64,000 nt of DNA, from NCBI GenBank assembly GCA_020342155.1, contig CP070842.1, positions 555,930 through 619,929 of the forward strand, written 5' to 3'. The stretch's first letter is position 1. Every line of letters begins with the position of its first letter. The translations under genes and the position numbers were made by a program. Under the pieces are notes generated by a model. That model ran no database searches. It was given only the letters and a program-made list of their open reading frames with translations, and was not told the origin of the DNA. Positions 1 to 64,000 of the stretch are shown here, one piece after another. Source of the stretch: Dehalococcoidales bacterium. Lineage in GTDB: Bacteria > Chloroflexota > Dehalococcoidia > Dehalococcoidales > Fen-1064.

Positions 1-1
1 A

Positions 2-1000
2 CTAGCAATCCTGGCAGCCCTCGATTACCGACGCCGTACCGGCAAAGGACAGTACATAGACCTCTCCCAGTATGAGGCTGGGGTTCATCTTCTATCACCC
101 CTTATCCTAGATAATGTAGTTAATAAGCGAGTAGCCTCCAGAATGAGCAACCAGTCACCATACGCCGCTCCCCACAATGCCTATCCCTGCCGCGACCGCC
201 ACAGAGATAGGTGGTGTGCCATCGGCGTCTATACTGACGAAGAATGGAAAAGTTTCTGCCAGGTCCTTGGCGACCCAGCCTGGACCAGGGACGAGCGTTT
301 CAACACCCTCCGGGCGAGAAGAGAGAACGAAGAAGAGCTTGACCGTCGCATTGAAGAATGGACAATGAACATCCACCCCGACGATGTGGTAAGAAGGTTG
401 CAGCTAGCTGACGAACCTGTACCCGTAAAGAGACTGTATACCGGTCAGGAGTTACAGGAGTACGAATTTGATGTCAAGCACCGCTCCCCCTACACTGCTC
501 CCCACGGAGTTTATCGTTGCCAGTGGGAAGACCGGTGGTGCGTCATTGCCGTGTACACGGATGACGAATGGCAGAGCTTTTGTAAGGTCCTTGGCAATCC
601 AAAGTGGACCAGCGATGCACGTTTCAGCACTTTCCAGGGCAGGAAAGAGAACGAAGAAGAACTGGACAGACTGATAGCGACCTGGACAGTCAACCGTACC
701 TCGGAGGAAGTGATGAGCATGATGCAGGCAGCTGGGGTACCCGCTGGTATTGTCGCTACCGGCGAAGATCTAATAGAGCATGACCTGCAGCTTAAACATC
801 GCCACGTGTACCATGAACTCAACCACCCCGAGATTGGCACATATCATGGTGTAGCACCTTCCTACGAGTTCTCCAAATGCCCAGTCGAAGTAGAGCGTGC
901 CCCTCTCATGGGCGAGCATAATGAAAGTGCTTTGAAGGAAATCCTCGGCATGTCGGAAGAGGAGATTAAGGAGCTGATACTAGAGGAGGTCATCGAATAA
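2..1000 (+). CDS. Class III (CaiB/BaiF-type) CoA-transferase, 5'-partial, with internal domain duplication
   Basis: Frame 2 is open from the window edge (LAILAALDYRRRTGKGQYIDLSQYEAG...) and continues into ORF 143..1000. The SPYxAPHxxY...RWCxIxVYTDxEWxxFCxVLG motif occurs twice. Confidence 0.8.
   Translation, partial: LAILAALDYRRRTGKGQYIDLSQYEAGVHLLSPLILDNVVNKRVASRMSNQSPYAAPHNAYPCRDRHRDRWCAIGVYTDEEWKSFCQVLGDPAWTRDERFNTLRARRENEEELDRRIEEWTMNIHPDDVVRRLQLADEPVPVKRLYTGQELQEYEFDVKHRSPYTAPHGVYRCQWEDRWCVIAVYTDDEWQSFCKVLGNPKWTSDARFSTFQGRKENEEELDRLIATWTVNRTSEEVMSMMQAAGVPAGIVATGEDLIEHDLQLKHRHVYHELNHPEIGTYHGVAPSYEFSKCPVEVERAPLMGEHNESALKEILGMSEEEIKELILEEVIE
155..802 (+). repeat. Diverged in-frame tandem duplication (copy 1 155..484, copy 2 485..802) inside the CoA-transferase gene
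   Basis: Copy 1 runs SPYAAPHNAY...DVKHR and copy 2 runs SPYTAPHGVY...QLKHR. They align end to end (EEWxSFCxVLGxPxWTxDxRFxT...RxENEEELDRxI..WT.N). Confidence 0.8.
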
Positions 1001-1146
1001 CGATAATCCAGCCCTTCAGGCCTTTAATGCCTGCCCTGAATAAACCCATTCAATGACCGACCCAACCTGTTTCTCGTAGATTATCGATTTCCAGGAAACA
1101 AGATACTAGAGCGAAACCAGCGCCTGTCAAGACAGCGTACTACGGG

Positions 1147-1611
1147 TCAGTTGGCCGGCACTGCAAACAGTTCTGCCACCTTCTGTGCTGTCATTTCACC
1201 GTGGACACCATCATTAACCTTAATGCAGGGTGCCAAGGCACAACAGCCGATGCAGGCGACACTCTCCAGAGTATATTCCATGTCATCACGGGTCTCGCCT
1301 TCCTCAACACCGATTTCCTCCGAAATTTCACTAAGAACCCGGGAAGCACCACGGACGTGACATGCGGTACCCCGGCACACGGTGACAAGCTGCCGCCCGA
1401 TTGGTGTCAGTCGGAACTGCGAATAGAACGACGATACGGAGTATATCTCACCTTCCGGTATATCGAGAAAACCGGCAATCAGTTGTATTGCTTCCTCAGG
1501 CAGATAACTGAACTGAGCCTGAACTTCAAGCAGGAGCGGTATCAGATCACTCCCCCTACCTCGATAGTGAGATAACATTTCCCTGAGGAGTTCTTTATCT
1601 ATTTCGACCAT
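1147..1611 (-). CDS. NuoE/HydC-like thioredoxin-fold [2Fe-2S] ferredoxin
   Basis: CRGTACHVRG...ACIGCCALAPC cysteine pattern and ~150 aa length typical of NADH dehydrogenase subunit E-like proteins. Confidence 0.85.
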   Translation of the reverse strand: MVEIDKELLREMLSHYRGRGSDLIPLLLEVQAQFSYLPEEAIQLIAGFLDIPEGEIYSVSSFYSQFRLTPIGRQLVTVCRGTACHVRGASRVLSEISEEIGVEEGETRDDMEYTLESVACIGCCALAPCIKVNDGVHGEMTAQKVAELFAVPAN

Positions 1612-1666
1612 AAGCCTCTTCTATCTCCATCTAATGTGATTAAGCAAACCAATTATATCACCCCTG

Positions 1667-3256
1667 CTACCCAAGAATCTCCATTGCCTCATCACGGTAG
1701 GCATCCATCAGATAGGGTATTCCGGTAACCTTGGCACACTCCTCTGTTAGTGACATCAGGTCGCTCTGGGAGATTGCTGACACGCTGAAATTCCTGGAAC
1801 CGGCCATCAGCTGTTGAAGTCCCACTCGAATCTTCTCGGAGTAACTATAGATTCCGATTGCTCCCAGAGGTATATTCTGTATCTCCTCTGAGCCAACGAT
1901 GTTCTTCACATCTTCATAGTTCACGAATATCTCTTCCACACTTGACCCGAACTGCCCTACCGTATTGGGTAGTTTGCCTTCTTCCAGCCATCCACTTATA
2001 TTTCTGCCAACAAACCCGGGAATCATCAGTGCTCTACCCATGCAGACCGCCTTAGCAAATGGTGCACCCAGAGCAAGCGCCTTGAATACTCCGTCCTCGC
2101 TGCTGAAGGCGCCTGCGAAGGCGATGTCGGGAGGTCTCTCACCTTTGTCCGCCAGCTTCTTGCAGAACTCATATGCGGCTGAATGCAGGTATAAGCTGGG
2201 CATACCCCACTCTTGCATCATACGCCACGGGCTCATGCCGGTTCCGCCAGGAGCACCATCTATTGTGAGCAGGTCAATTTTCGCCTTGGAGCTCCACTTG
2301 AGTGCCATCGCCAGTTCACGTAGGCCGTAGGCACCGGTCTTCAGTGTGATACGCTGGAACCCCAGGTCTCTCAGACGCTGTACTTCCACGTAGAAGCTCT
2401 CTTCATCAATAAATCCCATTCGGCTATGTCGCTCGAACTCCTTGATAGCTCCTTCCTTAAAAGCGGCCTGGTTTACCGGATTTGAAGGGTCGGGAGTAAC
2501 GATGTAACCCCGCCTCTGAAGCTCCAAGGCTCGTTCCAGGCTACCTACCTTGATTTCTCCACCGATGCTCTTGGCACCCTGTCCCCACTTCAATTCAATG
2601 GTATCCAGGCCGTGTTTCTTGCTGACATATTCGGCCACGCCGAGCCTGGTATCCTCCACATTCATCTGGACCAGGATTTCTCCATATCCCTGGTGGTAAC
2701 GCCGGTATACCTCAATCCTGCGGTCCATGTCCGGCGCATTTACCACCTTACCACTGGAGTCGCGCTCCAGTTGCGGGTCGATTCCGCAGACATTCTCGCC
2801 GCACACCAGTGTAACGCCGCTTATGGCCGCACCGACAGCGAAGTGTTCCCAGTTCTTACGGGCAATCTCGGTCGAACCCAGGGCGCCGGTGAATATCGGT
2901 ACCTTCATCCTTACTTTCTTGTCCCAGCCATATTCGGTCTCAGTGCTTACGGTAGGGAATGTGGCCGTGTCAGGACTTGCTTCGACACCTTCCGGCAGTC
3001 CTTTGGCACCCAAAGCGTATCCCTGGATATTGAGATGTGAGTAGTCAACAGGATAATCCTTATCGCCACCGGCGGTTATCTCACCGAAAGGCCCGGGATA
3101 AATAAGCTCTCGACCACGAAAAGCGGCTTTGAACACCTCACAATTACCGGTGCAGGTATCAATACAGCGGGAACAAAGACCGCTCATCGGTACTACGCTT
3201 CGCGAGCGGTTCGCCGTCCTGGTAGCATCATTTGAGTTTGGCCGTGATAGATTCAT
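1667..3256 (-). CDS. Glutamate synthase (GltB) FMN-domain-like Fe-S flavoprotein
   Basis: N-terminal CSRCIDTCTGNC cysteine cluster plus a GltB domain-2-like TIM-barrel sequence (GGTGMSP, EWGMP). Start moved to ATG 3254-3256, preceded by AAGGAG 9 nt upstream. Confidence 0.7.
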   Translation of the reverse strand: MNLSRPNSNDATRTANRSRSVVPMSGLCSRCIDTCTGNCEVFKAAFRGRELIYPGPFGEITAGGDKDYPVDYSHLNIQGYALGAKGLPEGVEASPDTATFPTVSTETEYGWDKKVRMKVPIFTGALGSTEIARKNWEHFAVGAAISGVTLVCGENVCGIDPQLERDSSGKVVNAPDMDRRIEVYRRYHQGYGEILVQMNVEDTRLGVAEYVSKKHGLDTIELKWGQGAKSIGGEIKVGSLERALELQRRGYIVTPDPSNPVNQAAFKEGAIKEFERHSRMGFIDEESFYVEVQRLRDLGFQRITLKTGAYGLRELAMALKWSSKAKIDLLTIDGAPGGTGMSPWRMMQEWGMPSLYLHSAAYEFCKKLADKGERPPDIAFAGAFSSEDGVFKALALGAPFAKAVCMGRALMIPGFVGRNISGWLEEGKLPNTVGQFGSSVEEIFVNYEDVKNIVGSEEIQNIPLGAIGIYSYSEKIRVGLQQLMAGSRNFSVSAISQSDLMSLTEECAKVTGIPYLMDAYRDEAMEILG

Positions 3257-3459
3257 AACTGAGAACTCCTTTCTGTTATTGTGCCGTCTTACTAATAATA
3301 TCAAAAGATTGCGGTAAAAACAAGGCCTTATTTTGCCGCTTCATGGACTGACTGTGTCAGAAGAATGCCCTGGATCAGCTTTTTCTCGAAAAGTACCGGA
3401 ACCATAGCACCACAGCCCCTGAACCAAGGCCTAAATGGTCAAATTTCAGGAAGTTATTA

Positions 3460-3468
3460 TGATATAAT
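3460..3468 (+). promoter_or_regulatory. Extended -10 promoter element (TGATATAAT) upstream of FemAB-like paralog 1
   Basis: TGnTATAAT at 3460..3468, about 65 nt upstream of ATG 3533. It lies inside the longer 3365-start ORF, which argues for the shorter gene model. Confidence 0.4.
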
Positions 3469-3532
3469 AACGCTTAAAGTTCATCCTTCCAGAGTTTTAA
3501 CGGCCTTAGTAATAACCTCAAAAGGTTCAGTT

Positions 3533-4612
3533 ATGAGGATTAGAGAAGCCACCGCAGAGGATAGGGCAGCTTGGAATACCTTTGTCGATACCGAAGGTGG
3601 CGACTTTATTCATTATTACGACTGGAAGCAAACTTATGAAACCAGAGGCGACCAATTCATTCCACTCTTAGCCGAAAATGCAAAATCCGAGTTAATCGGT
3701 ATACTCCCCATTGTTAAAGAGAAAAGGTTCTTGTCTTCAATCCTCCATTCCGATATAAAGACAGGAGGCTTTTTGTTAAAAAGTGACCTGTCGGAAATGG
3801 AAAGATGCGAGGCAATTTCAGCATTCCTGGAATATGTAGAGGCATATTACTCCAAAGGGTGTTCCCGTTTCACATTAAAAGAGAACCTGCCATCCGCCGG
3901 CAAGCTGAGTGAGGAACCTACAACAATCCTAACCGATAACGGATTTCGGTTCAGATACGATGCACTAACCCACCTACCATGTACGTTTATCCTCGAATTA
4001 AAACAACCTTTTGAAGAGAACATCTGGAAAGGCTTATGGTCACACAATCTCAGGAAAAAACTCAATAAAGCTGGAAGAAAAGGTGTAGTTACTATTCAAG
4101 ACCCAGAGCTAGGCTATACTGATATCTTTATAGACATGGTAAATGAAAACTACAAACGTCACAGGAGCATCCCTCCAACAAGAGATGAGATTAAGGTAAC
4201 ACTGAATACGTTCAGGGATAAAGTAAAGTTGTTTATTACCCTGCTAGATAATAAACCAATTATGACATTTCTAAGTTATTACCATGCTTCAACATGCTTT
4301 CTGGCCGAAATCGGAAGTTACTCTAAGGATATCGAAGACATGAACATACTATGTTACATGACAGCAATTGAGGACGCCTGCAATGCAGGCTACAGGTTCG
4401 TTGACTTTTCATACACGGCAACATCTGGTCTGGCATTCTTTAAAGGGCAATTCAAAGGAACTAGAGTGCCTTTCAGAATATATGAGAAGAGATACTCAGT
4501 CCCAAGGACTCTTATAGAACTGGGTCCTGTTGTTATCAAGAAAGCCTGGCAGGATAAAACCTACATCTGGAAAAAGCGGCAGATATTGTGGGATAGGATA
4601 GTCCACTGGTAA
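3533..4612 (+). CDS. FemAB-like / Acetyltransf_6 (CelD-like GNAT-fold) protein, paralog 1 of 3
   Basis: 359 aa from MRIREATAEDRAAWNTFVDTEGG..YYDWK. Collinear with the two downstream paralogs, and the N-terminal pattern is typical of FemAB-like aminoacyl/acyl transferases (family assigned from memory). Confidence 0.6.
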   Translation: MRIREATAEDRAAWNTFVDTEGGDFIHYYDWKQTYETRGDQFIPLLAENAKSELIGILPIVKEKRFLSSILHSDIKTGGFLLKSDLSEMERCEAISAFLEYVEAYYSKGCSRFTLKENLPSAGKLSEEPTTILTDNGFRFRYDALTHLPCTFILELKQPFEENIWKGLWSHNLRKKLNKAGRKGVVTIQDPELGYTDIFIDMVNENYKRHRSIPPTRDEIKVTLNTFRDKVKLFITLLDNKPIMTFLSYYHASTCFLAEIGSYSKDIEDMNILCYMTAIEDACNAGYRFVDFSYTATSGLAFFKGQFKGTRVPFRIYEKRYSVPRTLIELGPVVIKKAWQDKTYIWKKRQILWDRIVHW

Positions 4613-4716
4613 GTTGTGTAACAGATAGAAAGAATTTCTCAAGGATCACATCGCACAGTGCCAATCAGTAGTAATGTATATGCGATATTTTACTGATATA
4701 CCAAAGGAAACCATAT

Positions 4717-5796
4717 ATGAAGATTAGAGAGGCTACCACACAGGATAAGGCAACATGGAACACCTTTGTTGATACCGAATACGGTAGCTTTCTTCAGTAT
4801 TATGACTGGAAGCATGTCTTCGAGAACAGGGGCTACACATATATCCCACTATTAGCTGAGAATAATGCAATCGAGTTAGTTGGTATACTTCCCATTATTA
4901 GAGAGAAAAGGTTTCTCTCCTCAATCCTCCATTCCGATGCACGAACAGAGGGCCTTTTATTAAAAAGTAACCTGGCAGACATGGAGAGATACGAGGTGAT
5001 TTCAGCATTCTCAGAATATGTGGATGCTCATTATTCCGACGGGTGTTCCCGCTTTACATTACGTGAAAGGCTTCCGTTAGCTGAAGAGATGAGTGAGGAA
5101 CCTGACACAGCTCTAATCGATAATGGATTTCGTTTCAGATACGACAAACAAGCTCATCTACCGTGTACGTTCATCCTGAAATTGAAACAACCTTTTGAAG
5201 AGAACATCTGGAAAGGCTTATGGTCACACAAATTCCGGCAGAAAATTAATAAGATCAAGAGAAGTGGTGCAGTTGTTATTCACGATCGCGAGCTGAACTA
5301 CGTTGATGATTTCATAGACATGTTCTTTGAAAACTGCAAACGGCACGGAACTACGCCTCCGACAAGAGAGCAGGTCATGTTTGAACTCCACACTTTCAGG
5401 GATAGAGTAAAGCTATATTTTGCCCTGCTTGATAACCAGCCTATTGTAGCCTTGCTATGTTACTACAGTGCTTCGACGTGTTGCCTATGGGAAATGGGAA
5501 GTTATGAGAAGGACACCGATAATGCTACTCTATTATGCTATACAGCAGCAATTGAGGAAGCCTGCAATACAGGCTACAAATTCGCTGATCTTGGATTCAC
5601 ATCAACACCCGGTCTGGCATTCTTCAAAGAACATTTTAGAGCAAACAGAATTCCCTTTACCGTTTATGAGAAGAGGTTCTCTATTCCCAGGACTATCATG
5701 GAAACGGCTCCCCGGGTAATTAAGGCAGCCTGGCATGATAAAACCTACCTTTGGAAAAAGCGACATAGACTATGGGATAGGATAATCCACTGGTAA
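4717..5796 (+). CDS. FemAB-like / Acetyltransf_6 protein, paralog 2 of 3
   Basis: 359 aa, MKIREATTQDKATWNTFVDTEYG..., aligns with paralogs 1 and 3 over the full length. Confidence 0.6.
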   Translation: MKIREATTQDKATWNTFVDTEYGSFLQYYDWKHVFENRGYTYIPLLAENNAIELVGILPIIREKRFLSSILHSDARTEGLLLKSNLADMERYEVISAFSEYVDAHYSDGCSRFTLRERLPLAEEMSEEPDTALIDNGFRFRYDKQAHLPCTFILKLKQPFEENIWKGLWSHKFRQKINKIKRSGAVVIHDRELNYVDDFIDMFFENCKRHGTTPPTREQVMFELHTFRDRVKLYFALLDNQPIVALLCYYSASTCCLWEMGSYEKDTDNATLLCYTAAIEEACNTGYKFADLGFTSTPGLAFFKEHFRANRIPFTVYEKRFSIPRTIMETAPRVIKAAWHDKTYLWKKRHRLWDRIIHW

Positions 5797-5933
5797 GAGT
5801 AGGGATGTAATGATAAAGTACATCCCTGCATCTAGATACCATATCAGAGTACTACTGAGAAAAGATGGGTGAACTCTATTGACTCGCTGGTTGCTCTGAA
5901 ATGAAATCGATGGGTATTAAAAAGGACGCCTAT

Positions 5934-7013
5934 ATGAGAGTTAGAGAGGCGACCTCAGAAGACAGGGAAGCATGGAACGCCTTTGTTGATACGGAAGGTG
6001 GTAGATTCATTCAATATTACGACTGGAAACCTGTCTACGAGAACAAAGGGGCGAAATACATTCCACTCTTAACCGAGAATGATTCATCCGAGATAGTCGG
6101 GATACTCCCCATTATCAGAGAGAAGAGGGCCCTCTCTTCAATTATCCATGCTGATACAAGAACAGGGGGACTATTAACTAAAACAAGCCTATCGGATACA
6201 GAACGATACCAGGTAATATCAGAACTCGTAAAATATGTGGACACACAGTACTCCAGGGGGTGTTCCCGCTTCACGTTAAAGGACAACCTCGCGTTGGCTG
6301 AAGAGATGAGTGAGGAAGCCTCAGCAGCTTTCATCGACAACGGATTTCGCTTCCGATATGATAAGCAAACACGTCTGCCATGTATTTTCATTCTAGAGTT
6401 AGAACAACCTTTCGAAGAGAACATCTGGAAAGGCCTGTGGTCGAGTAAATTCAGGCAAGAGATGAACAAGGTTAAGAGAAGTGGTGTCGTTATTATTCAA
6501 GACAGCGAGTTCCATTATGCAGATGTTTTTATAGACATGCTCTCTGCAAACTACAAACGCCATGGAACAATACCTCCAACAAGAGACGAGGTTATGACGA
6601 CATTGAGTATTTTCAGAGATAAAGCAAAGCTATTTGTTGCCCTACTCTACGACCAACCAACTGTGGTATTACTATGTTATTACTATGATTCGATATGCTA
6701 TTTAGCAGAAATCGGTAGTTATGAAAAGGACACCAGCGATGCAAATAAATTATGCTATGTGGCAGCAATTGAGGATGCCTGTAATGAGGGCTATAGATAT
6801 GCTGATTTATCAGTCGCAGCGACATCTAGTCTGGCATTATTCAAAGAGCGATTTAAAGCAACTAGAGTCCCCTTTATTATTTATGAGAAGAATTATTCTG
6901 TTATTAGGACTCTCATAGAACAGTTACCTGTCTTGACCAAACGAGCCTGGCACGACAAAACCTACATCTGGAAAAAGCGCCGCAAACTATGGGATAGGCT
7001 TGTTCATTGGTAA
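5934..7013 (+). CDS. FemAB-like / Acetyltransf_6 protein, paralog 3 of 3
   Basis: 359 aa when started at MRVREATSEDREAWNAFVDTEGG (ATG 5934, AAAGGA upstream). Same length as paralogs 1 and 2. Confidence 0.6.
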   Translation: MRVREATSEDREAWNAFVDTEGGRFIQYYDWKPVYENKGAKYIPLLTENDSSEIVGILPIIREKRALSSIIHADTRTGGLLTKTSLSDTERYQVISELVKYVDTQYSRGCSRFTLKDNLALAEEMSEEASAAFIDNGFRFRYDKQTRLPCIFILELEQPFEENIWKGLWSSKFRQEMNKVKRSGVVIIQDSEFHYADVFIDMLSANYKRHGTIPPTRDEVMTTLSIFRDKAKLFVALLYDQPTVVLLCYYYDSICYLAEIGSYEKDTSDANKLCYVAAIEDACNEGYRYADLSVAATSSLALFKERFKATRVPFIIYEKNYSVIRTLIEQLPVLTKRAWHDKTYIWKKRRKLWDRLVHW

Positions 7014-7084
7014 ACTATGTGATAATACGTAATCGTATTTCATAGGTATCGAATGAGTGAACTATTACGAAGGAATCATGGAAC

Positions 7085-8296
7085 ATGCCACCACTGGATA
7101 TTGAAAAGACCAAGGCAATAGTATTTAATTGCTATGTAGGCGGATTAGCAGTAATACGGTCATTAGGTCGCAGAGGTATACCTGTAGTGGCTGTTGATTA
7201 TCATAGAGCTGCTATTGGCTTTTCGTCCAGATATGCCTATAAGTCTGTTATTGCTCCCCACCCTGGAATAGACGAAGACGCCTTTATTAACTTCCTTATA
7301 GAGGGCGCCAATAAATGGGCGGGGAGCATCCTGATTCCAGCACATGATTTTGAGCTAGCCACTTTTTCACATTTTAAAGAAGAGCTATCCAAACACTACA
7401 TCATTCCGGTCCCGTCCTGGGAAGCCACTAAGAATATTGTTGATAAAAAAGGAACGTACGAGATTGCCGCAAGATTAGGTATTCCCATCCCGAAAACGAT
7501 TTCAGTAGACTCTGTTAGCTCGATGGAGACTCTGCAGGACAACCTGGATTATCCATGCTTGCTCAAACCACGCAAGGGATACGAATTTTTTTCAAAATCC
7601 AACCAAAAATCCTTCGTTATCAAGGATTCTGAGCAGCTTGAACCGGGGATAGACCAAGCAAACAAATTTGGCTGCGAGATGATGATTCAGGAGCTTATCC
7701 CTGGTGGGGACGACCAGTTCTACGAGTACATGGCCTACTACGACCAAGAAAGCAGACCGTTGGCTGAGTTTACCTGGCGGAAGCTGAGGCAGAACCCCCC
7801 GGTACTGGGGGTTGGCAGAGTGGGTGAAAGTACCCATTCGGAAGAAATCATTGGATCTAGTCGACAGATACTAGATGAACTATCGTTTGTGGGCCTGTGC
7901 GAGGTCGAATTCAAGAAAGATCCCAGGGATGGTAAATTCAAACTCGTTGAGATAAACGGCAGAAACACTTTGCAGATGGCCTTGCCGATTAGATGCGGTA
8001 TTGACTTTCCCTGGATAATGTATAATGACCTGGTATGGAATAACAAGCTGCAAGTCTCAGAATACCAGAATGGCGTTAATTGGATTAATGAACTGGCCGA
8101 CATCCCGTCTGCGATTCGACACCCTATTCGAGAGAAACCCTTGACCAAAGAGTATTTGGTTCCTTATTTCTCACCAAAGACTTACGCCATTTTCGCTACG
8201 GATGACTGGAAGCCAGCTATCATGGCTTGGTATCATAGTGCGAAGCGCCGATTCCTGTCCATGCTGAGAATATCTACAAGTGTTTTTACTTTGTGA
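7085..8296 (+). CDS. ATP-grasp superfamily carboxylate-amine ligase (COG3919-like)
   Basis: N-terminal Rossmann-like VFNCYVGGLAVIRSLGRRGIPV, central ...LLKPRKGYEF...MIQELIPGGDDQ..., and EVEFKKDPRDGKFKLVEINGR typical of the ATP-grasp fold. Confidence 0.7.
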   Translation: MPPLDIEKTKAIVFNCYVGGLAVIRSLGRRGIPVVAVDYHRAAIGFSSRYAYKSVIAPHPGIDEDAFINFLIEGANKWAGSILIPAHDFELATFSHFKEELSKHYIIPVPSWEATKNIVDKKGTYEIAARLGIPIPKTISVDSVSSMETLQDNLDYPCLLKPRKGYEFFSKSNQKSFVIKDSEQLEPGIDQANKFGCEMMIQELIPGGDDQFYEYMAYYDQESRPLAEFTWRKLRQNPPVLGVGRVGESTHSEEIIGSSRQILDELSFVGLCEVEFKKDPRDGKFKLVEINGRNTLQMALPIRCGIDFPWIMYNDLVWNNKLQVSEYQNGVNWINELADIPSAIRHPIREKPLTKEYLVPYFSPKTYAIFATDDWKPAIMAWYHSAKRRFLSMLRISTSVFTL

Positions 8297-8340
8297 TAGA
8301 TAAGCGCAAGGTGTCTTGGGCATAAAAGACGTAACGGCTC

Positions 8341-9054
8341 GTGCTGAAGGTGAGAATGAGGAACAAAGTAGTCGGCATCCTGGGCGGAATGGGACCGGAG
8401 AGTACGGTATATCTATTCCGTAAGATAATCGAGGGAACTCAGGTACAGAAAGAACAGGAGCACCTCAGAATAATCATCGATAACAACCCGCAGATTCCTG
8501 ACCGGACAGAAGCCATCCTGGGAAAAGGGCCCAGTCCACTACCCGAACTCGAAAAGTCCATTCGGAACCTCGAACAATGCGAAGTCGATATGATAGGTAT
8601 CCCGTGTAATACCGTTTTTTATTACTATGAGTCTATACAGAATATGACACAGATACCAATAATCCATCTAATCAGTGAGTGTGCTGAATATATCCGCGAG
8701 AATATGCCACGATTGCATACGATAGGTCTACTGGCTACCACTGGTACAATCGTAACTGGACTTTACCAGAAACATCTCTCAGAGGCTGGCATTACATTAG
8801 CATGTCCTTCGGAAGAGACTCAAAGTGAGCTAATGAGTATAATATATGGCGAGCGGGGCATCAAAGCCGGTGATACCCGTAGACACAGAGAGAGGTTGTT
8901 AGAAATAGCCACGGATATGATAGAGGACGGGGCAGGTGCAGTAATTACTGGCTGTACCGAAATAGAAGTGGCACTCGAAGGAGAGCCAAGTATTCCCCTT
9001 ATCTATCCAATACAGTTATTGGCCTCTGCCATTATAAAAAAGGCAACGAGTTAA
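8341..9054 (+). CDS. Aspartate/glutamate-family amino-acid racemase
   Basis: GILGGMGPEST, catalytic-Cys contexts GIPCNT and TGCTEI, ~230 aa. GTG start is uncertain. Confidence 0.8.
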   Translation: MLKVRMRNKVVGILGGMGPESTVYLFRKIIEGTQVQKEQEHLRIIIDNNPQIPDRTEAILGKGPSPLPELEKSIRNLEQCEVDMIGIPCNTVFYYYESIQNMTQIPIIHLISECAEYIRENMPRLHTIGLLATTGTIVTGLYQKHLSEAGITLACPSEETQSELMSIIYGERGIKAGDTRRHRERLLEIATDMIEDGAGAVITGCTEIEVALEGEPSIPLIYPIQLLASAIIKKATS

Positions 9055-9082
9055 AACCCGGTTTTCCAGTCGAATATCTGAA

Positions 9083-10645
9083 CTAAGGGAGATTCACCTC
9101 GAAATCTTCCCAGGCGTCAAGCTCTTCACGGTACGGGTCTACCACTAACCGGCACGGAACATCGAAAAGCATCGTGGCGCGGTTACTAGCAGCATATGGT
9201 TCCCATTTTGGTATATCCGGGTGGTTAGGGTCGCCACTACGTGCAAAGGCAAGCCACGCCTCGCTCATCGATGTAGCCAGCTCGTATCTATCAGAGCGCT
9301 CACCAGTAAGGGCCGCCTCATCGACATTGTTAAAAATGAACGGGATATCGAGACCATGACATGCTTTGAAGAGGTATCCGAGGTAGTCAGACTCCCAGGT
9401 AAGCAGGTACATATAGACCGGGACATCACTGGCTGCCGCCTTACGCTCAGCGAGTCGAATAGATGCCAGCCTGAATCCTTCACTCGTAATCCCGATTAGC
9501 AAGTCCCAGGGCGTGGCATCAGGCCGTGTCTTCTTATAAACGCTGAGTATTCTATCCAGTCTATCACCGAGCTGGGGGGCTAATCGCTCGCGTAACTCAG
9601 ATTCTTCAAGTCGCCGCCGCCGTTGGTCAGCCGCCAGGAAGAGTGCCGACTCGTCCCGATTACAGCCAATCACCAGCGGGACATCCGCCGCTGTCGGTGC
9701 TGCCACGGGGTCAAACGGATGGGCAGGTAGGTAGTTGCCGTCCACTACCGGGGCAAATCGCATGAGGGCTCCACCGGCTACAGGTACACCTATCATACCA
9801 TCGGCAGTCCGCTCCACTAATATCCTGTTCACAGCTTCGAGCAGCTCATTTACCGGCATTTCCTGAAGTTTTTCAATCTCACTTGCCTTAATATTCAGTC
9901 CTGCCAGCAGCTGTTTGGTCATGCCTGTAGCCTCCTCGGACTCTACCCCTCGCAGCCCCGGGCCACTCTGTATAACAGCACGGTGAAACAGGCCCTTTGC
10001 CGAAGGCATGGCCAGCATCTTGCCAACCTTGCTGCCACCGCCGGATTCACCGAAAATCATTACGTTGCCCGCGTCACCGCCGAACTCACTGATGTTGTCC
10101 CGGACCCACTCCAGAGCCAGCACAATATCCAGCATTCCGGCTACACCTGAGCCAGCATACTCCTCACCAGCAATATCTTCCAGGTGCAGGTAACCAAAGA
10201 CATTGAGCCGGTGGTTGATTGTTACCACGACGACATCACCACGTTTGGCCAGTGCGGCGCCATTATACATTACGGACGAACCTGAACCCGTCCCAAAGCC
10301 ACCACCATGAAGCCAAACCATAACCGGACGCTTGCCACCATCTCCCATGGCTGATGTCCATATATTCAGTACCAGGCAGTCTTCACTCTGAGGCAACACT
10401 CTGACCTGCCCAAAGACAGGTCTGGCTGCTCTACCTTCGTCTGCTACTTGTCCTACCTGCGGACAGGTTGGCCCATAGTCAGTGGTGTCACACACACCCA
10501 CCCACGGCTCGGTTGGTGTCGGTGGCAGGAAACGACGATTCCCGCCTGTTGACGCACCGTATGGTATACCTTTAAAGGTAAAAACCTCTCGTTCCATTGT
10601 GCCACGTATTTTCCCCGCAGTTGTTTCGGCAATAATCTCGCTCAT
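9083..10645 (-). CDS. Type-B carboxylesterase/lipase (PnbA-like)
   Basis: FKGIPYGA...RF N-terminal motif, HGGGF oxyanion region, and nucleophile elbow GESGGG. Confidence 0.85.
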   Translation of the reverse strand: MSEIIAETTAGKIRGTMEREVFTFKGIPYGASTGGNRRFLPPTPTEPWVGVCDTTDYGPTCPQVGQVADEGRAARPVFGQVRVLPQSEDCLVLNIWTSAMGDGGKRPVMVWLHGGGFGTGSGSSVMYNGAALAKRGDVVVVTINHRLNVFGYLHLEDIAGEEYAGSGVAGMLDIVLALEWVRDNISEFGGDAGNVMIFGESGGGSKVGKMLAMPSAKGLFHRAVIQSGPGLRGVESEEATGMTKQLLAGLNIKASEIEKLQEMPVNELLEAVNRILVERTADGMIGVPVAGGALMRFAPVVDGNYLPAHPFDPVAAPTAADVPLVIGCNRDESALFLAADQRRRRLEESELRERLAPQLGDRLDRILSVYKKTRPDATPWDLLIGITSEGFRLASIRLAERKAAASDVPVYMYLLTWESDYLGYLFKACHGLDIPFIFNNVDEAALTGERSDRYELATSMSEAWLAFARSGDPNHPDIPKWEPYAASNRATMLFDVPCRLVVDPYREELDAWEDFEVNLP

Positions 10646-10766
10646 GTCTTATTCCTTTCTATTGGCATGTGATAGTGTTTGATACCGCTGCTGTTGCGTG
10701 ATTCCTACTCAACCTTTGTCAAGCAATCGTACCATAGATAATAATCCGACTGCTACTATCTGATAG

Positions 10767-10795
10767 TTGACGGCTGTTTCTCTCCATGCTACAGT
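10767..10795 (+). promoter_or_regulatory. Sigma-70-type promoter candidate for glpK (TTGACG-N17-TACAGT)
   Basis: Hexamers at 10767..10772 and 10790..10795 with exact 17-nt spacing, 37 nt upstream of the glpK ATG. Confidence 0.45.
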
Positions 10796-10831
10796 CTGAA
10801 GTGCGCGAAGCTGGTTAATGGAACAATCTCT

Positions 10832-12334
10832 ATGTCGATTAAAAGCTACATCCTGGCTCTAGACCAGGGAACTACCGGGAGTACTGCTCTGCTCGTTGAC
10901 GAGGAAGGGCAAGTCGTCTCCAAGTCATACCAAGAAATACAGCAGATATATCCCCAGCCAGGTTGGGTAGAGCAGTCTCCTAATGAGCTCTTCCAGACTT
11001 CACTGTCGGTAGTCCTGGAGGCCATACAGAAGGTAGGGGTATCAATCTCTCAGGTAAAGGGGATAGGTATTACCGGTCAACGGGAGACAACTATAGTATG
11101 GGACCGTCATACTGGAGAGCCGGTGAGTAACGCCATAGTCTGGCAGTGCCGGCGTACCGCCTCAATGTGCGAAGAACTCAAGCAACAGGGCTTGGGCCAG
11201 CCTATTAAGGAAAAGACAGGACTTATCATTGATGCTTACTTCTCGGCCACCAAGCTCCGCTGGATTTTGGACCACATCCCGCAGGGTCAACACCGTGCCC
11301 AGCAGGGCGACCTCCTATTCGGAACGGTAGATAGCTGGCTCATCTGGAACCTTACTGGTGGCGCCGTTCACGTCACCGATTACACCAATGCCTGCCGTAC
11401 CATGTTGTTCAACATAAATTCCCTCCAATGGGATAGCGAACTCCTTGACGCTCTTGAAATACCTGAAGCTGTTCTTCCGCAGGTTATGCCCTCCAGTAAG
11501 GTTTACGGTGAAACTGCCTCTGGTCTTCTCGGCGATTCTAAGGTTCCCATAGGGGCTATAGCCGGCGACCAGCAGGCAGCCCTTTTTGGCCAGGCCTGCT
11601 ATGACCCCGGAATGGCCAAAAATACTTATGGCACAGGTTCTTTCGTTCTGCTAAACACCGGTGATAGTCCGGTCCCCTCTCAGAAAGGCCTGATTACCAC
11701 CGTAGCTTGGGGGCTAAATAACAGAGTAAGTTACGCACTGGAGGGGAGTATATTCATCACAGGCGCCGCGGTACAGTGGCTCCGGGATGGCCTGAAAATT
11801 ATCACTGACGCCGCCGAGAGTGAGGCCATGGCCTGCTCTGTCGCTGACAACGGTGGAGTCTACTTCGTCCCAGCCTTTGTCGGTCTTGGTGCTCCTTACT
11901 GGGACATGTACGCTCGGGGCACTATCGTGGGGATTACCAGGGGCACCACTAGAGAGCATCTAGTGAGGGCTACCCTTGAGGCCATAGCCTATCAAACTCG
12001 GGAAGTCGTAGAAGCTATGGAGGCTGAGGCTGACCTTCATATCCCGCTACTCCGGGTGGACGGCGGAGGCACCGCCAATTCATTCCTAATGCAGTTCCAG
12101 GCTGATATTCTGGGGATTCCTATTCAGCGGACGGCAGTAGCTGAGACCACTGCCCTGGGAGCCGCGTATCTGGCAGGGCTGGCAGTTGGTATGTGGCGAG
12201 ATACCAAGGAGTTAACGCGAAAATGGCACGCCGCTGATATCTATGAGCCGAACATGGATACCGGCGAGCGTGAGATACTCTATAATCACTGGAAGTGTGC
12301 CGTAGAACGTGCCCACGGATGGAGCTTAGAGTAA
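10832..12334 (+). CDS. glpK: Glycerol kinase
   Basis: [12 protein letters not shown]..., [13 protein letters not shown] and the FGGY-family C-terminus; 500 aa. Confidence 0.95.
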
Positions 12335-12350
12335 AACGAGAAAGTCTGGC

Positions 12351-13970
12351 ATGAAAAGAGACTTCGGCAAGCTCAAGGGAGAGAACTTCGATCTGATTGT
12401 GGTCGGTGGGGGTATTGTTGGAGCAGGTATTGCCCGTGATGCTGCCCTCCGCGGCCTCCACACGTTACTTGTGGAAAAAGAGGGCTTTGCCCACGGTACC
12501 ACTTCACGCTCTACCCGGCTTATTCATGGAGGACTACGCTACCTGCGCACCCTGCAATTCAAGTTAGTCAGGCAAGACTTGCGGGAACGAGAAATCCTTC
12601 TCAAAATTGCCCCTCACTTAGTGCATAGGCTCCAGTTCGTCATCCCGGCACTGCGCAGCGAGCCCTTCTACCGGTTCTCCCTACCTTTTGGCTTATACCT
12701 GTACGATATCCTGGCAAAGGGAAGTAGTTTACCCCGCTGGCGGCGGTTTTCCCGACAAAAAACCTTAGATCTAGAACCGAGCTTGGTAGATATTGACGGG
12801 CTCGTAGGCTCATATCTTTACTATGACTGTCAGGCAGAGTTCATGGAAAGGCTTTGCCTGGAGAATGTTCTATCCGCTGCCGAGAATGGTGCTTGTATCC
12901 TGAACCACGCTGCGGCCATGAATTTACTGACTAAAAACGGTACCGCACAAGGAATCGAGGTAAAAGATACACTCACCGGAGAAAACTACGTTGCTAACGG
13001 ACGCATGGTACTCAACGCCGGGGGACACTGGGCAGACCTGATGTGGGATAAGCTTAACATTAATAGCACAGATAGACTACGCCGGACTAAAGGCATCCAT
13101 CTGCTAACCAGGAAGGTCTCCAATAACGCCCTTGTATTATTCGCCAAGAGCGATGGCCGTCTTTTTTTTGTAATTCCCCTGGGGGAATACTCCTTAATCG
13201 GCACTACCGATACCGACTATGCCAACGATTTGGATACCGTATATGCCAGTTCCTCAGACGTGAAATATCTAGTCACAGAGATGCGTCATTACTTCCCCCA
13301 GTTCGGGCAAGACGATATCTACTATGCAATGGCCGGCTTAAGGTCCCTTGTCGCCTCAGAGAATAAGGCAGCCTCCGACACCTCACGAGCACACAAACTC
13401 GTTGACCATGAGCAAAAGAACGGCAAAAAAGGTTTTATCACCGTGCTGGGTGGAAAGATAACAGCCTATCGCTCTATCGCCGAGGAAGCACTAGACCTGG
13501 TCTGCAAGAAATTTGGTGTGCAAGCTCCATGTATTACCGCAGATACCCCGCTTCCAGGAGCACCAGCCGTACCTGCTCAAGACATAGAACAAGCCACCCA
13601 ACAGCACGGCCTCCCTTTAGAAACGGTCGCTTATCTCGCAACCTTATACGGTTCAAGGTTTTCTGTGGTGCTTAACTATGTAAGTGCAGATAAGCGGCTG
13701 GGACAACCAATTGTGGCCAGTTGCCGGGATATTCTAGCCCAGATTAAATACGCTGTTGATGAAGAGGAGGCCATGACCCTGAGTGATTTTCTATTATGCT
13801 GCACCAATATCGGACTTGGGCAATCACAAGGTCTCGATGCCATCGAGACAGTAGCTCGGGAAATGGGACTGCTTCTGGGATGGAGTAAAACAGAAGAGCA
13901 AGACCAGATAGAAAGCTACCGGGCTTTAGCAGCTCTGGGCCAGCGCTTCAGGACCGAGGCTATTAACTAA
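12351..13970 (+). CDS. FAD-dependent glycerol-3-phosphate dehydrogenase (GlpA/GlpD family)
   Basis: DLIVVGGGIVGAGIARDAALRGL...GTTSRSTRLIHGGLRYL, immediately downstream of glpK. Confidence 0.9.
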   Translation: MKRDFGKLKGENFDLIVVGGGIVGAGIARDAALRGLHTLLVEKEGFAHGTTSRSTRLIHGGLRYLRTLQFKLVRQDLREREILLKIAPHLVHRLQFVIPALRSEPFYRFSLPFGLYLYDILAKGSSLPRWRRFSRQKTLDLEPSLVDIDGLVGSYLYYDCQAEFMERLCLENVLSAAENGACILNHAAAMNLLTKNGTAQGIEVKDTLTGENYVANGRMVLNAGGHWADLMWDKLNINSTDRLRRTKGIHLLTRKVSNNALVLFAKSDGRLFFVIPLGEYSLIGTTDTDYANDLDTVYASSSDVKYLVTEMRHYFPQFGQDDIYYAMAGLRSLVASENKAASDTSRAHKLVDHEQKNGKKGFITVLGGKITAYRSIAEEALDLVCKKFGVQAPCITADTPLPGAPAVPAQDIEQATQQHGLPLETVAYLATLYGSRFSVVLNYVSADKRLGQPIVASCRDILAQIKYAVDEEEAMTLSDFLLCCTNIGLGQSQGLDAIETVAREMGLLLGWSKTEEQDQIESYRALAALGQRFRTEAIN

Positions 13971-14010
13971 TAGAGGGAATAACCAGTGCTAAAGGGAAGA
14001 GAATGCCAAC

Positions 14011-16128
14011 ATGAGTGAATCTACCGGTGAACAAATAATTAAAAGTAATTGTCGTGGTTGCCACGGTGGTTGCGGTGTTCTGGTCCATGTTAGAGACGGC
14101 GTCATTTTCAAGATTGAAGGCGACCCTGACTTCCCTACCAATCACGGCAGCATGTGCAGTAAGGGTCTAGCCTTTCACCAGCTGGTGTATCATCCGGACC
14201 GGGTCAAGTACCCCCTCAAACGAGCTGGTAAAAGAGGCGAGGGCAGGTGGCAAAGAATCTCCTGGGATGAGGCCCTGGATACCATTGTCAATAGACTGAA
14301 GCAGGTAATAGAGACCTATGGTCCTGAGTCCATTGCCTTAGGACAGGGCACCTCCAGAGAAGGTGAGTCCTTTTTTGCCAGATTCGGCAATCTGTTAGGC
14401 ACACCAAATATCTTCACTGCCGGACACTTCTGCTATTTGTCCAGGGTGGGTGCCTCCCTAGTAACCTGTGGTAACCTTCCTATCTCTGACTACGATAATG
14501 ACCCGAAGTGTGTCATGGTGTGGGGAAACAACATTCTCTGGGTCAACGCCGATGAGTACACCGGTGAAAACCTGTCCCGCGTAATGGCCAAGGGAATAAA
14601 GCTGATTGTCATCGACCCCAGGTTGACTTACCTATCAAGCAGGGCAGATATCTGGCTACAGCTCAGGCCGGGAACAGATGCTGCCCTGGCATTTGGCATG
14701 GCCCACGTGATAATTGATGAAGAGCTTTATGATAGCGAGTTTGTCGAGAAGTACGTCCACGGCTGGGATGAGTTCGTTGAGCGTGTCCGCGAATACCCCC
14801 TGGACAAAGTGGAGGAGATTACCTGGGTACCGGCGGAAAAGATAAGGGAAGCGGCCAGGCTCTTTGCTCAAACGAAGCCGGCTACTATCCAATGGGGAGT
14901 AGCCATCGAGCAGACCATCAATTGCATTGACGCTGACCGGCTTCTCATTGACCTGGTGGCCATAACCGGTAATCTGGATATACCCGGTGGAAGTGTCTTC
15001 TTCCAACCGCCAAAAGGGAGGACGATTAGCCAGTTCACCTATCATCGGGAGTTTCCTCCGGAGCAGAGAGCCAAGTACCTGGCCGGTGATGCTCATAAGC
15101 TCTGTCAGATGATTGGACTGCTGCCGGAAAAGTATGTTTGGGACGCTATTCTTACCAGCAAGCCCTACCCCATCAAGGCGATTATGATTCAGGCTTCCAA
15201 CCCCGTTATTACTAGGCCCAATGCCAAAGAGGTCTATAAAGCATTGAGTGAGGTCGAGTTCCTGTCGGTAGCTGATTTTTTCCTGACACCCACTGCAGAT
15301 CTGGCAGATATTTTCCTGCCGGCAGCTACCTGGCTGGAAGCAGATTATACCGGTGGCTTCTTCTTCCGCCACGGGTATCTGTTCCCCAGAAGGAAAATCG
15401 TGCAGATCGGCGAATGCAAGTCTGACTTCGAGATATGGAACGAATTGGGTCGAAGGATGGGGCAGAAAGGCTGGGGGTCTAATGTCGAGGCTGACCTCGA
15501 CTTCATACTGGAGCCCGGCGGTGTTACCTGGGCTCAGGTCAGGGATAAGCCCTATTTAAGAGGTGAGGTAGTCTACAGAAAGCACGAGAAAAAGGGCTTT
15601 TCCACACCCACGGGCAAGTTTGAGCTCTACTGCTCCACTTTTGAGAAATGGGGCTACGACCCGCTACCAAAGTACCTGGAAATACCCGAGAGCCCGGTAA
15701 GCAAACCGGAAATGACAAAGGAGTACCCATACATTCTGATTACCGGCCCCCGGTCACCCGTCTTTTTCCATTCTGAGCACCGCATGATTCCCTGGCTGCG
15801 TGAGTGCCACCCCGACCCCATCGTCGAGATGCACCCTCAGGCAGCTGAGAAACACGGTATCGACGAAGGCGATTGGGTATACATTGAAAGCCCGAGAGGA
15901 AGAATCAAGCAGCGGGCTAACATTAGCCCCGGGATTGATCCACGGGTGGTATGTATTCAGCACGGCTGGTGGTTCCCCGAACAGAAAGACCCGGGACATG
16001 GTTGGGACCAGTCAAGTAGTAATATCCTCACCGATAATGACCCCGATACCTATGATATCTCGATGGGTGCCTCCAACCTGAGGGCCTTGATGTGCAAAAT
16101 ATACCCGGTTACGGAAGAGGAGGCATAA
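14011..16128 (+). CDS. Cytoplasmic molybdopterin (bis-PGD) oxidoreductase, DMSO-reductase superfamily
   Basis: N-terminal [4Fe-4S] motif CRGCHGGCGVLVHV...CSKG with no Tat signal. C-terminal beta-barrel domain (GDWVYIESPRGRI). Confidence 0.85.
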   Translation: MSESTGEQIIKSNCRGCHGGCGVLVHVRDGVIFKIEGDPDFPTNHGSMCSKGLAFHQLVYHPDRVKYPLKRAGKRGEGRWQRISWDEALDTIVNRLKQVIETYGPESIALGQGTSREGESFFARFGNLLGTPNIFTAGHFCYLSRVGASLVTCGNLPISDYDNDPKCVMVWGNNILWVNADEYTGENLSRVMAKGIKLIVIDPRLTYLSSRADIWLQLRPGTDAALAFGMAHVIIDEELYDSEFVEKYVHGWDEFVERVREYPLDKVEEITWVPAEKIREAARLFAQTKPATIQWGVAIEQTINCIDADRLLIDLVAITGNLDIPGGSVFFQPPKGRTISQFTYHREFPPEQRAKYLAGDAHKLCQMIGLLPEKYVWDAILTSKPYPIKAIMIQASNPVITRPNAKEVYKALSEVEFLSVADFFLTPTADLADIFLPAATWLEADYTGGFFFRHGYLFPRRKIVQIGECKSDFEIWNELGRRMGQKGWGSNVEADLDFILEPGGVTWAQVRDKPYLRGEVVYRKHEKKGFSTPTGKFELYCSTFEKWGYDPLPKYLEIPESPVSKPEMTKEYPYILITGPRSPVFFHSEHRMIPWLRECHPDPIVEMHPQAAEKHGIDEGDWVYIESPRGRIKQRANISPGIDPRVVCIQHGWWFPEQKDPGHGWDQSSSNILTDNDPDTYDISMGASNLRALMCKIYPVTEEEA

Positions 16129-17777
16129 CAATACTTAAAGAATACAAACGCATAACCGTTGCTGAGAACTGTCATGGTTGCTTCGCCTGTGAAGTGGCCT
16201 GCAAGCAGGAGCATAGCCTGCCGGTAGGTCCCCGATGGATAAGGGTATATCCCGATATGAGAGAAGTTGGCGGTCAGTGGCGACTCAGCTACTTTGTCAC
16301 CGAGTGCGGGCGTGCCGCACCTGCTCCGTGTCAGCTTGCCTGCCCCGCCGGACTGAATGCCTGGCACTACGTCAGTCTTGCTTCGCAGGGCAAATTCAAG
16401 GAAGCCCTTGAGGTGATAAGGAAGACAACGCCTTTTGCCGGAGTTCTGGGTCGTGTCTGTACCCGTCCCTGTGAACTGGATTGTGAGCGCGGGAAGGTCG
16501 ATGTACCGGTGGCGATTCGTGCTCTAAAGCGCTTCCTGGCTGACCACGAAATGCAATCAGGCAGAGAGAAAGCAACTCCCGTGAAGCAGACCAAGGACAG
16601 CCAAGTAGCTATCATCGGCTCTGGTCCGACCGGTTTGTCCTGCGCCTACGACCTCATCCGGCAGGGGTATCCGGTTACCGTGTTCGAGACTGACGAAAGG
16701 CCCGGCGGCCAATTACGCTACGGAATTCCAGAAAACAGGCTACCAAAACAAATAGTGGATGATGAGATTGGTTACATCGAGGAACTGGGAGTAGAGATAA
16801 AGACAAACACCCCAATTAAAGACTTGTCGGGAGTTTTAAGTCAGGAATATCAAGCCATCTTTCTGGCAGCTGGTGCTCACCTGAGCCAGAAAATGGAAAT
16901 CCCCGGAGAAGATACCGAAGGGGTAACGTATGCCCTCGATTTTCTCAAACGCTTGAATTCCGGGCAGAAGGTTACTCTTGGGGAAAAGGTAGCTGTTATT
17001 GGCGGCGGTAATACAGCGGTCGACGCCGCCAGAGTGGCACTGCATATGGGAGTAAAGGAAGTCTCAATCATCTATCGTCGCTCCCGAGCCGAAATGCCGG
17101 CGATGGCTGCGGAAGTAGAGGAGGCGGAGCGGGAAGGTGTAAAAGTGGACTTCCTGGCAGTTCCAACTAGAATATTGAGTAAAGGTAACCAACTAACAGG
17201 TATTGAATGCGTTCGAATGGAGTTAGGCGAGTACGATGCTAGCGGTCGCCGGTCTCCAGTGCCTGTCAGAGGCTCTCAGTTCAACGTAGACATCGATAAT
17301 CTGCTTGTCGCTGTTAGTGAGTCGGTAGACAAGGCAATGCTGCCTGAAGGCCTAAAATCGACTGAACGGGGGACTGTTCATGTAAATCCCCACACTTTAC
17401 AGACAAACGTGGTTGGTGTGTTTGCTGGCGGTGATGTCGTCACCGGCCCGAGGGATGTTGTTGGGGCGATTGCCGCAGGTAAAGAAGCCGCCGTCTCCAT
17501 TGACCGTTACCTCAGTGGAATGGACTTAAGGGAGGACAGATCAACCACAGCTAGAGTATTGCGTGAGGTAACAAAGGGAGACAGCATCAGGACAGTTACC
17601 GCCTTGATTGATGAAAAAAAGGCCATTGCTGAAGCCAAGCGCTGCCTGAATTGCGGCGTGTGCGCCGAAACACTCGAAAACGGGTTACAGACGGCTTGTG
17701 TCAATGCCTGCCCCAGTCATTGTATTTACTATCGGGATATCTGGGAAATCACACCCAAAACAGGCCCATATCTGTAG
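16092..17777 (+). CDS. GltD-like NAD(P)H-dependent FAD/Fe-S oxidoreductase with N- and C-terminal ferredoxin motifs
   Basis: CHGCFACEVACK, GltD-like CxxxC clusters, IIGSGPTGLSCA and VIGGGNTAVDAAR dinucleotide folds. GTG start overlaps the upstream gene by 37 nt, preceded by GAGGG 7 nt upstream; no other in-frame start codon before the first Cys motif. Confidence 0.8.
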   Translation: MQNIPGYGRGGITILKEYKRITVAENCHGCFACEVACKQEHSLPVGPRWIRVYPDMREVGGQWRLSYFVTECGRAAPAPCQLACPAGLNAWHYVSLASQGKFKEALEVIRKTTPFAGVLGRVCTRPCELDCERGKVDVPVAIRALKRFLADHEMQSGREKATPVKQTKDSQVAIIGSGPTGLSCAYDLIRQGYPVTVFETDERPGGQLRYGIPENRLPKQIVDDEIGYIEELGVEIKTNTPIKDLSGVLSQEYQAIFLAAGAHLSQKMEIPGEDTEGVTYALDFLKRLNSGQKVTLGEKVAVIGGGNTAVDAARVALHMGVKEVSIIYRRSRAEMPAMAAEVEEAEREGVKVDFLAVPTRILSKGNQLTGIECVRMELGEYDASGRRSPVPVRGSQFNVDIDNLLVAVSESVDKAMLPEGLKSTERGTVHVNPHTLQTNVVGVFAGGDVVTGPRDVVGAIAAGKEAAVSIDRYLSGMDLREDRSTTARVLREVTKGDSIRTVTALIDEKKAIAEAKRCLNCGVCAETLENGLQTACVNACPSHCIYYRDIWEITPKTGPYL

Positions 17778-17839
17778 CTTGAGACTCGCCGATAGATACG
17801 GATGTCACTGTACCTCGAAAATGTGGAATCTAACGTCAC

Positions 17840-17868
17840 TTGACATCACTCTAGTTTACCTCTAGACT
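17840..17868 (+). promoter_or_regulatory. Sigma-70 promoter TTGACA-N17-TAGACT (copy 1 of a duplicated ~49-bp promoter segment)
   Basis: -35 at 17840..17845 and -10 at 17863..17868. The ~49-bp segment 17829..17877 recurs at 18654..18702. Confidence 0.6.
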
Positions 17869-17905
17869 GTGAGCACCGATTCAGCACGGGAGAGTTAGTG
17901 ATAAT

Positions 17906-18391
17906 ATGAACACATCGTCCGAAGTGGTCTTTCTTCTTGGTGCAGGTGCCTCTGTTAAGGCTGGGGTACCTGATACATTGAAATTTGTAACAGAATTTCA
18001 AGCCAGTATAAAGAATGGAGAAATGAGACGTACGGTCGATAAGGTTATTGAGATACTGAACAGTTGGCTAGAAAGTAAATGGACTACCGTCAAACTCGAC
18101 GTCGAACTTCTCCTAGAAACACTCACTAAGTTGGAATTAAAAGACCAAGAACCTTTATTGCAGTTTTATGGGGAAGGTGAATATTTGCTTGAAGAGTATA
18201 GTCCAAAACAAAGTATAATCGAAAATTTAAAAGACTATATTAAGAGTAGAGCAATAATTGATTCAGATGAACGTATACAGTATCTCCAGCCACTTCTAGG
18301 ATTTATTGAGCAATATCCAACTATTGATGTGATTTCAGCGTTTAGCAAGGTTCAGTCAGACGAAACTACGATGTGTTCTGTTATGTTCTGA
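17906..18391 (+). pseudogene. N-terminal fragment of a SIR2-like (SIR2_2/DHS-like NAD-binding) protein
   Basis: VVFLLGAGASVKAGVPDT matches the GAGxSxxxGxP N-terminus of SIR2-like proteins. The ORF stops after 161 aa, about where the next conserved SIR2 motif (recalled from memory) would be expected. Confidence 0.45.
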
Positions 18392-18609
18392 GACAGCTCC
18401 TGAACCAGTTTGGTAAGAACAGAGTTATGTTCGACACGGATGCCTCCAGTCTGGAACATTTGCTGACGACAAAAGAGTTTGTTAAGAGTATTATCAATCT
18501 TCCCAACAAGGCCCCAGATCCTATTCACTTCACTGAGGAAGAAGTATCCGCAATCCTTGATAGTAATGCTCGCCGGTTGCTTGACTCTATACCGAACACA
18601 ATCTCCTAG
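18373..18609 (+). pseudogene. C-terminal fragment of an amidohydrolase-2-type metal hydrolase
   Basis: FGKNRVMFDTDAS...FTEEEVSAILDSNARRLL resembles the conserved C-terminus (G.DRxxFGSDxP...LSxEExxKILxxNAxRLL). Only 78 aa, in a different frame from the SIR2-like fragment and overlapping it. Confidence 0.45.
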
Positions 18610-18664
18610 GGCTCGCCGACATACACGAATTCCACTTTCCCTCAACTGCACAACTCAACATCAC

Positions 18665-18693
18665 TTGACATCATTTCAATTTACTTCTAGACT
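18665..18693 (+). promoter_or_regulatory. Sigma-70 promoter TTGACA-N17-TAGACT (copy 2), upstream of the RDD gene
   Basis: -35 at 18665..18670 and -10 at 18688..18693. Sequence is similar to 17829..17877. Confidence 0.6.
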
Positions 18694-18728
18694 GTGAACA
18701 CCAACCCGTACGTATATGTTCGTCTGGA

Positions 18729-19331
18729 ATGTATAAGCCGATGAAATGCAAGATCTGCGGGCAGGACAATCCCCTGGAAGCTAGTTTCTGTGGTAGCTGT
18801 GGCGCTGTTCTAGCCGACACGATTGAGTCAGTCGTACCAGAAGCAGCACTCACTCCCTCGCGGGTTGTACCAGCGGTATCTGTTGAGTATGCGGGCTTCT
18901 GGATACGCTTTGCTGCATCCATAATAGATTCGATAATAGTGGAAGCTGTCTATTTTTTATTCGCCTTCTTACTGTATAGGGCAGTAATCGCTGACCTGTA
19001 TTCACCTTTTATCTCCGTATTCTGGTTCCCTATACCTTGGTTGTTACCCTGGTTGTACTACTGGCTCTTCATTGGGTTAAAGGGACAGACTCTGGGCAAG
19101 ATGGCAGTTGGTATTAAAGTGATCAATATCCAAGGTGAAAAACCGGGACTCGGGCTCGCCGCACTCCGAGAAATCGTGGGGAAACTAGTTTCCAGTATCG
19201 TTTTTTGCTTGGGCTATTTGTGGATCGCTTTTGATGAACAAAAGCAAGGCTGGCACGATAAGATTGCCAGTACCTATGTAGTCAAAGTAGAATCCCACAA
19301 TATGAGGGGAGGGTACAATGAAGTGTCCTAG
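18729..19331 (+). CDS. Zinc-ribbon + RDD-family membrane protein
   Basis: CKICGQ...CGSCG zinc ribbon. RDD hallmarks YAGFWIRFAASIIDSII, GQTLGKMAVGIKV and GWHDKIA. Confidence 0.8.
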   Translation: MYKPMKCKICGQDNPLEASFCGSCGAVLADTIESVVPEAALTPSRVVPAVSVEYAGFWIRFAASIIDSIIVEAVYFLFAFLLYRAVIADLYSPFISVFWFPIPWLLPWLYYWLFIGLKGQTLGKMAVGIKVINIQGEKPGLGLAALREIVGKLVSSIVFCLGYLWIAFDEQKQGWHDKIASTYVVKVESHNMRGGYNEVS

Positions 19332-21270
19332 TTGTAATAAAGATAATGATCCCGAAAATAGTTACTGTATCTCCTGCGGAGCTCTCATATCTGAAGAGAT
19401 GCCAGTGCTCCGAGAGGAGATTAGCCATCTGAGACGACTGATCGAACTGATGCAAGAGCGCCTGGTTATCCTGGAACGTACCCAAGGGATTTCTGGACCG
19501 CGACCAGAGCTGGGACCTACTCCTCCAGAAACATTAACCCCCGCCCAGACAGCAGCTCCACCAGCCGGACCAGTACCGGCCGATCTGGCAGTAACACCCC
19601 CTGCCCCTCCCAAATCCCGAACCCCCAGAGCAATAGAACGGGAGTGGGAGCAGATTCTGGGAGGAAGCTGGCTCGCCCGCATAGGTGTCCTTGCCATTAT
19701 CATCGGCGTAGGTTTTTTCCTTAAATACGCCTTTGACCAGAACTGGCTCGGCCCCACCGCCCGAGTTATTCTGGGTGTTGTAGCCGGTCTGATTATGATT
19801 GGTGGCGGCCATTACTGGGGAAAAAAATATCCTACTTTTGCTCAAGCGATTAGTGGCGGGGGTATCGCTCTTCTTTATCTCTCTGTCTTTGCTGCCTACA
19901 CCATGTTTGGTTTAGTCGATTTTTATCCGGCAGTCGCATTATTACTACTCATCAGTATCAGTTCAGCCCTGCTGGCACTACGTTATAACTCGATGGCCCT
20001 GGCTATCATCAGTATCATTGGTGCATTCGTAGCACCCTTTGTGCTATCAGTCGCTACCGGTGGGGCTTCAGGTACCGGCGGTGTTATCGAGGCCAGCCAG
20101 AGCTTCTGGCTCTTGGTGTATGTCATGGTAGTAGACCTGGGTGTCCTCTGGTTGTCTACCTTCCGTAAATGGCGCTGGTTCACCCTTATGGCGCTCGCTG
20201 GCTCCCTGATAGTATTCGGGGTGTGGTACAACCGTTTTGGCGACGAGGTCAGCCTGCTGACCTCGATGGGTAGTCTGACCATTATATTCCTTATCTTCGT
20301 GGCGGCAACCACGCTCTATCACATTATCTGGCGCCGGGTGTCCCGGGATTTTGACTACATATTGATGGCAGTTAACGCTACCTCCTATTTCGGGATAAGC
20401 TACGGACTAATGTGGAACGATTTATCTGAATGGCTCGGGGGCTTCTCTCTACTAATGGCCCTGTTTTACAGCGGGCTTGCCTATATTTTTATCAAAAGAG
20501 GTGCCGTGAACGTCAGGCTCGCCTTTTTCGCCCTGGGCATTACCCTGCTCTTCTTGACGATAGCCATACCTGTCCAGCTTAATGACACGGCGTGGACAAC
20601 AATCGCCTGGGCGGCTCAGGGTACTATTCTCTTATGGCTTTCACTAAAACTCCGGATGCCCCTACTGCGTATCACCAGTTATATTGTTTTTACTGTGACG
20701 TTTATACGGTTGCTGTTCTTTGATACCACAGTGAGCCTGCGTGACTTTACGCCAGTCCTCAACGAGCGTTTCCTGGCTTTCATCTTTGGCATCGTCGCCA
20801 TGTACCTTGCCGGTTACCTTCTGTGGAGAGAAAGAGAGTCTTTGTGGCCACGCGAGCAGACCGCCTGGTCTGTTTACCCGATTTTCATCGGAATTGCCAA
20901 CTTCTTTACTCTCTGGTTGCTGAGCACTGAGGTTTGGGATTTCTTTACGAAACAGCTGAGTACTACGACAGACTGGACCGCCAGAGATGGCCTCCGCAGT
21001 GCCCGGAACCTATCACTCACAGGACTCTGGGCGGGCTATGCCGTGATACTCCTTGTAATTGGCATAACCAGACGTTTACGATTGGTAAGGCTTTCTGCTC
21101 TAGGCCTACTGGTGATACCCATAGTTAAGGTCTTCGTTTATGACGTATTTGCCCTTGAGCAGGTATACCGCATTATCGCCTTTATAGGCCTGGGCATCCT
21201 TCTACTCACCAGCGCCTACCTGTACCAGCGTCACAGGAAAGCTATCGTAGGCTTCTTTACCAAGGAATGA
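19318..21270 (+). CDS. Zinc-ribbon + Pro-rich linker + polytopic DUF2339-like membrane protein
   Basis: CPSCN...CISCG, Pro-rich spacer, then EWEQILGGSWLARIGVLAIIIGVGFFLKYA and more than 10 predicted TM helices. Overlaps the RDD gene by 14 nt. Confidence 0.65.
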   Translation: MKCPSCNKDNDPENSYCISCGALISEEMPVLREEISHLRRLIELMQERLVILERTQGISGPRPELGPTPPETLTPAQTAAPPAGPVPADLAVTPPAPPKSRTPRAIEREWEQILGGSWLARIGVLAIIIGVGFFLKYAFDQNWLGPTARVILGVVAGLIMIGGGHYWGKKYPTFAQAISGGGIALLYLSVFAAYTMFGLVDFYPAVALLLLISISSALLALRYNSMALAIISIIGAFVAPFVLSVATGGASGTGGVIEASQSFWLLVYVMVVDLGVLWLSTFRKWRWFTLMALAGSLIVFGVWYNRFGDEVSLLTSMGSLTIIFLIFVAATTLYHIIWRRVSRDFDYILMAVNATSYFGISYGLMWNDLSEWLGGFSLLMALFYSGLAYIFIKRGAVNVRLAFFALGITLLFLTIAIPVQLNDTAWTTIAWAAQGTILLWLSLKLRMPLLRITSYIVFTVTFIRLLFFDTTVSLRDFTPVLNERFLAFIFGIVAMYLAGYLLWRERESLWPREQTAWSVYPIFIGIANFFTLWLLSTEVWDFFTKQLSTTTDWTARDGLRSARNLSLTGLWAGYAVILLVIGITRRLRLVRLSALGLLVIPIVKVFVYDVFALEQVYRIIAFIGLGILLLTSAYLYQRHRKAIVGFFTKE

Positions 21271-21347
21271 TAGGCAGATTATCTCGAAACGACTTCAGGC
21301 TTTATACTCTATGAGCCCCGCTACTCGCGCTGAGGTGACTTCTTTAT

Positions 21348-22826
21348 TCAGGCACTGACCGGCAGGTAGACGGTGAAGGTAGAGCCTTTCCCTACTTCGC
21401 TTTCAACCTCTATCCTGCCGCCGTGGCGCTCGATAATACCGTGAGCTACGGATAGCCCCAGGCCCACCCCCCTGACTTCTTTCTTGGTATGGAAAAAGGG
21501 AGTGAACAACTCATCCATGTTCTCAGGGGCTATACCACATCCGGTATCCCGAAAGCTCACACGGATATCACCATCCTCATCCAGTGAGACGCTAACAGTA
21601 AGTTTGCCTCCTTCAGACATCGCCTCGATAGCATTGGCTGCCAGATTGACGAATACCTGTCGGAGCTGTTTGGAATCGGCCATTATGACCGGTAGCGGAG
21701 TTATCTCTTCTCTCGATACCTTAATACCCTTTATCTGGGCCTGGTGGTCAACCATCGACACGACCTGAGCAATAATGCTATTCACTTCCACTGGCTGTAA
21801 CACTGGCTCTGTCTGGGAGGCAAAATCAAGGAGGCTATGTACCAGCACAGAACAGTATGTGACAGCCTCTTCAATCTTTAGCAGGCTGGTGATGGTCTCA
21901 TCTTTATTAAACGATCCACGTTCCATTTTCTTACTGAGCAATTTGGTATACGTCAAGGCTCCAGCTAATGGATTGTTTATTTCATGGGCTATGGCAGACG
22001 ACAATTGACCAAGCGCATCCATCTTTTCGGTCTGGACTAACTGCCTCTGGGTACTTCGTAGTTGCTCGATGTAGCTATTCAGTTCTTCATTCAGTGACAG
22101 CAACTCCTCATAAGTAAGCCTTCTGGGAGTAATTGCTTGTGTCTCTTTTTGCGAGTCTATTGCCAGGGAATCCCGTCGGCTAGCCAGTTCAGCCAGCCTG
22201 CGCTGGATTGTGTCTTCGACCGTTTGCCCGAATTCACAGGTGGCACACTGAAAACCGTGGGTGCAGAGTCGATATGAGATAATACCCTCGGCGGCATAGT
22301 GGCAAAGCCCACTATTATCAGGAGGGTTATTGATTGTCCCTAGTGCTGTATCAGACTCTGTTATGCTCTCCTGTGTTATCTTCTCATGCATCATCCGGTC
22401 AAATTTACAGGTAATGCAATCGTGGTTACGTGTGCAGATTTGATGGGATACTACACCGAGCTTCATCCAGACACACTCTTCAGGCTTCACCCCACCACTG
22501 GCAGTTTCAGGATCAGCTTCTGACTTGGCCAACTCGTCTTTCGTTCTCTGTAGCCAGATACGTGTTTCGATATTACCGGGAGCAATTTTAAGAATGGCTT
22601 CGAATTCATCTTGAGCCTCTTGATAACGCCCCGTTTCAAAGTGGGCCTTACCCTGCTCATGGTGGGCCCGGATATTTTTTGGCACCATGGCTATGACCTG
22701 CTCATCAGACAGTTCGACTGTAGCCGTATTTTCAGCCGTTTCCTCGTCCATCACCTTATCTTCCCCTGTGGTCACAGCTTTCTTTCTCTCCACCTTAATT
22801 CTACTGTATTGATTATCAACCGCCAT
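21348..22826 (-). CDS. Sensor histidine kinase: TPR-like helix pair + 2x Cx12Cx5Cx2C module + HisKA + HATPase_c
   Basis: H-box SSAIAHEINNPL with N/G boxes in the C-terminus. Cys modules at aa 118-140 and 175-197. Confidence 0.85.
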   Translation of the reverse strand: MAVDNQYSRIKVERKKAVTTGEDKVMDEETAENTATVELSDEQVIAMVPKNIRAHHEQGKAHFETGRYQEAQDEFEAILKIAPGNIETRIWLQRTKDELAKSEADPETASGGVKPEECVWMKLGVVSHQICTRNHDCITCKFDRMMHEKITQESITESDTALGTINNPPDNSGLCHYAAEGIISYRLCTHGFQCATCEFGQTVEDTIQRRLAELASRRDSLAIDSQKETQAITPRRLTYEELLSLNEELNSYIEQLRSTQRQLVQTEKMDALGQLSSAIAHEINNPLAGALTYTKLLSKKMERGSFNKDETITSLLKIEEAVTYCSVLVHSLLDFASQTEPVLQPVEVNSIIAQVVSMVDHQAQIKGIKVSREEITPLPVIMADSKQLRQVFVNLAANAIEAMSEGGKLTVSVSLDEDGDIRVSFRDTGCGIAPENMDELFTPFFHTKKEVRGVGLGLSVAHGIIERHGGRIEVESEVGKGSTFTVYLPVSA

Positions 22827-23082
22827 CTGATATGCAGCTTATTATGGGCTACCTGCCATGCCTAATTAGAAAACTGTTTGACTAGGCATACTCTACAAAC
22901 AGATACGCCGAGATTACACTCGTAAGTGCATGCTTTGAGAGAGAAGAGAATACCTGAAGACTAATAAAAATACCAGAGGTCTTACAGTTAGAAAGGATGA
23001 CAAATCAAATCAGGTAGGCAGAATATATACAGATACTATACGCAGCACCCGCAATTGAATCATGCACACGGAGCAATAAAGA

Positions 23083-23742
23083 TTACGGCAGGTCTTTCAG
23101 AGTGAGCCAGCCTTTTCTAAACCCGAATAATATTGCTTCAGTACGTGAAGCTACTTCGAGCTTATTGAAAATACTCCCCAGATGGGTCTGAACGACATTC
23201 AAACAAAGGACGAGGCGCTCTGCAATATCATTGTTACTTACACCTTTAGCAACTAATTTCAGCACCTCTACCTCGCGCTCGTTGAGCGGTTCGGTTCCCG
23301 GGACTCCGGCTGGGGTCGGAGATATCAGATGCTCTATAACTCGACGGGCGACTACGGGGTGAAGTACTGCCTCGCCGGCGTACACTGCCCGAATAGCATC
23401 AATCAGTTCATAGATTTTCAGACCCTTCAGCAAGTAGCCAGCTGCTCCCGCTTCTAAGAGGGCAAAAATGTACTGGTCGTAATCATAAGCGGTGAGTACC
23501 AGTACGGCTATGGATGGCTGCAGCTCCTTTATCCTTTTCGTGGCTTCTATGCCATTGAGCTTGGGCATATGGACATCCATTATGACCACATCTGGCTTCA
23601 GCTCCGTGGCTAGCCTGACAGCCTCTTCACCATCACCGGCTTCACCAACTACTTCCATATCTTCTTCACGCTGCACCGACGCACGAGTCAATTCCCGTAC
23701 CATAACGTGGTCTTCGGCCAGTAAAACCCTGATAGTATACAT
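23083..23742 (-). CDS. NarL/LuxR-family response regulator
   Basis: REC (LLAEDH...DVVIMDVHMPKLNG) plus C-terminal LuxR HTH (LNEREVEVLKLVAKGVSNNDIAERL). Confidence 0.9.
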   Translation of the reverse strand: MYTIRVLLAEDHVMVRELTRASVQREEDMEVVGEAGDGEEAVRLATELKPDVVIMDVHMPKLNGIEATKRIKELQPSIAVLVLTAYDYDQYIFALLEAGAAGYLLKGLKIYELIDAIRAVYAGEAVLHPVVARRVIEHLISPTPAGVPGTEPLNEREVEVLKLVAKGVSNNDIAERLVLCLNVVQTHLGSIFNKLEVASRTEAILFGFRKGWLTLKDLP

Positions 23743-23822
23743 TACATTCCCAAATTTACAGTTAGCCTACCGTCGTTATCAAGCGTAAAGCAAGGGAAGC
23801 CATACCCATTTGTATGAGTATA

Positions 23823-24824
23823 CTACGTAGAAGCACCCTCCTCGATCAAGGCGTAGTGGGGTGGGAGCGCCCCGGTAGGACAAATAGCAAAGCACTCTTT
23901 ACAGTCAGCGCATTCTTTGCTGGCTATCTCTGGGAAAAACATGACCTCCCGTTCCGTTCCTCTACCAATAAAGCCTATGGCGTTTTTACCCTTCACCTCA
24001 GCACAGTAACGCACGCATAAACCACATAGAATACAGAAATTCGGTTCTACTTCGAACTTGGTTTCACTTGCCCCGCTTAGCTCGTAATTTCCTTTCGACT
24101 CCAACCCGGATATACCGTATCTCATTCCGTAATTCACCAGTGGTTGGACACCAGGGGCCCGAGCCCACATCAACTCCAACAGCATTTTACGGATTTTAAC
24201 TACCTGTTCCGATTCTGTCTTGACTATGAGTCCATCCTCAACAATGTAGACGCATGAAGTAACCAAACGCGATCTTTGCCCTCTGATTATCTCCACTATG
24301 CACAACCGACAGGCACCATAAGGTGACAGTTTCTCATGGTGACAGAGGGTAGGAATGTCAATTCCAATACTCTGTGCCGCCTCCAGAATGGTCGCCCCTT
24401 GTCGGACCTCAACCTCTCTGTCATCGATAACACAGGTAACGGTCTCCGGTCTTATCTCAACCTGGACCGGCCCCAGAGTCTGGCTAACCAGTTTCTCCAG
24501 ATCATTAAGGTCAAAGGGCTTGGGCAGATAATCAATAACCCCCTCTTTCATCGCCTCTACCGCTGTCTGGACAGAAGGGTAAGCAGTAATAATAATGCCA
24601 TTAAGCTGTGGCTGTTTCGCCCTGGCCTTCCTTAGTACCTCAAGCCCATCTGCTCCCGGCAACCTCAGGTCGAGGATGAGAAGTCCATAGTCCTGCTCCT
24701 CGATTGCTTTCAGCGCCTCGTCCCCTTGCGTGGCACTTTCCACCTGATAACCACCATCGGTTAGCCAGTCCTGGAGCGACTCTCTCATAATCGCTTCGTC
24801 TTCTACTATCAGAATCGGTTTCAT
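23823..24824 (-). CDS. REC domain fused to a NuoG/HydA-N-terminal-like [2Fe-2S] domain plus 2x[4Fe-4S] ferredoxin domain
   Basis: MKPILIVEDE...DLRLPGADG receiver; Cx10Cx2Cx15C (CHHEKLSPYGACRLC...C) 2Fe-2S pattern; CILCGLCVRYC and CADCKECFAICP motifs. GAGGAGG RBS. Confidence 0.8.
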   Translation of the reverse strand: MKPILIVEDEAIMRESLQDWLTDGGYQVESATQGDEALKAIEEQDYGLLILDLRLPGADGLEVLRKARAKQPQLNGIIITAYPSVQTAVEAMKEGVIDYLPKPFDLNDLEKLVSQTLGPVQVEIRPETVTCVIDDREVEVRQGATILEAAQSIGIDIPTLCHHEKLSPYGACRLCIVEIIRGQRSRLVTSCVYIVEDGLIVKTESEQVVKIRKMLLELMWARAPGVQPLVNYGMRYGISGLESKGNYELSGASETKFEVEPNFCILCGLCVRYCAEVKGKNAIGFIGRGTEREVMFFPEIASKECADCKECFAICPTGALPPHYALIEEGAST

Positions 24825-24853
24825 TCGTCTACCTCCTCTTATTTCTCCTCAGC

Positions 24854-26764
24854 TTATCCACGCACGACTTCAGTGCCTTGTGCAACAAATTCTGGTACTT
24901 CCACACCGGAAAGTACAGTAATGGCGCCAAAACGAGCGGGACAAACCTCAAGACAAGTCCCGCACTTGGTGCATTTCTCCTGGTCTATTATATGGATTAG
25001 ATTTTTCCCACCGTCGATAGCCCCTACCGGGCAATTCCTCAGACAAATCATGCACGCCTGACACTTCTCCGGCTCTATCCAGTAATTTATCAACGCCTTA
25101 CAGACACCGGCCGGGCACTGCTTCTTCATAATATGAGCTTCATACTCATCCCGGAAGTACCTGAGCGTGCTCAGCACTGGATTGCAGGCCGTCTGTCCCA
25201 GTGCGCAAAGTGCCGAGTCTCCAAGCACCTCCGGTATTTCGTCCAGCAGCTTAAAGTCTTCTTCGCTGCTTTCCCCTTCGCAAATTCTATTCAGCACCTT
25301 AAGCATCTGGTATATCCCCTCACGGCAGGGCAAACACTTACCACAAGACTCCCCGGCGAGGAAGTTAATAAAATACCTGGCCACATCCACCATGCAGGTG
25401 TCCTCATCCATGACGATCATGCCGCCCGAGCCCATCATAGAACCTACTTTAGTGAGCTCATCGAAATCTACGGGGAGGTTAAGGAACTTATCCGGGATAA
25501 CTCCCCCCGAGGGGCCACCGGTCTGGACTGCCTTGAACTTCTTTCCATCAGGAATTCCACCGCCGATATCGTAAATCACCTCTCGGAGTGTCATTCCCAT
25601 AGGCACTTCAACCAGCCCGGTATTTTTCACCTTGCCAACCAGGGAGAAAATCTTTGTGCCCTTACTGCCTTCGGTCCCGATGTTGGTAAACCATTCAGCA
25701 CCGTTGTTGATAATGAGAGGTACATTGGCCCAGGTCTCCACATTATTCAGATTACTGGGTCTATCCCAGATACCGCTAACCGCAGTGCGGATATATTTCG
25801 GTCTGGGTTCACCAACCCTGCCCTCTATTGCTGTCATTAAAGCACTGGATTCACCCGATACAAAGGCACCAGCACCTCGGTGTATTTTAACGTCAAAATT
25901 AAAACCGGAGCCGAGAATATCCGAACCCAGAAGACCGAGTTCTCGTGCTTGCTCTAGAGCAATATTTAGATTCCCCACAGCTAAGGGATATTCCTGCCGC
26001 ACATAGATGAACCCCTCATGTGAGCCAATAGCGTAGGCACCGATAATCAGGCCTTCCAGTACGCTGTGAGGATTACCCTCAAGAAGGCTCCTGTCCATAT
26101 AGGCCCCAGGGTCGCCTTCGTCAGCATTTACGATAACGTATTTTCTCTCGCCTGGTGCGTCGCGGGTGGTCTCCCACTTTCTTCCAGCCGGGAAACCGCC
26201 ACCCCCTCTGCCCCTTAGATTAGACTCTTTTACCTCTTCCATAACCTCTTCAGGTGTCATCTCTAAAAGGGCTTTTGCCAGGGCGGCATAGCCACCAAGC
26301 GTAATGTAGTCCTCTATATTCGTAGGGTCGATGAGCCTGTTATTGCCAAAAATAACCCGGCTCTGGTGTTTATAGAAGGGTATCTCGCTCTCATGCGCGA
26401 TCTTTTGACCGTCATCATCCTCATACAGCAGACGGTCAACTACCTTCTTTTCGACTAATGTTGTAGAAACAATCTCAGGGACATCATCCGACCTTACTCT
26501 CAGATAGCATATTTCTTCAGGAAAGATGACTACCAAGGTACCCTTCTCACAGAAACCATGGCACCCCGTCCGGCGGATATCCACCTTCTCTTGAAGTCCG
26601 TTACTCTGGATATTGGCAACAAAGGCCTCGGCAACCTTTTCACTGCCGTAAGCATGACATCCCGTACCTGAACAAATGGTTACACATGGTTTGTTTGGGT
26701 CTCTCTTGGCTAGTATTTCCTGTCTTAAGTTCTCCAGGTCAGCGGCTGAGTTTAATCTGCCCAT
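24854..26764 (-). CDS. NuoF/HydB-like NAD(H)-binding FMN Fe-S subunit (N-terminal thioredoxin-like 2Fe-2S, C-terminal 2x[4Fe-4S])
   Basis: GRGGGGFPAGRKW (FMN), GAGAFVSGESSAL (NADH), ESCGKCLPCREG (N3 cluster), CQACMICLRNCP and CTKCGTCLEVCP. Confidence 0.9.
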   Translation of the reverse strand: MGRLNSAADLENLRQEILAKRDPNKPCVTICSGTGCHAYGSEKVAEAFVANIQSNGLQEKVDIRRTGCHGFCEKGTLVVIFPEEICYLRVRSDDVPEIVSTTLVEKKVVDRLLYEDDDGQKIAHESEIPFYKHQSRVIFGNNRLIDPTNIEDYITLGGYAALAKALLEMTPEEVMEEVKESNLRGRGGGGFPAGRKWETTRDAPGERKYVIVNADEGDPGAYMDRSLLEGNPHSVLEGLIIGAYAIGSHEGFIYVRQEYPLAVGNLNIALEQARELGLLGSDILGSGFNFDVKIHRGAGAFVSGESSALMTAIEGRVGEPRPKYIRTAVSGIWDRPSNLNNVETWANVPLIINNGAEWFTNIGTEGSKGTKIFSLVGKVKNTGLVEVPMGMTLREVIYDIGGGIPDGKKFKAVQTGGPSGGVIPDKFLNLPVDFDELTKVGSMMGSGGMIVMDEDTCMVDVARYFINFLAGESCGKCLPCREGIYQMLKVLNRICEGESSEEDFKLLDEIPEVLGDSALCALGQTACNPVLSTLRYFRDEYEAHIMKKQCPAGVCKALINYWIEPEKCQACMICLRNCPVGAIDGGKNLIHIIDQEKCTKCGTCLEVCPARFGAITVLSGVEVPEFVAQGTEVVRG

Positions 26765-26835
26765 GACTCTCTCCTCTTTTTCAATCTCACTTAATAGACA
26801 CTCCGAACAGCGTTTGCTTTCCTATTCTCCATAGC

Positions 26836-27303
26836 CTATTCGCAAGTATCAGCAATCTCATCAAGTTCTTTCCTGGAAGGACTGCTATGATATTCCTCAT
26901 CGACTACCATCACCGGTCCCAGGGCACAGCAGCCAAGACAGTTTACTGTTTCCAGACTGAAGCGCATGTCATCCGAGGTCTCACCCGGTTTAATCTCTAA
27001 TTTCTCTGTTACTCTATCCAGGAGGCGAGGTGCACCACGCACCTGGCAGGCAGTCCCTAAACAGACCGATACCGAGTGTCGTCCTCTTGGTGTCAGACTG
27101 AAGGCTTTATAGAAAGTAGCTATATGATAGATTTGGCTCAAGGGAATTCCGAGCCTCTGGCTGGCCTGCATAAGGGCATCCCTGGGCAACCAGCGGTTTT
27201 CGTGCTGAATGTCGAGAAGCACCTGAATCAGAGAAGACTTGTCACCCTTATATTTGTCTATGATTTCATCGGTTTGAGCAACATCCTGGACCATCTTATT
27301 CAT
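26836..27303 (-). CDS. NuoE/HydC-like [2Fe-2S] subunit
   Basis: CLGTACQVRG...CLGCCALGPV pattern; 155 aa. Confidence 0.9.
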   Translation of the reverse strand: MNKMVQDVAQTDEIIDKYKGDKSSLIQVLLDIQHENRWLPRDALMQASQRLGIPLSQIYHIATFYKAFSLTPRGRHSVSVCLGTACQVRGAPRLLDRVTEKLEIKPGETSDDMRFSLETVNCLGCCALGPVMVVDEEYHSSPSRKELDEIADTCE

Positions 27304-27309
27304 ACCTCC

Positions 27310-28371
27310 TTAGTTTTCACCCCAGTAAGACCACCACCAACTAAGCTCTTTTTTATGTGAAGCCTCTTGTCGGGCGGCCAGCTCGACTGCTCTTTTTGCT
27401 AGCTTCTGCTGGAGGGCGTCGTCCATCATTTGTCCGAATTCACAGGTCTCGCACTGGTAGATACGGGAGCAGAGGCGGTAGGACACGTCATTCTTAAGAG
27501 CATAGCGACACAACCTCTGACTGCCGGGTAACGCCAGTAGTTTTTCCATGGCTGCATCAAGTTCAGAGGAGTCACCGCTAGCCAACTTGTCCTGCATCTC
27601 CTGGTCAAACTCACATGTCATGCAGTCGTAGTTGTTAGTGCAGACGCGATAAGACACCATCCCCATGCTCATCCAGACGCATTGTTTAGGTTTTTCTTCC
27701 CCTGGAGCCAATGCTTCAGTCTCAGGTTCGGCCAGCGTCCTTTTTATCTTCTGAATCCAGACCCTGTTCTCGATATTAGCCGGAGCAACTTCCAGGATAG
27801 CCTGAAATACCCTTAATGCCTCTATGTATCTGCCAGCTTCGAAGAGAGTCTTACCCTGCCTGAGGTGGCCTGGAACCTCCTCAGGAATAACAGCGATAAC
27901 CTCCTCGACCCGAACCTCCTCGACAACAACCTCCTCAACCTTGACCTCTTCTACCTTAACTGGCTCGTCTATAATCTCCTTAGTACCTGCCCGCGGTGTT
28001 ATTTCAATCTGTACCGGCCCGAGAGTCTCCCTGATTAGCTTCTCCATTTCATTAAGGTCAAAAGGCTTGGGCATATAATCAACAGCCCCTATTTTCATCG
28101 CCTCTACGGCTGTCTCAACTGAAGGATAGGCAGTAATGATGATTCCCTTGAGTTGGGGCCTTCTCTCTTTAGCTTCCCGCAATACCTCAAGCCCGTCTTT
28201 CCCCGGCAGCCTCAGGTCAAGAACGACAACACCGAAGTCATGTTCCTCGATAGTTTTCAGTGCTTCACTCCCCTCCTCTGCAGTTTCTACCTGATAGCCC
28301 CCATCCTTGAGCCAGTCTTTTAAAGACTCTCTCATAATTGCTTCGTCTTCTACTATCAATATCGGTTTCAT
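27310..28371 (-). CDS. REC domain + (K/V/R)VEEV repeat linker + TPR-like helix pair + 2x Cx12Cx5Cx2C module
   Basis: The receiver is nearly identical to that of 23823..24824. Cys modules at aa 238-260 and 295-317 (numbered from ORF start 28392). Start set at MKPILIVEDE (ATG 28369-28371, GGGGG 7 nt upstream). Confidence 0.75.
   Translation of the reverse strand: MKPILIVEDEAIMRESLKDWLKDGGYQVETAEEGSEALKTIEEHDFGVVVLDLRLPGKDGLEVLREAKERRPQLKGIIITAYPSVETAVEAMKIGAVDYMPKPFDLNEMEKLIRETLGPVQIEITPRAGTKEIIDEPVKVEEVKVEEVVVEEVRVEEVIAVIPEEVPGHLRQGKTLFEAGRYIEALRVFQAILEVAPANIENRVWIQKIKRTLAEPETEALAPGEEKPKQCVWMSMGMVSYRVCTNNYDCMTCEFDQEMQDKLASGDSSELDAAMEKLLALPGSQRLCRYALKNDVSYRLCSRIYQCETCEFGQMMDDALQQKLAKRAVELAARQEASHKKELSWWWSYWGEN
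27898..27957 (-). repeat. 4 x 15-nt in-frame tandem repeat encoding KVEEV-KVEEV-VVEEV-RVEEV
   Basis: Plus strand reads aacctcctcgac-type units with 15-nt periodicity. Confidence 0.8.
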
Positions 28372-28449
28372 CTTCTCGCCCCCTTCACTCATTTTTTAAC
28401 TCCTTAAGACAACTAGCTCGTCTATCTGATAACTCCCACACTATTATCA

Positions 28450-28466
28450 TGCAATTTTCTCGCCAA
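28450..28466 (-). promoter_or_regulatory. Sigma-54 (-24/-12) promoter: TTGGCGAGAAAATTGCA
   Basis: The reverse complement of 28450..28466 matches TGGCAC-N5-TTGCW at GG-N10-GC with TGGC and TTGCA intact (2 mismatches, AC to GA). It lies ~80 nt upstream of the REC/Cys-rich gene, with sigma-54 and a sigma-54 activator encoded immediately upstream. Confidence 0.65.
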
Positions 28467-28471
28467 AGAAT

Positions 28472-28500
28472 AAGGCTGCCCTGATATTTAGGGCAGCCTT
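28472..28500 (-). terminator. Perfect 11-bp inverted repeat (AAGGCTGCCCT-N7-AGGGCAGCCTT): terminator of the ntrC-like gene, or an activator site
   Basis: GC-rich hairpin 42 nt after the stop of 28542..29903, followed on the minus strand by AUUCUUU. It lies only 5 nt upstream of the -24 element. Confidence 0.5.
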
Positions 28501-28541
28501 CTCTACGATTCAAACAGATACTATCTATGTAAAGGAATCAT

Positions 28542-29903
28542 TCAGCGAGTGCCTATTTTTTTTACATCCAATCCATACGCCTTAATTTTATTATAGAGAG
28601 TCATTCTCGCGATTCCTAAGACCGCGGCAGCTTCACTGTAGTTGCCGTTGGTCTCAGTGAGTACATGCAGAATGTGGTTCTTCTCAACCTCATCAAGACT
28701 TTTGCCTGCCAGTGTTACCCTTACTAACTGCGAGTTTTCCTGAACCAGATCTCCCACCTCGATACAGGCATTTTTAGATAAAATGACCGCTCGCTCAATT
28801 GCGTTTTCTAGCTCTCTAACATTGCCAGGCCACTCATATTTTAGGAGAAAATCGGTAGCCTTTGGAGAATATTCGGTGATTTCCTTCTGGTTCTCCGTGG
28901 CAAACTTCTCCAGGAAGTACTGGGCTAAGAGAGGTATATCTTCTTTTCTCTCTCTTAATGGAGGCAGGTCAATCGAAACTACGTTCAAACGATAATAAAG
29001 GTCTTCACGAAATGTTTCATCGGTCACGGCCCTCTTAATATCTTTATTTGTCGCTGAAACAACCCTGACATCAGTCTTAACCAGTTCGTTACCACCAACC
29101 CTGGTGAATTCCTTCTCTTCCAGTACTCTCAACAGGTGACCCTGAATATTAGCACTCATGTCACCAATCTCATCCAGAAAGAGAGTGCCTTTATTAGCGA
29201 CCTCGAACTTACCCTTTTTTTGCGCATAAGCTCCGGTGAAGGACCCCTTTTCATGGCCAAACAGTTCACTCTCTAGAAGACTCTCAGGCAAGGCAACGCA
29301 ATTAACGGCGACAAATGGCTTACTCCGACGATGACTCTGGGAGTGAATAGAGCGGGCCACAAGTTCCTTGCCGGTGCCACTCTCACCTGTAATCAATACA
29401 GTAGCATTGCTCCTGGCTACAACCTTAATTATCTCAACTACCTGTTGCATCTTGGGACTTTTAGCGGTGATATTTTCAAATTCGTAACGCTCCTTTAGCT
29501 TCTTGTGCAAGGAAATGTTCTCCTCAACCAATCCCTGATGCTCAACCAATTTCTCAAGTAGAATCGCCAACCTTTCTGGGCAGAAAGGCTTCTCGATATA
29601 GTCATAGGCACCTTCTCTCATAGCAGAAATGGCGGTTGGGATGCTCGCGAAAGCGGTAATGATTATCACGTTAACAACCGGGTTCATCTCCTTTGCTTTC
29701 TTCATAAACTCTATCCCATCCATACCCGGCATCACGAGATCACTAATGATAATCCCTATCTGCTCCTCTTCCAGTATCTCCAGGGCTTGAGAGCCGCTCT
29801 CCGCAGTAAACACATGATAACCGGCATCATTTAGCCAGTCACAAAGCGATTCGCGAACAATAGCTTCATCGTCAACAACGAGGATATTAGCTTCTCTACT
29901 CAT
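28542..29903 (-). CDS. NtrC-family sigma-54-dependent response regulator (REC + AAA+ + Fis-type HTH)
   Basis: GESGTGKE Walker A, GSFTGA (GAFTGA-type sigma-54 contact loop), C-terminal HTH ...AAAVLGIARMTLYNKIK. Confidence 0.9.
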   Translation of the reverse strand: MSREANILVVDDEAIVRESLCDWLNDAGYHVFTAESGSQALEILEEEQIGIIISDLVMPGMDGIEFMKKAKEMNPVVNVIIITAFASIPTAISAMREGAYDYIEKPFCPERLAILLEKLVEHQGLVEENISLHKKLKERYEFENITAKSPKMQQVVEIIKVVARSNATVLITGESGTGKELVARSIHSQSHRRSKPFVAVNCVALPESLLESELFGHEKGSFTGAYAQKKGKFEVANKGTLFLDEIGDMSANIQGHLLRVLEEKEFTRVGGNELVKTDVRVVSATNKDIKRAVTDETFREDLYYRLNVVSIDLPPLRERKEDIPLLAQYFLEKFATENQKEITEYSPKATDFLLKYEWPGNVRELENAIERAVILSKNACIEVGDLVQENSQLVRVTLAGKSLDEVEKNHILHVLTETNGNYSEAAAVLGIARMTLYNKIKAYGLDVKKIGTR

Positions 29904-31836
29904 GGTAAGCCTCCAAGCGGACAGTAAAGGTAGTTCCCTCCCCCTCTTTACTATCTACCTCAATTCTTCCCTGATGTCGTTGGATAATTCCATAGGCCAC
30001 AGCTAGTCCTAAACCTACCCCTTTACCCTTCTCTTTTGTGGTAAAGAAGGGAGTAAAGAGCTTGTGCAGGTTTTCTTGAGAGATACCTGACCCTGTATCC
30101 TGAACCTCTATCTTAATCTGGTCGTCATTAACTACTGAGGTACGGAGGACTAACTCACCCCCCTTTGACATTGCTTGGATGGCATTCATGATAAGGTTTG
30201 TAAGAACCTGATGAAGCTGGTCAAAATCAGCCATGACTTTAGGCAAGTCAGGGCTATATTCTTTTCTCACCTCAACATTCTGCAGACCGGCCTGGTGACC
30301 AATGATGTTAAAAGCTCGCTCGATAACCTGGTTTATGTCTACCAGCCTGAGGGTTGGTGTTGACTGGCGAGCAAAATCCAAGAGATTACGAATTAACCTG
30401 GAACTACGGGTAAGCTCTGAGTCCATTTTTGTCAGGTAGTCCAGCGATTTTTCCTTACTGATGGTATTATTAGATATGTTTTTCTCCAGCAACTTGGTAT
30501 AGACAAGGACACCGGCCAGAGGATTATTGACCTCGTGAGCAATAGAGGCTGCCATCTGGCCTAAGGAGGTTAGCTTCTCGGCCTGGATAAGGTCTTCCTG
30601 AGTAGCCTCCAGTTTCTTGAGTAAATAAGGCCAACACATATTAATCTCTGCCAATTCCTGGCCGATGGCAACAGCCAACTCTCTACAGGAAGCGTAACCA
30701 CAAGCTCCACAATCCATCCGGTAACTGGGACTAACCCTGCCAATTTGCTCAAGGAGACCTCTGACTTCTTCTTCGCTGGGAGTTGGTAGGTAGATACTGC
30801 GCCCAGTAAATTTACGGTTGAGGTCAATCGTAGCGTAACGCTCGATGTCCTTCTCAGTCTGGGTGGGGTCTACATTACTCCGAGCGTATCTAGCAATAAG
30901 CTCCTTTCGACTAAAACCGCTTAGTTCATTATCAATAAACGGTCCATCAATACACCCGTGACAAAAATACAGATTAGCAAATCTAGCAGTGATGTCACCT
31001 TGAGCAAATTCCCCAAGAATCTTGACAACATATTCCCTACCGTGAACACTCATGACATCATTCTTCATTATGTCATCAGTTAATCCCATAACCTTAAGCA
31101 GGCCGCCTGATATGGCAAATAGCCGACCAAGCTTGGATATAGGGCCAGCAAACTGCTCGTCCTGCTCACTGCTCGGGACAATTCCTTTATCAGCAAACAT
31201 TTCCTTTAATTCCGTAAAGGTTAGCACAGCATCCACCATACCATCAGCATTCTTATCGGCGATTTCTGCTTTCTTAGCAACACACGGACCAATGTAGACC
31301 ACCTTAGCCTGCGTGTTGTGATATTGCTTGATTATTCTACCCATGGCAATTGTAGGTGAAACAATGGGTGCCAGATTACTGAGTAGTGAGGGATGGTACT
31401 TCTCGATGTAGGTTACTACCGCCGGGCAGTTAGATGAGATTATAGGCCCGTCTTTAACTTCGTCTAGTAGTTGGATGTATTCCCCACTGATTAGCTCGGC
31501 ACCGAAGGCTGCCTCCATCACATTGCTGAATCCCAGCTTCTTAAGAGAGGTTACAAATTGCCCAGGCTTACAATTGAGCAAGGCAGCTGGGAAGGAAGAG
31601 GAAACTACAGCTACCACATCAGGGTGGTTAGCCAATAGCTGCCGAACTAATTCGACATCGCTCTCCGCTTGCTTTGCCCCGGTAACACAGACACGTATAC
31701 AGTTGCCACAATCAATACAACGTTCCTTTATTACCTCAGCCAACCCTTCTCTTATCTTGATTGCCTTAGTCGGACAGTGACGTACACAGGCGTAGCACCC
31801 CTGACACTTCTCTCGGTCGGTATAGACAACGCTCAT
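29896..31836 (-). CDS. Histidine kinase with N-terminal 2x[4Fe-4S] + [FeFe]-hydrogenase H-domain-like sensor + Cx2Cx4Cx16C motif
   Basis: CQGCYACVRHCP and CIDCGNCIRVC; H-cluster-type motifs SSNCPAV, IGPCVAKKAE, FCHGCIDGP; CGACGYASC-x16-C; then SIAHEVNNPL H-box and an HATPase_c domain. Confidence 0.8.
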   Translation of the reverse strand: MSVVYTDREKCQGCYACVRHCPTKAIKIREGLAEVIKERCIDCGNCIRVCVTGAKQAESDVELVRQLLANHPDVVAVVSSSFPAALLNCKPGQFVTSLKKLGFSNVMEAAFGAELISGEYIQLLDEVKDGPIISSNCPAVVTYIEKYHPSLLSNLAPIVSPTIAMGRIIKQYHNTQAKVVYIGPCVAKKAEIADKNADGMVDAVLTFTELKEMFADKGIVPSSEQDEQFAGPISKLGRLFAISGGLLKVMGLTDDIMKNDVMSVHGREYVVKILGEFAQGDITARFANLYFCHGCIDGPFIDNELSGFSRKELIARYARSNVDPTQTEKDIERYATIDLNRKFTGRSIYLPTPSEEEVRGLLEQIGRVSPSYRMDCGACGYASCRELAVAIGQELAEINMCWPYLLKKLEATQEDLIQAEKLTSLGQMAASIAHEVNNPLAGVLVYTKLLEKNISNNTISKEKSLDYLTKMDSELTRSSRLIRNLLDFARQSTPTLRLVDINQVIERAFNIIGHQAGLQNVEVRKEYSPDLPKVMADFDQLHQVLTNLIMNAIQAMSKGGELVLRTSVVNDDQIKIEVQDTGSGISQENLHKLFTPFFTTKEKGKGVGLGLAVAYGIIQRHQGRIEVDSKEGEGTTFTVRLEAYHE

Positions 31837-32951
31837 TAGTCCCCCTCACTTTCATACCGAACATACTTACTCTTGCACCGAGAAGCAGGCAATCTCAGCT
31901 CTTTCCTCAGGTCGGCCACCGAGCGACGAGAGATGGTCACACCGAATTTTTCCTGCAGCTCAGTCTTTATCGCGTCATCTGAGGAAAGTCCTTCCTCGGT
32001 TTCAAGAAGTTGTTTGATTAGTTCTTTCTTAAACTTCTTCGATCTGGGGAAAAAGTGCTTAAGGGGAACCTCTGTACCCAAAGGTGTCTCTAGGCTTTTC
32101 CTGTTGATGGCACGACTAACAGAGCTGGGAGCAAGCCCAATTTTCTCAGCCAGTTCTTTCTGACTGAAGGGTAATAGAGATTTAGGATCACCACACTCCA
32201 GATATAACGCTTGCTTATCAACAATACCCTGCAGTATTTGACTTACCGTGTCCTTGCAGCTATTAACTGATTCTAGTCTCTTGAATAGCTGCTTAGCTTC
32301 ACTGACCTCAGTCTCAGTGAAAACCCCTCTTACCCTCAACTCCTCAAAGCTTCCGTAATCAATCCGATATCTTCCCCGGGCAAAGGGGGCGGATAAGTAT
32401 CCAATAGTAAAGCTATCCCCCCGTCTCTCTACCGAGGCAATTTTAGAATAGCGAATTTGCTCTGAACTGAAAGCGGAGGGATGATAGAACTCACTTAGAA
32501 TAGAGAAGTCATTGACAAGGTCATTTATCTCTCGGACTTCTGAAATACTCAGACCACATTCCTCAGCAATCTCTTCCAGGACCATCCCTGACTCAGGAAA
32601 CAAGAAGTAACGCTTGAATTTCTCCAGTCCCAACTTCTCTACTAGACGAACGATTCGCGCCTTGTTTTCTAGAAGGGATTCCACGTCAAGAGAGCCTTTG
32701 TCGGCTGTGGTTTCTTCTCTAAGCTGAAAATATTGGGATGAAATATCGGTCTTGGGAACTCTCTGGTAATGGATGAGTTTCTCTTCCTGATAAAGCCTCA
32801 CAAAGAGAGGAGTTTTTTCTAGCTCGATGACAAGCTGAATGAAGGTTTGCTCAGGCATTTCCAGCAACTTGGCCTGTTCTATGAGGAAGACTTGTTTTAA
32901 TTCCTGCCTGATTTGTTGGGATTGTCTTTGCTCTGTTATCATACTAGGCAT
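31836..32951 (-). CDS. rpoN: Short (371 aa) sigma-54 (RpoN) family sigma factor
   Basis: Gln-rich region I (EQRQSQQIRQELKQ...LLEMPEQTF..ELEKTPLF), HTH (LAPSSVSRAINRKSLETPLGTEVPLKHFF), and an RpoN-box-like GVTISRRSVADLRKELRLP. Overlaps the kinase start by 1 nt. Confidence 0.8.
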   Translation of the reverse strand: MPSMITEQRQSQQIRQELKQVFLIEQAKLLEMPEQTFIQLVIELEKTPLFVRLYQEEKLIHYQRVPKTDISSQYFQLREETTADKGSLDVESLLENKARIVRLVEKLGLEKFKRYFLFPESGMVLEEIAEECGLSISEVREINDLVNDFSILSEFYHPSAFSSEQIRYSKIASVERRGDSFTIGYLSAPFARGRYRIDYGSFEELRVRGVFTETEVSEAKQLFKRLESVNSCKDTVSQILQGIVDKQALYLECGDPKSLLPFSQKELAEKIGLAPSSVSRAINRKSLETPLGTEVPLKHFFPRSKKFKKELIKQLLETEEGLSSDDAIKTELQEKFGVTISRRSVADLRKELRLPASRCKSKYVRYESEGD

Positions 32952-32960
32952 TGTAAAAAT

Positions 32961-32989
32961 ATTTTACTACTCCTGTGATGTATTGTCAA
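32961..32989 (-). promoter_or_regulatory. Sigma-70 promoter TTGACA-N17-TAAAAT, only 9 nt upstream of the rpoN-like ATG (near-leaderless)
   Basis: The reverse complement gives TTGACA (32984..32989), a 17-nt spacer and TAAAAT (32961..32966). ATG at 32949..32951, no SD sequence. Confidence 0.45.
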
Positions 32990-33147
32990 TATATTTAGCA
33001 TTAATATCTAGAGTAACTAAAAAGAATGGAATGAGGTGAGAGCTGGTAAGAGATTATGCTTATTACTCCAGGCTACGGAAACGAAAAGATGACCTGCAAG
33101 AGCAAAGGAGCACCTGAGCAAGGCGGTAGGAGCTTACCGGGATATGT

Positions 33148-33951
33148 TCACCCTCGTCCTTCCACAATTGGTGATCGGTCGGAGTTGAGAACGGCAACAA
33201 GAAGGTAGATTCCCCCAGCATATTGTGCGGCTCTTCCAATCCATGCAACTAGACCCTCGACAGAACCCAGAAATATAAAGATGGAGCCCTGGGCAAAAAG
33301 TGATACACCAAGGAAACACCAGAAACGAAAGGCTGTTTGCGACCTGGAATACATCCATAGGTAGACAAACGATGAAACAAGAAAAAGGACTATTGTTGTT
33401 ATTCTAACAGCGCTTCTGAGAAGTACACTCTTTTCGGGTACATAGAATGAGGGAATCACGCCCCTAAACGCGAGTAGGGTAACTACAGCGATGCCGGCGA
33501 TTATCCCCAAGTAGCACAGAAGCACAATCTGAGATCTTCGCCAAAATTCTGGATTGGCCAGATGTGGTTTGGTCACTTCCACGACAGCTCCAGTCAAATA
33601 CAGGGCTGAAGCTATCAAAGCTGCACCCTCATTTGCAGTAATACGGGTATTCAACTCCTCAGCTGGCAGCCACCCGTAGAACAGACTACCAGCACCTAAG
33701 GCCAGTACACCGCAGCCAAGCCATAATACCTGTGACGAAATCGAAACCGCCGCTCTCCTTGCCGCAACATAGGCTACAAGCACCGCAACCGCAGAGATGA
33801 ACACCGTGTTGAGTATATTAATCGGTAAAGGGAGATCGTAGACCTCAACGATATCGACGATATCGAGGCCGACGAAGATAACGCCAAGCGCCGCAATGAT
33901 AAGAACTATACCTAGTGCGAATCCCTTTAACATGTCGGCATCTCGTGGCAA
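33148..33951 (-). CDS. Polytopic membrane protein of unknown function (~7 TM)
   Basis: Hydrophobic segments throughout; no recognisable catalytic motif. Confidence 0.5.
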   Translation of the reverse strand: MPRDADMLKGFALGIVLIIAALGVIFVGLDIVDIVEVYDLPLPINILNTVFISAVAVLVAYVAARRAAVSISSQVLWLGCGVLALGAGSLFYGWLPAEELNTRITANEGAALIASALYLTGAVVEVTKPHLANPEFWRRSQIVLLCYLGIIAGIAVVTLLAFRGVIPSFYVPEKSVLLRSAVRITTIVLFLVSSFVYLWMYSRSQTAFRFWCFLGVSLFAQGSIFIFLGSVEGLVAWIGRAAQYAGGIYLLVAVLNSDRSPIVEGRG

Positions 33952-34167
33952 TAATAGTACAGACTACGTATTGATGACAACCTTAACGCCCATCAATCAC
34001 GAAAAGGAGCACCCGTCTTTCTCAGAATACGGCACCTACGATGAAAGGAGACGGTTCTGCGAGACCGTGTTCAAATGCCCCCACATACAGGGTAGCAATA
34101 TCTTAAGGAAAGACCGAAATGAATGCCTTCGTTTTTATTAACACGAGGGGGGTACAATATGTTGAAA

Positions 34168-34179
34168 TGGTGGGCGGTA
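34168..34179 (+). repeat. 12-bp copy (TGGTGGGCGGTA) of the tRNA-Val 3' end: candidate distal att remnant
   Basis: Identical to 56868..56879 (complement of the tRNA-Val acceptor 3' strand plus CCA), same orientation, exactly 22,700 bp away. A GAACCT follows at a shifted offset. Confidence 0.35.
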
Positions 34180-34636
34180 CTGGACAATAGGTAGAACCTT
34201 TGAGTTAGATTTCTCACTGCCTGTCTAGAGAATACCTAACAATCAGACTGACCGTTTAGATATTCACCTTTTTACTTTTTATGTCCTTACGCCCATTTTT
34301 GTCAATTAACTATATTAGATGTTAAGAGATTACATTATTGGCGGGTTTACGTAATCATAGTATAGATCCAGGCGGGTTTCTTTGAGGTTCTCTAGTATTC
34401 TCAGAAATATACAAGAAATCGGCAATTGTCATCACTGCCAACCAATGTGCCATTCACCACGCTATAGGCATAGGTAGTTTGACCTCCCCGAGATGCTTGG
34501 TTTTACCTATTGCACCTCATGCTTTTCGGGCTCTTTTGTCATCAGAGGACAGGCAAAGTAGTCGATGATGTTTCACCATCACGATGATAGTCTTTAAGTA
34601 GACAGGAAACCAGATAACCAAGAAAGGAGGATAGCC

Positions 34637-34747
34637 ATGGAAGGAGTACTACTACAAACAATACATATCGTAACAAAACTTGGCATACCTCTGATTATTC
34701 TCTTCTTGCTGGGATTTATTATCAATTCACGACCAAGGTATGGTTGA
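34637..34747 (+). CDS. Small (36 aa) single-TM protein
   Basis: AAGGAGG 6 nt upstream of the ATG. Sequence MEGVLLQTIHIVTKLGIPLIILFLLGFIINSRPRYG. Confidence 0.4.
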   Translation: MEGVLLQTIHIVTKLGIPLIILFLLGFIINSRPRYG

Positions 34748-34777
34748 GAATCAGGTCTAATAAAGGAGGTGAAATCA

Positions 34778-34969
34778 ATGGAGACTGTACTGACAATCCT
34801 GATGTTCCTGGGAATTTACGTCGTCTTTCCTCTACTCGTAGCCACTATCGTGTGCGGTATAGCCCTGTTGGCGAGACGTCGTGCTAGGAGTGTGGAGATA
34901 GCCAAACGTGCCAAGGCTCCGACTGCAGCCAAGAAGGTAGGGCTCGCTCATCATCCTGCTAAGACTTAG
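34778..34969 (+). CDS. Small (63 aa) single-TM protein with basic tail, tandem paralog A1
   Basis: AAGGAGG-N8-ATG. The first 31 codons differ from A2 by 8 synonymous and 1 nonsynonymous change. Confidence 0.7.
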   Translation: METVLTILMFLGIYVVFPLLVATIVCGIALLARRRARSVEIAKRAKAPTAAKKVGLAHHPAKT

Positions 34970-34999
34970 TACGAGATTATCAATAAGGAGATGAAATCA

Positions 35000-35182
35000 A
35001 TGGAGGCTGTACTGACAATCCTGATGTTCCTGGGAATCTACGTCGTCTTTCCCCTACTCGTGGCCACCATCGTATGTGGTATAGCTCTGCTGGGGAAGCG
35101 GCGTGCTACGAGGGCCGCAAGGGCTAAAGCCCCAGCAGCCAGAGAGGCCGAAGAACTCACCCATGAGCCTGCTAAGGCGTAG
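35000..35182 (+). CDS. Small (60 aa) single-TM protein with basic tail, tandem paralog A2
   Basis: AAGGAG-N9-ATG; METVLTILMFLGIYVVFPLLVATIVCGIALL core shared with A1. Confidence 0.7.
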   Translation: MEAVLTILMFLGIYVVFPLLVATIVCGIALLGKRRATRAARAKAPAAREAEELTHEPAKA

Positions 35183-35215
35183 CGAGTGAACGGTAGCGGA
35201 TGATAAAACTCCGGC

Positions 35216-35257
35216 AGAGACCCCTGGTTTGAGTTAAACTCCCAGCCAGGGGTCTCT
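35216..35257 (+). terminator. Perfect 12-bp stem hairpin after the small-ORF cluster
   Basis: AGAGACCCCTGG...CCAGGGGTCTCT with an 18-nt loop. No clear U-tract, so intrinsic termination is uncertain. Confidence 0.4.
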
Positions 35258-35259
35258 CT

Positions 35260-35351
35260 ATGCACACATTGCGTAACGGCATAATGGGTCAGGTGTGCAG
35301 TCTGGAATGGGTCTCGTGGCGGATGAACGTGCCTCTGCCTGATGGTAACCT
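35260..35351 (+). promoter_or_regulatory. Conserved promoter/operator module, copy C5 (-35 ATGAAC 35323..35328; TGn-TAACCT -10 at 35346..35351)
   Basis: Shares blocks ATGCACACATTGC / GTCAGGTGTGC / GGAATGGG / CGTGGCGGATGAAC and the exact 17-nt spacer with the copies at 46935, 49477 and 56410. Lies 16 nt upstream of the fdnH-like ATG. Confidence 0.65.
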
Positions 35352-35366
35352 GATTAATGATACATC

Positions 35367-36221
35367 ATGAGTGATAAAGCTATCCTTTTCAACACCACCA
35401 GATGCATTGCGTGTCGCGGTTGCCAGGTGGCCTGCAAGCAGTGGAATGAGACAGACGAGGTGATTCCCACTGAACAGAACAGCGTACGATCAGTAAACCG
35501 TGGCAGTTATGAAAATCCCCCGGACCTCTCACCAAAGACTTGGATGACGATTAAATTCATTGAGAAACCGCAGGGCGATTCCATAGAGTGGTTTTTCAAT
35601 CGTCGTAGCTGTATGCATTGTACTGAGGCTGCCTGTGTCGAGGTGTGCCCCTCTGGGGCTCTTTATCACAACGAAGATGGGTTTGTCACCTATGATAAAG
35701 ATAAATGTACAGGCTGTGGTTATTGTGAGCAATACTGCCCGTTTGATGTTCCTCGATTAGACACAAATATTGTCACAGGCGTGGGTAAAATGGACAAGTG
35801 TACTCTCTGCACGACCCCAAGCCTCAATCGTCTCTCGGCAGGTGAAGAACCTGCGTGTGTCAATACCTGTCCCACTCACGCTCTAGTCTTCGGTGATAGG
35901 GACGAGCTTATCTCCGAAGCTAAAACACTGGTCACCGGTCTGCAGACAACCGGCTCTAGGGTCTATCCCAAGGCAACGCTTTACGGAGAACAGGAACTCG
36001 GTGGCCTCCACGTTCTTTATGTTCTGACAGACTCGCCTGGAGTCTACGGCTTGCCAGAGAATCCTCAGTTCCCTATCGCGGCCACACTCCAGAGAGATGT
36101 CTTCCGTCCCCTTACTAAGGTGGTGTGGCTCATGGTCGCTGGTGGCCTGGCACTGAACGTCTTGATTGCCTGGTTCAGGCAGAGGCAACTTAGTGAGGAG
36201 AACTCTCATGGAAATGATTGA
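35367..36221 (+). CDS. fdnH: FdnH/HybA-like 4x[4Fe-4S] electron-transfer subunit with C-terminal TM anchor
   Basis: CIACRGCQVACKQWN, CMHCTEAACVEVCP, CTGCGYCEQYCP, CTLC...CVNTCP; C-terminal hydrophobic helix. Confidence 0.85.
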   Translation: MSDKAILFNTTRCIACRGCQVACKQWNETDEVIPTEQNSVRSVNRGSYENPPDLSPKTWMTIKFIEKPQGDSIEWFFNRRSCMHCTEAACVEVCPSGALYHNEDGFVTYDKDKCTGCGYCEQYCPFDVPRLDTNIVTGVGKMDKCTLCTTPSLNRLSAGEEPACVNTCPTHALVFGDRDELISEAKTLVTGLQTTGSRVYPKATLYGEQELGGLHVLYVLTDSPGVYGLPENPQFPIAATLQRDVFRPLTKVVWLMVAGGLALNVLIAWFRQRQLSEENSHGND

Positions 36222-36861
36222 ACGCTATACACGAGCAGCGAGATGGTTTCACTGGCTTATTGCCATCGTATTTTTTGAGATGGCACTGTCAGGGCTACTC
36301 ATCTTTCTCCCCTGGGTTCCTTCAGGCACGATAGGCATGTGGACTCGACTTATCCACCGTATTGGCGCAGTGTTTCTCGTTGGCGCTCCGGCAATATTCA
36401 TGCTTTTTGCCTGGCAACGTTCATGGGATTTCATTAAGGAAGCATTCACCTGGGGTAAAGAAGACCTCGAATGGCTGCGAGCCGCACCAGGCTACTATTT
36501 TGGCGGTGACCCGAGGATGATGCCACCCCAGGGTTATATTAACACCGGGATGAAGCTATACCGAATATCTATCATCCTCGGTGGTGGCGTATTTCTTATT
36601 ACGGGATTTATCATGACATTTCTCAGGGGAATTGTACCTCCGGCGGTCTTCCAGTGGTGCCTCGTCCTGCACGATGTCACCTTTATCGTGGCTATCGGTA
36701 TGTTCCTTTTGCACTTTCAACTCGGCGTTTTTCACCCTAGAATGGATGAGTCTCTCTTGTCTATGTTCGATGGCAAGGTCTCAGGTGTCTACGCCAAGTC
36801 CCACCATGGCAAGTGGTATGACGGAGTTAATAATAGAGATGACGATAACTCCTCCGAATAA
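36208..36861 (+). CDS. fdnI: FdnI-like di-heme cytochrome b membrane subunit
   Basis: RYTRAARWFHWLIAIVFF..LSGLLIF, 4 TM with conserved His. Start set at ATG 36208 (GAGGAG upstream), overlapping fdnH-like by 14 nt. Confidence 0.7.
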   Translation: MEMIERYTRAARWFHWLIAIVFFEMALSGLLIFLPWVPSGTIGMWTRLIHRIGAVFLVGAPAIFMLFAWQRSWDFIKEAFTWGKEDLEWLRAAPGYYFGGDPRMMPPQGYINTGMKLYRISIILGGGVFLITGFIMTFLRGIVPPAVFQWCLVLHDVTFIVAIGMFLLHFQLGVFHPRMDESLLSMFDGKVSGVYAKSHHGKWYDGVNNRDDDNSSE

Positions 36862-36898
36862 ATACTGGAGTCCTGATTCTGGGTAAGCATTCTACTGA

Positions 36899-37798
36899 TT
36901 GCAGACTCGAATCGCTGCGCAGGAGCAGACAGTGACGAACACCTGGCATGATACAGTCAGGAACTATATTGAGATACTAAAGCCTCGTGAGACCAGCCTG
37001 ATAGTCTTAATCGGTGCTTGTGCTGCAGTACTGGCCGGAGACGGGCATCCTCCATTGGACAGACTGGTGCTTGTTCTGGTAGCACTGCTCTTTGCCAGCG
37101 CCGGTGCCAATGGGTTAACCAACTACCTGGACCGTCATATCGATGCCAAAATGCAACGCACCAGACATAGAGTTTTACCGTCAAAACGCATCCACCCCGC
37201 AGAAAAGGTGTTACCACTAATACTAAGCCTGTTCATTGCCGGCCTGAGTCTGGCATGGTACCTGCACTTTTTTTGTTTTCTAGCCGGCTTGGGGGGCACA
37301 CTAGCAGCCATCGTGTGGCGCAAACGGTGGACGTGCGTCTTTCCGCAAGGCGTACTTGCTAGCTGTGCCCCCGCCCTGGCTGCATGGTTCGCTATTAGAG
37401 CAAGCCCCAGCTGGTTACTGATATCGCTATGCCTGGTTATCGCCATCTGGGTACCACTGCATCTCTGGAGTATCATGATAACCTGGCGGGACGACTATCT
37501 TGGCGCCGGAATATCTTTCTTTCCGTTGAACCTCAAGACAGACGAGGCAGCCAAAATTCTGGTAGGGCTCAGCCTACTTCTGTACAGCGCTTCTATCGCC
37601 GCTTGTTTTATAAGTAAATCCTCATGGATATCTGTGGTGATGGTCAATCTGATGGGTATTATACTGGTCTATACCAGCATACGGCTGGCTACTTCAATCT
37701 CTTCAAAGCGCTCCTGGAGACTGTATAAACTATCTGCTTTTCCCTACATGGGTTTGGTATTCATGGCTATGTGCCTGGATACTTTGGTGCGAGGTTGA
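36899..37798 (+). CDS. UbiA-family prenyltransferase (heme O synthase CtaB/CyoE-like)
   Basis: YIEILKPRET..., NYLDRHIDAKMQRTRHRVLPSKRI Asp-rich motif, ~8 TM. TTG start is uncertain. Confidence 0.65.
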   Translation: MQTRIAAQEQTVTNTWHDTVRNYIEILKPRETSLIVLIGACAAVLAGDGHPPLDRLVLVLVALLFASAGANGLTNYLDRHIDAKMQRTRHRVLPSKRIHPAEKVLPLILSLFIAGLSLAWYLHFFCFLAGLGGTLAAIVWRKRWTCVFPQGVLASCAPALAAWFAIRASPSWLLISLCLVIAIWVPLHLWSIMITWRDDYLGAGISFFPLNLKTDEAAKILVGLSLLLYSASIAACFISKSSWISVVMVNLMGIILVYTSIRLATSISSKRSWRLYKLSAFPYMGLVFMAMCLDTLVRG

Positions 37799-37895
37799 AG
37801 AGGCACGGCTGCGTTTACTCTGGGATAGCTCGGCTAAATGTACCACACTGAGTCTACGTATCACGTATAACCCTAGGAATTATTAGAGGGAAAAA

Positions 37896-38690
37896 ATGAG
37901 TAAGACACGTTCTACCAGCGGGGACTTGACAACTTCGGCGAAAAAACGTGATTTCCAGCACCTGGGTATTCTCGCCCTGATGATGGTATTTTGCAGCGTC
38001 TTCTATTATTTCGGGGAAATAATAGACCTGACAGGATGGGAAGGCCTACGCTGGAGCTTCTTTTACAGTGTGCATGATGTGCACCGACTCCTTTTTCTCA
38101 TTCCCATAATCTACGCTGGCTATTTCCTCGGATACAAAGCGACTGCACTGGTCACCATTGTTGCCGTTGGTACCTGTCTGCCCCGCGCCCTTTTCATATC
38201 GACTTTTCCTGACCCACTGCTGCGGCCGGTGCTTTTCATCATAGTGGCCAGCGTGCTCGGCTATTTCGCTGCCAGAGTACGTGACCTATCAAAAAAACAG
38301 CACCGCTCTAAAGTTTTACTTAATAATAAGATAGACAGGCTTTCGGCCATACTGGAGGGAATAGGGATAGGAGTCCTTATCATTGGTCCAGACTACAGCA
38401 TTCGTTTTTACAACCGAAACTTAATACGAGATTTCGGTGAAGTTACAAAGTCCCATTGCTACGAATATTTACACGGACTTGATGCACCATGCCACCCGGT
38501 CTGTAAACTGTCGGATGTCATAAACGGGGCAGTTGAACGTTGGGAATATGTATTTCCAGACGGTAGAACATTTGAGATATCCGCTTCACCTCACATTGAT
38601 TCCGATGGCGTAACCTGTCAATTGTCAGTACTCAGAGATATTACACGCTACAGAAAGGGTGACGCAGAACCAGCTGGTCCGACCAACTGA
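37896..38690 (+). CDS. Stand-alone membrane sensor: LPRALFIS-type TM module + Cys-containing PAS-like domain, no output domain
   Basis: The N-terminal ~130 aa align with the N-termini of the kinases at 39098, 50377 and 53447. C-terminal GIGVLIIGPDYSIRFYN...CYEYLHG...CHPVC is PAS-like. Confidence 0.6.
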   Translation: MSKTRSTSGDLTTSAKKRDFQHLGILALMMVFCSVFYYFGEIIDLTGWEGLRWSFFYSVHDVHRLLFLIPIIYAGYFLGYKATALVTIVAVGTCLPRALFISTFPDPLLRPVLFIIVASVLGYFAARVRDLSKKQHRSKVLLNNKIDRLSAILEGIGIGVLIIGPDYSIRFYNRNLIRDFGEVTKSHCYEYLHGLDAPCHPVCKLSDVINGAVERWEYVFPDGRTFEISASPHIDSDGVTCQLSVLRDITRYRKGDAEPAGPTN

Positions 38691-38805
38691 AATGAAGGCG
38701 GCTCAGTGAATATCTCATGATGTACCTCATGTTTTTACTGCTTCCATCCGCTCGATTACCTGAAATCGAGCGGGAACCCTCATTTTTATTGAGGCAAGCT
38801 CGACC

Positions 38806-39036
38806 ATGGGATTAGAATGGATTCTTCAACTGGTGCTATTTGGTGTACTTCACTGGGCATTGGCAGCATTGCTGTTGCAGGACCTGGCCAACAGAAAGCA
38901 GGTAGTGGGGAAGCGAAAAGCACCATGGGCGATAGCTATAATGTTCGTCACCTTTGTTGGGTCACTGGTATACATGCTATGTCATCCCCGGGTCTTCTTA
39001 GAAGATGACACCGATGAGAACAATACCGAGCGATGA
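38806..39036 (+). CDS. Small PLDc_N-domain-like membrane protein
   Basis: 76 aa, two TM, ...KAPWAIAIMFVTFVGSLVYML pattern. Confidence 0.55.
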   Translation: MGLEWILQLVLFGVLHWALAALLLQDLANRKQVVGKRKAPWAIAIMFVTFVGSLVYMLCHPRVFLEDDTDENNTER

Positions 39037-39097
39037 CTATTTGAGCGAAGTGCAGTCTTTCTCTTGGTCGGAGATGGCGATCTGTCTTGATACCAAC

Positions 39098-40768
39098 TCA
39101 TGTCACCTGCTTTGGCAATACTACTTTAATAGATGTCCCCCTACCTGGCTCAGACAACATCTTCAGGCTTCCACCCAGCAATCGTACCCTTTCCTGCATC
39201 CCCACCAGGCCGAGTTTACCCAGAGGAGCGAGGTCAGCCACTCGCTCTGGTAATTCGAAGCCCTTGCCGTTATCTCTAATAGTTAAGAGTGTACTGTCGT
39301 CACCATACTCTAGCACGACCCAGGCTTGCGATGCCTCGGAATGCTTCCAAACATTTCTCAACGCCTCTTGTGCTATGCGGAACAAGACCAGCTCTACCTC
39401 AGGGGCAAAACGATTGACCGAACCTGTTACTTGCACCTCGATAGCTATCCCGAAATGCTGTTCCAGATCGGAAGCCAGCCATTCTAAGGCTGGTACCAGT
39501 CCCAAGTCATCCAGTATTGATGGTCGCAGGTCCTGACTGAAACGTCGCACCCCTTCCAGTGCCTTGTCCGCCTGTTGTCGGAGTTCCTCTAATAACACCA
39601 TGTCCTGTGATGATAAGCCCTTGCCACCGGCAATAAAAATATCCAACCGTCGTGAGAGAGCTACTAAATCCTGAGCAGTCTCATCATGAAGCTCCCGGGC
39701 AATACGCCTTCGCTCTTCTTCCTGTGCCCTAGTTACCTGCTGAAGATAGAAAGTTAGGCTCTCTCGCATCTGCTTCTCCTTCTCCGCATCGCTGGCAATC
39801 TGCTCTGCCATTATGCGCTGATTATAATAGAGACGGGCATTATCCACAGCTACCCCAATGTGACTGGCAATATGAGAAAGGAGTTCTACATCCTCCTGTA
39901 CAAACTCGCGAGGACCACGAGTGGCCACACATAGTGTACCCGTAACCCTGCCTTCGGCCTTCAGCGGAGCAATTATCTCAGCCCGGATACCATCCTTCCT
40001 GACCACCTCTCTGGTCAGCCTGGGATCAGCAGAGGTGTCCTTAACTACCAATGACTCACCCGTCTGGGCAACCTGCCCGTTGAACCCTTCGCCCACCTTC
40101 AGCCTGCTTAGTTCCGCCACCAGCTCCTCAGAGACTCCAAGGTGTATTTTAGGTTCAAGCCCTTGGGTTTTTTCATCCAGCAGGAAAGCCAGGACCACCT
40201 CCACATCCATTACTTCTGCGACCTTGTCTGCAGCAGCGTGCAGGATAGCCTCTAACTCCAGGGATTGACCAAGAACATCTGAAACCTCGTTTAAAGCAGC
40301 CAATCGTCTCTCGTTTTTCTGTATGGACTCGAGATACGACTGCAGTTCACCCTGGGCTACTGCCAATTTTTGCAGTGCCAGTTGAGTGCGGTTTTTCTCT
40401 CTTCTGTAGAGCTCAAACCACAGGTTTACTAACCCACCGACAATTATTACAGCACAGACCTCCACTACAGCATCGCGTGAGACTGTCGAAATCAATATAG
40501 CGCGAGGCAACATAATGGCCAGAGCCACTGTAGTAGCAGCCAGAAATCCCCGCATACCAAAGATAAAGGATGCATAGGAAATGGGTAAAAGAAAAAGGAT
40601 TCGCTCAAGGGCATGCCGGGTCAGACCTAACGCTGGTGAGATAGACGGTAGCAGGGATTCTTCAGGATAGTGAAAGATGGCTCCGATGACAAACATCACC
40701 GTCAAAATCCACAAGTGGATACCCATGACTAAAATACGTCGATTCGCTGATTCTGGTTCTTCTCTCAC
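39098..40768 (-). CDS. Sensor histidine kinase (LPRAILIS TM module + GAF + HisKA_3 + HATPase_c)
   Basis: ARELHDETAQ H-box (NarX/DegS type), GAF-like central region, C-terminal ATPase motifs. Confidence 0.9.
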   Translation of the reverse strand: MREEPESANRRILVMGIHLWILTVMFVIGAIFHYPEESLLPSISPALGLTRHALERILFLLPISYASFIFGMRGFLAATTVALAIMLPRAILISTVSRDAVVEVCAVIIVGGLVNLWFELYRREKNRTQLALQKLAVAQGELQSYLESIQKNERRLAALNEVSDVLGQSLELEAILHAAADKVAEVMDVEVVLAFLLDEKTQGLEPKIHLGVSEELVAELSRLKVGEGFNGQVAQTGESLVVKDTSADPRLTREVVRKDGIRAEIIAPLKAEGRVTGTLCVATRGPREFVQEDVELLSHIASHIGVAVDNARLYYNQRIMAEQIASDAEKEKQMRESLTFYLQQVTRAQEEERRRIARELHDETAQDLVALSRRLDIFIAGGKGLSSQDMVLLEELRQQADKALEGVRRFSQDLRPSILDDLGLVPALEWLASDLEQHFGIAIEVQVTGSVNRFAPEVELVLFRIAQEALRNVWKHSEASQAWVVLEYGDDSTLLTIRDNGKGFELPERVADLAPLGKLGLVGMQERVRLLGGSLKMLSEPGRGTSIKVVLPKQVT

Positions 40769-40796
40769 AGCATCTCCAGTGTATCTACGTATGAAG

Positions 40797-41459
40797 TCAG
40801 GATATGTCCTCTAGGCTGAACCACCCCTCTTTTAACCCTCGTAGAATGGCCTCAGTGCGTGAGCCGACCCCTAATTTATCGAAGATACGGGCGAGGTGAC
40901 CCTGTACAGTTCGGACGCTGAGATAGAGCTTATCAGCAATATCGCCGTTGCTCAGACCTTTGGCTGCCAGCATGAGTACTTCAAGCTCTCTCTCAGTAAG
41001 GGATGCAGGAGCAACCTGACCAGCCCCCTGCTTGGATGGCATGAAACGCCGCAGGACCTTGCTCGCAATTGCCGGATGAAGCACTGACTCGCCATGATAA
41101 ACCGAGCGAATTGCCTCTACCAGTTCAGAGCCACGTACATTCTTCAACAGGTAACCAGCCGCTCCCGCCTCGAGGAGGCTGAAGACATATCTGTCATTGT
41201 CATATACTGTCAGGACCAGCACGGCAGTGGAAGGAACAGCCTCCTTCAGTCGCCTGGTGGCTTCGATGCCATTAAGCTTTGGCATAGCAATATCCATAAT
41301 GGCGACATCGGGTTTGAGTCTGATGACTTGCTCAACAGCCTCTTCACCATCGCCTGCCTCGGCTACCACCTCCATGTCGCTTTCGGCTTCAAGGACCCGG
41401 CGGGTACCCTCACGGACTATAGCATGGTCATCAGCCAGCAATATTCTGATCTTCTCCAT
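40797..41459 (-). CDS. NarL/LuxR-family response regulator
   Basis: MEKIRILLADDH...GEAGDGEEAV...MPKLNG; LuxR HTH LTERELEVLMLAAKGLSNGDIA. Confidence 0.9.
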   Translation of the reverse strand: MEKIRILLADDHAIVREGTRRVLEAESDMEVVAEAGDGEEAVEQVIRLKPDVAIMDIAMPKLNGIEATRRLKEAVPSTAVLVLTVYDNDRYVFSLLEAGAAGYLLKNVRGSELVEAIRSVYHGESVLHPAIASKVLRRFMPSKQGAGQVAPASLTERELEVLMLAAKGLSNGDIADKLYLSVRTVQGHLARIFDKLGVGSRTEAILRGLKEGWFSLEDIS

Positions 41460-41485
41460 GCAACCTCTCCTCGTAGATAGTGCAG

Positions 41486-42664
41486 CTAGTTGGAACCTGC
41501 CTCAGTGATAGCCCCTTCTTTATTACCTGGGCCCATTGGTAGAAGCCGATTAGCCAGCCAGATGACAAGCATGGCATCGGCGACGAGTCCGGCTGATACG
41601 GCAAACTCCATCCAGTAAGGGAAATAGGTGAAATCTGGCCGTATACCAAGAGCCAGCATACTTACGTTGAAACGGTTGAATATCAGTCCTACTACAACCA
41701 GCGTCGCCGTCCAGAACAGCCATGTCCTGCTTTGTCTCACACTGGGCATGGAGAATAGGACGATTGGCAGGATAGCACCAATAACCATTTCTCCCCACCA
41801 GAGCAGGTTCTCCGGATAGGCTGTAAAGATTAGCGTCAGGTCTCCCCTGGCCAGCAGGTCTACTATTTTCAGTAAAAGATAAACACTCAGTATATAGGCG
41901 GTCATTTTGCCCAGGCCGCTGAAGATATCAAGACTTAAACGGTGGCCGAAGACCCGGCTGCTCAGCGTTGACTCGAACATCACCATCGCCGGTCCCACTG
42001 CAATGGCCGAATTAAGAAAAAGTATTGGTAGTATCGGTGTGTACCAAAGGGTGTGAAGGGTCTCTGGCATCATTAGCAGCATTGACCCCAAGGATGACTG
42101 GTGCAGAGTGGAAAGGACAATGCCGGCAATCACCAAGGGTATCTGTATTGCCCGGATAATGCGCATAGGAATTTGCCACTTGAATCGTTTTATTATGGGC
42201 AGGTCGGATTTACTTAAGGCCTCAAAAACCACCGGGCTGAACTCTAGGGCAAGTACAATGGTGTAGGTCATGACACACAATGACACTTCAAACATTGGGG
42301 AGTGGATGTTCCAGTTAAAAAGGAAGCGCCAGATGTACCAGGGCTGTCCCAGGTCCACCAGCAGGGCAAGTATCACCAGAGTATAGCCCAAGAACGCAGT
42401 CAGGATTGCCGGTCTCGCCACGGCATGGTATTTTTCGCGTCTGAAGATATACACAATCCCCGCCAGGGTGAACCCGCCAGCTGCCAGGGCGACGCCACAA
42501 TACAGGTCGAAGCTTATCCAGAGCCCCCAGGCACGACCATCACTGAGGTTGGTCGTTGCCCCCAGTCCATTGATATAGCGGAGTATCATGGTTATCAGCC
42601 CAATCAGAACCACAGTTGTCAGGATAAGTGTGCCAACCGGGATTGAACGTTTGTTTATCTTCAT
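41486..42664 (-). CDS. nrfD: NrfD/PsrC-family integral membrane quinone-interacting subunit
   Basis: 392 aa, ~10 TM. Start overlaps the stop of the Fe-S subunit gene (ATGA). Confidence 0.8.
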   Translation of the reverse strand: MKINKRSIPVGTLILTTVVLIGLITMILRYINGLGATTNLSDGRAWGLWISFDLYCGVALAAGGFTLAGIVYIFRREKYHAVARPAILTAFLGYTLVILALLVDLGQPWYIWRFLFNWNIHSPMFEVSLCVMTYTIVLALEFSPVVFEALSKSDLPIIKRFKWQIPMRIIRAIQIPLVIAGIVLSTLHQSSLGSMLLMMPETLHTLWYTPILPILFLNSAIAVGPAMVMFESTLSSRVFGHRLSLDIFSGLGKMTAYILSVYLLLKIVDLLARGDLTLIFTAYPENLLWWGEMVIGAILPIVLFSMPSVRQSRTWLFWTATLVVVGLIFNRFNVSMLALGIRPDFTYFPYWMEFAVSAGLVADAMLVIWLANRLLPMGPGNKEGAITEAGSN

Positions 42665-43467
42665 TTAGGCACTCCTACCCGCTCCTTATCATCTGGGGTG
42701 ACTGCCCCTCCAGACCCCTGTCGACGTTTCACCAGCCAGTAAATGCCGGACATGAGTGCTGCCACGCCTACAAGCACGGGTGGAACGGCACCCATGGCAC
42801 GTTCAACGTTAACCGTCACCGCCTCCGAGCCGACAACTGGCATTCCGAGCATATCGAAAGGAACGGGGGAGAGGTACAGCCAGGACGTACCACCAACTTC
42901 CTCTTCTCCATATACATGGTTCACATATTTGCTTGGTTCGGCAGCAATACGCTGGTGGGCTTCAGCAATAAGGGCATCACGCTCGCTAAACTTGAGTGCG
43001 CCTGAGGGGCACGCTGTTACACAAGCAGGTTTGAGTCCACCAGTCTGACGGTCTGCACAAAAGGTACACTTGCGCACCCAGGGTGTCGGGTCGTCCCACT
43101 GATAGGCCGGGATACCGAAAGGACAGGCAACCATACAATAGCGGCAACCAATACATTTGTGGTCGTCGTACAAGACTGGCCCCTCCTCCGTTTTCTGGAA
43201 AGCTCCCACCAGGCAGGCAGCAGCACAGGCCGGATGCTCACAGTGCATGCACTGGATTTTGGTAAAAACCCAGTGGAATTTGCCGTCATAGTCTGCCTCA
43301 CTAAAGTGGACTTTGGTCAGTGTATAGGCTGTGGTCTTTGGTGGGTTTTCGTAGCTGCCGGTATTGGTGGTAGTTTCTCCCGGCATCTCGTTCCACTGCT
43401 TGCAGGCCACCTGACACGCCCGGCATCCTATGCACTTGTTGGCGTCACAGAGAACTGCTTTGCTCAT
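42661..43467 (-). CDS. fdnH: FdnH/PsrB-like 4x[4Fe-4S] subunit with C-terminal TM helix
   Basis: CIGCRACQVACKQWN, CMHCEHPACAAAC, CIGCRYCMVACP, CTFC...CVTACP. Confidence 0.85.
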   Translation of the reverse strand: MSKAVLCDANKCIGCRACQVACKQWNEMPGETTTNTGSYENPPKTTAYTLTKVHFSEADYDGKFHWVFTKIQCMHCEHPACAAACLVGAFQKTEEGPVLYDDHKCIGCRYCMVACPFGIPAYQWDDPTPWVRKCTFCADRQTGGLKPACVTACPSGALKFSERDALIAEAHQRIAAEPSKYVNHVYGEEEVGGTSWLYLSPVPFDMLGMPVVGSEAVTVNVERAMGAVPPVLVGVAALMSGIYWLVKRRQGSGGAVTPDDKERVGVPK

Positions 43468-43468
43468 G

Positions 43469-46400
43469 TTAAGCCCTCCTTATGTTGCATAGGAAGGTCT
43501 TGTACTCCGGGATGGTAGTGTTAGCATCGCCGACGTGCGGAGTAAGAATATTACCGCTATCGCCCTTAGCCATACCGCTGTATCCAAAGTGCCAGATTAC
43601 GCCGATGTGGTAAATGGTCTTGCCACCCACCGTCAGCGGCGGGAAGCGTTTGGTCACGATGGCCACGGCGCTAATCTCTCCCCGGGCAGTACTGACTGTC
43701 ACCATGTCTCCGTTCTCAATACCCTTGTCTGCGGCCAGTTCTTCACCCATCTCTACATACATATTGGGCATGAGCTCCACCAGCCAGGGGAGGTTCCTCG
43801 TCATGATGCCGGTCTGCCAGTGTTCGGTGCAGCGGTATGTGGTGCCCACATAAGGATACTGCTCAGGTGTTCCCTGCTGATTGCGATATGTGCCGATAAA
43901 GGAGCAGGGATTAATCTTGGTGCCCGACATCAGGTTTTCATCCAGAGGGCTTTCCCAGGGCTCATAAACCTCCGGCACTGGCCCCTCGGCCAGGCCGTAA
44001 CCCCAGAGACGTGCCACCCCTTCCGGTTTCATAATAAAGGGGAGGTACTTTGCCCCGTTCCCGGCTTGGTTGATTGGAGGCCAGCCCCCATCGGCGATAT
44101 CGCCCTGCCATTTCCCCTGACCGTACGAGATGACCGGGTGTTCACTGTCCCAGGGCACCCCATCAAGGTCAACCGAAGCCCGGTTATAGATAATACGTCG
44201 GTTGACCGGCCAGCACCAGGCCCAGTTGGAATACAGACCGATTTGCTGGGGATGCGTATCCACCGGGTCAGTTTTCTTGGCCTTATTGCCGTCTGTCTCG
44301 GTATACATGTTACAGTAGAGCCAGTTTCCCGAACTGGTAGTACCATCATCCTTGAGGGAGCCGAAGCTGGCCATCAACTGGCCGGTTGAGTCATAGCCGT
44401 TTATCTCTCTTGCTACCGCATCGGCCGTGATGTGGCTCCCATAGTCCCAGTCCAGCTCCACGACTGGCTTCGCCAGCGGACGGCTGTCCGCCTGATAAAG
44501 CTCTTTCAGCTTCAGCATAACCAGGTTCATAATCTCAAGGTCAGGCATTGCCTCTCCCGGAGCTTCCACCGCTTTATAGCGCCATTGTGCCCAGCGGCCG
44601 CTGTTAGTGATGCTCCCCTCCTTTTCGTAAGAGCAGGCCGCCGGGAGGATGAATACCTCGGTCTTGATATCAGCCGGTGCAACCCCAGGTCTCTTCCAGA
44701 ACTCGGCTGTCTCGTTCATCCATATATCAGCGGCGACCAGCCAGTCCAGGTTTGCCAGAGCAGCACGCGCCCCGTTAGAATTGGGGCCACCCGATGCCGG
44801 GTTCTGTCCCCAGTTCCAGAGTCCCTTAATTGTGCCCTGACCCATCGCCTCAATCATCCCGATGTGAGTGTAATTCAGACTGGGGTCACGTTTCGGCAGG
44901 TAGTGAAAACAGAAATCATTACTTTGGGTAGCCGCATTGCCGTACCAGGCTTTGAGCAGGCTCACCACATACTTCTTGTAGTTGCCCCACCAGTTGGCAC
45001 TGGTGTCTCCGGCGAGGCCCTGAGGCGTGATGGTTGACGGGCGAGCTCGTCTGAGGTAGTCCTCAAGGTCAGCGTCACCCTCTACCGGAGCCACCAGGTA
45101 CCCTGGCAAGATGTGGCTTAGCAGACACATGTCAGTCGACCCCTGGACATTGGAGGTGCCACGTAGAGCGTTGATACCGCCTCCAGAAACACCCATGTTG
45201 CCCAGCAGGAGCTGGAGTATGCCATAGGCCCTGATATTCTGGGTGCCATAGGTATGCTGGGTAGCCCCCATAGCATACATGATGGTACCAGCCTTACCTC
45301 GCTGTCCGGTAGCACTGTATGTCCGGCATATCTCCCGATAAACATCCTTGGGGGTGCCGGTAATATTACAGACGGTATCGATGTCGTAGCGGGAGAAGTG
45401 ATTCTTAAGCAGTTGGAAGACACAGTTTGGGTTTTCTAGGGTGGGGTCTGTGTCTGGAGTGGCGGTATCGGCATATTGCCAGCTCCCCCTAGATGCGGCT
45501 GTGTACTTGCCATCCTCCACTTCACCAAAAAGCCCATCATGAAAGACAAATTCCTGATTGACGATAAAGGAGGCATTGGTGTACTGGATGATATATTCCA
45601 TATTGTAGTTGGCAGGATTATCCGCAATGTCATCGAGTACGTATTTTATCATTCCACCGATGAAGGCGATGTCTGTACCCGACCTCAGAGGTGCATAGAT
45701 ATCGGCCTTAGATGATGTCCGGGTGAAACGCGGATCAACATGGATAAGCTTGGCCCCCCTGGCCATTGCTTCCGACACCCACTTGAAGGATATAGGGTGG
45801 TTCTCCGCGGCATTAGAGCCAATTATCATGATGCAGTCGGCATTTTGGATATCAATCCAGTGATTGGTCATGGCCCCTCTACCAAAACTCTCCGCCAAAC
45901 TGGCGACGGTAGAGGAGTGTCAGAGCCGGGCACAGTGCTCTAGATATACCACTCCCAGTGCCCGGTTCATCTTGGCAAGCAGATAACACTCTTCGTTGTC
46001 CAGTTCACCACCGCCAAGGCAAGCAATCGCGTCAGTCCGGCCCATTGCTTCATTCCAAGACGCGTCACGGGTAGACTTGACCCTCTGGGCGATGGTATTT
46101 ATCATCCAGCCCCAAGACTTCTCCTCCCAGTCAGCCGAGTTCGGTGCCCGGTACAGGGGCGTGGTTAGGCGGTACGTGTTAGGTTTGCCATTTACTTGGT
46201 GAATCTGGGCCATAGCCAGCCCCTTGGGGCAGAGTGACCCCTCGTTGACGGGATGGTCAGGGTTCCCCTCTATCTTGATAATGCCATCCTCATAGTCGGC
46301 TACAATGGCCCCGCAACCAACCGAGCAGTAGCAGCAGATGGTGGCTGTCTCTTTGACCCTTGTCTTTAGCTGCAATTCCTTAGGAGCAGCAATTACAATC

Positions 46401-46483
46401 CCTTTCGTGTCAAAGGTGAGCACCGCTGCGGCACCGATTCCCGCCCCCGAGAACTTCAGAAAGTCTCTACGGTTTAGTCTCAC
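43469..46483 (-). CDS. fdnG: Tat-exported, selenocysteine-containing formate-dehydrogenase-type molybdopterin subunit (FdnG-like); in-frame TGA at 45920..45922
   Basis: ORFs 45920..46483 and 43469..45898 are in the same frame (3015 nt). RRDFLK Tat motif and CCYCSVGCG [4Fe-4S] motif. Junction reads EHCARL-TGA-HSSTVASLAESFGRGAMTNHW, the conserved Sec/Cys active-site context. A hairpin follows the TGA. Confidence 0.85.
45876..45922 (-). promoter_or_regulatory. UGA(Sec) codon plus putative SECIS hairpin
   Basis: mRNA reads UGA-CACU-CCUCUACC-G-UCGCC-AGUUU-GGCGG-AGAGUUUU-GGUAGAGG. The 8-bp lower stem and 5-bp upper stem start 4 and 13 nt after the UGA. Confidence 0.55.
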
Positions 46484-46609
46484 AAATCCTCTCCTCCTTT
46501 CTGCTTATCACGCTTCGTCGAGCGAGAAGCCAGTCAGGCGACCCTGCTTGACGACAAAGACATTCACGCACATATTTGCCCTTACGCTTCTTCCAGTAGA
46601 CCACTACTT

Positions 46610-46849
46610 TTACCACCATTTGTCCTGTGCACCTTTCACGGAAATCCACGTTTTTAACCGGTTATCCAGCTTGCCGACCCATGACTCTATCTTCGCGACA
46701 TCACCCCTTACCAGGGCTGTCATTTCCTCTGGGGTCAAATCATACTCCTGCAATACCTTGTAAGGATTCTCCACCAACCGGGCAAGAAATTTTTGGTCGC
46801 TGGCAGCTCTGGATAATATATCTATAATTACCTTTCGATCCGGTGGCAC
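46610..46849 (-). CDS. Small helical protein of unknown function (LigA-subunit-like motif), first gene of the FDH operon
   Basis: 79 aa, GTG start with GGAGGA 9 nt upstream. ...FLARLVENPYKVLQEYDLTPEEMTALVRGD resembles the LigA-like small-domain family (weak, from memory). Confidence 0.4.
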   Translation of the reverse strand: MPPDRKVIIDILSRAASDQKFLARLVENPYKVLQEYDLTPEEMTALVRGDVAKIESWVGKLDNRLKTWISVKGAQDKWW

Positions 46850-46868
46850 TCGTCCTCATCCTCCGCTC

Positions 46869-46921
46869 ATGCCAGCAAACCATAGCTCGCTTATTTTTAG
46901 CTAACGACGTTCTGCTGGCAT
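46869..46921 (-). other. 5'-leader hairpin (9-bp perfect stem ATGCCAGCA/TGCTGGCAT, 35-nt internally paired loop) ending 4 nt before the SD of 46610..46849
   Basis: Arms at 46869..46877 and 46913..46921. Lies between the predicted TSS (~46928) and the GGAGGA. Confidence 0.4.
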
Positions 46922-46934
46922 CTTAATTGTTATC

Positions 46935-47058
46935 AGATTAACACCAGGTAAAAAGTGGTTCATCCGCCACGAGGCCCATTCTCCCGAGTACACCTGGCTC
47001 ATTCTATGACTAAGCAATCTGTGCACATTGAAAGCCATCAGCAATATCGTCTGGGTCT
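46935..47058 (-). promoter_or_regulatory. Conserved promoter/operator module, copy C1 (-35 ATGAAC 46958..46963; TGT-TAATCT -10 46935..46940)
   Basis: About 85% identical to copy C2 over ~125 bp, with an exact 17-nt spacer. Drives the small-protein/Sec-FDH/NrfD/RR/HK operon. Confidence 0.65.
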
Positions 47059-47131
47059 TCGCGATCGGGATATTCAGCCAAGTTTATAGTGCTGCCAAAC
47101 GCACTTTCACCACGTTATTTATATAATGCAA

Positions 47132-47175
47132 AGAGAGTCTGGAGGCAGCCGTCTTAAACTGCTTCCGGACTCTCT
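47132..47175 (-). terminator. Long hairpin downstream of the SBP gene (candidate terminator)
   Basis: AGAGAGTC(TGG)...(CCG)GACTCTCT stem, followed on the minus strand by UUGCAUUAUAU. Confidence 0.45.
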
Positions 47176-47219
47176 TACTTTAGAATTTAAAGGTTTCTGG
47201 TAACTGGGCTACTTCCCAG

Positions 47220-49046
47220 CTATTTCATAGCTTTCTTTAAATCCTGGTCGATCCAGAGATACTTTACGGAGCCGGCATAGTTGTAGTAACCGACAGCATA
47301 TGTACCATAGTAGTTCTTTACCCACGGCCACCAGATCATGTAGTAATCCGGGACCACCGAGGGGATACAGTATGCCTGCTCGAGGAGCCACGGCATCAGT
47401 TCACGGTGGATTCTCATCATTTCGGCATCGTTGGTACCGGCGTACTGTTTTATCTCCGCATAAGCATCTTCAATCTCGGGTACACTGTAGTCCTCATTGA
47501 TATAGCTGACGTTGTAAGCACCCGGACCCCTGTAATTAATCATCTTCATGTAGGTACCATTACCAGCGGGAGTGATGTACATAATCTCGTAGGCGGTGTG
47601 GTTCCTGGCACGAGCCCGCGTGCTGTAGTCAGTGTAATCATGAATATCGAGTTGCATGTCGATGTTGATATCCGCCAGCATCTCCTGATACATGGAGAGG
47701 ATGTCTATCATTGCGGGCGTATTCCAGCAGATGACACTGCAGTCGAAACCCTCGGAGTAAGCAGTCTGGTCCAGTTTCGCCTGGGCTGCTGCTATGTCCG
47801 CTGGTCCATAGAACGCCTGGACATCCTCGGGCAGTTCCTCCAGGGGCATGTGGGCAGCCTTGTACTCGGTGGTGGGTGTTACCGGCCAAGTCACTAACTC
47901 ACCCGAGCCTTCCCAGTACTGGTCCCTTATCAGCGGTTGGTCTATGGCCAGCATCATCGCTTGCCTGACCTCTTTTACGCTGAAGGGTGACTCCGGCAGG
48001 TCTGTTCTGAAGAACATGCAGTTAGCCATATCGTAGAGGTAAGTCTTATATTCTATATCACTCATCTTGGGATCAGTAACAATGGGCTGGGCATCATTGT
48101 AGTTAATCAACTGCATGACGTCAAGCTGTTTGGAGCGAAAAGCTGCTTCCCTGACGGAGGGATCCGTGATGACCAAAGACTTGATTTTGTCTACATAGGG
48201 CAAGCGGTTTCCCTTACCCGGGCCGATGGGGTCGGTTTCCCAGTAGTCCGGGTTCTTAATGTAGGTGATCTGGCTGCTGGGTACGTAGTCGGATAGTATG
48301 AATGGCCCGGTGCCGACGACATTTTGCCAGTCTGACTCACCTCCGTATAGATCAATCACCTCGGGTGCTACGATTGACATGTAGTCGGGTATCAGGGTTA
48401 CCAGGTTAACCCACTGGTCTGCGGGAACTGTGACAGTTACCGTCCGCGCAATATTATCAACTGTTACCTCCGCGGTCCGACTCATTGTGGCATAAAAGTA
48501 CGCGAAATACCCCGTGGACATTGCCCTCTCTATGCTAAATCCGACATCTTCAGGCGTCAGTAGTCGGCCGTTTACCGGTGGCTTGTTCTGCCATCTGACC
48601 CCCTCGCGGATGTGGAAGACGATTGTCCCGAGTTCAGGTATTGTCCAGCTATCTGCCAGACAGCCGATCTTCAGGTCCATGCGATTATCGCCGCCATTGA
48701 TAAAATCAGACTCGCCTGTGCCTGCCGGTCCCTTTGTCCAGTCACCCTGCAATAGCTCATTATGGGTCATTTTAGAGCTGCCAACATAGACGTGACCTCC
48801 GTAGTTAGGCGGAAGTACTTCGTCAAAATACGGGGGATCCGCGGTCCGGGGGTATACGAATTCACCCCCATACTGCGGTACGCCATCGTCTCCTTCCTCC
48901 TCTTCTTCCTCCTCTTCTTCCTCCTCTTCTTCTTCCTCCTCTTCTTCCTCCTCCTGCTCACCAGGTCCTGTTCCATCGCAAGACCACGCCACCAGGGTCA
49001 ATACCATGATACAACTCAGAGATATCCATAAGAATTTTCTCTTCAC
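47220..49046 (-). CDS. Family-5 (DppA/OppA-type) ABC substrate-binding lipoprotein with a poly-Glu linker
   Basis: Signal peptide with lipobox-like LVAWSC, run of 20 Glu, then YGGEF..., ...NPDYWE... typical of SBP_bac_5. GTG start with AGGAGA upstream. Confidence 0.85.
   Translation of the reverse strand: MKRKFLWISLSCIMVLTLVAWSCDGTGPGEQEEEEEEEEEEEEEEEEEEEEGDDGVPQYGGEFVYPRTADPPYFDEVLPPNYGGHVYVGSSKMTHNELLQGDWTKGPAGTGESDFINGGDNRMDLKIGCLADSWTIPELGTIVFHIREGVRWQNKPPVNGRLLTPEDVGFSIERAMSTGYFAYFYATMSRTAEVTVDNIARTVTVTVPADQWVNLVTLIPDYMSIVAPEVIDLYGGESDWQNVVGTGPFILSDYVPSSQITYIKNPDYWETDPIGPGKGNRLPYVDKIKSLVITDPSVREAAFRSKQLDVMQLINYNDAQPIVTDPKMSDIEYKTYLYDMANCMFFRTDLPESPFSVKEVRQAMMLAIDQPLIRDQYWEGSGELVTWPVTPTTEYKAAHMPLEELPEDVQAFYGPADIAAAQAKLDQTAYSEGFDCSVICWNTPAMIDILSMYQEMLADINIDMQLDIHDYTDYSTRARARNHTAYEIMYITPAGNGTYMKMINYRGPGAYNVSYINEDYSVPEIEDAYAEIKQYAGTNDAEMMRIHRELMPWLLEQAYCIPSVVPDYYMIWWPWVKNYYGTYAVGYYNYAGSVKYLWIDQDLKKAMK
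48894..48953 (-). repeat. 60-nt GAA/GAG microsatellite-like tract encoding 20 consecutive Glu
   Basis: Plus strand reads (ttc/ctc)x20 with a partial 12-nt periodicity. Confidence 0.9.
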
Positions 49047-49186
49047 TACCTCTCATCTCCTTTCACTTGGGTGCGCAATTACTGCTGTCACTCCTGTTTC
49101 TGAAAGTCTCACATCTCGCACCTCCATAGCTGTAGATTGCAGCTTATGCACGGCTTGCTATTACTCGTCTGCTTGATTGTATTAGG

Positions 49187-49399
49187 CTAGCTGCTTGTCC
49201 AGTCTATTCTTCGTTCCAGAGTACTGCCTGACTCGCCGACTCTTTCAGCCGCCCGTAGATGTATTACCGAGCCCGATATGAAGTGGACAACGAGAAAGGC
49301 TATAGCAATTACCAGAAGGAGGGTGGGTTTAATTAATATCAATCTTCCCATAACGCAAGCACGTATATCTTTGCACTTGGTTGCTTCACAGCCACGCAA
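49187..49399 (-). CDS. Questionable small TM ORF in the leader of the SBP gene
   Basis: TTG start (internal ATG at 49349..49351), no SD, one hydrophobic helix (LLLVIAIAFLVVHFI). Confidence 0.2.
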   Translation of the reverse strand: MRGCEATKCKDIRACVMGRLILIKPTLLLVIAIAFLVVHFISGSVIHLRAAERVGESGSTLERRIDWTSS

Positions 49400-49476
49400 T
49401 CACGTGATCACCTCTATAGCCAGTTGTGTCTCATCTCTCCTGAGCTGTAGATATTCTGTTAATGCTCTGTTATTTC

Positions 49477-49600
49477 CAGATTAGCACTGGGCTAAAAGTG
49501 GTTCATCCGCCACGATACCCATTCTACCGGGCACACCTGGCCGAATATACCTAAGCAATCTGTGCACATTGAAAGCCATCAACAATATCATCCAGGCTTT
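49477..49600 (-). promoter_or_regulatory. Conserved promoter/operator module, copy C2 (-35 ATGAAC 49500..49505; TGC-TAATCT -10 49477..49482)
   Basis: Same blocks and the same 17-nt spacer as C1, C3 and C5. Points toward the small ORF and SBP gene, and is divergent from the RR2-HK2 promoter. Confidence 0.65.
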
Positions 49601-49614
49601 CCCATGCCAATACC

Positions 49615-49643
49615 TTTGAACTGTTCTTCGTGTCGGTGTACAA
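49615..49643 (+). promoter_or_regulatory. Sigma-70 promoter TTGAAC-N17-TACAAT for the RR/HK operon at 49687
   Basis: Hexamers at 49615..49620 and 49638..49643, 43 nt upstream of the ATG. Confidence 0.5.
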
Positions 49644-49686
49644 TTAGTTCGGTGTATTACACGATAACTAGAATGGTGGTCGGTCT

Positions 49687-50364
49687 ATGGACAAGATAAA
49701 GGTCGTTATTGCTGATGACCATGTACTCTTTCGTGAAGGAACCCGCAACCTTATTGAGCAAGAACCGGACCTGGAAGTCATCGGAGAAGCCGGCGACGGT
49801 GAGGAGGCTGTCAGGCTAGTAACTCAGCTCCACCCCCACGTCGCTTTAGTCGATATTGCTATGCCTAAAATCAATGGCATCGAAGTAACAAGACAGATGA
49901 AAGTTCACTGCCCCGCAACAGCAGCCCTAATCCTCACTGCTTATGATGATGACCCGTACGTGTTCGCCTTGTTGGAGGCTGGAGCTGCCGGTTATCTGCT
50001 CAAGAATGTCAGTGGAAAGGAACTCGTCAATGCCATTCGGGCAGTACATGACGGCGAGGCTGTACTCCACCCGACCATTGCTGAAAAGGTCTTTAGACGG
50101 ATTGCCACTTCAACACCGAAGCCGGAGGCTGCATCTCAAGTTAACGACCTTAGCGAGCGCGAAATGGAGGTGTTAAAACTGGCGGCAAAAGGGATGCATA
50201 ACCAAGATATTGCAGATAGACTCTATCTCAGCAGGCGAACAGTTCAATCTCATCTGACAAACATCTTTCAGAAGATGAATGTAGGCTCCAGAACCGAGGC
50301 AATAGTGCAAGCCTTTGGTAGGGGTTGGCTTACTCTGGATGACATTGTCGAGGAGCTGCCATAG
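49687..50364 (+). CDS. NarL/LuxR-family response regulator
   Basis: MDKIKVVIADDH...GEAGDGEEAV...MPKING; LuxR HTH. Confidence 0.9.
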   Translation: MDKIKVVIADDHVLFREGTRNLIEQEPDLEVIGEAGDGEEAVRLVTQLHPHVALVDIAMPKINGIEVTRQMKVHCPATAALILTAYDDDPYVFALLEAGAAGYLLKNVSGKELVNAIRAVHDGEAVLHPTIAEKVFRRIATSTPKPEAASQVNDLSEREMEVLKLAAKGMHNQDIADRLYLSRRTVQSHLTNIFQKMNVGSRTEAIVQAFGRGWLTLDDIVEELP

Positions 50365-50376
50365 GGAAGGTCACCG

Positions 50377-51843
50377 GTGAAACAAACACTCAGGCAGACA
50401 CTAAAGGTCCCTCATCTGTGGATTATACTCGCCATCATGGCTTTTGGGTCTATCGTCTACTACGCAGACCAGATTCCAATACTTGATGACATCGTATCGC
50501 AGGCACCAATACAGCTAGCCCGCTACTCAACGCACCGAATCCTGTCCATCATCCCAGTAGCATATGCAGCTTTTATTTTCCGGTTTCGAGGTGGAGCTAT
50601 CATCGCCACCGTTGTGAGCCTTGGCCTCCTGCCTCGGGCTTTGTTCATATCGTCACAAAGGCCCGAAGCATTGGCAGAAACAGTTGCTTTCTTCGCCATG
50701 GGTGTTTTCGTTAGCTGGCTAATTGACCGACAGCAGCAGTCCCTACGTCGATTGGAGAACACTCAACTGGAACTCATGGCATCACTCAAGACAGTCCAAG
50801 ACCAGCAGTACCAGTTGCAACTTTCCGAAGAGCGTTACCGAGGCTTATTTGAGAACGCTGGTGAAGCCATCTTTGTATGTTCTACCGATGGCGAGATTAC
50901 CTCGGCTAATAATGCCTGTGAACTGCTCACCGGGTATGACTACGACAGCCTGATAGCTACAACCATCTATGAGCTCTTTTCAGGAGAAGGTAAAGAAACA
51001 GTGAGGAGAATCTTCTCGGAGGGACTCGGCGGGAGAACCATCAGCGGGACTGATGAGCTTAGTTTAGCGAGAAAAGATGGGTCAGAGGCATTTATCAGGC
51101 TTGCCGTAAGTCCCTTGCCCAGCGGGAATCAGACAATTGCTTTGCAGGCCATCGCGACAGACGTCACCGAGGAAAGACGACTACGGAGTAATATGGAGTA
51201 CTACATTACCCAAATAACCAGAGCACAGGAGGACGAACGTCTGCGCATCTCCCGGGAACTTCACGATGATACAGCCCAGGTACTGGCCGGGCTATCCCGT
51301 GATATTGCCTCACTCACCACAGATGAAAGCATACTGCCACAGAACGTAGTAGAGGATTTGAAGACATTGCGCGAAACAGCCAACTCCATGCTGGAGGGAG
51401 TTCGACGTTTCAGTCAGGACCTCAGGCCCTCTATTCTGGATGACCTGGGTCTGGTCCCAGCACTTGAGTGGCTTCTCGATAATATAGAGAAGCAGCACGA
51501 TATTAAAACCGGGATCAGCATTACCGGGAACCAGCGCCGTCCGGTGCCAGAAAAGGAGTTGATTATTTTCCGTGTTGCACAGGAGGCGCTCAGCAATGTG
51601 AGAAGGCATTCTAATGCTTCGACCGTCGAGATGAGCATTGATATCGATGAGGCGGCATTGACACTCATCATAAGTGATAATGGTAGGGGCTTCGATATAC
51701 CGCAAAGAGCCAGCGACCTGGTTCAGTCTGGCAAACTGGGTATCGTGGGCATGAGGGAGAGAGCACGCCTTGTCGGCGGTACCCTGATTGTCCAATCAGA
51801 GTCTGGAAAGGGCACTACAGTAACTCTAAGAGTGCCTGAGTGA
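50377..51843 (+). CDS. Sensor histidine kinase (LPRALFIS TM module + PAS + HisKA_3 + HATPase_c)
   Basis: SRELHDDTAQ H-box, PAS (SEERYRGLFENAGEAIFV), N-terminal TM module shared with three other proteins. Confidence 0.9.
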   Translation: MKQTLRQTLKVPHLWIILAIMAFGSIVYYADQIPILDDIVSQAPIQLARYSTHRILSIIPVAYAAFIFRFRGGAIIATVVSLGLLPRALFISSQRPEALAETVAFFAMGVFVSWLIDRQQQSLRRLENTQLELMASLKTVQDQQYQLQLSEERYRGLFENAGEAIFVCSTDGEITSANNACELLTGYDYDSLIATTIYELFSGEGKETVRRIFSEGLGGRTISGTDELSLARKDGSEAFIRLAVSPLPSGNQTIALQAIATDVTEERRLRSNMEYYITQITRAQEDERLRISRELHDDTAQVLAGLSRDIASLTTDESILPQNVVEDLKTLRETANSMLEGVRRFSQDLRPSILDDLGLVPALEWLLDNIEKQHDIKTGISITGNQRRPVPEKELIIFRVAQEALSNVRRHSNASTVEMSIDIDEAALTLIISDNGRGFDIPQRASDLVQSGKLGIVGMRERARLVGGTLIVQSESGKGTTVTLRVPE

Positions 51844-51856
51844 GTATTAAAACTTC

Positions 51857-51902
51857 CGCCTTCCCAAAGGTCGGCTAATAACCAATCCAGGGAAGGCGTT
51901 TT
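51857..51902 (+). terminator. Rho-independent terminator candidate after the kinase gene
   Basis: CGCCTTCCC...GGGAAGGCG 9-bp stem (24-nt loop) followed by TTTT. Confidence 0.45.
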
Positions 51903-51944
51903 GAGTCCCGGACAATAGGCGACTACTGCGGTCTGATAGTCCCC

Positions 51945-52178
51945 TTACAGTGTCAACGTTAACTCTTCGCTTGTTCCTTTGTTAAGCGGCGTGATTGGCA
52001 GGCCTTCTGTTGTTAACCCTTCCAATTCACGGGCCTTCTTCTCTTCAGTAACGCGTCTCTTGCGTGCCTCCTTAACAGCTTCGTATATACCGCCAATGTT
52101 AAGGTACCAGACAAACGCTGCCGGAAAGAGTATGACCGGTATTATTACCACTAATGCTACTATCACCTGCCATTCCAT
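51945..52178 (-). CDS. Small (77 aa) single-TM protein, tandem paralog B1
   Basis: AAGGAGG-N8-ATG. MEWQVIVALVVIIPVILFPAAFVWYLNIGGIY..KEARKRR shared with B2. Confidence 0.6.
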   Translation of the reverse strand: MEWQVIVALVVIIPVILFPAAFVWYLNIGGIYEAVKEARKRRVTEEKKARELEGLTTEGLPITPLNKGTSEELTLTL

Positions 52179-52240
52179 TTTATACACCTCCTTCTGTACC
52201 TCTTTTATCTATCAGATGGGCACTTTAGGCTCTCCTTAAC

Positions 52241-52414
52241 CTATCGTTGCTCAGCCATTGCTACCCTGTGCTTTTCGTCAAGTACAGCCCTCTTCTTTCG
52301 GGCTTCTTTGATGACTATATATATGCCACCAATGTTCAGGTACCAGATAAAGACAACGGGGAAAAGGACGAAAGGTACTGCCACCACCAGGGCTACTACA
52401 AACTCCCACTGCAT
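52241..52414 (-). CDS. Small (57 aa) single-TM protein, tandem paralog B2
   Basis: AAGGAGG-N8-ATG. MQWEFVVALVVAVPFVLFPVVFIWYLNIGGIY..KEARKKR. Confidence 0.6.
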   Translation of the reverse strand: MQWEFVVALVVAVPFVLFPVVFIWYLNIGGIYIVIKEARKKRAVLDEKHRVAMAEQR

Positions 52415-52745
52415 GGCTAACACCTCCTTTCCTGATTTCCTTTCATTGGAGGCAAGGGTGAAGCGATGAAACTGAACCGAAGGGAATTCCTCGTTTTTCC
52501 TTTCCTCTTACCTCCACTGCTACTCTATCATTCGGTTATCAATCCTGACTTCCGTCGGACTACTCATTCCCTGCCTTATCTCTATCCCGAAGAACACACA
52601 GATATACTTGCCTTGATAGACACAATATACCTAGATAAAAGGGGGGGAACTGGGTTGAAATACCTACATGCCAAGGTAGATATGAGTCTTGTTGCCGAGT
52701 ATTGGCCGGGGTATCATGGAAATGAAAGAGATAAGGAGGGTACCA

Positions 52746-53411
52746 TTGGGTGGAATCCGAATCCTAATAGCTGATGACCATGTTGTCGTACGCGAGGGCA
52801 CTCGACGGGTGCTGGAGCAGGAACCGGACTTGACTGTTGTTGGCGAGGCTGGCGACGGAGAGGAAGCAGTCCGACTCACTGGCGCCTGCAACCCCGATGT
52901 TGCCATAATTGATATCAATATGCCCAGCGTCGACGGCATTAAAGCCACCGAACAGATAAAGACGCTATATCCCTCTGTCGCCGTGTTGATATTGACAGCC
53001 TATGACGACGACCAATTCATATTCCGCCTCTTAGAGGTCGGTGCAGCCGGCTACCTCTTGAAAAGCATACGGGGTCAGGAACTGATTGATGCGGTACGGG
53101 CTGTTTATGCTGGCGATTCAGTCCTTCACCCTTCTATCGCACGGAAGGTACTGAAACGTTTCCATCCCGAAACCGGAGAAATTATCGAACAGAAACCGCC
53201 TGATTTTCTAACAGAGCGTGAAATACAGGTGCTTATGCTGGCAACCCGAGGCCAGAGCAATCAGGAGATTGCTAATGAACTCTGTCTGAGTCTCCGTACC
53301 GTTCAGACGCACCTGGGTAATATCTTCAACAAGCTTCAGGTTGGCTCACGAACCGAAGCCGTGGTACGTGCCCTGAAACATGGCTGGATTACGCTTGAAG
53401 ATATACCCTGA
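52746..53411 (+). CDS. NarL/LuxR-family response regulator
   Basis: GIRILIADDH...GEAGDGEEAV...MPSVDG; LuxR HTH. Start placed at TTG 52746 (AAGGAGG 6 nt upstream), matching the N-termini of the paralogs; the ORF is open from 52689. Confidence 0.85.
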   Translation: MGGIRILIADDHVVVREGTRRVLEQEPDLTVVGEAGDGEEAVRLTGACNPDVAIIDINMPSVDGIKATEQIKTLYPSVAVLILTAYDDDQFIFRLLEVGAAGYLLKSIRGQELIDAVRAVYAGDSVLHPSIARKVLKRFHPETGEIIEQKPPDFLTEREIQVLMLATRGQSNQEIANELCLSLRTVQTHLGNIFNKLQVGSRTEAVVRALKHGWITLEDIP

Positions 53412-53446
53412 GGGTAAGGTTTAAAGAAAATAGTCGGGTATTAAAC

Positions 53447-54898
53447 ATGCAACGCTGGTCGGCATCAGATAGACTGAAAAGAATCGCTACTAAACCACAG
53501 TCGTGGTTTATACTGGCTTTACTTGTGTTGCTAACTGTTCCGCACTATGGGGACGCTATCAAACAGCCGGAATTCCTAACCAACGTATTAACCAACCTCG
53601 GAGTAACCCGCCATGCCTTTGAAAGAATTCTATACCTCGCACCAATAGTTTGGGCCAGTTTTCTTTTTGGCTGGAGAGGAGCCGTCTTAACCTCAACAGT
53701 TGCACTCGGATGCATGCTGCCCCGTGCTATTTTTATCTCGCCTAGTCCGTTGGATGCGATACTGGAAACGAGTGCCGTTTTTATACTCGGTAACGTACTG
53801 GCTATTGGCTTCGAATCACTCCGGAGAGAACGACAGCGCCGGACTGAATTAGAGGTAACACAGCACGAATTGGCAGCATCTGAACAAAGGTATCGGGCAT
53901 TATTCGAGAACGCACACGATGCTATCTGGGTCCAGGATATGGAAGGCAACATACTCGCTGCCAATGAAGCAACGGCAAAACTAACCGGCTACGCGGTAGA
54001 CAACCTTGCGCGGATGAATGTAACGGATTTCCTATCACAGGAAGGCCTAGAACTTGCCAGGAAAATACGACATCAGCTCCTCGAAGGGGAGACTCTTCAG
54101 GGAGCATACGACCAGAGTATAATCAAGAAAGACAGGACGGAGGCACTCCTACGCTTAAGTTCAAACTTGCTTCATCAAGATGGCGAACCAGTAGTTATTC
54201 AGCATATCGCGCGAGATATTACCGAGGAGAAACGGCTGCATGAGAACCTACGTTTTTATTTACACCAGGTCACCAGGGCTCAGGAAGAGGAGAGAAAACG
54301 TATATCATTAGAACTACATGACGAGACCATTCAGGCGTTGGTCGTTTTGTCCAGGCAACTGGATGAACTCGCCTCTAATGGTAGAAATATCTCTGACGAA
54401 AGTCGGCTTTGCTTGGAGGAATTACGAGAACAGACCAACAACACCATGCAAGGAGTACGTCGCCTGAGTCAGGATTTGCGGCCGGCTGCCCTAGACCGTC
54501 TCGGTCTTTTGGCTGCACTGGAACGGCTCGCCACCGACACCTCAGAATACTCTGGAATAGCCACCAGCATCAACGTAGTCGGTAGCGAACGTCGCCTTGA
54601 CGAAGAAGTGGAGCTAGTACTTTTCCGTATCACCCAAGAAGCGCTAAGAAATGTGTGGCGACACTCTCAGGCAACCAAGGCCGAAATCATGGTCCAGTTT
54701 GAAGAAGATGGAACGAGAATAACTATCAGGGACAACGGTAAGGGCTTCCATACCCCGCAACTGATGGGGGACCTTGCTAAAGATGGTAAACTTGGCTTGG
54801 CCGGGATGGAAGAGCGTGCCCGTCTTGTAGGAGGCTCACTCAAAGTGCAGTCTCAGCCATGTATTGGGACCACCTTAACAGTAGAGCTACCAATATAG
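53447..54898 (+). CDS. Sensor histidine kinase (LPRAIFIS TM module + PAS + HisKA_3 + HATPase_c)
   Basis: SLELHDETIQ H-box, PAS (SEQRYRALFENAHDAIWV). Confidence 0.9.
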   Translation: MQRWSASDRLKRIATKPQSWFILALLVLLTVPHYGDAIKQPEFLTNVLTNLGVTRHAFERILYLAPIVWASFLFGWRGAVLTSTVALGCMLPRAIFISPSPLDAILETSAVFILGNVLAIGFESLRRERQRRTELEVTQHELAASEQRYRALFENAHDAIWVQDMEGNILAANEATAKLTGYAVDNLARMNVTDFLSQEGLELARKIRHQLLEGETLQGAYDQSIIKKDRTEALLRLSSNLLHQDGEPVVIQHIARDITEEKRLHENLRFYLHQVTRAQEEERKRISLELHDETIQALVVLSRQLDELASNGRNISDESRLCLEELREQTNNTMQGVRRLSQDLRPAALDRLGLLAALERLATDTSEYSGIATSINVVGSERRLDEEVELVLFRITQEALRNVWRHSQATKAEIMVQFEEDGTRITIRDNGKGFHTPQLMGDLAKDGKLGLAGMEERARLVGGSLKVQSQPCIGTTLTVELPI

Positions 54899-54919
54899 CT
54901 ACTAGGAAGCATTGTCTTG

Positions 54920-55852
54920 TTACTTCGTCTCGGCACCGGGAGCCTTCACAAGAAGTAGAGGTTTGTTTCCCCTGTGCAGTACCTTCTCACCGACACTGCC
55001 GAAAACCCAGTGACCTACACTGGAGCGTTTGTTAATCGACATGGCTATCATATCAGCCCCGATGCCGTTAGCGAAATCGATGATTTCTTCGGCTGCATTA
55101 CCCGGTTTGACTTCAAGTCCTAGCGTCATACCATTCTCGTTCAGTTGCTTTCCGATACGTTCAAGGTAGTCCTCAGCGGGAATCTCGGCAGATGCTATCT
55201 GTTGTTCACGGTCTATGGTATATTCATACCCCTTGGTAGTGATAGTGTGGTAACTACCAGCCAACACTTGAAAAAGAACCACTTCCGCCCCTAGTCCGGA
55301 AGCAAGCCAGGCTACATGTGGAATCACCGCCTCGCTTTCTCGAGAACCATCCAGGGGCACTACTATCCTTTTTAATATTCCCTGCTCTGGTGCTGTACGA
55401 TGTCTCTCTTTAGCTCTAACGAGCATGATCGGTTTTTCTATAACCTTAATTACTCTATTGGCAACGCTTCCCAAGACCCAACGAGTGACACCTGAGTGTC
55501 CGTGAGTTGCCATTACAACAAGGCTAATTTCATCCTCCGCAGCGCAGTCTATGATTCCCTCGGCGGCCGTACTGCGTTTGAGATCAAGTGTTACAGCAAT
55601 ACCTTTCTCTTTAAGTCGGTCACGAACCTTTTCCAGGTACAAGCTAGCACTTGATTCTGAAGCAACTGTTTGCTCTAATGAGTAAGCTACTTCAATCGAT
55701 TCTGTATACACGTTATACATGTTCAAAGTAACCACTCTAAGCAATTTGATACCAGTACCGAGCTTGACTGCCAGCTCTTCAGCATAGGGTAGCACTACCT
55801 CAGCCAGTTCCGAACCGTCTAGAGGTACAAGTATTTCCTTATCCACGCTCAC
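54920..55852 (-). CDS. Tandem-domain universal stress protein (2x UspA)
   Basis: Two repeats of ILVPLDGS...ADMIAM/LVVMATHGHSG...GSV..KV. Confidence 0.85.
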   Translation of the reverse strand: MSVDKEILVPLDGSELAEVVLPYAEELAVKLGTGIKLLRVVTLNMYNVYTESIEVAYSLEQTVASESSASLYLEKVRDRLKEKGIAVTLDLKRSTAAEGIIDCAAEDEISLVVMATHGHSGVTRWVLGSVANRVIKVIEKPIMLVRAKERHRTAPEQGILKRIVVPLDGSRESEAVIPHVAWLASGLGAEVVLFQVLAGSYHTITTKGYEYTIDREQQIASAEIPAEDYLERIGKQLNENGMTLGLEVKPGNAAEEIIDFANGIGADMIAMSINKRSSVGHWVFGSVGEKVLHRGNKPLLLVKAPGAETK

Positions 55853-56154
55853 CCTCCCGATGTCTTTTTTCTCGAAATAGCATCGTATGAAATCAACCAG
55901 ACCTTATAAAAATACAGGATTGAATACGCTATACAGAACCTTGTCAGCCACGCTACCAAATACCTACCGACCAAACCCTACATTCCTGCAGACTGAAGGA
56001 CAATACCTGGCATTATCCTATCAGCATCCCACGAACCGGATAACAGATATAATCAGCTATCCCGCAAAGTATGGGCTTGCAGGTTCCTACAGAATATATT
56101 GTTTTCGTATCGCCTTTCCTTCTTTCTTATCATGATATAATGGGTACTTGACGT

Positions 56155-56340
56155 TTAGACTGCCCCTGATTTCGTGGCGCATACAGGATATGCCTGTAAC
56201 CTCTCCACTCCCGATGATCGCTCAGAATAAGTAATATGCCTCCTATAACCACACTGAAGGCATACTACATCTTTTCCAAGTGAACTCATTTCCAAGAAAA
56301 GGTCACCGTTACACTTGGGACACGCTTTCAACCAAAACAT
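56155..56340 (-). CDS. Small zinc-ribbon protein
   Basis: CPKCNG...CLQCGY; AAGGTGG 9 nt upstream of the ATG; downstream of promoter module C3. Confidence 0.5.
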   Translation of the reverse strand: MFWLKACPKCNGDLFLEMSSLGKDVVCLQCGYRRHITYSERSSGVERLQAYPVCATKSGAV

Positions 56341-56409
56341 AGATATCTACCACCTTAAATCCGACCCACTCGGCAATGACCACATTGATTATCTCCTACT
56401 TATAAATCC

Positions 56410-56505
56410 ACACTAGCACCGATAGGAGTGCCTTTCATCCGCCAACCTGCTCATTCTGGTGAGTGCACGTGGCTGATTCGCTACATAGGTAATGTGTGCA
56501 TTCGG
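56410..56505 (-). promoter_or_regulatory. Conserved promoter/operator module, copy C3 (-35 ATGAAA 56433..56438; TGC-TAGTGT -10 56410..56415)
   Basis: More diverged copy that keeps the blocks GAATGCACACATT / GCCACGTGCAC / CAGAATGAG / TTGGCGGATGAAA and the 17-nt spacer. Confidence 0.55.
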
Positions 56506-56586
56506 TGGGCAAAAACAAGGCCAATTCCTGTTCTGATAATTGATGGTGGAGAACATACTTTGTGCTTCGTCCGAGATTCCCTTTAG

Positions 56587-56865
56587 CTCTCTTCTCTCAA
56601 ACTCGGGCTGAAGAACCCAGGATTCTTAAAAATAGTAATATCTGGCAGGAAAGTCGAACTTACTAATCTGGAAAATACAACCGGCTATGTAGAAGATCTC
56701 AATGAACTTCTAAAAGAGGGGGTGTTAACAGAAAGAAGGGCATTTATATGAAGTTTCGTAAAAGAGGTTAGAGTTACTGGTAATCAAGTGGTTTTAGGCT
56801 ACTCTATTCCCATTCTCCCAGAGAAAGTGACTATAGAGAAAGACGGGGTTCTACCTACTGTATAG
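56587..56865 (+). pseudogene. C-terminal remnant of a site-specific recombinase/integrase, with an in-frame TGA at 56749..56751
   Basis: Frame 1 reads ...GFLKIVISGRKVELTNLENTTGYVEDLNELLKEGVLTERRAFI*SFVKEVRVTGNQVVLGYSIPILPEKVTIEKDGVLPTV*. No N-terminal catalytic part is present, and it ends 2 nt from the tRNA 3' end. Family assignment is from memory of integrase C-termini abutting tRNA att sites. Confidence 0.45.
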
Positions 56866-56867
56866 CG

Positions 56868-56944
56868 TGGTGGGCGGTAGAGGATTTGAACCTCTGGCCT
56901 CTGCGATGTCAACGCAACGCTCTAACCAACTGAGCTAACCGCCC
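56868..56944 (-). tRNA. tRNA-Val(GAC): tRNA-Val (anticodon GAC), CCA encoded
   Basis: Reverse complement folds as a cloverleaf: GGGCGGU/ACCGCCC acceptor, GCUC/GAGC D-stem, UUGCG-UUGACAU-CGCAG anticodon arm, AGAGG-UUCAAAU-CCUCU T-arm, ACCA end; 77 nt. Confidence 0.9.
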
Positions 56945-57060
56945 TTCACCATAATGCTAGCAGACGTCGGGCTAGTTAATCAAGTATGTAAAAGAGGAGG
57001 CAGTCTCAAATGGATACCTCCTCTTGTTGCATTATTAACTATACCCTGTGCCAGCGTCTC

Positions 57061-57732
57061 CTAAGGGATACGCCAGCTTGCCCATCTGTCGCCGTCCACC
57101 TCTTTGCCATAGGCCTTTTTCGGAGTGACACCTCTGGCAATAAGGGCAGCGGTGACAGCCTTGATGATATCACCAATGATAAAAGGTGTCGCCCCTATCC
57201 CGAGGAGAGCCACGAATGACACCGGCGAACCTTTGACGAGGTCAAGATACAGGTGGAGCTGGAGGAGACCCGGGATATAAATCAGAATGAAGTTGGCAAA
57301 TAACATCAATCCCAGCATACTGAGAAAGCTCCGCGACCTGACATACCTGTCTGTGAAATAGCCCAAGAAGAGGGCTGACAGGATGAAACCGACTAGATAT
57401 CCCCCGGTGGGGCCTGTGAGATGACCTATTCCACCGGCAGTGAACGCCGACATCCCGGCAGTCGGTGCAAACCAGGGAACACCAGCAACGCCTAAACCGA
57501 CGTAAACTGCCATACTGACGCCTCCCCACCATCTCCCCATAAGCACGCCGGCCAGAAGTACGGCAAACGTCTGTCCGGTGATAGGGACCGGCCAGCCAAA
57601 CTTCAACTGGGCAATCAGACCGGTCAGTCCGGCAAAGCCGAGTGCCAGCGCCAGCTTCATCGGCAGGCTGAGCTCATACCGCCACCGAAAGACATCAAAT
57701 TTAGCCTGGTCAATTCGTGCCGCTACCTGCAT
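57061..57732 (-). CDS. bioY: Biotin transporter BioY (ECF S-component)
   Basis: ...VPITGQTFAVLLAGVLMG...GGYLVGFILSALFLGYF... typical BioY sequence with ~6 TM. Confidence 0.8.
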   Translation of the reverse strand: MQVAARIDQAKFDVFRWRYELSLPMKLALALGFAGLTGLIAQLKFGWPVPITGQTFAVLLAGVLMGRWWGGVSMAVYVGLGVAGVPWFAPTAGMSAFTAGGIGHLTGPTGGYLVGFILSALFLGYFTDRYVRSRSFLSMLGLMLFANFILIYIPGLLQLHLYLDLVKGSPVSFVALLGIGATPFIIGDIIKAVTAALIARGVTPKKAYGKEVDGDRWASWRIP

Positions 57733-57836
57733 ACGTACCTCCTACTTGTGGTTTCTTAACTGTCTGCCAGTTTGTAGCCATCGCATACTTTAGCACACGC
57801 CGAGAGGACAATCAACGCTATCCGGTTCTATTTAAC

Positions 57837-58073
57837 CTAAGCAGTCGGTTTCTCTTTGCCGATTATGGCAATTTCCAGGTTCTTACCACAGTTGGGACAG
57901 ACCATATTGAGAGTAAGCGGTTGGCTCATGATACGCTCAGCAACAGCCGTCACCATTGAGTCAATATTGTCGAGGCGCGTATCCAGCATATCGAGATGTT
58001 TCTTGAGGCGCTCCACATCCTGTACTATCTCTTCAGTCACTGCCGGAGCTGTATTTTCGTCAGCCAAGTCCAC
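57837..58073 (-). CDS. Small coiled-coil protein with C-terminal CxxC
   Basis: 78 aa; function unknown. Confidence 0.4.
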   Translation of the reverse strand: MDLADENTAPAVTEEIVQDVERLKKHLDMLDTRLDNIDSMVTAVAERIMSQPLTLNMVCPNCGKNLEIAIIGKEKPTA

Positions 58074-58267
58074 ACCCTCCCCAAACTATTATTCGATTAG
58101 GTATACAGGAAAAATCACCAGATACAATAGCATACCACACACCATCCCATTCAATCCATCGCTCGCTGGGGCTCCAGACCGCCCTCAAATACCAGAATTC
58201 AAGTTTGGGAAGTACTCTCAGTAAACCACCCAGCTGTATGATACTTCAGGCGAGTACGCTCCCGGAG

Positions 58268-58780
58268 CTATGAATCCTTCCGTCGTCTCCTGCGGCGTCT
58301 CTGCTTCGGCACGAGCAGTACCGGCACACCGGCTTTCCGGGTAACCTCATCAGCAACGCTCCCCAGTATCGCCCGTTTCAGCCCGCCCTTACCACTGGTC
58401 ATCATCACAATCAGGTCGACTCTCTTTTCAGCGGAATACCGGACAATTGCCTTACCCGGATCTCCCATGGCGATGTGACAGGCCCCCTCTATGCCCTGCT
58501 TGTTAATTGCTCTGAGTTTCTGTTGGAGGTACTTTCTGGCACGCGTTACGTGGATACGGTCCTGAATCCGTGCCGATTGCACCGCTAGCCTGGCGGAAGT
58601 CGGGTCCACTCCTATTTCTGTAGCTGTTGAACTGGGGACAACAGTAGCCGGCGGTACTGCTCTCACAATAATCAGCTTTGCCTGGTACCGTTTGGCGATG
58701 TCACTTGCGTAGGGAAGCGCCTGTCCACTGAACCTTGAGCCATCCAAGGGTACCAAGATACGTTTAAACATCGTCTCCAA
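58268..58780 (-). CDS. Universal stress protein with poly-Arg C-terminal tail
   Basis: ILVPLDGS...DLIVMMTSGKGG...GSVADEV; C-terminus KQRRRRRRRKDS. Confidence 0.8.
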   Translation of the reverse strand: METMFKRILVPLDGSRFSGQALPYASDIAKRYQAKLIIVRAVPPATVVPSSTATEIGVDPTSARLAVQSARIQDRIHVTRARKYLQQKLRAINKQGIEGACHIAMGDPGKAIVRYSAEKRVDLIVMMTSGKGGLKRAILGSVADEVTRKAGVPVLLVPKQRRRRRRRKDS

Positions 58781-58979
58781 TCTCCTTCACTAATCTACTA
58801 CAGGACACTTATACCTTCCCACTCGATGGCAACCGCATATATAAGAATCATTGTTGCTCAACGGCGATTCTGATTATATTGCAGAGCGGACGCCGTGTCA
58901 AAAACTTTCACGCAATAGAGTCTTGATTTGCTATATCCGATGGCATATACTTGTTCCAAAAGAAAAGGAGGACGTCCCG

Positions 58980-59231
58980 ATGCCTGAAGAAGCGATTGGG
59001 AAAGTGAGTGACTTCTTCGCCAGGCCGGTAGTAGCCGGTATCGAACTGACCGCAACTCTAAAGGTAGGCGACCAGCTCCACATTCAGGGGCACACCACCG
59101 ACCTCGAGATTACGGTCGATTCAATGCAAATCAACAACGTCAATGTACAAGAGGCCAAAGCCGGGGACTCTGTCGGTATTAAAGTCCCGGACCGGGTGAG
59201 GCGGGGAGATACAATCTACAAGGTCACTTGA
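58980..59231 (+). CDS. Small EF-Tu-domain-2-like beta-barrel protein
   Basis: 83 aa from ATG 58980 (AAAGGAGG upstream); ...GDQLHIQGHTTD...AKAGDSVGIKV...GDTIYKV pattern. Confidence 0.55.
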   Translation: MPEEAIGKVSDFFARPVVAGIELTATLKVGDQLHIQGHTTDLEITVDSMQINNVNVQEAKAGDSVGIKVPDRVRRGDTIYKVT

Positions 59232-59238
59232 TTAAAGC

Positions 59239-59703
59239 CTATGTAATGCCCTTGAGCAAGTTTACCATCTCGATGGCATCTACGGCAGCGTCAAAACCCT
59301 TGTTGCCGGCCTTGGTTCCGGCACGCTCAACCGCCTGCTCCAGAGTATCGGCAGTAATTATACCGTAGGCGATTGGCAGTCCCGTCTCAAGGCTTGCTCT
59401 GGCAATGCCCTTGGTAACCTCAGCAGCAATATACTCAAAATGAGGTGTTGCCCCACGAATCACCGCCCCGAGGCAAATAACAGCATCATACCGCTTGGTC
59501 TGAGCCAGTTTCTGGGCTACCAGTGGTATCTCGAATGAACCCGGCACCCAGGCAATATCTATGTCGCCATCCCCTACACCGTGACGGAGCAACGCATCTT
59601 GTGCCCCCTCAAGCAGTTTCCTGGTAATAAACTCATTGAAACGTGAAGCCACCACCCCGAACTTCAGCCCCTTTCCCAGTAGCATCCCTTCAAAAAGACT
59701 CAC
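59239..59703 (-). CDS. ribH: 6,7-dimethyl-8-ribityllumazine synthase
   Basis: ...[17 protein letters not shown]...L..HGV....I...WVPGSFEIP... canonical RibH. Confidence 0.95.
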
Positions 59704-59795
59704 TGTTTCCTCCTTCTTTCCGGATTGACCGGCCCCTGCCGTATAATCCGGTTCAACCGGAACAAACCGGGCAGGGAATGTGTTAGCCCTCGAAT

Positions 59796-61025
59796 CTATT
59801 TGGGTTCACTTTCTGGCAATTCCAGCAGGTGTCCCATCTTCTGCTGCTTCGTTTCCAGGTAATGCAGATTATACGGATTCGGCGGGCATATAATGGGCAC
59901 TGCTTCCACTATCTTTAGACCATAACCTTCAAGACCAGCCCGTTTCTTCGGGTTATTTGTCAATAAACGAATATTCTTTAGTCCCAAGTCTACCAATATT
60001 TGCATCCCTATACCATAATCCCGTCTATCGGGAGGGAAACCCAGAGCCTCATTAGCCTCCACGGTATCGAGCCCGTTGTCCTGAAGCTCATAAGCTCTTA
60101 TCTTGTTATGGAAGCCGATTCCTCTCCCCTCCTGCCTCATATAAAGCACAACACCCTGCCCTTCTTCAGCAATCATCTGCACGGCCATCTGTAACTGCTC
60201 ACCACAATCACAGCGGAGACTACTAAATACATCCCCGGTGAGACACTCACTGTGAACCCGGACAAGTACAGGTTCTTCAGTATCTATGTCCCCCATCACG
60301 AGAGCAAGGTGCTCGTCTGGGTCAACATCACTTCTGTAAGCAATCGCCTTGAACTCACCAAAGCGTGTCGGTAGGTCCGCCTCGGCTACCTTATGTACCA
60401 GTTTTTCGTGATGACGTCGATAGGCAATCAGGTCGGCCACGCTAACTATCTTCAGGTCGAACTTATCAGCAATTACCTCGAGTTGAGGCATACGTGCCAT
60501 TGTGCCGTCTTCGTTCATAATCTCACAGACGACGCCAGCCGGATAAAGACCGGCTAGCCGCGCTAGGTCAACAATCGCTTCGGTCTGCCCTGCCCTTACC
60601 AGGACACCACCATCACGGGCACGCAGCGGGAACGTGTGTCCCGGTTGAACAAGGTCTTCCGGTCTGGTCGCCGGGTCAACAATAGCCTTAACTGTTTCGG
60701 CACGGTCGGCCGCAGAGATACCGGTGCTGGTCCGGTGCTTGGCTTCCACGGATATGGTGAAAGCAGTCCCGTACTTAGCTGTATTATTTTGCACCATCAT
60801 CGGGATATTAAGCTCATCTAGGCGCTTACCGGTAACAGGCATACATATCAGACCCCTAGCATGCTTGGCCATGAAATTAATCGCCTCAGGAGTGACCAGT
60901 TCTGCTGCCATGGACAGGTCGCCCTCATTCTCGCGGTCTTCATCATCAACAATAATGACAAACTTACCGGCCTTTATGTCTTCGATAGCCTCTGAAATAG
61001 TTGATAGTCCCATACTCACCCCCAT
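59796..61025 (-). CDS. ribBA: Bifunctional 3,4-dihydroxy-2-butanone-4-phosphate synthase / GTP cyclohydrolase II
   Basis: [11 protein letters not shown] (RibB) and [21 protein letters not shown] (RibA) motifs. Confidence 0.95.
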
Positions 61026-61040
61026 ATCAAGGAAGGTAAA

Positions 61041-61670
61041 TCAACCAACCAGAAATCCATGCTCCCGCAGGAAATCTTCGGTGATGCCGGAAGTTTCTGG
61101 CTTGGTGAGTACCTCCACGTATTTAGCAATGATATCCGCCTCCAGGTTTACAGGGTCACCTACACGACGCTCACCGATTGTCGTGTTACGGCGGGTATAT
61201 TCAACAATTGACACACTAAAAGAAACCGCTTCTCTGGTTATGACCGTGAGGCTAAGCCCGTCGACAGCGATAAAGCCTTTCTCCACCATGTAGCGCATCA
61301 CCTGCGGGGGGGCTTCAAACTCGACCATCAGGGTATTGTCCTCCCACCGCATCGAGGCTACTCGTCCCATGCCATCAATATGCCCCTGAACAAGGTGGCC
61401 ACCGAGGCGTCCTCCGAACGTTAGGGCCCGCTCCAGGTTGACACCATCCCCGACCTTTAGCTGACCGAGATTAGACCTTTTGGCTGTCTCTGGCATTATG
61501 TCAATAGAGAACGAGTAATCATCAAATCGGGTCACTGTCAAGCAGGCACCATTGACATTGATACTGTCACCTATCTGCATGTTCTCAAGTACCCGGTCTG
61601 CCCTTACCTTGAGCTTCCCTGGCTGGATGTAGTCAATCCGGCCTACCTCTTCAGCTATTCCGGTGAACAA
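61041..61670 (-). CDS. ribE: Riboflavin synthase alpha chain
   Basis: MFTGI..E.G...... duplicated-barrel sequence with GDSINVNGACLTV and HLVQGHIDG. Confidence 0.95.
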   Translation of the reverse strand: MFTGIAEEVGRIDYIQPGKLKVRADRVLENMQIGDSINVNGACLTVTRFDDYSFSIDIMPETAKRSNLGQLKVGDGVNLERALTFGGRLGGHLVQGHIDGMGRVASMRWEDNTLMVEFEAPPQVMRYMVEKGFIAVDGLSLTVITREAVSFSVSIVEYTRRNTTIGERRVGDPVNLEADIIAKYVEVLTKPETSGITEDFLREHGFLVG

Positions 61671-61673
61671 CCA

Positions 61674-62765
61674 TTAACCTCCGATATACCCGCTGACCAT
61701 CACGTCACCGTTGCATTCCATGGCGGTAACACGCTCCAGGTGGATTGAGTCAGCGATTTTATCGACACCCCTGCCCCCGACCGCCGTTTCTGCCTCACTG
61801 CCACCAATAATGACCGGAGCAACAAAGGCAACAACCTTATCAACAAGACCATGGTCAAACATGTAGCCGAGAAGCGTGCCGCCGCCCTCAACGAGAATAC
61901 TGGTTATTTCACGCTGACCGAGTACCTTGAGCAATTGCTCCAGGTCCACCAGTCCCTCACTCGAAGGCAACTCTACCACATCAGCATTCATGCTTTGATA
62001 ACCTTCAACAATCTCAAGCTTAACCCCTTCTCCCAGCGCTAAAAGCGCCCGGCCTGGCTCACCGAATACCTGTGCGTTTACCGGTGTGCGTCCGTTAGCA
62101 TCAACGATAATACGCAGTGGCTGTTTTCTCATCACGCCACCACGCTCACCACACCGACATGTAAGCTGTGGGTCATCGGTAAGAACAGTATTCACCCCAA
62201 CCATAACAGCATCAGTAATATGCCTCAGAGAATGGACGTATCTCCTCGACTCCTGATTACTTATCCACCTGGAATCACCGCTCCGGGTGGCAATCTTCCC
62301 ATCCAGACTCATAGCAAACTTGGCAGTGACGAACGGTATACCGGTGGTGACGTATTTAATATAGGTCTCGTTAACCTCCCTGGCATCTTCCTCGTGCTCA
62401 CCCACGAACGTGCCGATACCCTGTCTCCGCAGTTCCTCTTCCCCCTTGCCCGAGACTCGAGGATCCGGGTCAAGCATCGCCATATGTACCTCGGCGACAC
62501 CGGCGGTAACTATTGCCCCTGTGCACGGCGGCGTGCGGCCGAAGTGGCAACAGGGCTCCAGAGTAACATACATTACACTGTTCTGGGCAGCGCTGCCCGC
62601 CTGCTCCAGGGCGACGACTTCAGCGTGCGCAGAGCCGGGAGGCTGCGTGTAACCCTGGCCCACAACCTCTTCATCCTTGACTATAACTGCGCCAACCGCA
62701 GGGTTAGGGCTGACCTGTCCCAAAGCTAGTCCCGCTAAGGAGAGCGCCTGTTCCATATAGTCCAT
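61674..62765 (-). CDS. ribD: Bifunctional riboflavin biosynthesis deaminase/reductase
   Basis: HAEVVAL...PCCHFGRTPPC deaminase zinc motif plus a C-terminal reductase domain. Confidence 0.95.
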   Translation of the reverse strand: MDYMEQALSLAGLALGQVSPNPAVGAVIVKDEEVVGQGYTQPPGSAHAEVVALEQAGSAAQNSVMYVTLEPCCHFGRTPPCTGAIVTAGVAEVHMAMLDPDPRVSGKGEEELRRQGIGTFVGEHEEDAREVNETYIKYVTTGIPFVTAKFAMSLDGKIATRSGDSRWISNQESRRYVHSLRHITDAVMVGVNTVLTDDPQLTCRCGERGGVMRKQPLRIIVDANGRTPVNAQVFGEPGRALLALGEGVKLEIVEGYQSMNADVVELPSSEGLVDLEQLLKVLGQREITSILVEGGGTLLGYMFDHGLVDKVVAFVAPVIIGGSEAETAVGGRGVDKIADSIHLERVTAMECNGDVMVSGYIGG

Positions 62766-62932
62766 CTTGCTGCCATTCTAGCACCACCCCGAGAGCAAGT
62801 GCAACAATGACCAGGTAGGCCACAATAGTACCAGAAAGGGATAATTGATTGTAACAGACTAGAAGTGCCGACATAAAGCGAGTATAATTGGGATTAAGAT
62901 TCAGTCTGAGAGAGGGGCCCTTCATCATACGC

Positions 62933-63496
62933 ATGAAAAAGCCAGTTCGTGACTTCCTCATTATGATAGCAATCGCGGTAGTAGTCTTTTTCGGACTACG
63001 ACTCACGCTGCAAACGTACGTAGTTTTAGGTCCCAGCATGGAGCCAAACTTCGAAACAAACCAGCGATTGCTGGTAAACAAGCTCGTGTATAACTTCCAT
63101 GACCCGGAAAGGGGAGATGTCGTCATCCTCTGGCCACCTTTTGACGTCGATGCCCCTTTCATCAAACGCGTGATTGGTTTACCCGGTGAGCGTGTCGAGA
63201 TAAGACAAGGCCAGGTCTACATCCACCAGCCGGATGGTGCTGTCCTAGAGCTTGATGAGGAAGATTACATCGAGTACCAAGCCACGAGACAATATTTTGG
63301 TGAAATTATACCCGAAGGTGAGTATTTTGTCCTTGGCGACAACCGGAATAATACCGATGACTCACGCAATGGTTGGACGGTGCCGGCCGAAAACATCATC
63401 GGCAAGGCGTGGCTGTCAATCTGGCCACCAAACCTGTGGGGAATGGCAGCCAACCATCCCTTCCCCGAACAGGTCGCCAATGCGGCCAGTGACTGA
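62933..63496 (+). CDS. lepB: Signal peptidase I
   Basis: GPSMEPNF (Ser box), KRVIGLPGE (Lys box), GDNRNNTDDSR. Start set at ATG 62933 (MKKPVRDFL). Confidence 0.9.
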   Translation: MKKPVRDFLIMIAIAVVVFFGLRLTLQTYVVLGPSMEPNFETNQRLLVNKLVYNFHDPERGDVVILWPPFDVDAPFIKRVIGLPGERVEIRQGQVYIHQPDGAVLELDEEDYIEYQATRQYFGEIIPEGEYFVLGDNRNNTDDSRNGWTVPAENIIGKAWLSIWPPNLWGMAANHPFPEQVANAASD

Positions 63497-63596
63497 GCTG
63501 ACCCAGTCTACTTTCTGAAGCTTTTAGTATAAGCATGTTTATCATTCCTACTGCTTAGCCATAAACTGCGAAGATAAATCCGGTACAGTGCATAGA

Positions 63597-63625
63597 TTGA
63601 CGTAGGTTATAGCATCACTTATTAT
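63597..63625 (+). promoter_or_regulatory. Sigma-70 promoter candidate TTGACG-N17-TATTAT
   Basis: Hexamers at 63597..63602 and 63620..63625, ~52 nt upstream of ATG 63678. Confidence 0.4.
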
Positions 63626-63677
63626 TTTATTGTTTCTTTCCACAAGAGAATTTGACAATAGTAGCAGGAAAAACACT

Positions 63678-64000
63678 ATGGCGAAGAAAAGAGAGGAATT
63701 AGCCTACTGCGGTGTTGACTGTGAGGAATGCAACATATACCGCGCGATGGTATATGGAGAAGAATTGAAGCCTGAAACGATACAAAGGTGGCAGGAAGAT
63801 GCCAAGAAATACTGGAGAATAGACTCTCTAGACCCGAAAGACATTAACTGTCAGGGCTGCCGATACGATGGAGAAGAAGTGTTCTATGGCTTTAGGCTAT
63901 GTCCCACTCGTAACTGTTGTAAAAAACAGGGGCTTAGTAGCTGTGGGCTCTGCCCGGAATGGAAGACATGCGAGCTACTTGATGGGTCTGGGGGTAAAGA
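63678..64000 (+). CDS. Cys-rich DUF3795-like protein, 3'-partial (runs off the window)
   Basis: MAKKREELAYCGVDCEECNIY...CQGC...CPTRNCC...CGLCPEW; open to the window end and absent from the ORF track because it has no stop. Confidence 0.55.
   Translation, partial: MAKKREELAYCGVDCEECNIYRAMVYGEELKPETIQRWQEDAKKYWRIDSLDPKDINCQGCRYDGEEVFYGFRLCPTRNCCKKQGLSSCGLCPEWKTCELLDGSGGK

Follow-up and report, generated by a model that had tools for sequence, protein, structure and literature searches.

Our analysis suggests that a conserved ~97-bp non-coding module, present four times in the 64-kb window (the whole stretch of DNA analyzed, part of the MAG of an uncultured Dehalococcoidales bacterium), is a DNA-level cassette in which a deliberately weak sigma-A promoter is combined with a three-box array just upstream, likely activated by neighboring LuxR/NarL-type regulators; judging from sequence, we give this reading a probability of about 0.75. 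Each copy is oriented into its gene, and the module is predicted to control the genes of these regulators along with those for formate dehydrogenase-N, an orphan binding protein, and a zinc-ribbon/USP unit. As regulon signals go, it is of an ordinary kind, though well conserved. An initial annotation had reported the four copies, and all are present on the strands and at the positions it had given:

35255-35351, plus strand: copy c1, 5' of the operon of fdnH-like, cytochrome b and UbiA-like genes
35261-35276, 35284-35299 and 35307-35322, plus strand: c1 boxes 1 (inverted), 2 and 3
35323-35328, 35343-35344 and 35346-35351, plus strand: c1 promoter (-35-like ATGAAC, TG, and -10 TAACCT)
46935-47031, minus strand: copy c2, 5' of an operon of an Os1348-type small protein and fdnG(Sec) that ends in RR1-HK1
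47025-47010, 47002-46987 and 46979-46964, minus strand: c2 boxes 1, 2 and 3
46963-46958 and 46940-46935, minus strand: c2 promoter (-35-like and -10 TAATCT)
49478-49572, minus strand: copy c3, 5' of an orphan SBP_bac_5 gene and divergent from RR2-HK2
49566-49551, 49545-49530 and 49522-49507, minus strand: c3 boxes 1, 2 and 3
49506-49501 and 49483-49478, minus strand: c3 promoter (-35-like and -10 TAATCT)
56410-56506, minus strand: copy c4, 5' of a 12-codon remnant ORF, a zinc-ribbon gene and a tandem-USP gene
56500-56485, 56477-56462 and 56454-56439, minus strand: c4 boxes 1, 2 and 3
56438-56433 and 56415-56410, minus strand: c4 promoter (-35-like ATGAAA and -10 TAGTGT)

The core pattern GAATGRG-N4-KTGGCGGATGAA matched the window four times (compared with 0.04 matches expected from shuffles), block A (TGCACASATTRC) was confined to the same four places, and the module family was recovered independently by a repeat finder (D8, D9, D12, I6). 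Further upstream similarity between c2 and c3, reaching 47058, was confined to type-II copies. The module carried neither a conserved ORF nor 3-periodicity. A weak fifth copy, proposed previously at about 52522-52630, did not hold up: the core was absent there even at three or fewer mismatches, nhmmer with an 18-copy profile gave none there even at E<=200, and a single-box PWM (which is unspecific, with 42 matches vs 26 in shuffles) gave one noise-level match at 52682-52697.

Profile matches were gene-proximal and gene-oriented throughout, comprising the 4 in the window plus, on contigs of related Dehalococcoidia, 20 distinct ones, all 5' of a gene, in the same orientation as that gene, and never inside one. 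Since these copies come mostly from a few closely related lineages, part of their similarity reflects shared ancestry. The two-component systems of NarL type noted near the window copies also accompany the others: every copy lies within ~6 kb of a Response_reg+GerE (LuxR/NarL-type) regulator and a HisKA_3 kinase. In eight loci with otherwise different cargo (c3, L032, L033, L041, L028, L052, L054, and L056), the module sits in the intergenic region of a divergent LuxR-type regulator, and in L052b and L058b it directly precedes a regulator gene. RR1 to RR3 of the window share the HTH recognition helix LSxRTVQxH with each other and with the regulators of related loci. The surrounding genes and associated elements are as follows:

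35367-36221, plus strand: fdnH-like gene, behind c1
36166-36861, plus strand: fdnI-like cytochrome b gene, behind c1
36899-37798, plus strand: UbiA/heme-O-synthase-like gene, behind c1
46869-46921, minus strand: conserved stem-loop in the small-protein 5' UTR, beginning ~13 nt past the c2 -10
46610-46849, minus strand: Os1348-family small protein of the NHLP clan (79 aa from a conserved GTG), first gene behind c2
43469-46483, minus strand: alpha subunit of formate dehydrogenase-N; carries a TAT signal and, at 45922-45920, an in-frame TGA for selenocysteine
42661-43467, minus strand: HmcB/HybA-like 4Fe-4S protein, c2 operon
41486-42664, minus strand: NrfD/HmcC-like membrane subunit, c2 operon
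40797-41459, minus strand: RR1, LuxR-type, end of the c2 operon
39098-40768, minus strand: HK1, GAF + HisKA_3, end of the c2 operon
47220-49046, minus strand: orphan SBP_bac_5 solute-binding protein, about 430 nt past the c3 -10
49616-49644, plus strand: RR2-HK2 divergent promoter TTGAAC-N17-TACAAT, back-to-back with c3
49687-50364, plus strand: RR2
50377-51843, plus strand: HK2, PAS + HisKA_3
52746-53411, plus strand: RR3, convergent with the c4 unit
53447-54898, plus strand: HK3, PAS + HisKA_3, convergent with the c4 unit
56155-56340, minus strand: zinc-ribbon protein, behind c4
54920-55852, minus strand: tandem-USP protein, behind c4

In related contigs the gene right behind the module usually encodes an Os1348-type small protein, and the zinc-ribbon/tandem-USP gene order recurs behind the c4-type copy of L028.

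The gene-proximal end of the module has the form of a promoter, with a -35-like ATGAAM, a variable spacer, and an extended -10 (TGnTAnnnT). GCGGATGAA and T92, A93, and T97 (TAnnnT) were invariant in 18 aligned copies; information content peaked at these three -10 positions, while spacer columns carried little. The TG of the extended -10 was nearly as constant: T89 reached at least 90% across 18 copies, as did G90 across the 14 closer ones. The exceptions were L047, with TA, and L056, whose TG is displaced by a single base. In 18 copies the -35-like element stood 17 nt from the -10; the other 2 had 18 nt. The 17-nt spacer from ATGAAM, with TGn before each -10, that had been described for the window was seen in all four copies there, and the arrangement on which that description rested (conserved hexamers and spacing around a variable spacer) persists in distant copies whose spacers have diverged.

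Measured against the E. coli consensus, this promoter is weak: ATGAAM matches TTGACA at 3 of 6 positions, the two hexamers together score 6/12, and a consensus scan makes no call. Its hexamers nevertheless resemble those of the lineage's own regulator promoters (TTGAAC-N17-TAnAAT), a type kept as TTGAAC/T-N17-TA(C/A/T)AAT before divergent regulator genes at seven loci besides RR2-HK2. Because local regulator promoters use TTGAAC, ATGAAC matches the local -35 type at 5 of 6 positions, while TAATCT departs from the local -10 type; given the TTGAAC-N17-TAnAAT promoters of the divergent regulators, ATGAAM/TAATCT may be read as a deliberately weak sigma-A promoter. The computational checks that the initial annotation had suggested, run on the window and related contigs, all favored its promoter/operator reading, which has support in silico.

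The start codon lies anywhere between 14 and ~430 nt past the -10. Copies with a nearby downstream gene (L054, L056, L052b, and c4) have, after the -10, 24-38 nt that hold a good Shine-Dalgarno sequence and a start codon. Such leaders, like the 5' hairpin beginning ~13 nt past the -10 in NHLP-type copies, would fit a transcription start 5-9 nt downstream of the -10. The divergent intergenic region of L054 totals only 176 bp, too little for a further promoter 5' of the module. In fdnH-type copies the start codon follows the -10 by just 14-15 nt (15 nt to the fdnH ATG in c1), which is awkward for such a start; since the Shine-Dalgarno sequence of L058a lies between the -10 and the start, its 5' UTR would be about 7-9 nt. 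The module might instead act in these copies inside a read-through transcript from upstream small-protein genes.

Upstream of the promoter, related sequences of ~16 bp (consensus roughly ATrGGCnAnnTGyGC) form three boxes whose centers are spaced by 23 bp. Beginning at the distal end they run inverted-direct-direct, and the last directly adjoins the -35. Similarity of box 2 was 0.42 to box 3 (direct) and 0.52 to box 1 (inverse), compared with 0.25 +/- 0.07 for the background. The pair of GTGCAC-like sites pointed out earlier, ~31 bp apart, does exist, but a better description is an imperfect 37-bp dyad whose outer ends they form (69% of cells complementary vs 10-48% in slid controls). It is the only dyad in the module, is internal to it, and arises because the distal box is inverted. 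Shared operator sites remain the likely reading, with three related boxes in place of just two GTGCAC sites. Near-continuous conservation over ~70 bp exceeds what three regulator sites would strictly need.

The same promoter could have its upstream DNA, or the invariant GGCGGATGAA, recognized by another transcription factor or an alternative sigma factor, with the two-component regulators being merely co-regulated cargo. Conservation of GGCGGATGAA beyond the need of a -35 hexamer would fit this, as would the lack of resemblance between the boxes and known NarL-family motifs; moreover, RR1-HK1 lie downstream of c2 as targets, so they may be neighbors of the module partly because it regulates them and not the other way round. 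We nonetheless consider this alternative unlikely, since a LuxR-type regulator is found with every one of the 20 copies and is divergent from the module in the eight loci of differing cargo, while other regulator families do not recur near the copies. ECF-type sigma factors, anti-sigma factors, and sigma-54 activators are all absent from the neighborhood, the -10 has the housekeeping TGnTAnnnT form, and the TTGAAC -35 of the lineage is nearly matched.

It is less probable still that the module is transcribed and acts upstream of coding regions as a cis-regulatory RNA (leader or riboswitch-like) or a protein-binding RNA site. Block A is partly complementary to block B, yet this dyad complementarity carried no compensatory signal (covariation score 0.048 vs 0.053 in shuffles), and the consensus fold (RNAalifold, 107 nt) reached only -4.8 kcal/mol, its covariation term (-0.2) being about 0, such that a structured RNA was not supported. 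One copy, L032b, folded better than shuffles (z = -2.0), but the other six of seven had z-scores between -1.0 and +1.1, and Rfam gave no match over the four window copies at gathering score or E<=1. The same method does pick up the conserved 5' hairpin just 3' of the module, which starts ~13 nt past the -10 in NHLP-type copies. The close start codon of fdnH-type copies could place the module in a read-through transcript, and a promoter-like TTGGCA-17-TATTGT lies upstream of c3; the latter, however, is not kept in orthologues, the distance to the start codon varies over the full range given above, and the linked regulators carry DNA-binding GerE rather than RNA-binding domains. The least credible alternative is that the module is a selfish or passive repeat (MITE-like or a recent segmental duplication) devoid of a regulatory role. 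The module does move together with its first gene: c2 and its small protein belong to a type preceding corrinoid methyltransferase operons elsewhere, and remnants of a small-protein gene or 5' UTR follow c4, c3, and L058b, indicating that copies arose by cassette duplication or recombination. Against a passive repeat, 20 of 20 copies point strictly into the downstream gene, and invariant positions are kept where the small proteins are only ~60% identical and spacers and flanks diverge. Terminal inverted repeats and copies inside genes are absent from the window and related contigs, there are just 4 copies in 64 kb, and among 185,579 species genomes only 1 matched the strict core pattern.

We therefore return to the weak promoter and its three boxes. 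We infer that the promoter is active, that the protein binding upstream is one of the linked regulators, and that it activates rather than represses: RR1-RR3-type LuxR/NarL regulators beside each copy would be phosphorylated by PAS or GAF HisKA_3 kinases and would occupy the boxes cooperatively, and the regulator on the box touching the -35 would bring RNA polymerase to a promoter that performs poorly alone. If so, the genes for formate dehydrogenase-N would be induced together with those of the orphan binding protein and of the zinc-ribbon/USP unit. The regulators would presumably be induced as well, since RR1-HK1 close the c2 operon and the module fronts a regulator gene in other genomes, an arrangement implying positive autoregulation.

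Parts of this scheme have precedents. The E. coli fdnGHI operon encodes formate dehydrogenase-N and has a weak promoter under NarL/NarP with several upstream regulator sites. Our module resembles it in its formate dehydrogenase-N target, in the pairing of a NarL/FixJ-family regulator (here a predicted activator) with a HisKA_3 kinase, and in the several putative regulator sites upstream of a weak promoter. It differs in its host (a Dehalococcoidales bacterium), in boxes 23 bp apart with the nearest touching the -35, in lacking an FNR-type site, and in kinases with cytoplasmic PAS/GAF sensors rather than a NarX-type periplasmic domain; NarL heptamers (TACYYMT) were not beyond chance, with 0-1 isolated heptamers per copy and no 7-2-7 arrangement. 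The Mycobacterium DosR/DevR system combines a NarL-type regulator with GAF-domain HisKA_3 kinases, tandem-USP targets, an autoregulated operon, and a 20-bp palindromic Dev box. Shared with it are the NarL-type regulator and GAF HisKA_3 kinase, tandem-USP genes among predicted targets, multiple boxes with the proximal one at the -35, and the likely positive autoregulation of the regulator operon, while the cargo here belongs to formate and C1 metabolism and the best match to the DosR box TTSGGGACTWWAGTCCCSAA had 8-10 mismatches in 20, the same as shuffles. Bordetella BvgA-fha and the tripartite ComA sites of Bacillus are multi-site NarL-family promoters as well. The half-site sequence and 23-bp spacing of our module differ from theirs (4-6 mismatches in 12 to the ComA box TTGCGG-N4-CCGCAA), but it shares their layout, in which an inverted pair at the distal end is followed by one more direct site extending to the -35 and for which cooperative activation is presumed.

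The four copies of the module in the window share blocks A to D, the conserved stretches recognized in the initial annotation, in the same order and in the same orientation to the downstream gene, as direct reading and alignment both confirmed. The core GAATGRG-N4-KTGGCGGATGAA (23 nt) matched four times in the 64-kb window, versus 0.04 matches in dinucleotide-preserving shuffles. Within the window, the distal block A, TGCACASATTRC, was found at the four module sites only, and the family was recovered independently by a repeat finder. The initial description of the -10-like hexamers, and of 17-nt spacers that end in TGn, proved accurate, but a weak fifth copy proposed at ~52522-52630 was not retained: this stretch had no core match at ≤3 mismatches and no nhmmer match to an 18-copy profile even at E ≤ 200. 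Pfam and NCBIfam upheld the initial gene calls, and the copies and the genes behind them are as follows:

35255-35351 (+), copy c1, followed by fdnH-like, fdnI-like cytochrome b and UbiA/heme-O-synthase-like genes
46935-47031 (-), copy c2, followed first by an Os1348-family NHLP-clan small protein (NF038399, 55 bits versus a cut-off of 40), second by formate dehydrogenase-N alpha with a TAT signal (TIGR01553, 1006 bits), then by an HmcB-like FeS protein, an NrfD/HmcC-like subunit, the response regulator RR1 and the GAF kinase HK1
49478-49572 (-), copy c3, followed by an orphan SBP_bac_5 protein (SBP), with the regulator RR2 and the PAS kinase HK2 divergent from it
56410-56506 (-), copy c4, followed by a zinc-ribbon protein and a tandem-USP protein, with the regulator-kinase pair RR3-HK3 adjoining

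The FdnG of the c2 operon contains an in-frame TGA at 45920-45922 (-) within the active-site motif CARL*HSSTVASLA, consistent with a selenocysteine codon. Two window proteins, the c2 small protein and the FeS protein behind c1, each have a 100% identical counterpart encoded on one 2.3-Mb contig of a Dehalococcoidales MAG.

The strict core pattern, scanned over 185,579 species genomes, gave 27 matches. Of these, 26 were chance occurrences in unrelated taxa; the remaining one, on contig L024 of another Dehalococcoidales MAG, was a full module. As a per-genome copy counter the pattern proved too strict. A metagenome scan gave five matches, three of them real, which added two organisms, and contigs carrying homologues of SBP, the small protein and FdnH were searched with nhmmer profiles. 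The resulting 20 distinct copies, mostly from a few related lineages, all lie upstream of a gene and in its orientation, and each has a Response_reg+GerE regulator and a HisKA_3 kinase within ~6 kb (20/20), the regulator being transcribed divergently from the module in eight loci. More distant SBP homologues in ordinary ABC-transporter contexts (L034-L040) lacked the module. Contig L058, from the same MAG as L024, carries copies at 12314-12418 (-) and 6203-6301 (+): one lies directly before a regulator-GAF kinase pair, with the small-protein and fdnG genes absent, and the other is followed by two fdnH paralogues, cytochrome b and UbiA. The target classes (L numbers denote related Dehalococcoidia contigs; a and b, separate copies) are:

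Os1348-type small protein heading FdnG-Sec operons: window, L046, L047, L051
Os1348-type small protein heading corrinoid methyltransferase sets (B12-binding protein, RACo, URO-D-type methyltransferases): L032, L033, L041
Os1348-type small protein heading a formate/nitrite transporter: L054
Os1348-type small protein heading an NAD-type formate dehydrogenase: L056
Os1348-type small protein heading a zinc-ribbon/glycosyltransferase/USP unit: L028
orphan SBP
fdnH: c1, L058a
regulator genes themselves: L052b, L058b

Across an 18-copy alignment, GCGGATGAA, T92, A93 and T97 do not vary and T89 varies hardly at all; the spacer is low in information, and the conserved positions are exactly T-15(G-14)nT-12A-11nnnT-7. 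Eighteen copies have 17 nt between the -35-like and -10-like elements; both L058 copies have 18 nt. A consensus promoter scan did not call these hexamers because they match TTGACA/TATAAT at only 6/12 positions. A local standard comes from the divergent regulator genes, which are preceded in eight loci by a conserved, near-consensus TTGAAC(T)-N17-TA(C/A/T)AAT, usually ~42 nt 5' of the start codon (49616-49644 (+) in the window; equivalents in L028, L032, L033, L041, L052, L054 and L056). This putative promoter shows good form for the lineage and would be a useful sigma-A reference for these uncultured organisms. The module's ATGAAC differs from the local -35 (TTGAAC) by a single base, at which it is invariant, and by the same standard TAATCT is a predicted weakened -10. 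In copies with a nearby downstream gene, a stretch of 24-38 nt after the -10 holds a strong Shine-Dalgarno sequence and the start codon. At L054 the whole divergent intergenic region is 176 bp, leaving no room for a further promoter upstream of the module. The fdnH-type copies have only 14-15 nt between -10 and ATG; at L058a, where a Shine-Dalgarno sequence falls in between, this short distance would mean a leader of 7-9 nt or some expression from read-through transcripts.

Upstream of the promoter elements, conservation is unusually continuous over ~70 bp and resolves into three related candidate operator sites with a centre-to-centre distance of 23 bp:

alignment columns 7-22, box 1, inverted, reverse complement CTAGGCAATCTGTGCA
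alignment columns 30-45, box 2, ATGAGCCAGGTGTGCC
alignment columns 53-68, box 3, direct and running into the -35, ATGGGCATCGTGGCGG

In a within-alignment profile comparison, the best direct match of box 2 was box 3 (0.42) and its best inverse match was box 1 (0.52), against a background of 0.25 ± 0.07. The two GTGCAC sites of the initial annotation are present, though they are better described as an imperfect dyad of boxes 1 and 2, whose complementarity is 69% (versus 10-48% in slid comparisons) and includes six invariant complementary pairs. Copy L052b has the promoter and boxes 2 and 3 but no box 1. Scanning for isolated sites with a single-box PWM was too unspecific (42 matches versus 26 in shuffles). 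Identity among RR1, RR2, RR3 and the regulators at the other loci is ~60-87%, and they have the recognition helix LSxRTVQxH in common, from which the fourth window regulator (23083) departs.

The covariation check called for initially did not support a structured RNA: the RNAalifold consensus reached -8.2 kcal/mol with 7 copies and -4.8 kcal/mol with 14, its covariation term being ~0, single-copy z-scores ranged from -2.0 to +1.1, dyad covariation by pair counting was not above shuffles, and an Rfam search of the module returned nothing at gathering score or E ≤ 1. The same tools did detect a two-helix stem-loop of 19 pairs at 46869-46921 (-), in the 5' UTR of the small-protein gene and beginning ~13 nt after the -10 (-15.8 kcal/mol, covariation term -1.28, three compensated pairs), which serves as an internal positive control. 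Equivalent hairpins lie downstream of the module in L024 (~6085-6140), L033, L041, L046 and L051, with degenerate remnants after c3, L024a and L058b; the hairpin has no Rfam match. Since its 3' arm contains the upstream ATG, the gene probably starts at the conserved GTG at 46849, which GGAGGA precedes.

A sigma-54 promoter was considered, given TGGC-N8-TGCA overlapping block A in c2, c3 and L024a, and set aside: the -24 GG is unconserved in c1, c4, L028, L046 and L051, and no sigma-54 activator domain was found in the module neighbourhood. A hidden small ORF was likewise rejected, with stops in all frames in most copies and variation that lacks 3-periodicity, and an alternative -10, TAGAAT at columns 26-31, is unconserved at its critical first two positions. 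A mobile repeat does not fit the 20 copies recovered from the contigs searched, each of which points into the gene it precedes.

We consider it likely (probability roughly 0.75) that the module is a DNA-level promoter/operator with the neighbouring LuxR-type regulators as its binding proteins; conceptually, it would be a standard activator-dependent promoter family. Phosphorylated LuxR-type regulators would occupy the three boxes, and the regulator on box 3, touching the -35, would bring RNA polymerase to an extended -10 promoter that is weak by design. Where the boxes lie and how weak the promoter is point to activation rather than repression. RR1-HK1 lies in the c2 operon and regulator genes likewise stand behind a module copy in L046, L051, L052b and L058b, an arrangement for which we propose positive autoregulation. 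In its proposed mode of working, the module resembles the NarL/NarP control under which E. coli fdnGHI stands. A second parallel is the DosR regulon of mycobacteria, where GAF kinases and USP targets occur along with autoregulation and a proximal box at -35. A search of the module for known NarL, DosR and ComA boxes found none, which places it outside the NarL and DosR regulons.

To our knowledge, next to no work exists on gene regulation in uncultured, non-dehalogenating Dehalococcoidia, which are not genetically tractable. A sharply defined cis-element with obvious candidate regulators offers a concrete in vitro handle (EMSA, DAP-seq, heterologous reporters), and its profile can be used for regulon annotation in related MAGs. 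Its targets include a selenocysteine formate dehydrogenase-N, and the module could reveal how formate/C1 metabolism and stress proteins are controlled.

The module travels with its first gene. The c2 small protein is 87-89% identical to those of L032/L033, and c2 and its small protein are of the type found elsewhere before corrinoid methyltransferase operons; the FdnG operons of L046/L051 carry another module subtype, with small proteins only 67-70% identical. Behind c4, at 56347-56385 (-), the zinc-ribbon gene is directly preceded by a 12-codon ORF (MWSLPSGSDLRW, ending RW*) with a good Shine-Dalgarno sequence; L028 has, in the same position, a full 91-aa Os1348-type gene ending ...TQERW*, so by this comparison the window retains a deletion remnant of a small-protein gene. 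L058b has only a 5'-UTR remnant, in front of its regulator-kinase pair. In an arrangement that recurs in Dehalococcoidia contigs, a HisKA_3 kinase and a regulator of the LuxR type stand on one side of the module, transcribed divergently, and the Os1348-type small protein followed by cargo on the other. The cargo is FdnG-Sec, a FocA-type transporter, a NuoE/NuoF/FdhA-type formate dehydrogenase or a corrinoid methyltransferase set. Its loci are:

L054, 5139-6879
L056, 8001-13228
L032/L033/L041
L046/L051

No RiPP maturase was found near the small-protein genes of these loci, and the small protein may therefore act as something other than a precursor. Joint travel of module and first gene, together with the remnants at c4 and L058b, suggests a portable cassette. 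Spelled out in full, this reading, which we regard as rather unlikely, holds that the regulator-kinase pair, module, 5'-UTR hairpin and Os1348-type NHLP small protein form a portable unit of function and evolution, recombined before formate/C1 operons (FdnG-Sec, FocA, NAD-dependent formate dehydrogenase, corrinoid methyltransferases), with the small protein an obligatory accessory or feedback part and not a peptide precursor. If true, Dehalococcoidia would possess a formate/C1-responsive two-component circuit of a sort not described before.

Several further features were observed around the copies. Before c1, two tandem paralogous genes (34769-34969 and 34991-35182, +) code for membrane-like proteins of ~65 aa and are 88% identical at the nucleotide level over 128 nt; a hairpin downstream of them (35216-35258, 12-bp stem) abuts block A of c1, and two small ORFs occupy the matching position upstream of the fdnH-type copy in L058. 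A CTC/TTC-rich direct repeat on the + strand (48886-48962) lies within the N-terminal part of the SBP gene and, on the coding strand, would encode an acidic, Glu-rich low-complexity linker. Upstream of c4, at a distance of ~370 nt, is a tRNA gene (56871-56944, -) that Rfam scores at 72 bits. Unrelated to the module, window positions 3519-7013 hold three tandem paralogous units of ~1.2 kb with 70-87% identity (D1-D3, D5).

Follow-up and report, generated by a model that had tools for sequence, protein, structure and literature searches.

A Dehalococcoidales locus for a predicted periplasmic selenocysteine formate dehydrogenase, with two membrane-anchor modules behind the same putative promoter element

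The window, a stretch of 64,000 nucleotides of contig CP070842.1 from a Dehalococcoidales bacterium, carries what is, to judge from its sequence, an ordinary and widely conserved operon for a selenocysteine (Sec)-containing periplasmic formate dehydrogenase (FDH) (Table 1). The operon opens, as predicted, with a 79-aa open reading frame and continues with the catalytic (alpha) subunit, a four-cluster electron-transfer (beta) subunit and an NrfD-family membrane subunit. A NarL-type response regulator and a sensor histidine kinase follow on the same strand, and the domain profiles of both agree with the original prediction for this DNA, all of whose sequence-level statements were reproduced. Convergent with the fdh operon and 5 kb apart lies a cytochrome b operon (35367..37798) without a catalytic gene of its own. 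The one unusual feature of the locus is the presence of two membrane-anchor modules, one of the haem-free NrfD/HybB type and one of the classical cytochrome b type, behind the same putative promoter element.

Table 1. Features of the fdh locus, in coordinates of the window.
Feature	Position	Strand	Basis or remark
Conserved promoter/operator element (inferred), copy 1	46959..47025	-	upstream of fdh operon
Hairpin in presumed 5' leader of small-ORF/fdh transcript	46869..46921	-	RNAfold
Small helical protein of 79 aa, NHLP clan (Os1348 family)	46610..46849	-	first gene of operon
fdhA/fdnG-type catalytic subunit	43469..46483	-	1004 codons + stop, Tat signal, 4Fe-4S motif, predicted Sec188 from TGA
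Bacterial SECIS hairpin	45874..45917	-	RNAfold; Rfam SECIS_3 match over 45925..45867
Four-[4Fe-4S] electron-transfer subunit, HmcB/HybA-like	42661..43467	-	profile scores, TM helix 228-246
NrfD-family membrane subunit, HybB/HmcC type	41486..42664	-	Pfam NrfD 86 bits, hydropathy
NarL/LuxR-type response regulator (REC + GerE)	40797..41459	-	domain profiles
Sensor histidine kinase (GAF + HisKA_3 + HATPase_c)	39098..40768	-	domain profiles
Promoter/operator element (inferred), copy 2	35261..35327	+	about 40 nt before FdnH-like start codon
FdnH-like four-cluster subunit, C-terminal TM helix	35367..36221	+	TIGR01582 FDH-beta best family
FdnI-like di-haem-type cytochrome b	36166..36861	+	Pfam Ni_hydr_CYTB, hydropathy
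UbiA-family, haem O synthase-like prenyltransferase	36899..37798	+	last gene of cytochrome b operon

The two open reading frames of the catalytic subunit had been proposed to be a single 1004-codon gene, and retranslation agrees: the only internal stop is the TGA at 45922..45920, flanked as LEHCARL-*-HSSTVASLAESFGRGAMTN, with no other stop or frameshift in the 3012 nt of the gene. The 187 residues before this codon comprise the predicted Tat signal RRDFLK (PF10518, 25.4 bits with a cut-off of 22.7; TIGR01409, 24.3 bits with a cut-off of 16.7) and a Molybdop_Fe4S4 domain, while the 816 residues after it comprise the Molybdopterin and Molydop_binding domains. Against the formate-DH-N alpha family TIGR01553 the C-terminal part alone scores 1021.9 bits (cut-off 814.2), to which the N-terminal part adds 159 bits. 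The closest solved structures are 1H0H, 6SDR and 1KQF. In the alignment with Desulfovibrio vulgaris FdhA (6SDR), U188 and H189 fall on SeCys192 and His193, which places the TGA in the conserved active-site context, the arginine of NALRGTSNVQ corresponds to Arg441, and the N-terminal 4Fe-4S cysteine motif CCYCSVGCG...CPKG is kept. The codon at the Sec position is TGA in 77 of 82 related loci and Cys (TGC/TGT) in the remaining five, with Ser in none. Comparison with eight relatives gave dN/dS values of 0.05-0.08 on the 3' side of the TGA and of 0.09-0.12 on the 5' side; dS is saturated (> 1.3), so that the ratio does not single out the terminal branch. The NCBI annotation covers only the 809-aa downstream reading frame (P0001), beginning at an internal TTG at 45898. 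The main value of the analysis is to correct the annotation, since the public record splits the gene and names the 809-aa piece, while the predicted true product is a selenoprotein of 1004 residues.

Two nucleotides past the UGA the transcript is folded by RNAfold into a hairpin whose lower stem has 11 bp and whose upper stem has 6 bp; an internal loop of 7 nt lies on the 3' side, and the apical loop, GUU, is 19 nt past the codon. A two-tier hairpin had been predicted here at 45876..45915, and the fold extends it by two pairs. Its minimum free energy (MFE) of -24 kcal/mol (z = -2.3; 2 of 200 shuffled sequences equally stable) is by itself only modestly above chance, and it is the comparative data that make the hairpin convincing. 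At the gathering threshold Rfam returns no SECIS; at an E-value threshold a SECIS_3 match surfaces, which spans the full length of the model with 36.7 bits (E = 2e-7 to 2e-6) and stays under the gathering score of 63. In the alignment of SECIS regions 75.9% of the cells pair, as against at most 56% with the partners slid, and pair 21-33 covaries (UA 24, CG 21, GC 5). The upper stem is intact in 61 of the 77 TGA loci and in none of the five Cys loci, with mean MFEs of -20.7 and -12.5 kcal/mol, respectively; the window SECIS (-24.0 kcal/mol) ranks with the most stable ones and has no broken pair in the upper stem. These comparisons support the hairpin as a genuine FdnG-type bacterial SECIS.

The beta subunit (268 aa) has 16 cysteines in four cluster motifs and a C-terminal TM helix, as predicted, and no signal peptide of its own. 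It scores 277 bits with HmcB, 225 bits with HybA and 174 bits with FDH-beta, all under the NCBIfam cut-offs. The membrane subunit (392 aa) belongs to the NrfD family, as had been stated, and shows about ten TM helices by hydropathy. Its scores with HybB (295 bits) and HmcC (292 bits) are likewise under the equivalog cut-offs, so that neither subunit falls into an exact subfamily, and no solved relative was detectable by sequence search. It aligns end-to-end with E. coli HybB, with 30% identity over 377 aa, and keeps the HybB residues Y84, H85, R89, Y99, Y141, E148, E155, H184, S186 and S187. At least 11 relatives share the order alpha-beta-NrfD. An orthologue of the response regulator, 88% identical, lies directly 3' of alpha in the related locus L013.

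The 79-aa protein is assigned to its family by NF038399 (55.4 bits, cut-off 40), while PF14407 (37.7 bits) stays under its cut-off of 48. Of its homologues, 78 were found, and the family adjoins FDH operons at every place examined; at eight places the adjacent genes encode FDH subunits and a response regulator together with a histidine kinase. Its AlphaFold2 model is all helical (pLDDT 77), and a fold search of this model against the PDB gave no significant match (best E-value 0.7). The resemblances of the model to SonA, Os1348 and DesB are weak and concern the fold only. A role as an NHLP-type RiPP precursor was rejected, since a comparison of 14 homologues shows a conserved C-terminus and no variable core, and no maturases are encoded nearby.

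Upstream of the operon lies a 67-nt element consisting of an imperfect inverted repeat, TGCACAgATTGC ... GCCAGGTGTAC, and a GGCGGATGAA box, with a TGnTAAnCT extended -10-like motif after it (about 46933-46941). The pattern occurs four times in the window, where none is expected: besides the copies before the two FDH-type operons, it precedes a solute-binding protein gene (49046..47220) and, at 56340..54920, a small zinc-ribbon ORF with a Usp gene behind it. The same element stands upstream of FDH operons in six related loci, in L013 twice, where one copy (13773..13708) precedes the FdnH/cytochrome b operon as in the window. A riboswitch or leader RNA was considered for the element and rejected; as neither an Rfam match nor RNA covariation was found, it is read as a DNA promoter/operator. 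Between it and the small gene, the structured leader of the original prediction was recovered by RNAfold (-26.9 kcal/mol within 96 nt, z = -2.6), and a hairpin of other sequence occupies the equivalent site in L084.

The FdnH-like protein of the convergent operon scores 226.5 bits with TIGR01582 (cut-off 334.7) and is 74% identical to its counterpart in L013. The protein lacks a Tat signal, and there is no gene for a catalytic subunit upstream of its own. The possibility of an alpha pseudogene at this place was discarded, since tblastn of 33951..35367 shows no remnant. The FdnI-like protein has four TM helices with His29/64/169/183 and scores 94.4 bits with the formate-DH-gamma family TIGR01583 (cut-off 115.9); the true start of its gene is probably an internal ATG near 36208. 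The prenyltransferase is syntenic in L013 (73% identity) and L084.

Taken together, we consider it quite probable that the locus encodes a Tat-exported, Sec- and Mo/W-bis-PGD-dependent formate dehydrogenase, in a full account that includes the dual anchor. In the host, SelB would bind the FdnG-type hairpin 2 nt past UGA188 and cause this codon to be read as Sec, and the signal-less four-cluster beta subunit would be carried across the membrane by the Tat-bearing alpha subunit. Formate would then be oxidised at the outer face of the membrane, and the electrons would pass from the 4Fe-4S cluster of alpha through the four clusters of beta to a quinone site in the haem-free, ten-helix HybB-type NrfD subunit. 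Reduction of menaquinone by this subunit is probably coupled to charge separation, because the subunit has retained the residues that form the proton pathway in E. coli HybB. The convergent, presumably co-regulated module of FdnH-like subunit, di-haem cytochrome b and haem O synthase-like protein probably gives the same alpha an FDH-N-type redox-loop route. Expression is presumably governed by the neighbouring NarL-type two-component system together with the common promoter/operator element.

The choice of partner is where this account meets its strongest competitor. The cytochrome b operon may be unrelated to the Sec-containing alpha, serving another catalytic subunit or facing the cytoplasm, so that the HybA/NrfD pair would be the sole partner. 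To this we give somewhat less than even weight. The fdh operon of the window is complete by itself, and the common element is found before genes other than those for FDH subunits. Furthermore, in L042 each membrane module has its own alpha gene, with alpha2 directly upstream of the cytochrome b module, so that the orphan module here might serve an alpha encoded elsewhere. On the other hand, in L013 and L084 an orthologous alpha has neither beta nor NrfD gene and no other anchor in reach; what flanks it is precisely this cytochrome b module in convergent orientation. The best families of the FdnH/FdnI-like pair are FDH-beta and FDH-gamma. An FdnH-type beta subunit without a Tat signal requires a signal-bearing partner for export, as established for FdnGH, and the FdnH-like protein of the window would need one too. 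The statement that the enzyme is paired with an NrfD-type rather than a cytochrome b anchor thus holds for the alpha operon, which does encode an NrfD subunit; as an exclusive pairing it is weakened by the cytochrome b module 5 kb off with the same 67-nt element and by the two relatives whose alpha is found only with a cytochrome b. The bolder reading, in which one Sec-containing alpha is common to two alternative co-regulated modules and, in addition, the NHLP-clan protein is a dedicated, hitherto unrecognised accessory or regulatory factor of Chloroflexota formate dehydrogenases, is put forward tentatively; the second half is suggested by the occurrence of the family next to FDH operons of the periplasmic as well as the NAD-linked kind. 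If it is true, the cell could switch the way in which the quinone pool and the proton motive force are coupled to formate oxidation or to CO2 reduction.

As for the substrate, the Sec-His-Arg triad, the TIGR01553 score above cut-off and the lack of Ser among the 82 relatives favour true formate oxidation by alpha. The protein might instead be an OmeA-like electron relay or a CISM subunit for another substrate, cf. the organohalide-respiration complex of Dehalococcoides. The host is indeed a member of the Dehalococcoidales, the FdnG of Chloroflexi has its closest relatives in the OmeA-like proteins (PMC5736913), and the operon encodes an NrfD-like anchor, the type to which OmeB is said to belong. 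However, the active site has the Sec-His pair and the conserved Arg instead of Ser, and the operon contains its own four-cluster beta subunit, whereas OmeA borrows HupX (PMC5736913), which makes an OmeA-like identity very unlikely. Pfam scans of the window ORFs of at least 100 aa found neither a reductive dehalogenase nor an uptake hydrogenase. For the FDH-N of Dehalogenimonas a dual role has been proposed (PMC13390414), and by analogy the window enzyme may have one as well.

The genes for Sec incorporation bear on whether UGA188 is read through. Neither selA, selB, selC, selD nor a tRNA-Sec lies within the 64-kb window, while a tRNA-Sec adjoins the fdh operon in four Dehalococcoidia loci, and in Dehalogenimonas a Sec-containing FdnG is documented together with a selCDAB operon (PMC13390414). 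On one Dehalococcoidales chromosome (L088) only a 195-aa C-terminal remnant of SelB is found, beside a truncated purD. With the SelB C-terminal fragment of L024 as query, the best 120 matches are all short SelB C-terminal-domain proteins and none comes from CP070842.1, which is uninformative for the source genome. A decaying gene, in which the Sec machinery is lost, translation ends at UGA188 and the 816-codon part is either unmade or made from the TTG at 45898, would fit these absences, the SelB remnant of the related chromosome and the NCBI annotation, but is highly improbable given the otherwise uninterrupted frame, the low dN/dS past the TGA and the well-preserved SECIS, and a product from 45898 would be without the Tat signal, the 4Fe-4S domain and the active-site Sec-His pair.

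With formate oxidation as the preferred reading, the source would be a non-dehalogenating member of the Dehalococcoidales with a bona fide Sec-type formate dehydrogenase rather than a Ser-type OmeA relay, which supports the use of formate as electron donor, or of CO2 as electron sink, by uncultured Dehalococcoidales. The observations made alongside are of greater use than the main one. Close relatives swap three anchor types on a nearly identical catalytic subunit, and the source genome keeps two of them under one element; this provides a natural system for comparing the roles of NrfD-type and cytochrome b-type anchors in energy conservation. For regulation, testable leads come from the common putative operator and from the small protein linked to FDH.

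Among the known systems, the FdhAB enzymes of D. gigas (1H0H) and D. vulgaris (6SDR) match the catalytic subunit end-to-end (843 and 822 bits for the 816-aa part) and have in common with it the Tat signal, the 4Fe-4S motif, the Sec-His pair and Arg441, while their beta subunits match that of the window with 117-134 bits. They are soluble and pass electrons to cytochrome c, whereas the window beta has a TM helix and is followed by an integral membrane subunit; moreover, their active-site motif reads EHQAR-U, as opposed to EHCAR-U in the window clade. E. coli FdnGHI (1KQF) likewise has a Sec-containing FdnG with a SECIS_3-type hairpin and a TM-anchored FdnH, the solved structure 1KQF_B matching the window beta with 170 bits. 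Its anchor is a cytochrome b, in contrast to the haem-free NrfD/HybB-type anchor of the window operon, where the FdnH/FdnI-type pair (35367..36861) is complete but resides in the separate convergent operon without an alpha gene.

An operon of this kind has already been described as FqoABC, a putative formate:quinone oxidoreductase of Chloroflexi and Deltaproteobacteria (Calisto and Pereira, 2021; PMC8076601), which combines FdnG and FdnH homologues with an NrfD-like, cofactor-less quinone-interacting subunit, as does the window operon. A Sec-containing enzyme with an NrfD anchor is therefore less novel than the original prediction implied, all the more as a Sec-containing FdnG is known from Dehalogenimonas (PMC13390414). 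FqoC has eight TM helices (PMC8076601), a version present in four of the relatives, whereas the HybB/HmcC-like subunit of the window has about ten, and the FqoABC beta is of the FdnH type, while that of the window is closer to HmcB/HybA. The HybA-HybB pair of E. coli hydrogenase-2 is 32% (beta) and 30% (anchor) identical to its window counterparts, HybB also has 392 aa, and its functionally tested residues R89, Y99, E148 and H184 (roles: PMC8076601) are among those kept. Yet its catalytic partner is a [NiFe] hydrogenase instead of a molybdopterin formate dehydrogenase, and the window scores lie under the HybA/HybB equivalog cut-offs. By their published descriptions, the FDH-N of Dehalogenimonas, from the same class (Dehalococcoidia), has a Sec-containing FdnG (PMC13390414), while OmeA of Dehalococcoides has Ser at this site and no beta gene in its operon (PMC5736913), in contrast to the predicted Sec and the operon-encoded beta subunit of the window enzyme.

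Translation of the complementary strand bore out the original prediction of a 1004-codon catalytic gene broken by one TGA: the alpha gene comprises 1004 sense codons and a stop, and its sole in-frame interruption is this TGA, in the context LEHCARL-*-HSSTVASLAESFGRGAMTN, the predicted Sec junction of the product reading EHCARL-U-HSSTVASLAESFGR. The 187 residues before the TGA carry the twin-arginine signal RRDFLK, as had been foreseen, and a Molybdop_Fe4S4 domain. The Molybdopterin and Molydop_binding domains lie in the 816 residues that follow, which by themselves score 1021.9 bits with TIGR01553 (formate dehydrogenase-N alpha; cut-off 814.2). With every testable feature present, the catalytic subunit belongs to the FdnG/FdhA family. 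The genes downstream and the 79-aa ORF upstream likewise agree with their earlier description. An 809-aa NCBI protein (database match P0001), on a contig of 2,295,986 bp, is 100% identical to the downstream part; the public annotation of the alpha subunit therefore covers only what follows the TGA. The same contig carries the 79-aa protein as JSV77_03135.

The in-operon beta subunit (268 aa) has a helix at its C-terminus and four cluster motifs that together contain sixteen cysteines. It scores best with HmcB (277 bits), followed by HybA (225 bits) and FDH-beta (174 bits), all under their cut-offs. The NrfD subunit (392 aa; Pfam NrfD) has about ten hydrophobic helices and HybB (295 bits) and HmcC (292 bits) as best families, and is 30% identical over 377 residues to E. 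coli HybB, a protein of equal length. Residues Y84, H85, R89, Y99, Y141, E148, E155, H184, S186 and S187 of HybB are kept; R89, Y99, E148 and H184 matter for HybB function (PMC8076601). With an HmcB/HybA-like beta and a HybB-like NrfD subunit, the operon thus combines a catalytic subunit of FDH type with a HybA/HybB module like that of hydrogenase-2, and the alpha-beta-NrfD order is conserved in at least 11 relatives (Dehalococcoidia, Anaerolineales and other phyla). A 264-aa membrane protein, which is similar to the sensor portion of the kinases nearby and lacks a kinase domain, is kept beside this operon in relatives.

Three anchor types occur among near relatives of this alpha subunit: a HybA-like beta with a 10-helix NrfD subunit, an FdnH-like beta with an NrfD subunit of ~300 aa followed by fdhE, tatC and selC, and an FdnH-like beta with cytochrome b. 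Convergent with the fdh operon lies a module (35367..37798, +) for an FdnH-like protein, a cytochrome b and a haem O synthase-like protein, and no catalytic gene or remnant was found upstream of its FdnH-like gene. Both modules are present in the window and apparently co-regulated, so that the expectation of an NrfD rather than a cytochrome b anchor is half right: the fdh operon does encode an NrfD partner, but a cytochrome b module stands in the window as well. That the latter is unrelated to this Sec alpha subunit, so that a single alpha would not serve both, is a serious possibility, if a somewhat disfavoured one: in the related locus L042 each of the two modules has its own alpha gene, whereas in the loci L013 and L084 the orthologous alpha, which lacks both beta and NrfD, stands directly before the response regulator and kinase genes and has the syntenic, convergent cytochrome b operon as its only anchor.

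A 65-67-nt element, made up of an imperfect palindrome (TGCACAnATT...) and a GGCGGATGAA box followed by an extended -10-like TGnTAAnCT motif, is present in four copies in the window, against none expected, and L013 repeats its pairing with both operons. Since no RNA covariation was seen in the element and no Rfam match was found for it, it is read as a putative promoter with an upstream palindromic operator, and the four window copies look like a small regulon. Just upstream of the FdnH-like copy lie two tandem ORFs of 66 and 63 aa, 68-72% identical, each with one TM helix and the sequence MKSME.VLTILMFLGIYVVFPLLVATIVCGIALL..., weak homologues of which sit upstream of both element copies in L013. 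The window also encodes four paralogous LuxR-type response regulators (~60% identical) and a family-5 solute-binding protein in which more than 20 consecutive glutamates follow a signal/lipobox-like N-terminus.

The 79-aa ORF opens the operon behind a structured leader, again as predicted: a hairpin lies between a -10-like motif and the ribosome-binding site, and thus presumably in the 5' leader of the 79-aa/fdh transcript. The 79-aa protein scores 55.4 bits with NCBIfam NF038399 (Os1348 family NHLP clan), over the cut-off of 40, and has 78 database relatives of 71-139 aa. In Chloroflexota such NHLP-clan small proteins stand beside both periplasmic and NAD-linked FDH operons, usually as the first gene: the family adjoins a formate dehydrogenase operon at all eight places examined and comes first at seven, of the periplasmic Sec type in the window, L008 and L084 and of the NuoE-NuoF-FdhA type in L085, L086, L087 and one of two L001 copies, the second L001 copy lying at the 3' end of a NuoE-NuoF-FdhA operon. 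A LuxR-type response regulator and a kinase are nearby at most of these places. The protein is not a typical RiPP precursor, because the C-terminus is conserved, the family has no variable core and no maturase was found near its genes. Its AF2 model is a six-helix bundle (pLDDT 77), with which a fold search gave no significant solved match.

Five independent lines, the hairpin described below among them, favour reading the TGA as a selenocysteine codon. Its position corresponds to SeCys192 in the solved FdhA of D. vulgaris, with His193, Arg441 and the cluster cysteines kept, and 1H0H, 6SDR and 1KQF, all Sec enzymes, are the nearest proteins of known structure. The ~100 nearest database homologues (70-82% identity) are all ~804 aa, i.e. 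split at the corresponding place, and the codon read directly at this site across 82 fetched loci from many phyla is TGA in 77, TGC or TGT in five and Ser in none. Against eight relatives, dN/dS is 0.05-0.08 downstream and 0.09-0.12 upstream of the TGA, values that, dS being saturated, inform on the lineage and not on the terminal branch. Four loci from Dehalococcoidia have tRNA-Sec next to the fdh operon, and all Dehalogenimonas genomes have been reported with Sec-FdnG and a selCDAB operon (PMC13390414). Four residues before Sec, the Dehalococcoidia clade has Cys (EHCAR[LI]U; codon 45932..45934; loci L001-L027, L042, L052); this residue is Gln (EHQARIU) in the solved enzymes and in most other phyla.

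The SECIS-like two-tier hairpin expected after the TGA was recovered with RNAfold (11 bp, 7-nt internal loop, 6 bp, GUU loop; -24.0 kcal/mol, z = -2.3). Rfam SECIS_3, the consensus of which is the FdnG-type element, matches it across the full model; the score of 36.7 bits falls short of the gathering score (63), and E within the stretch searched is ~2e-7 to 2e-6. When 70 distinct sequences are aligned, 75.9% of cells pair in the window's structure and no more than 56% in slid controls, and pair 21-33 persists through synonymous-site changes as U-A (24), C-G (21) or G-C (5). The Cys loci provide an internal control: they encode nearly the same peptide, yet all four upper-stem pairs form in none of the five, compared with 61 of the 77 TGA loci, and mean folding energies are -12.5 and -20.7 kcal/mol, respectively. 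A decaying selenoprotein gene whose Sec machinery was lost retains, beside these lines, a small probability, since neither sel genes nor tRNA-Sec were found within the 64-kb window and one related Dehalococcoidales chromosome (L088) carries only a SelB C-terminal remnant. On that chromosome (CP070832.1) the 195-aa piece has a truncated purD as its neighbour and no GTPase domain in the vicinity. The best 120 matches to a SelB C-terminal fragment (P0199-P0318) are all short SelB C-terminal-domain proteins of 115-288 aa, and represent either remnants of SelB or a family of stand-alone winged-helix proteins.

Two further redox loci lie in the window. One, which may be a regulatory unit that senses hydrogen or redox state, encodes NuoE-like and NuoF-like proteins, a HoxU-like protein with a fused receiver domain, a further receiver protein and a sigma-54 activator. 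It also encodes a histidine kinase that is similar in its N-terminal half to an [FeFe]-hydrogenase H-domain, and a truncated RpoN-like gene lies beside it. The other, probably a cytoplasmic NAD(P)-linked oxidoreductase, pairs a 705-aa molybdopterin enzyme that has neither Tat signal nor in-frame stop (best family Fdh-alpha TIGR01591, 352 bits, under cut-off) with a following GltD-like NAD(P)-binding Fe-S flavoprotein.

Coordinates of features in the window and in related loci (L numbers)
Feature	Position	Strand	Remark
Alpha gene	46483..43469	-	
TGA codon	45922..45920	-	
SECIS-like hairpin	45917..45874	-	
79-aa protein	46610..46849	-	
Leader hairpin	46921..46869	-	
FdnH-like protein	35367..36221	+	best family FDH-beta, 226.5 bits
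FdnI-like cytochrome b	36166..36861	+	four helices, His29/64/169/183; best family FDH-gamma
Haem O synthase-like UbiA protein	36899..37798	+	
264-aa membrane protein	37896..38690	+	relatives: L004 10719-11390; L005 8539-9210; L008 11030-11743
Tandem 66/63-aa ORFs	34769..34969; 34991..35182	+	
Element copy	47025..46959	-	precedes small-ORF/fdh operon
Element copy	35261..35327	+	~40 nt before FdnH-like start
Element copy	49502..49566	-	precedes 70-aa TM ORF and solute-binding protein gene
Element copy	56434..56500	-	precedes 61-aa zinc-ribbon ORF and Usp gene
Element copies in relatives	L013 4952-5018, 13708-13773; L085 4356-4422; L086 6881-6947		
Solute-binding protein	47220..49046	-	
79-aa family members	L008 5046-5267; L001 15489-15701, 20963-21187; L084 7001-7261; L085 4482-4835; L086 7001-7354		
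SelB C-terminal piece (195 aa) and query fragment	L088 10001-10590; L024 14121-14615		
NuoE/NuoF/HoxU-like cluster	23823..31836	-	
Histidine kinase	29896..31836	-	
Truncated RpoN-like gene	31836..32951		
Molybdopterin enzyme and flavoprotein	14011..17777	+	

Sec-FdnG is already documented in Dehalococcoidia, and what is added here is modest: two apparently co-regulated anchor modules, an FDH-linked small protein and a putative shared operator. The complex would work in the same way as FqoABC (PMC8076601), although FqoC has 8 helices and the HybB-type subunit of this operon has about 10. It is not OmeAB, since the enzyme has Sec instead of Ser at the site and a beta subunit of its own.
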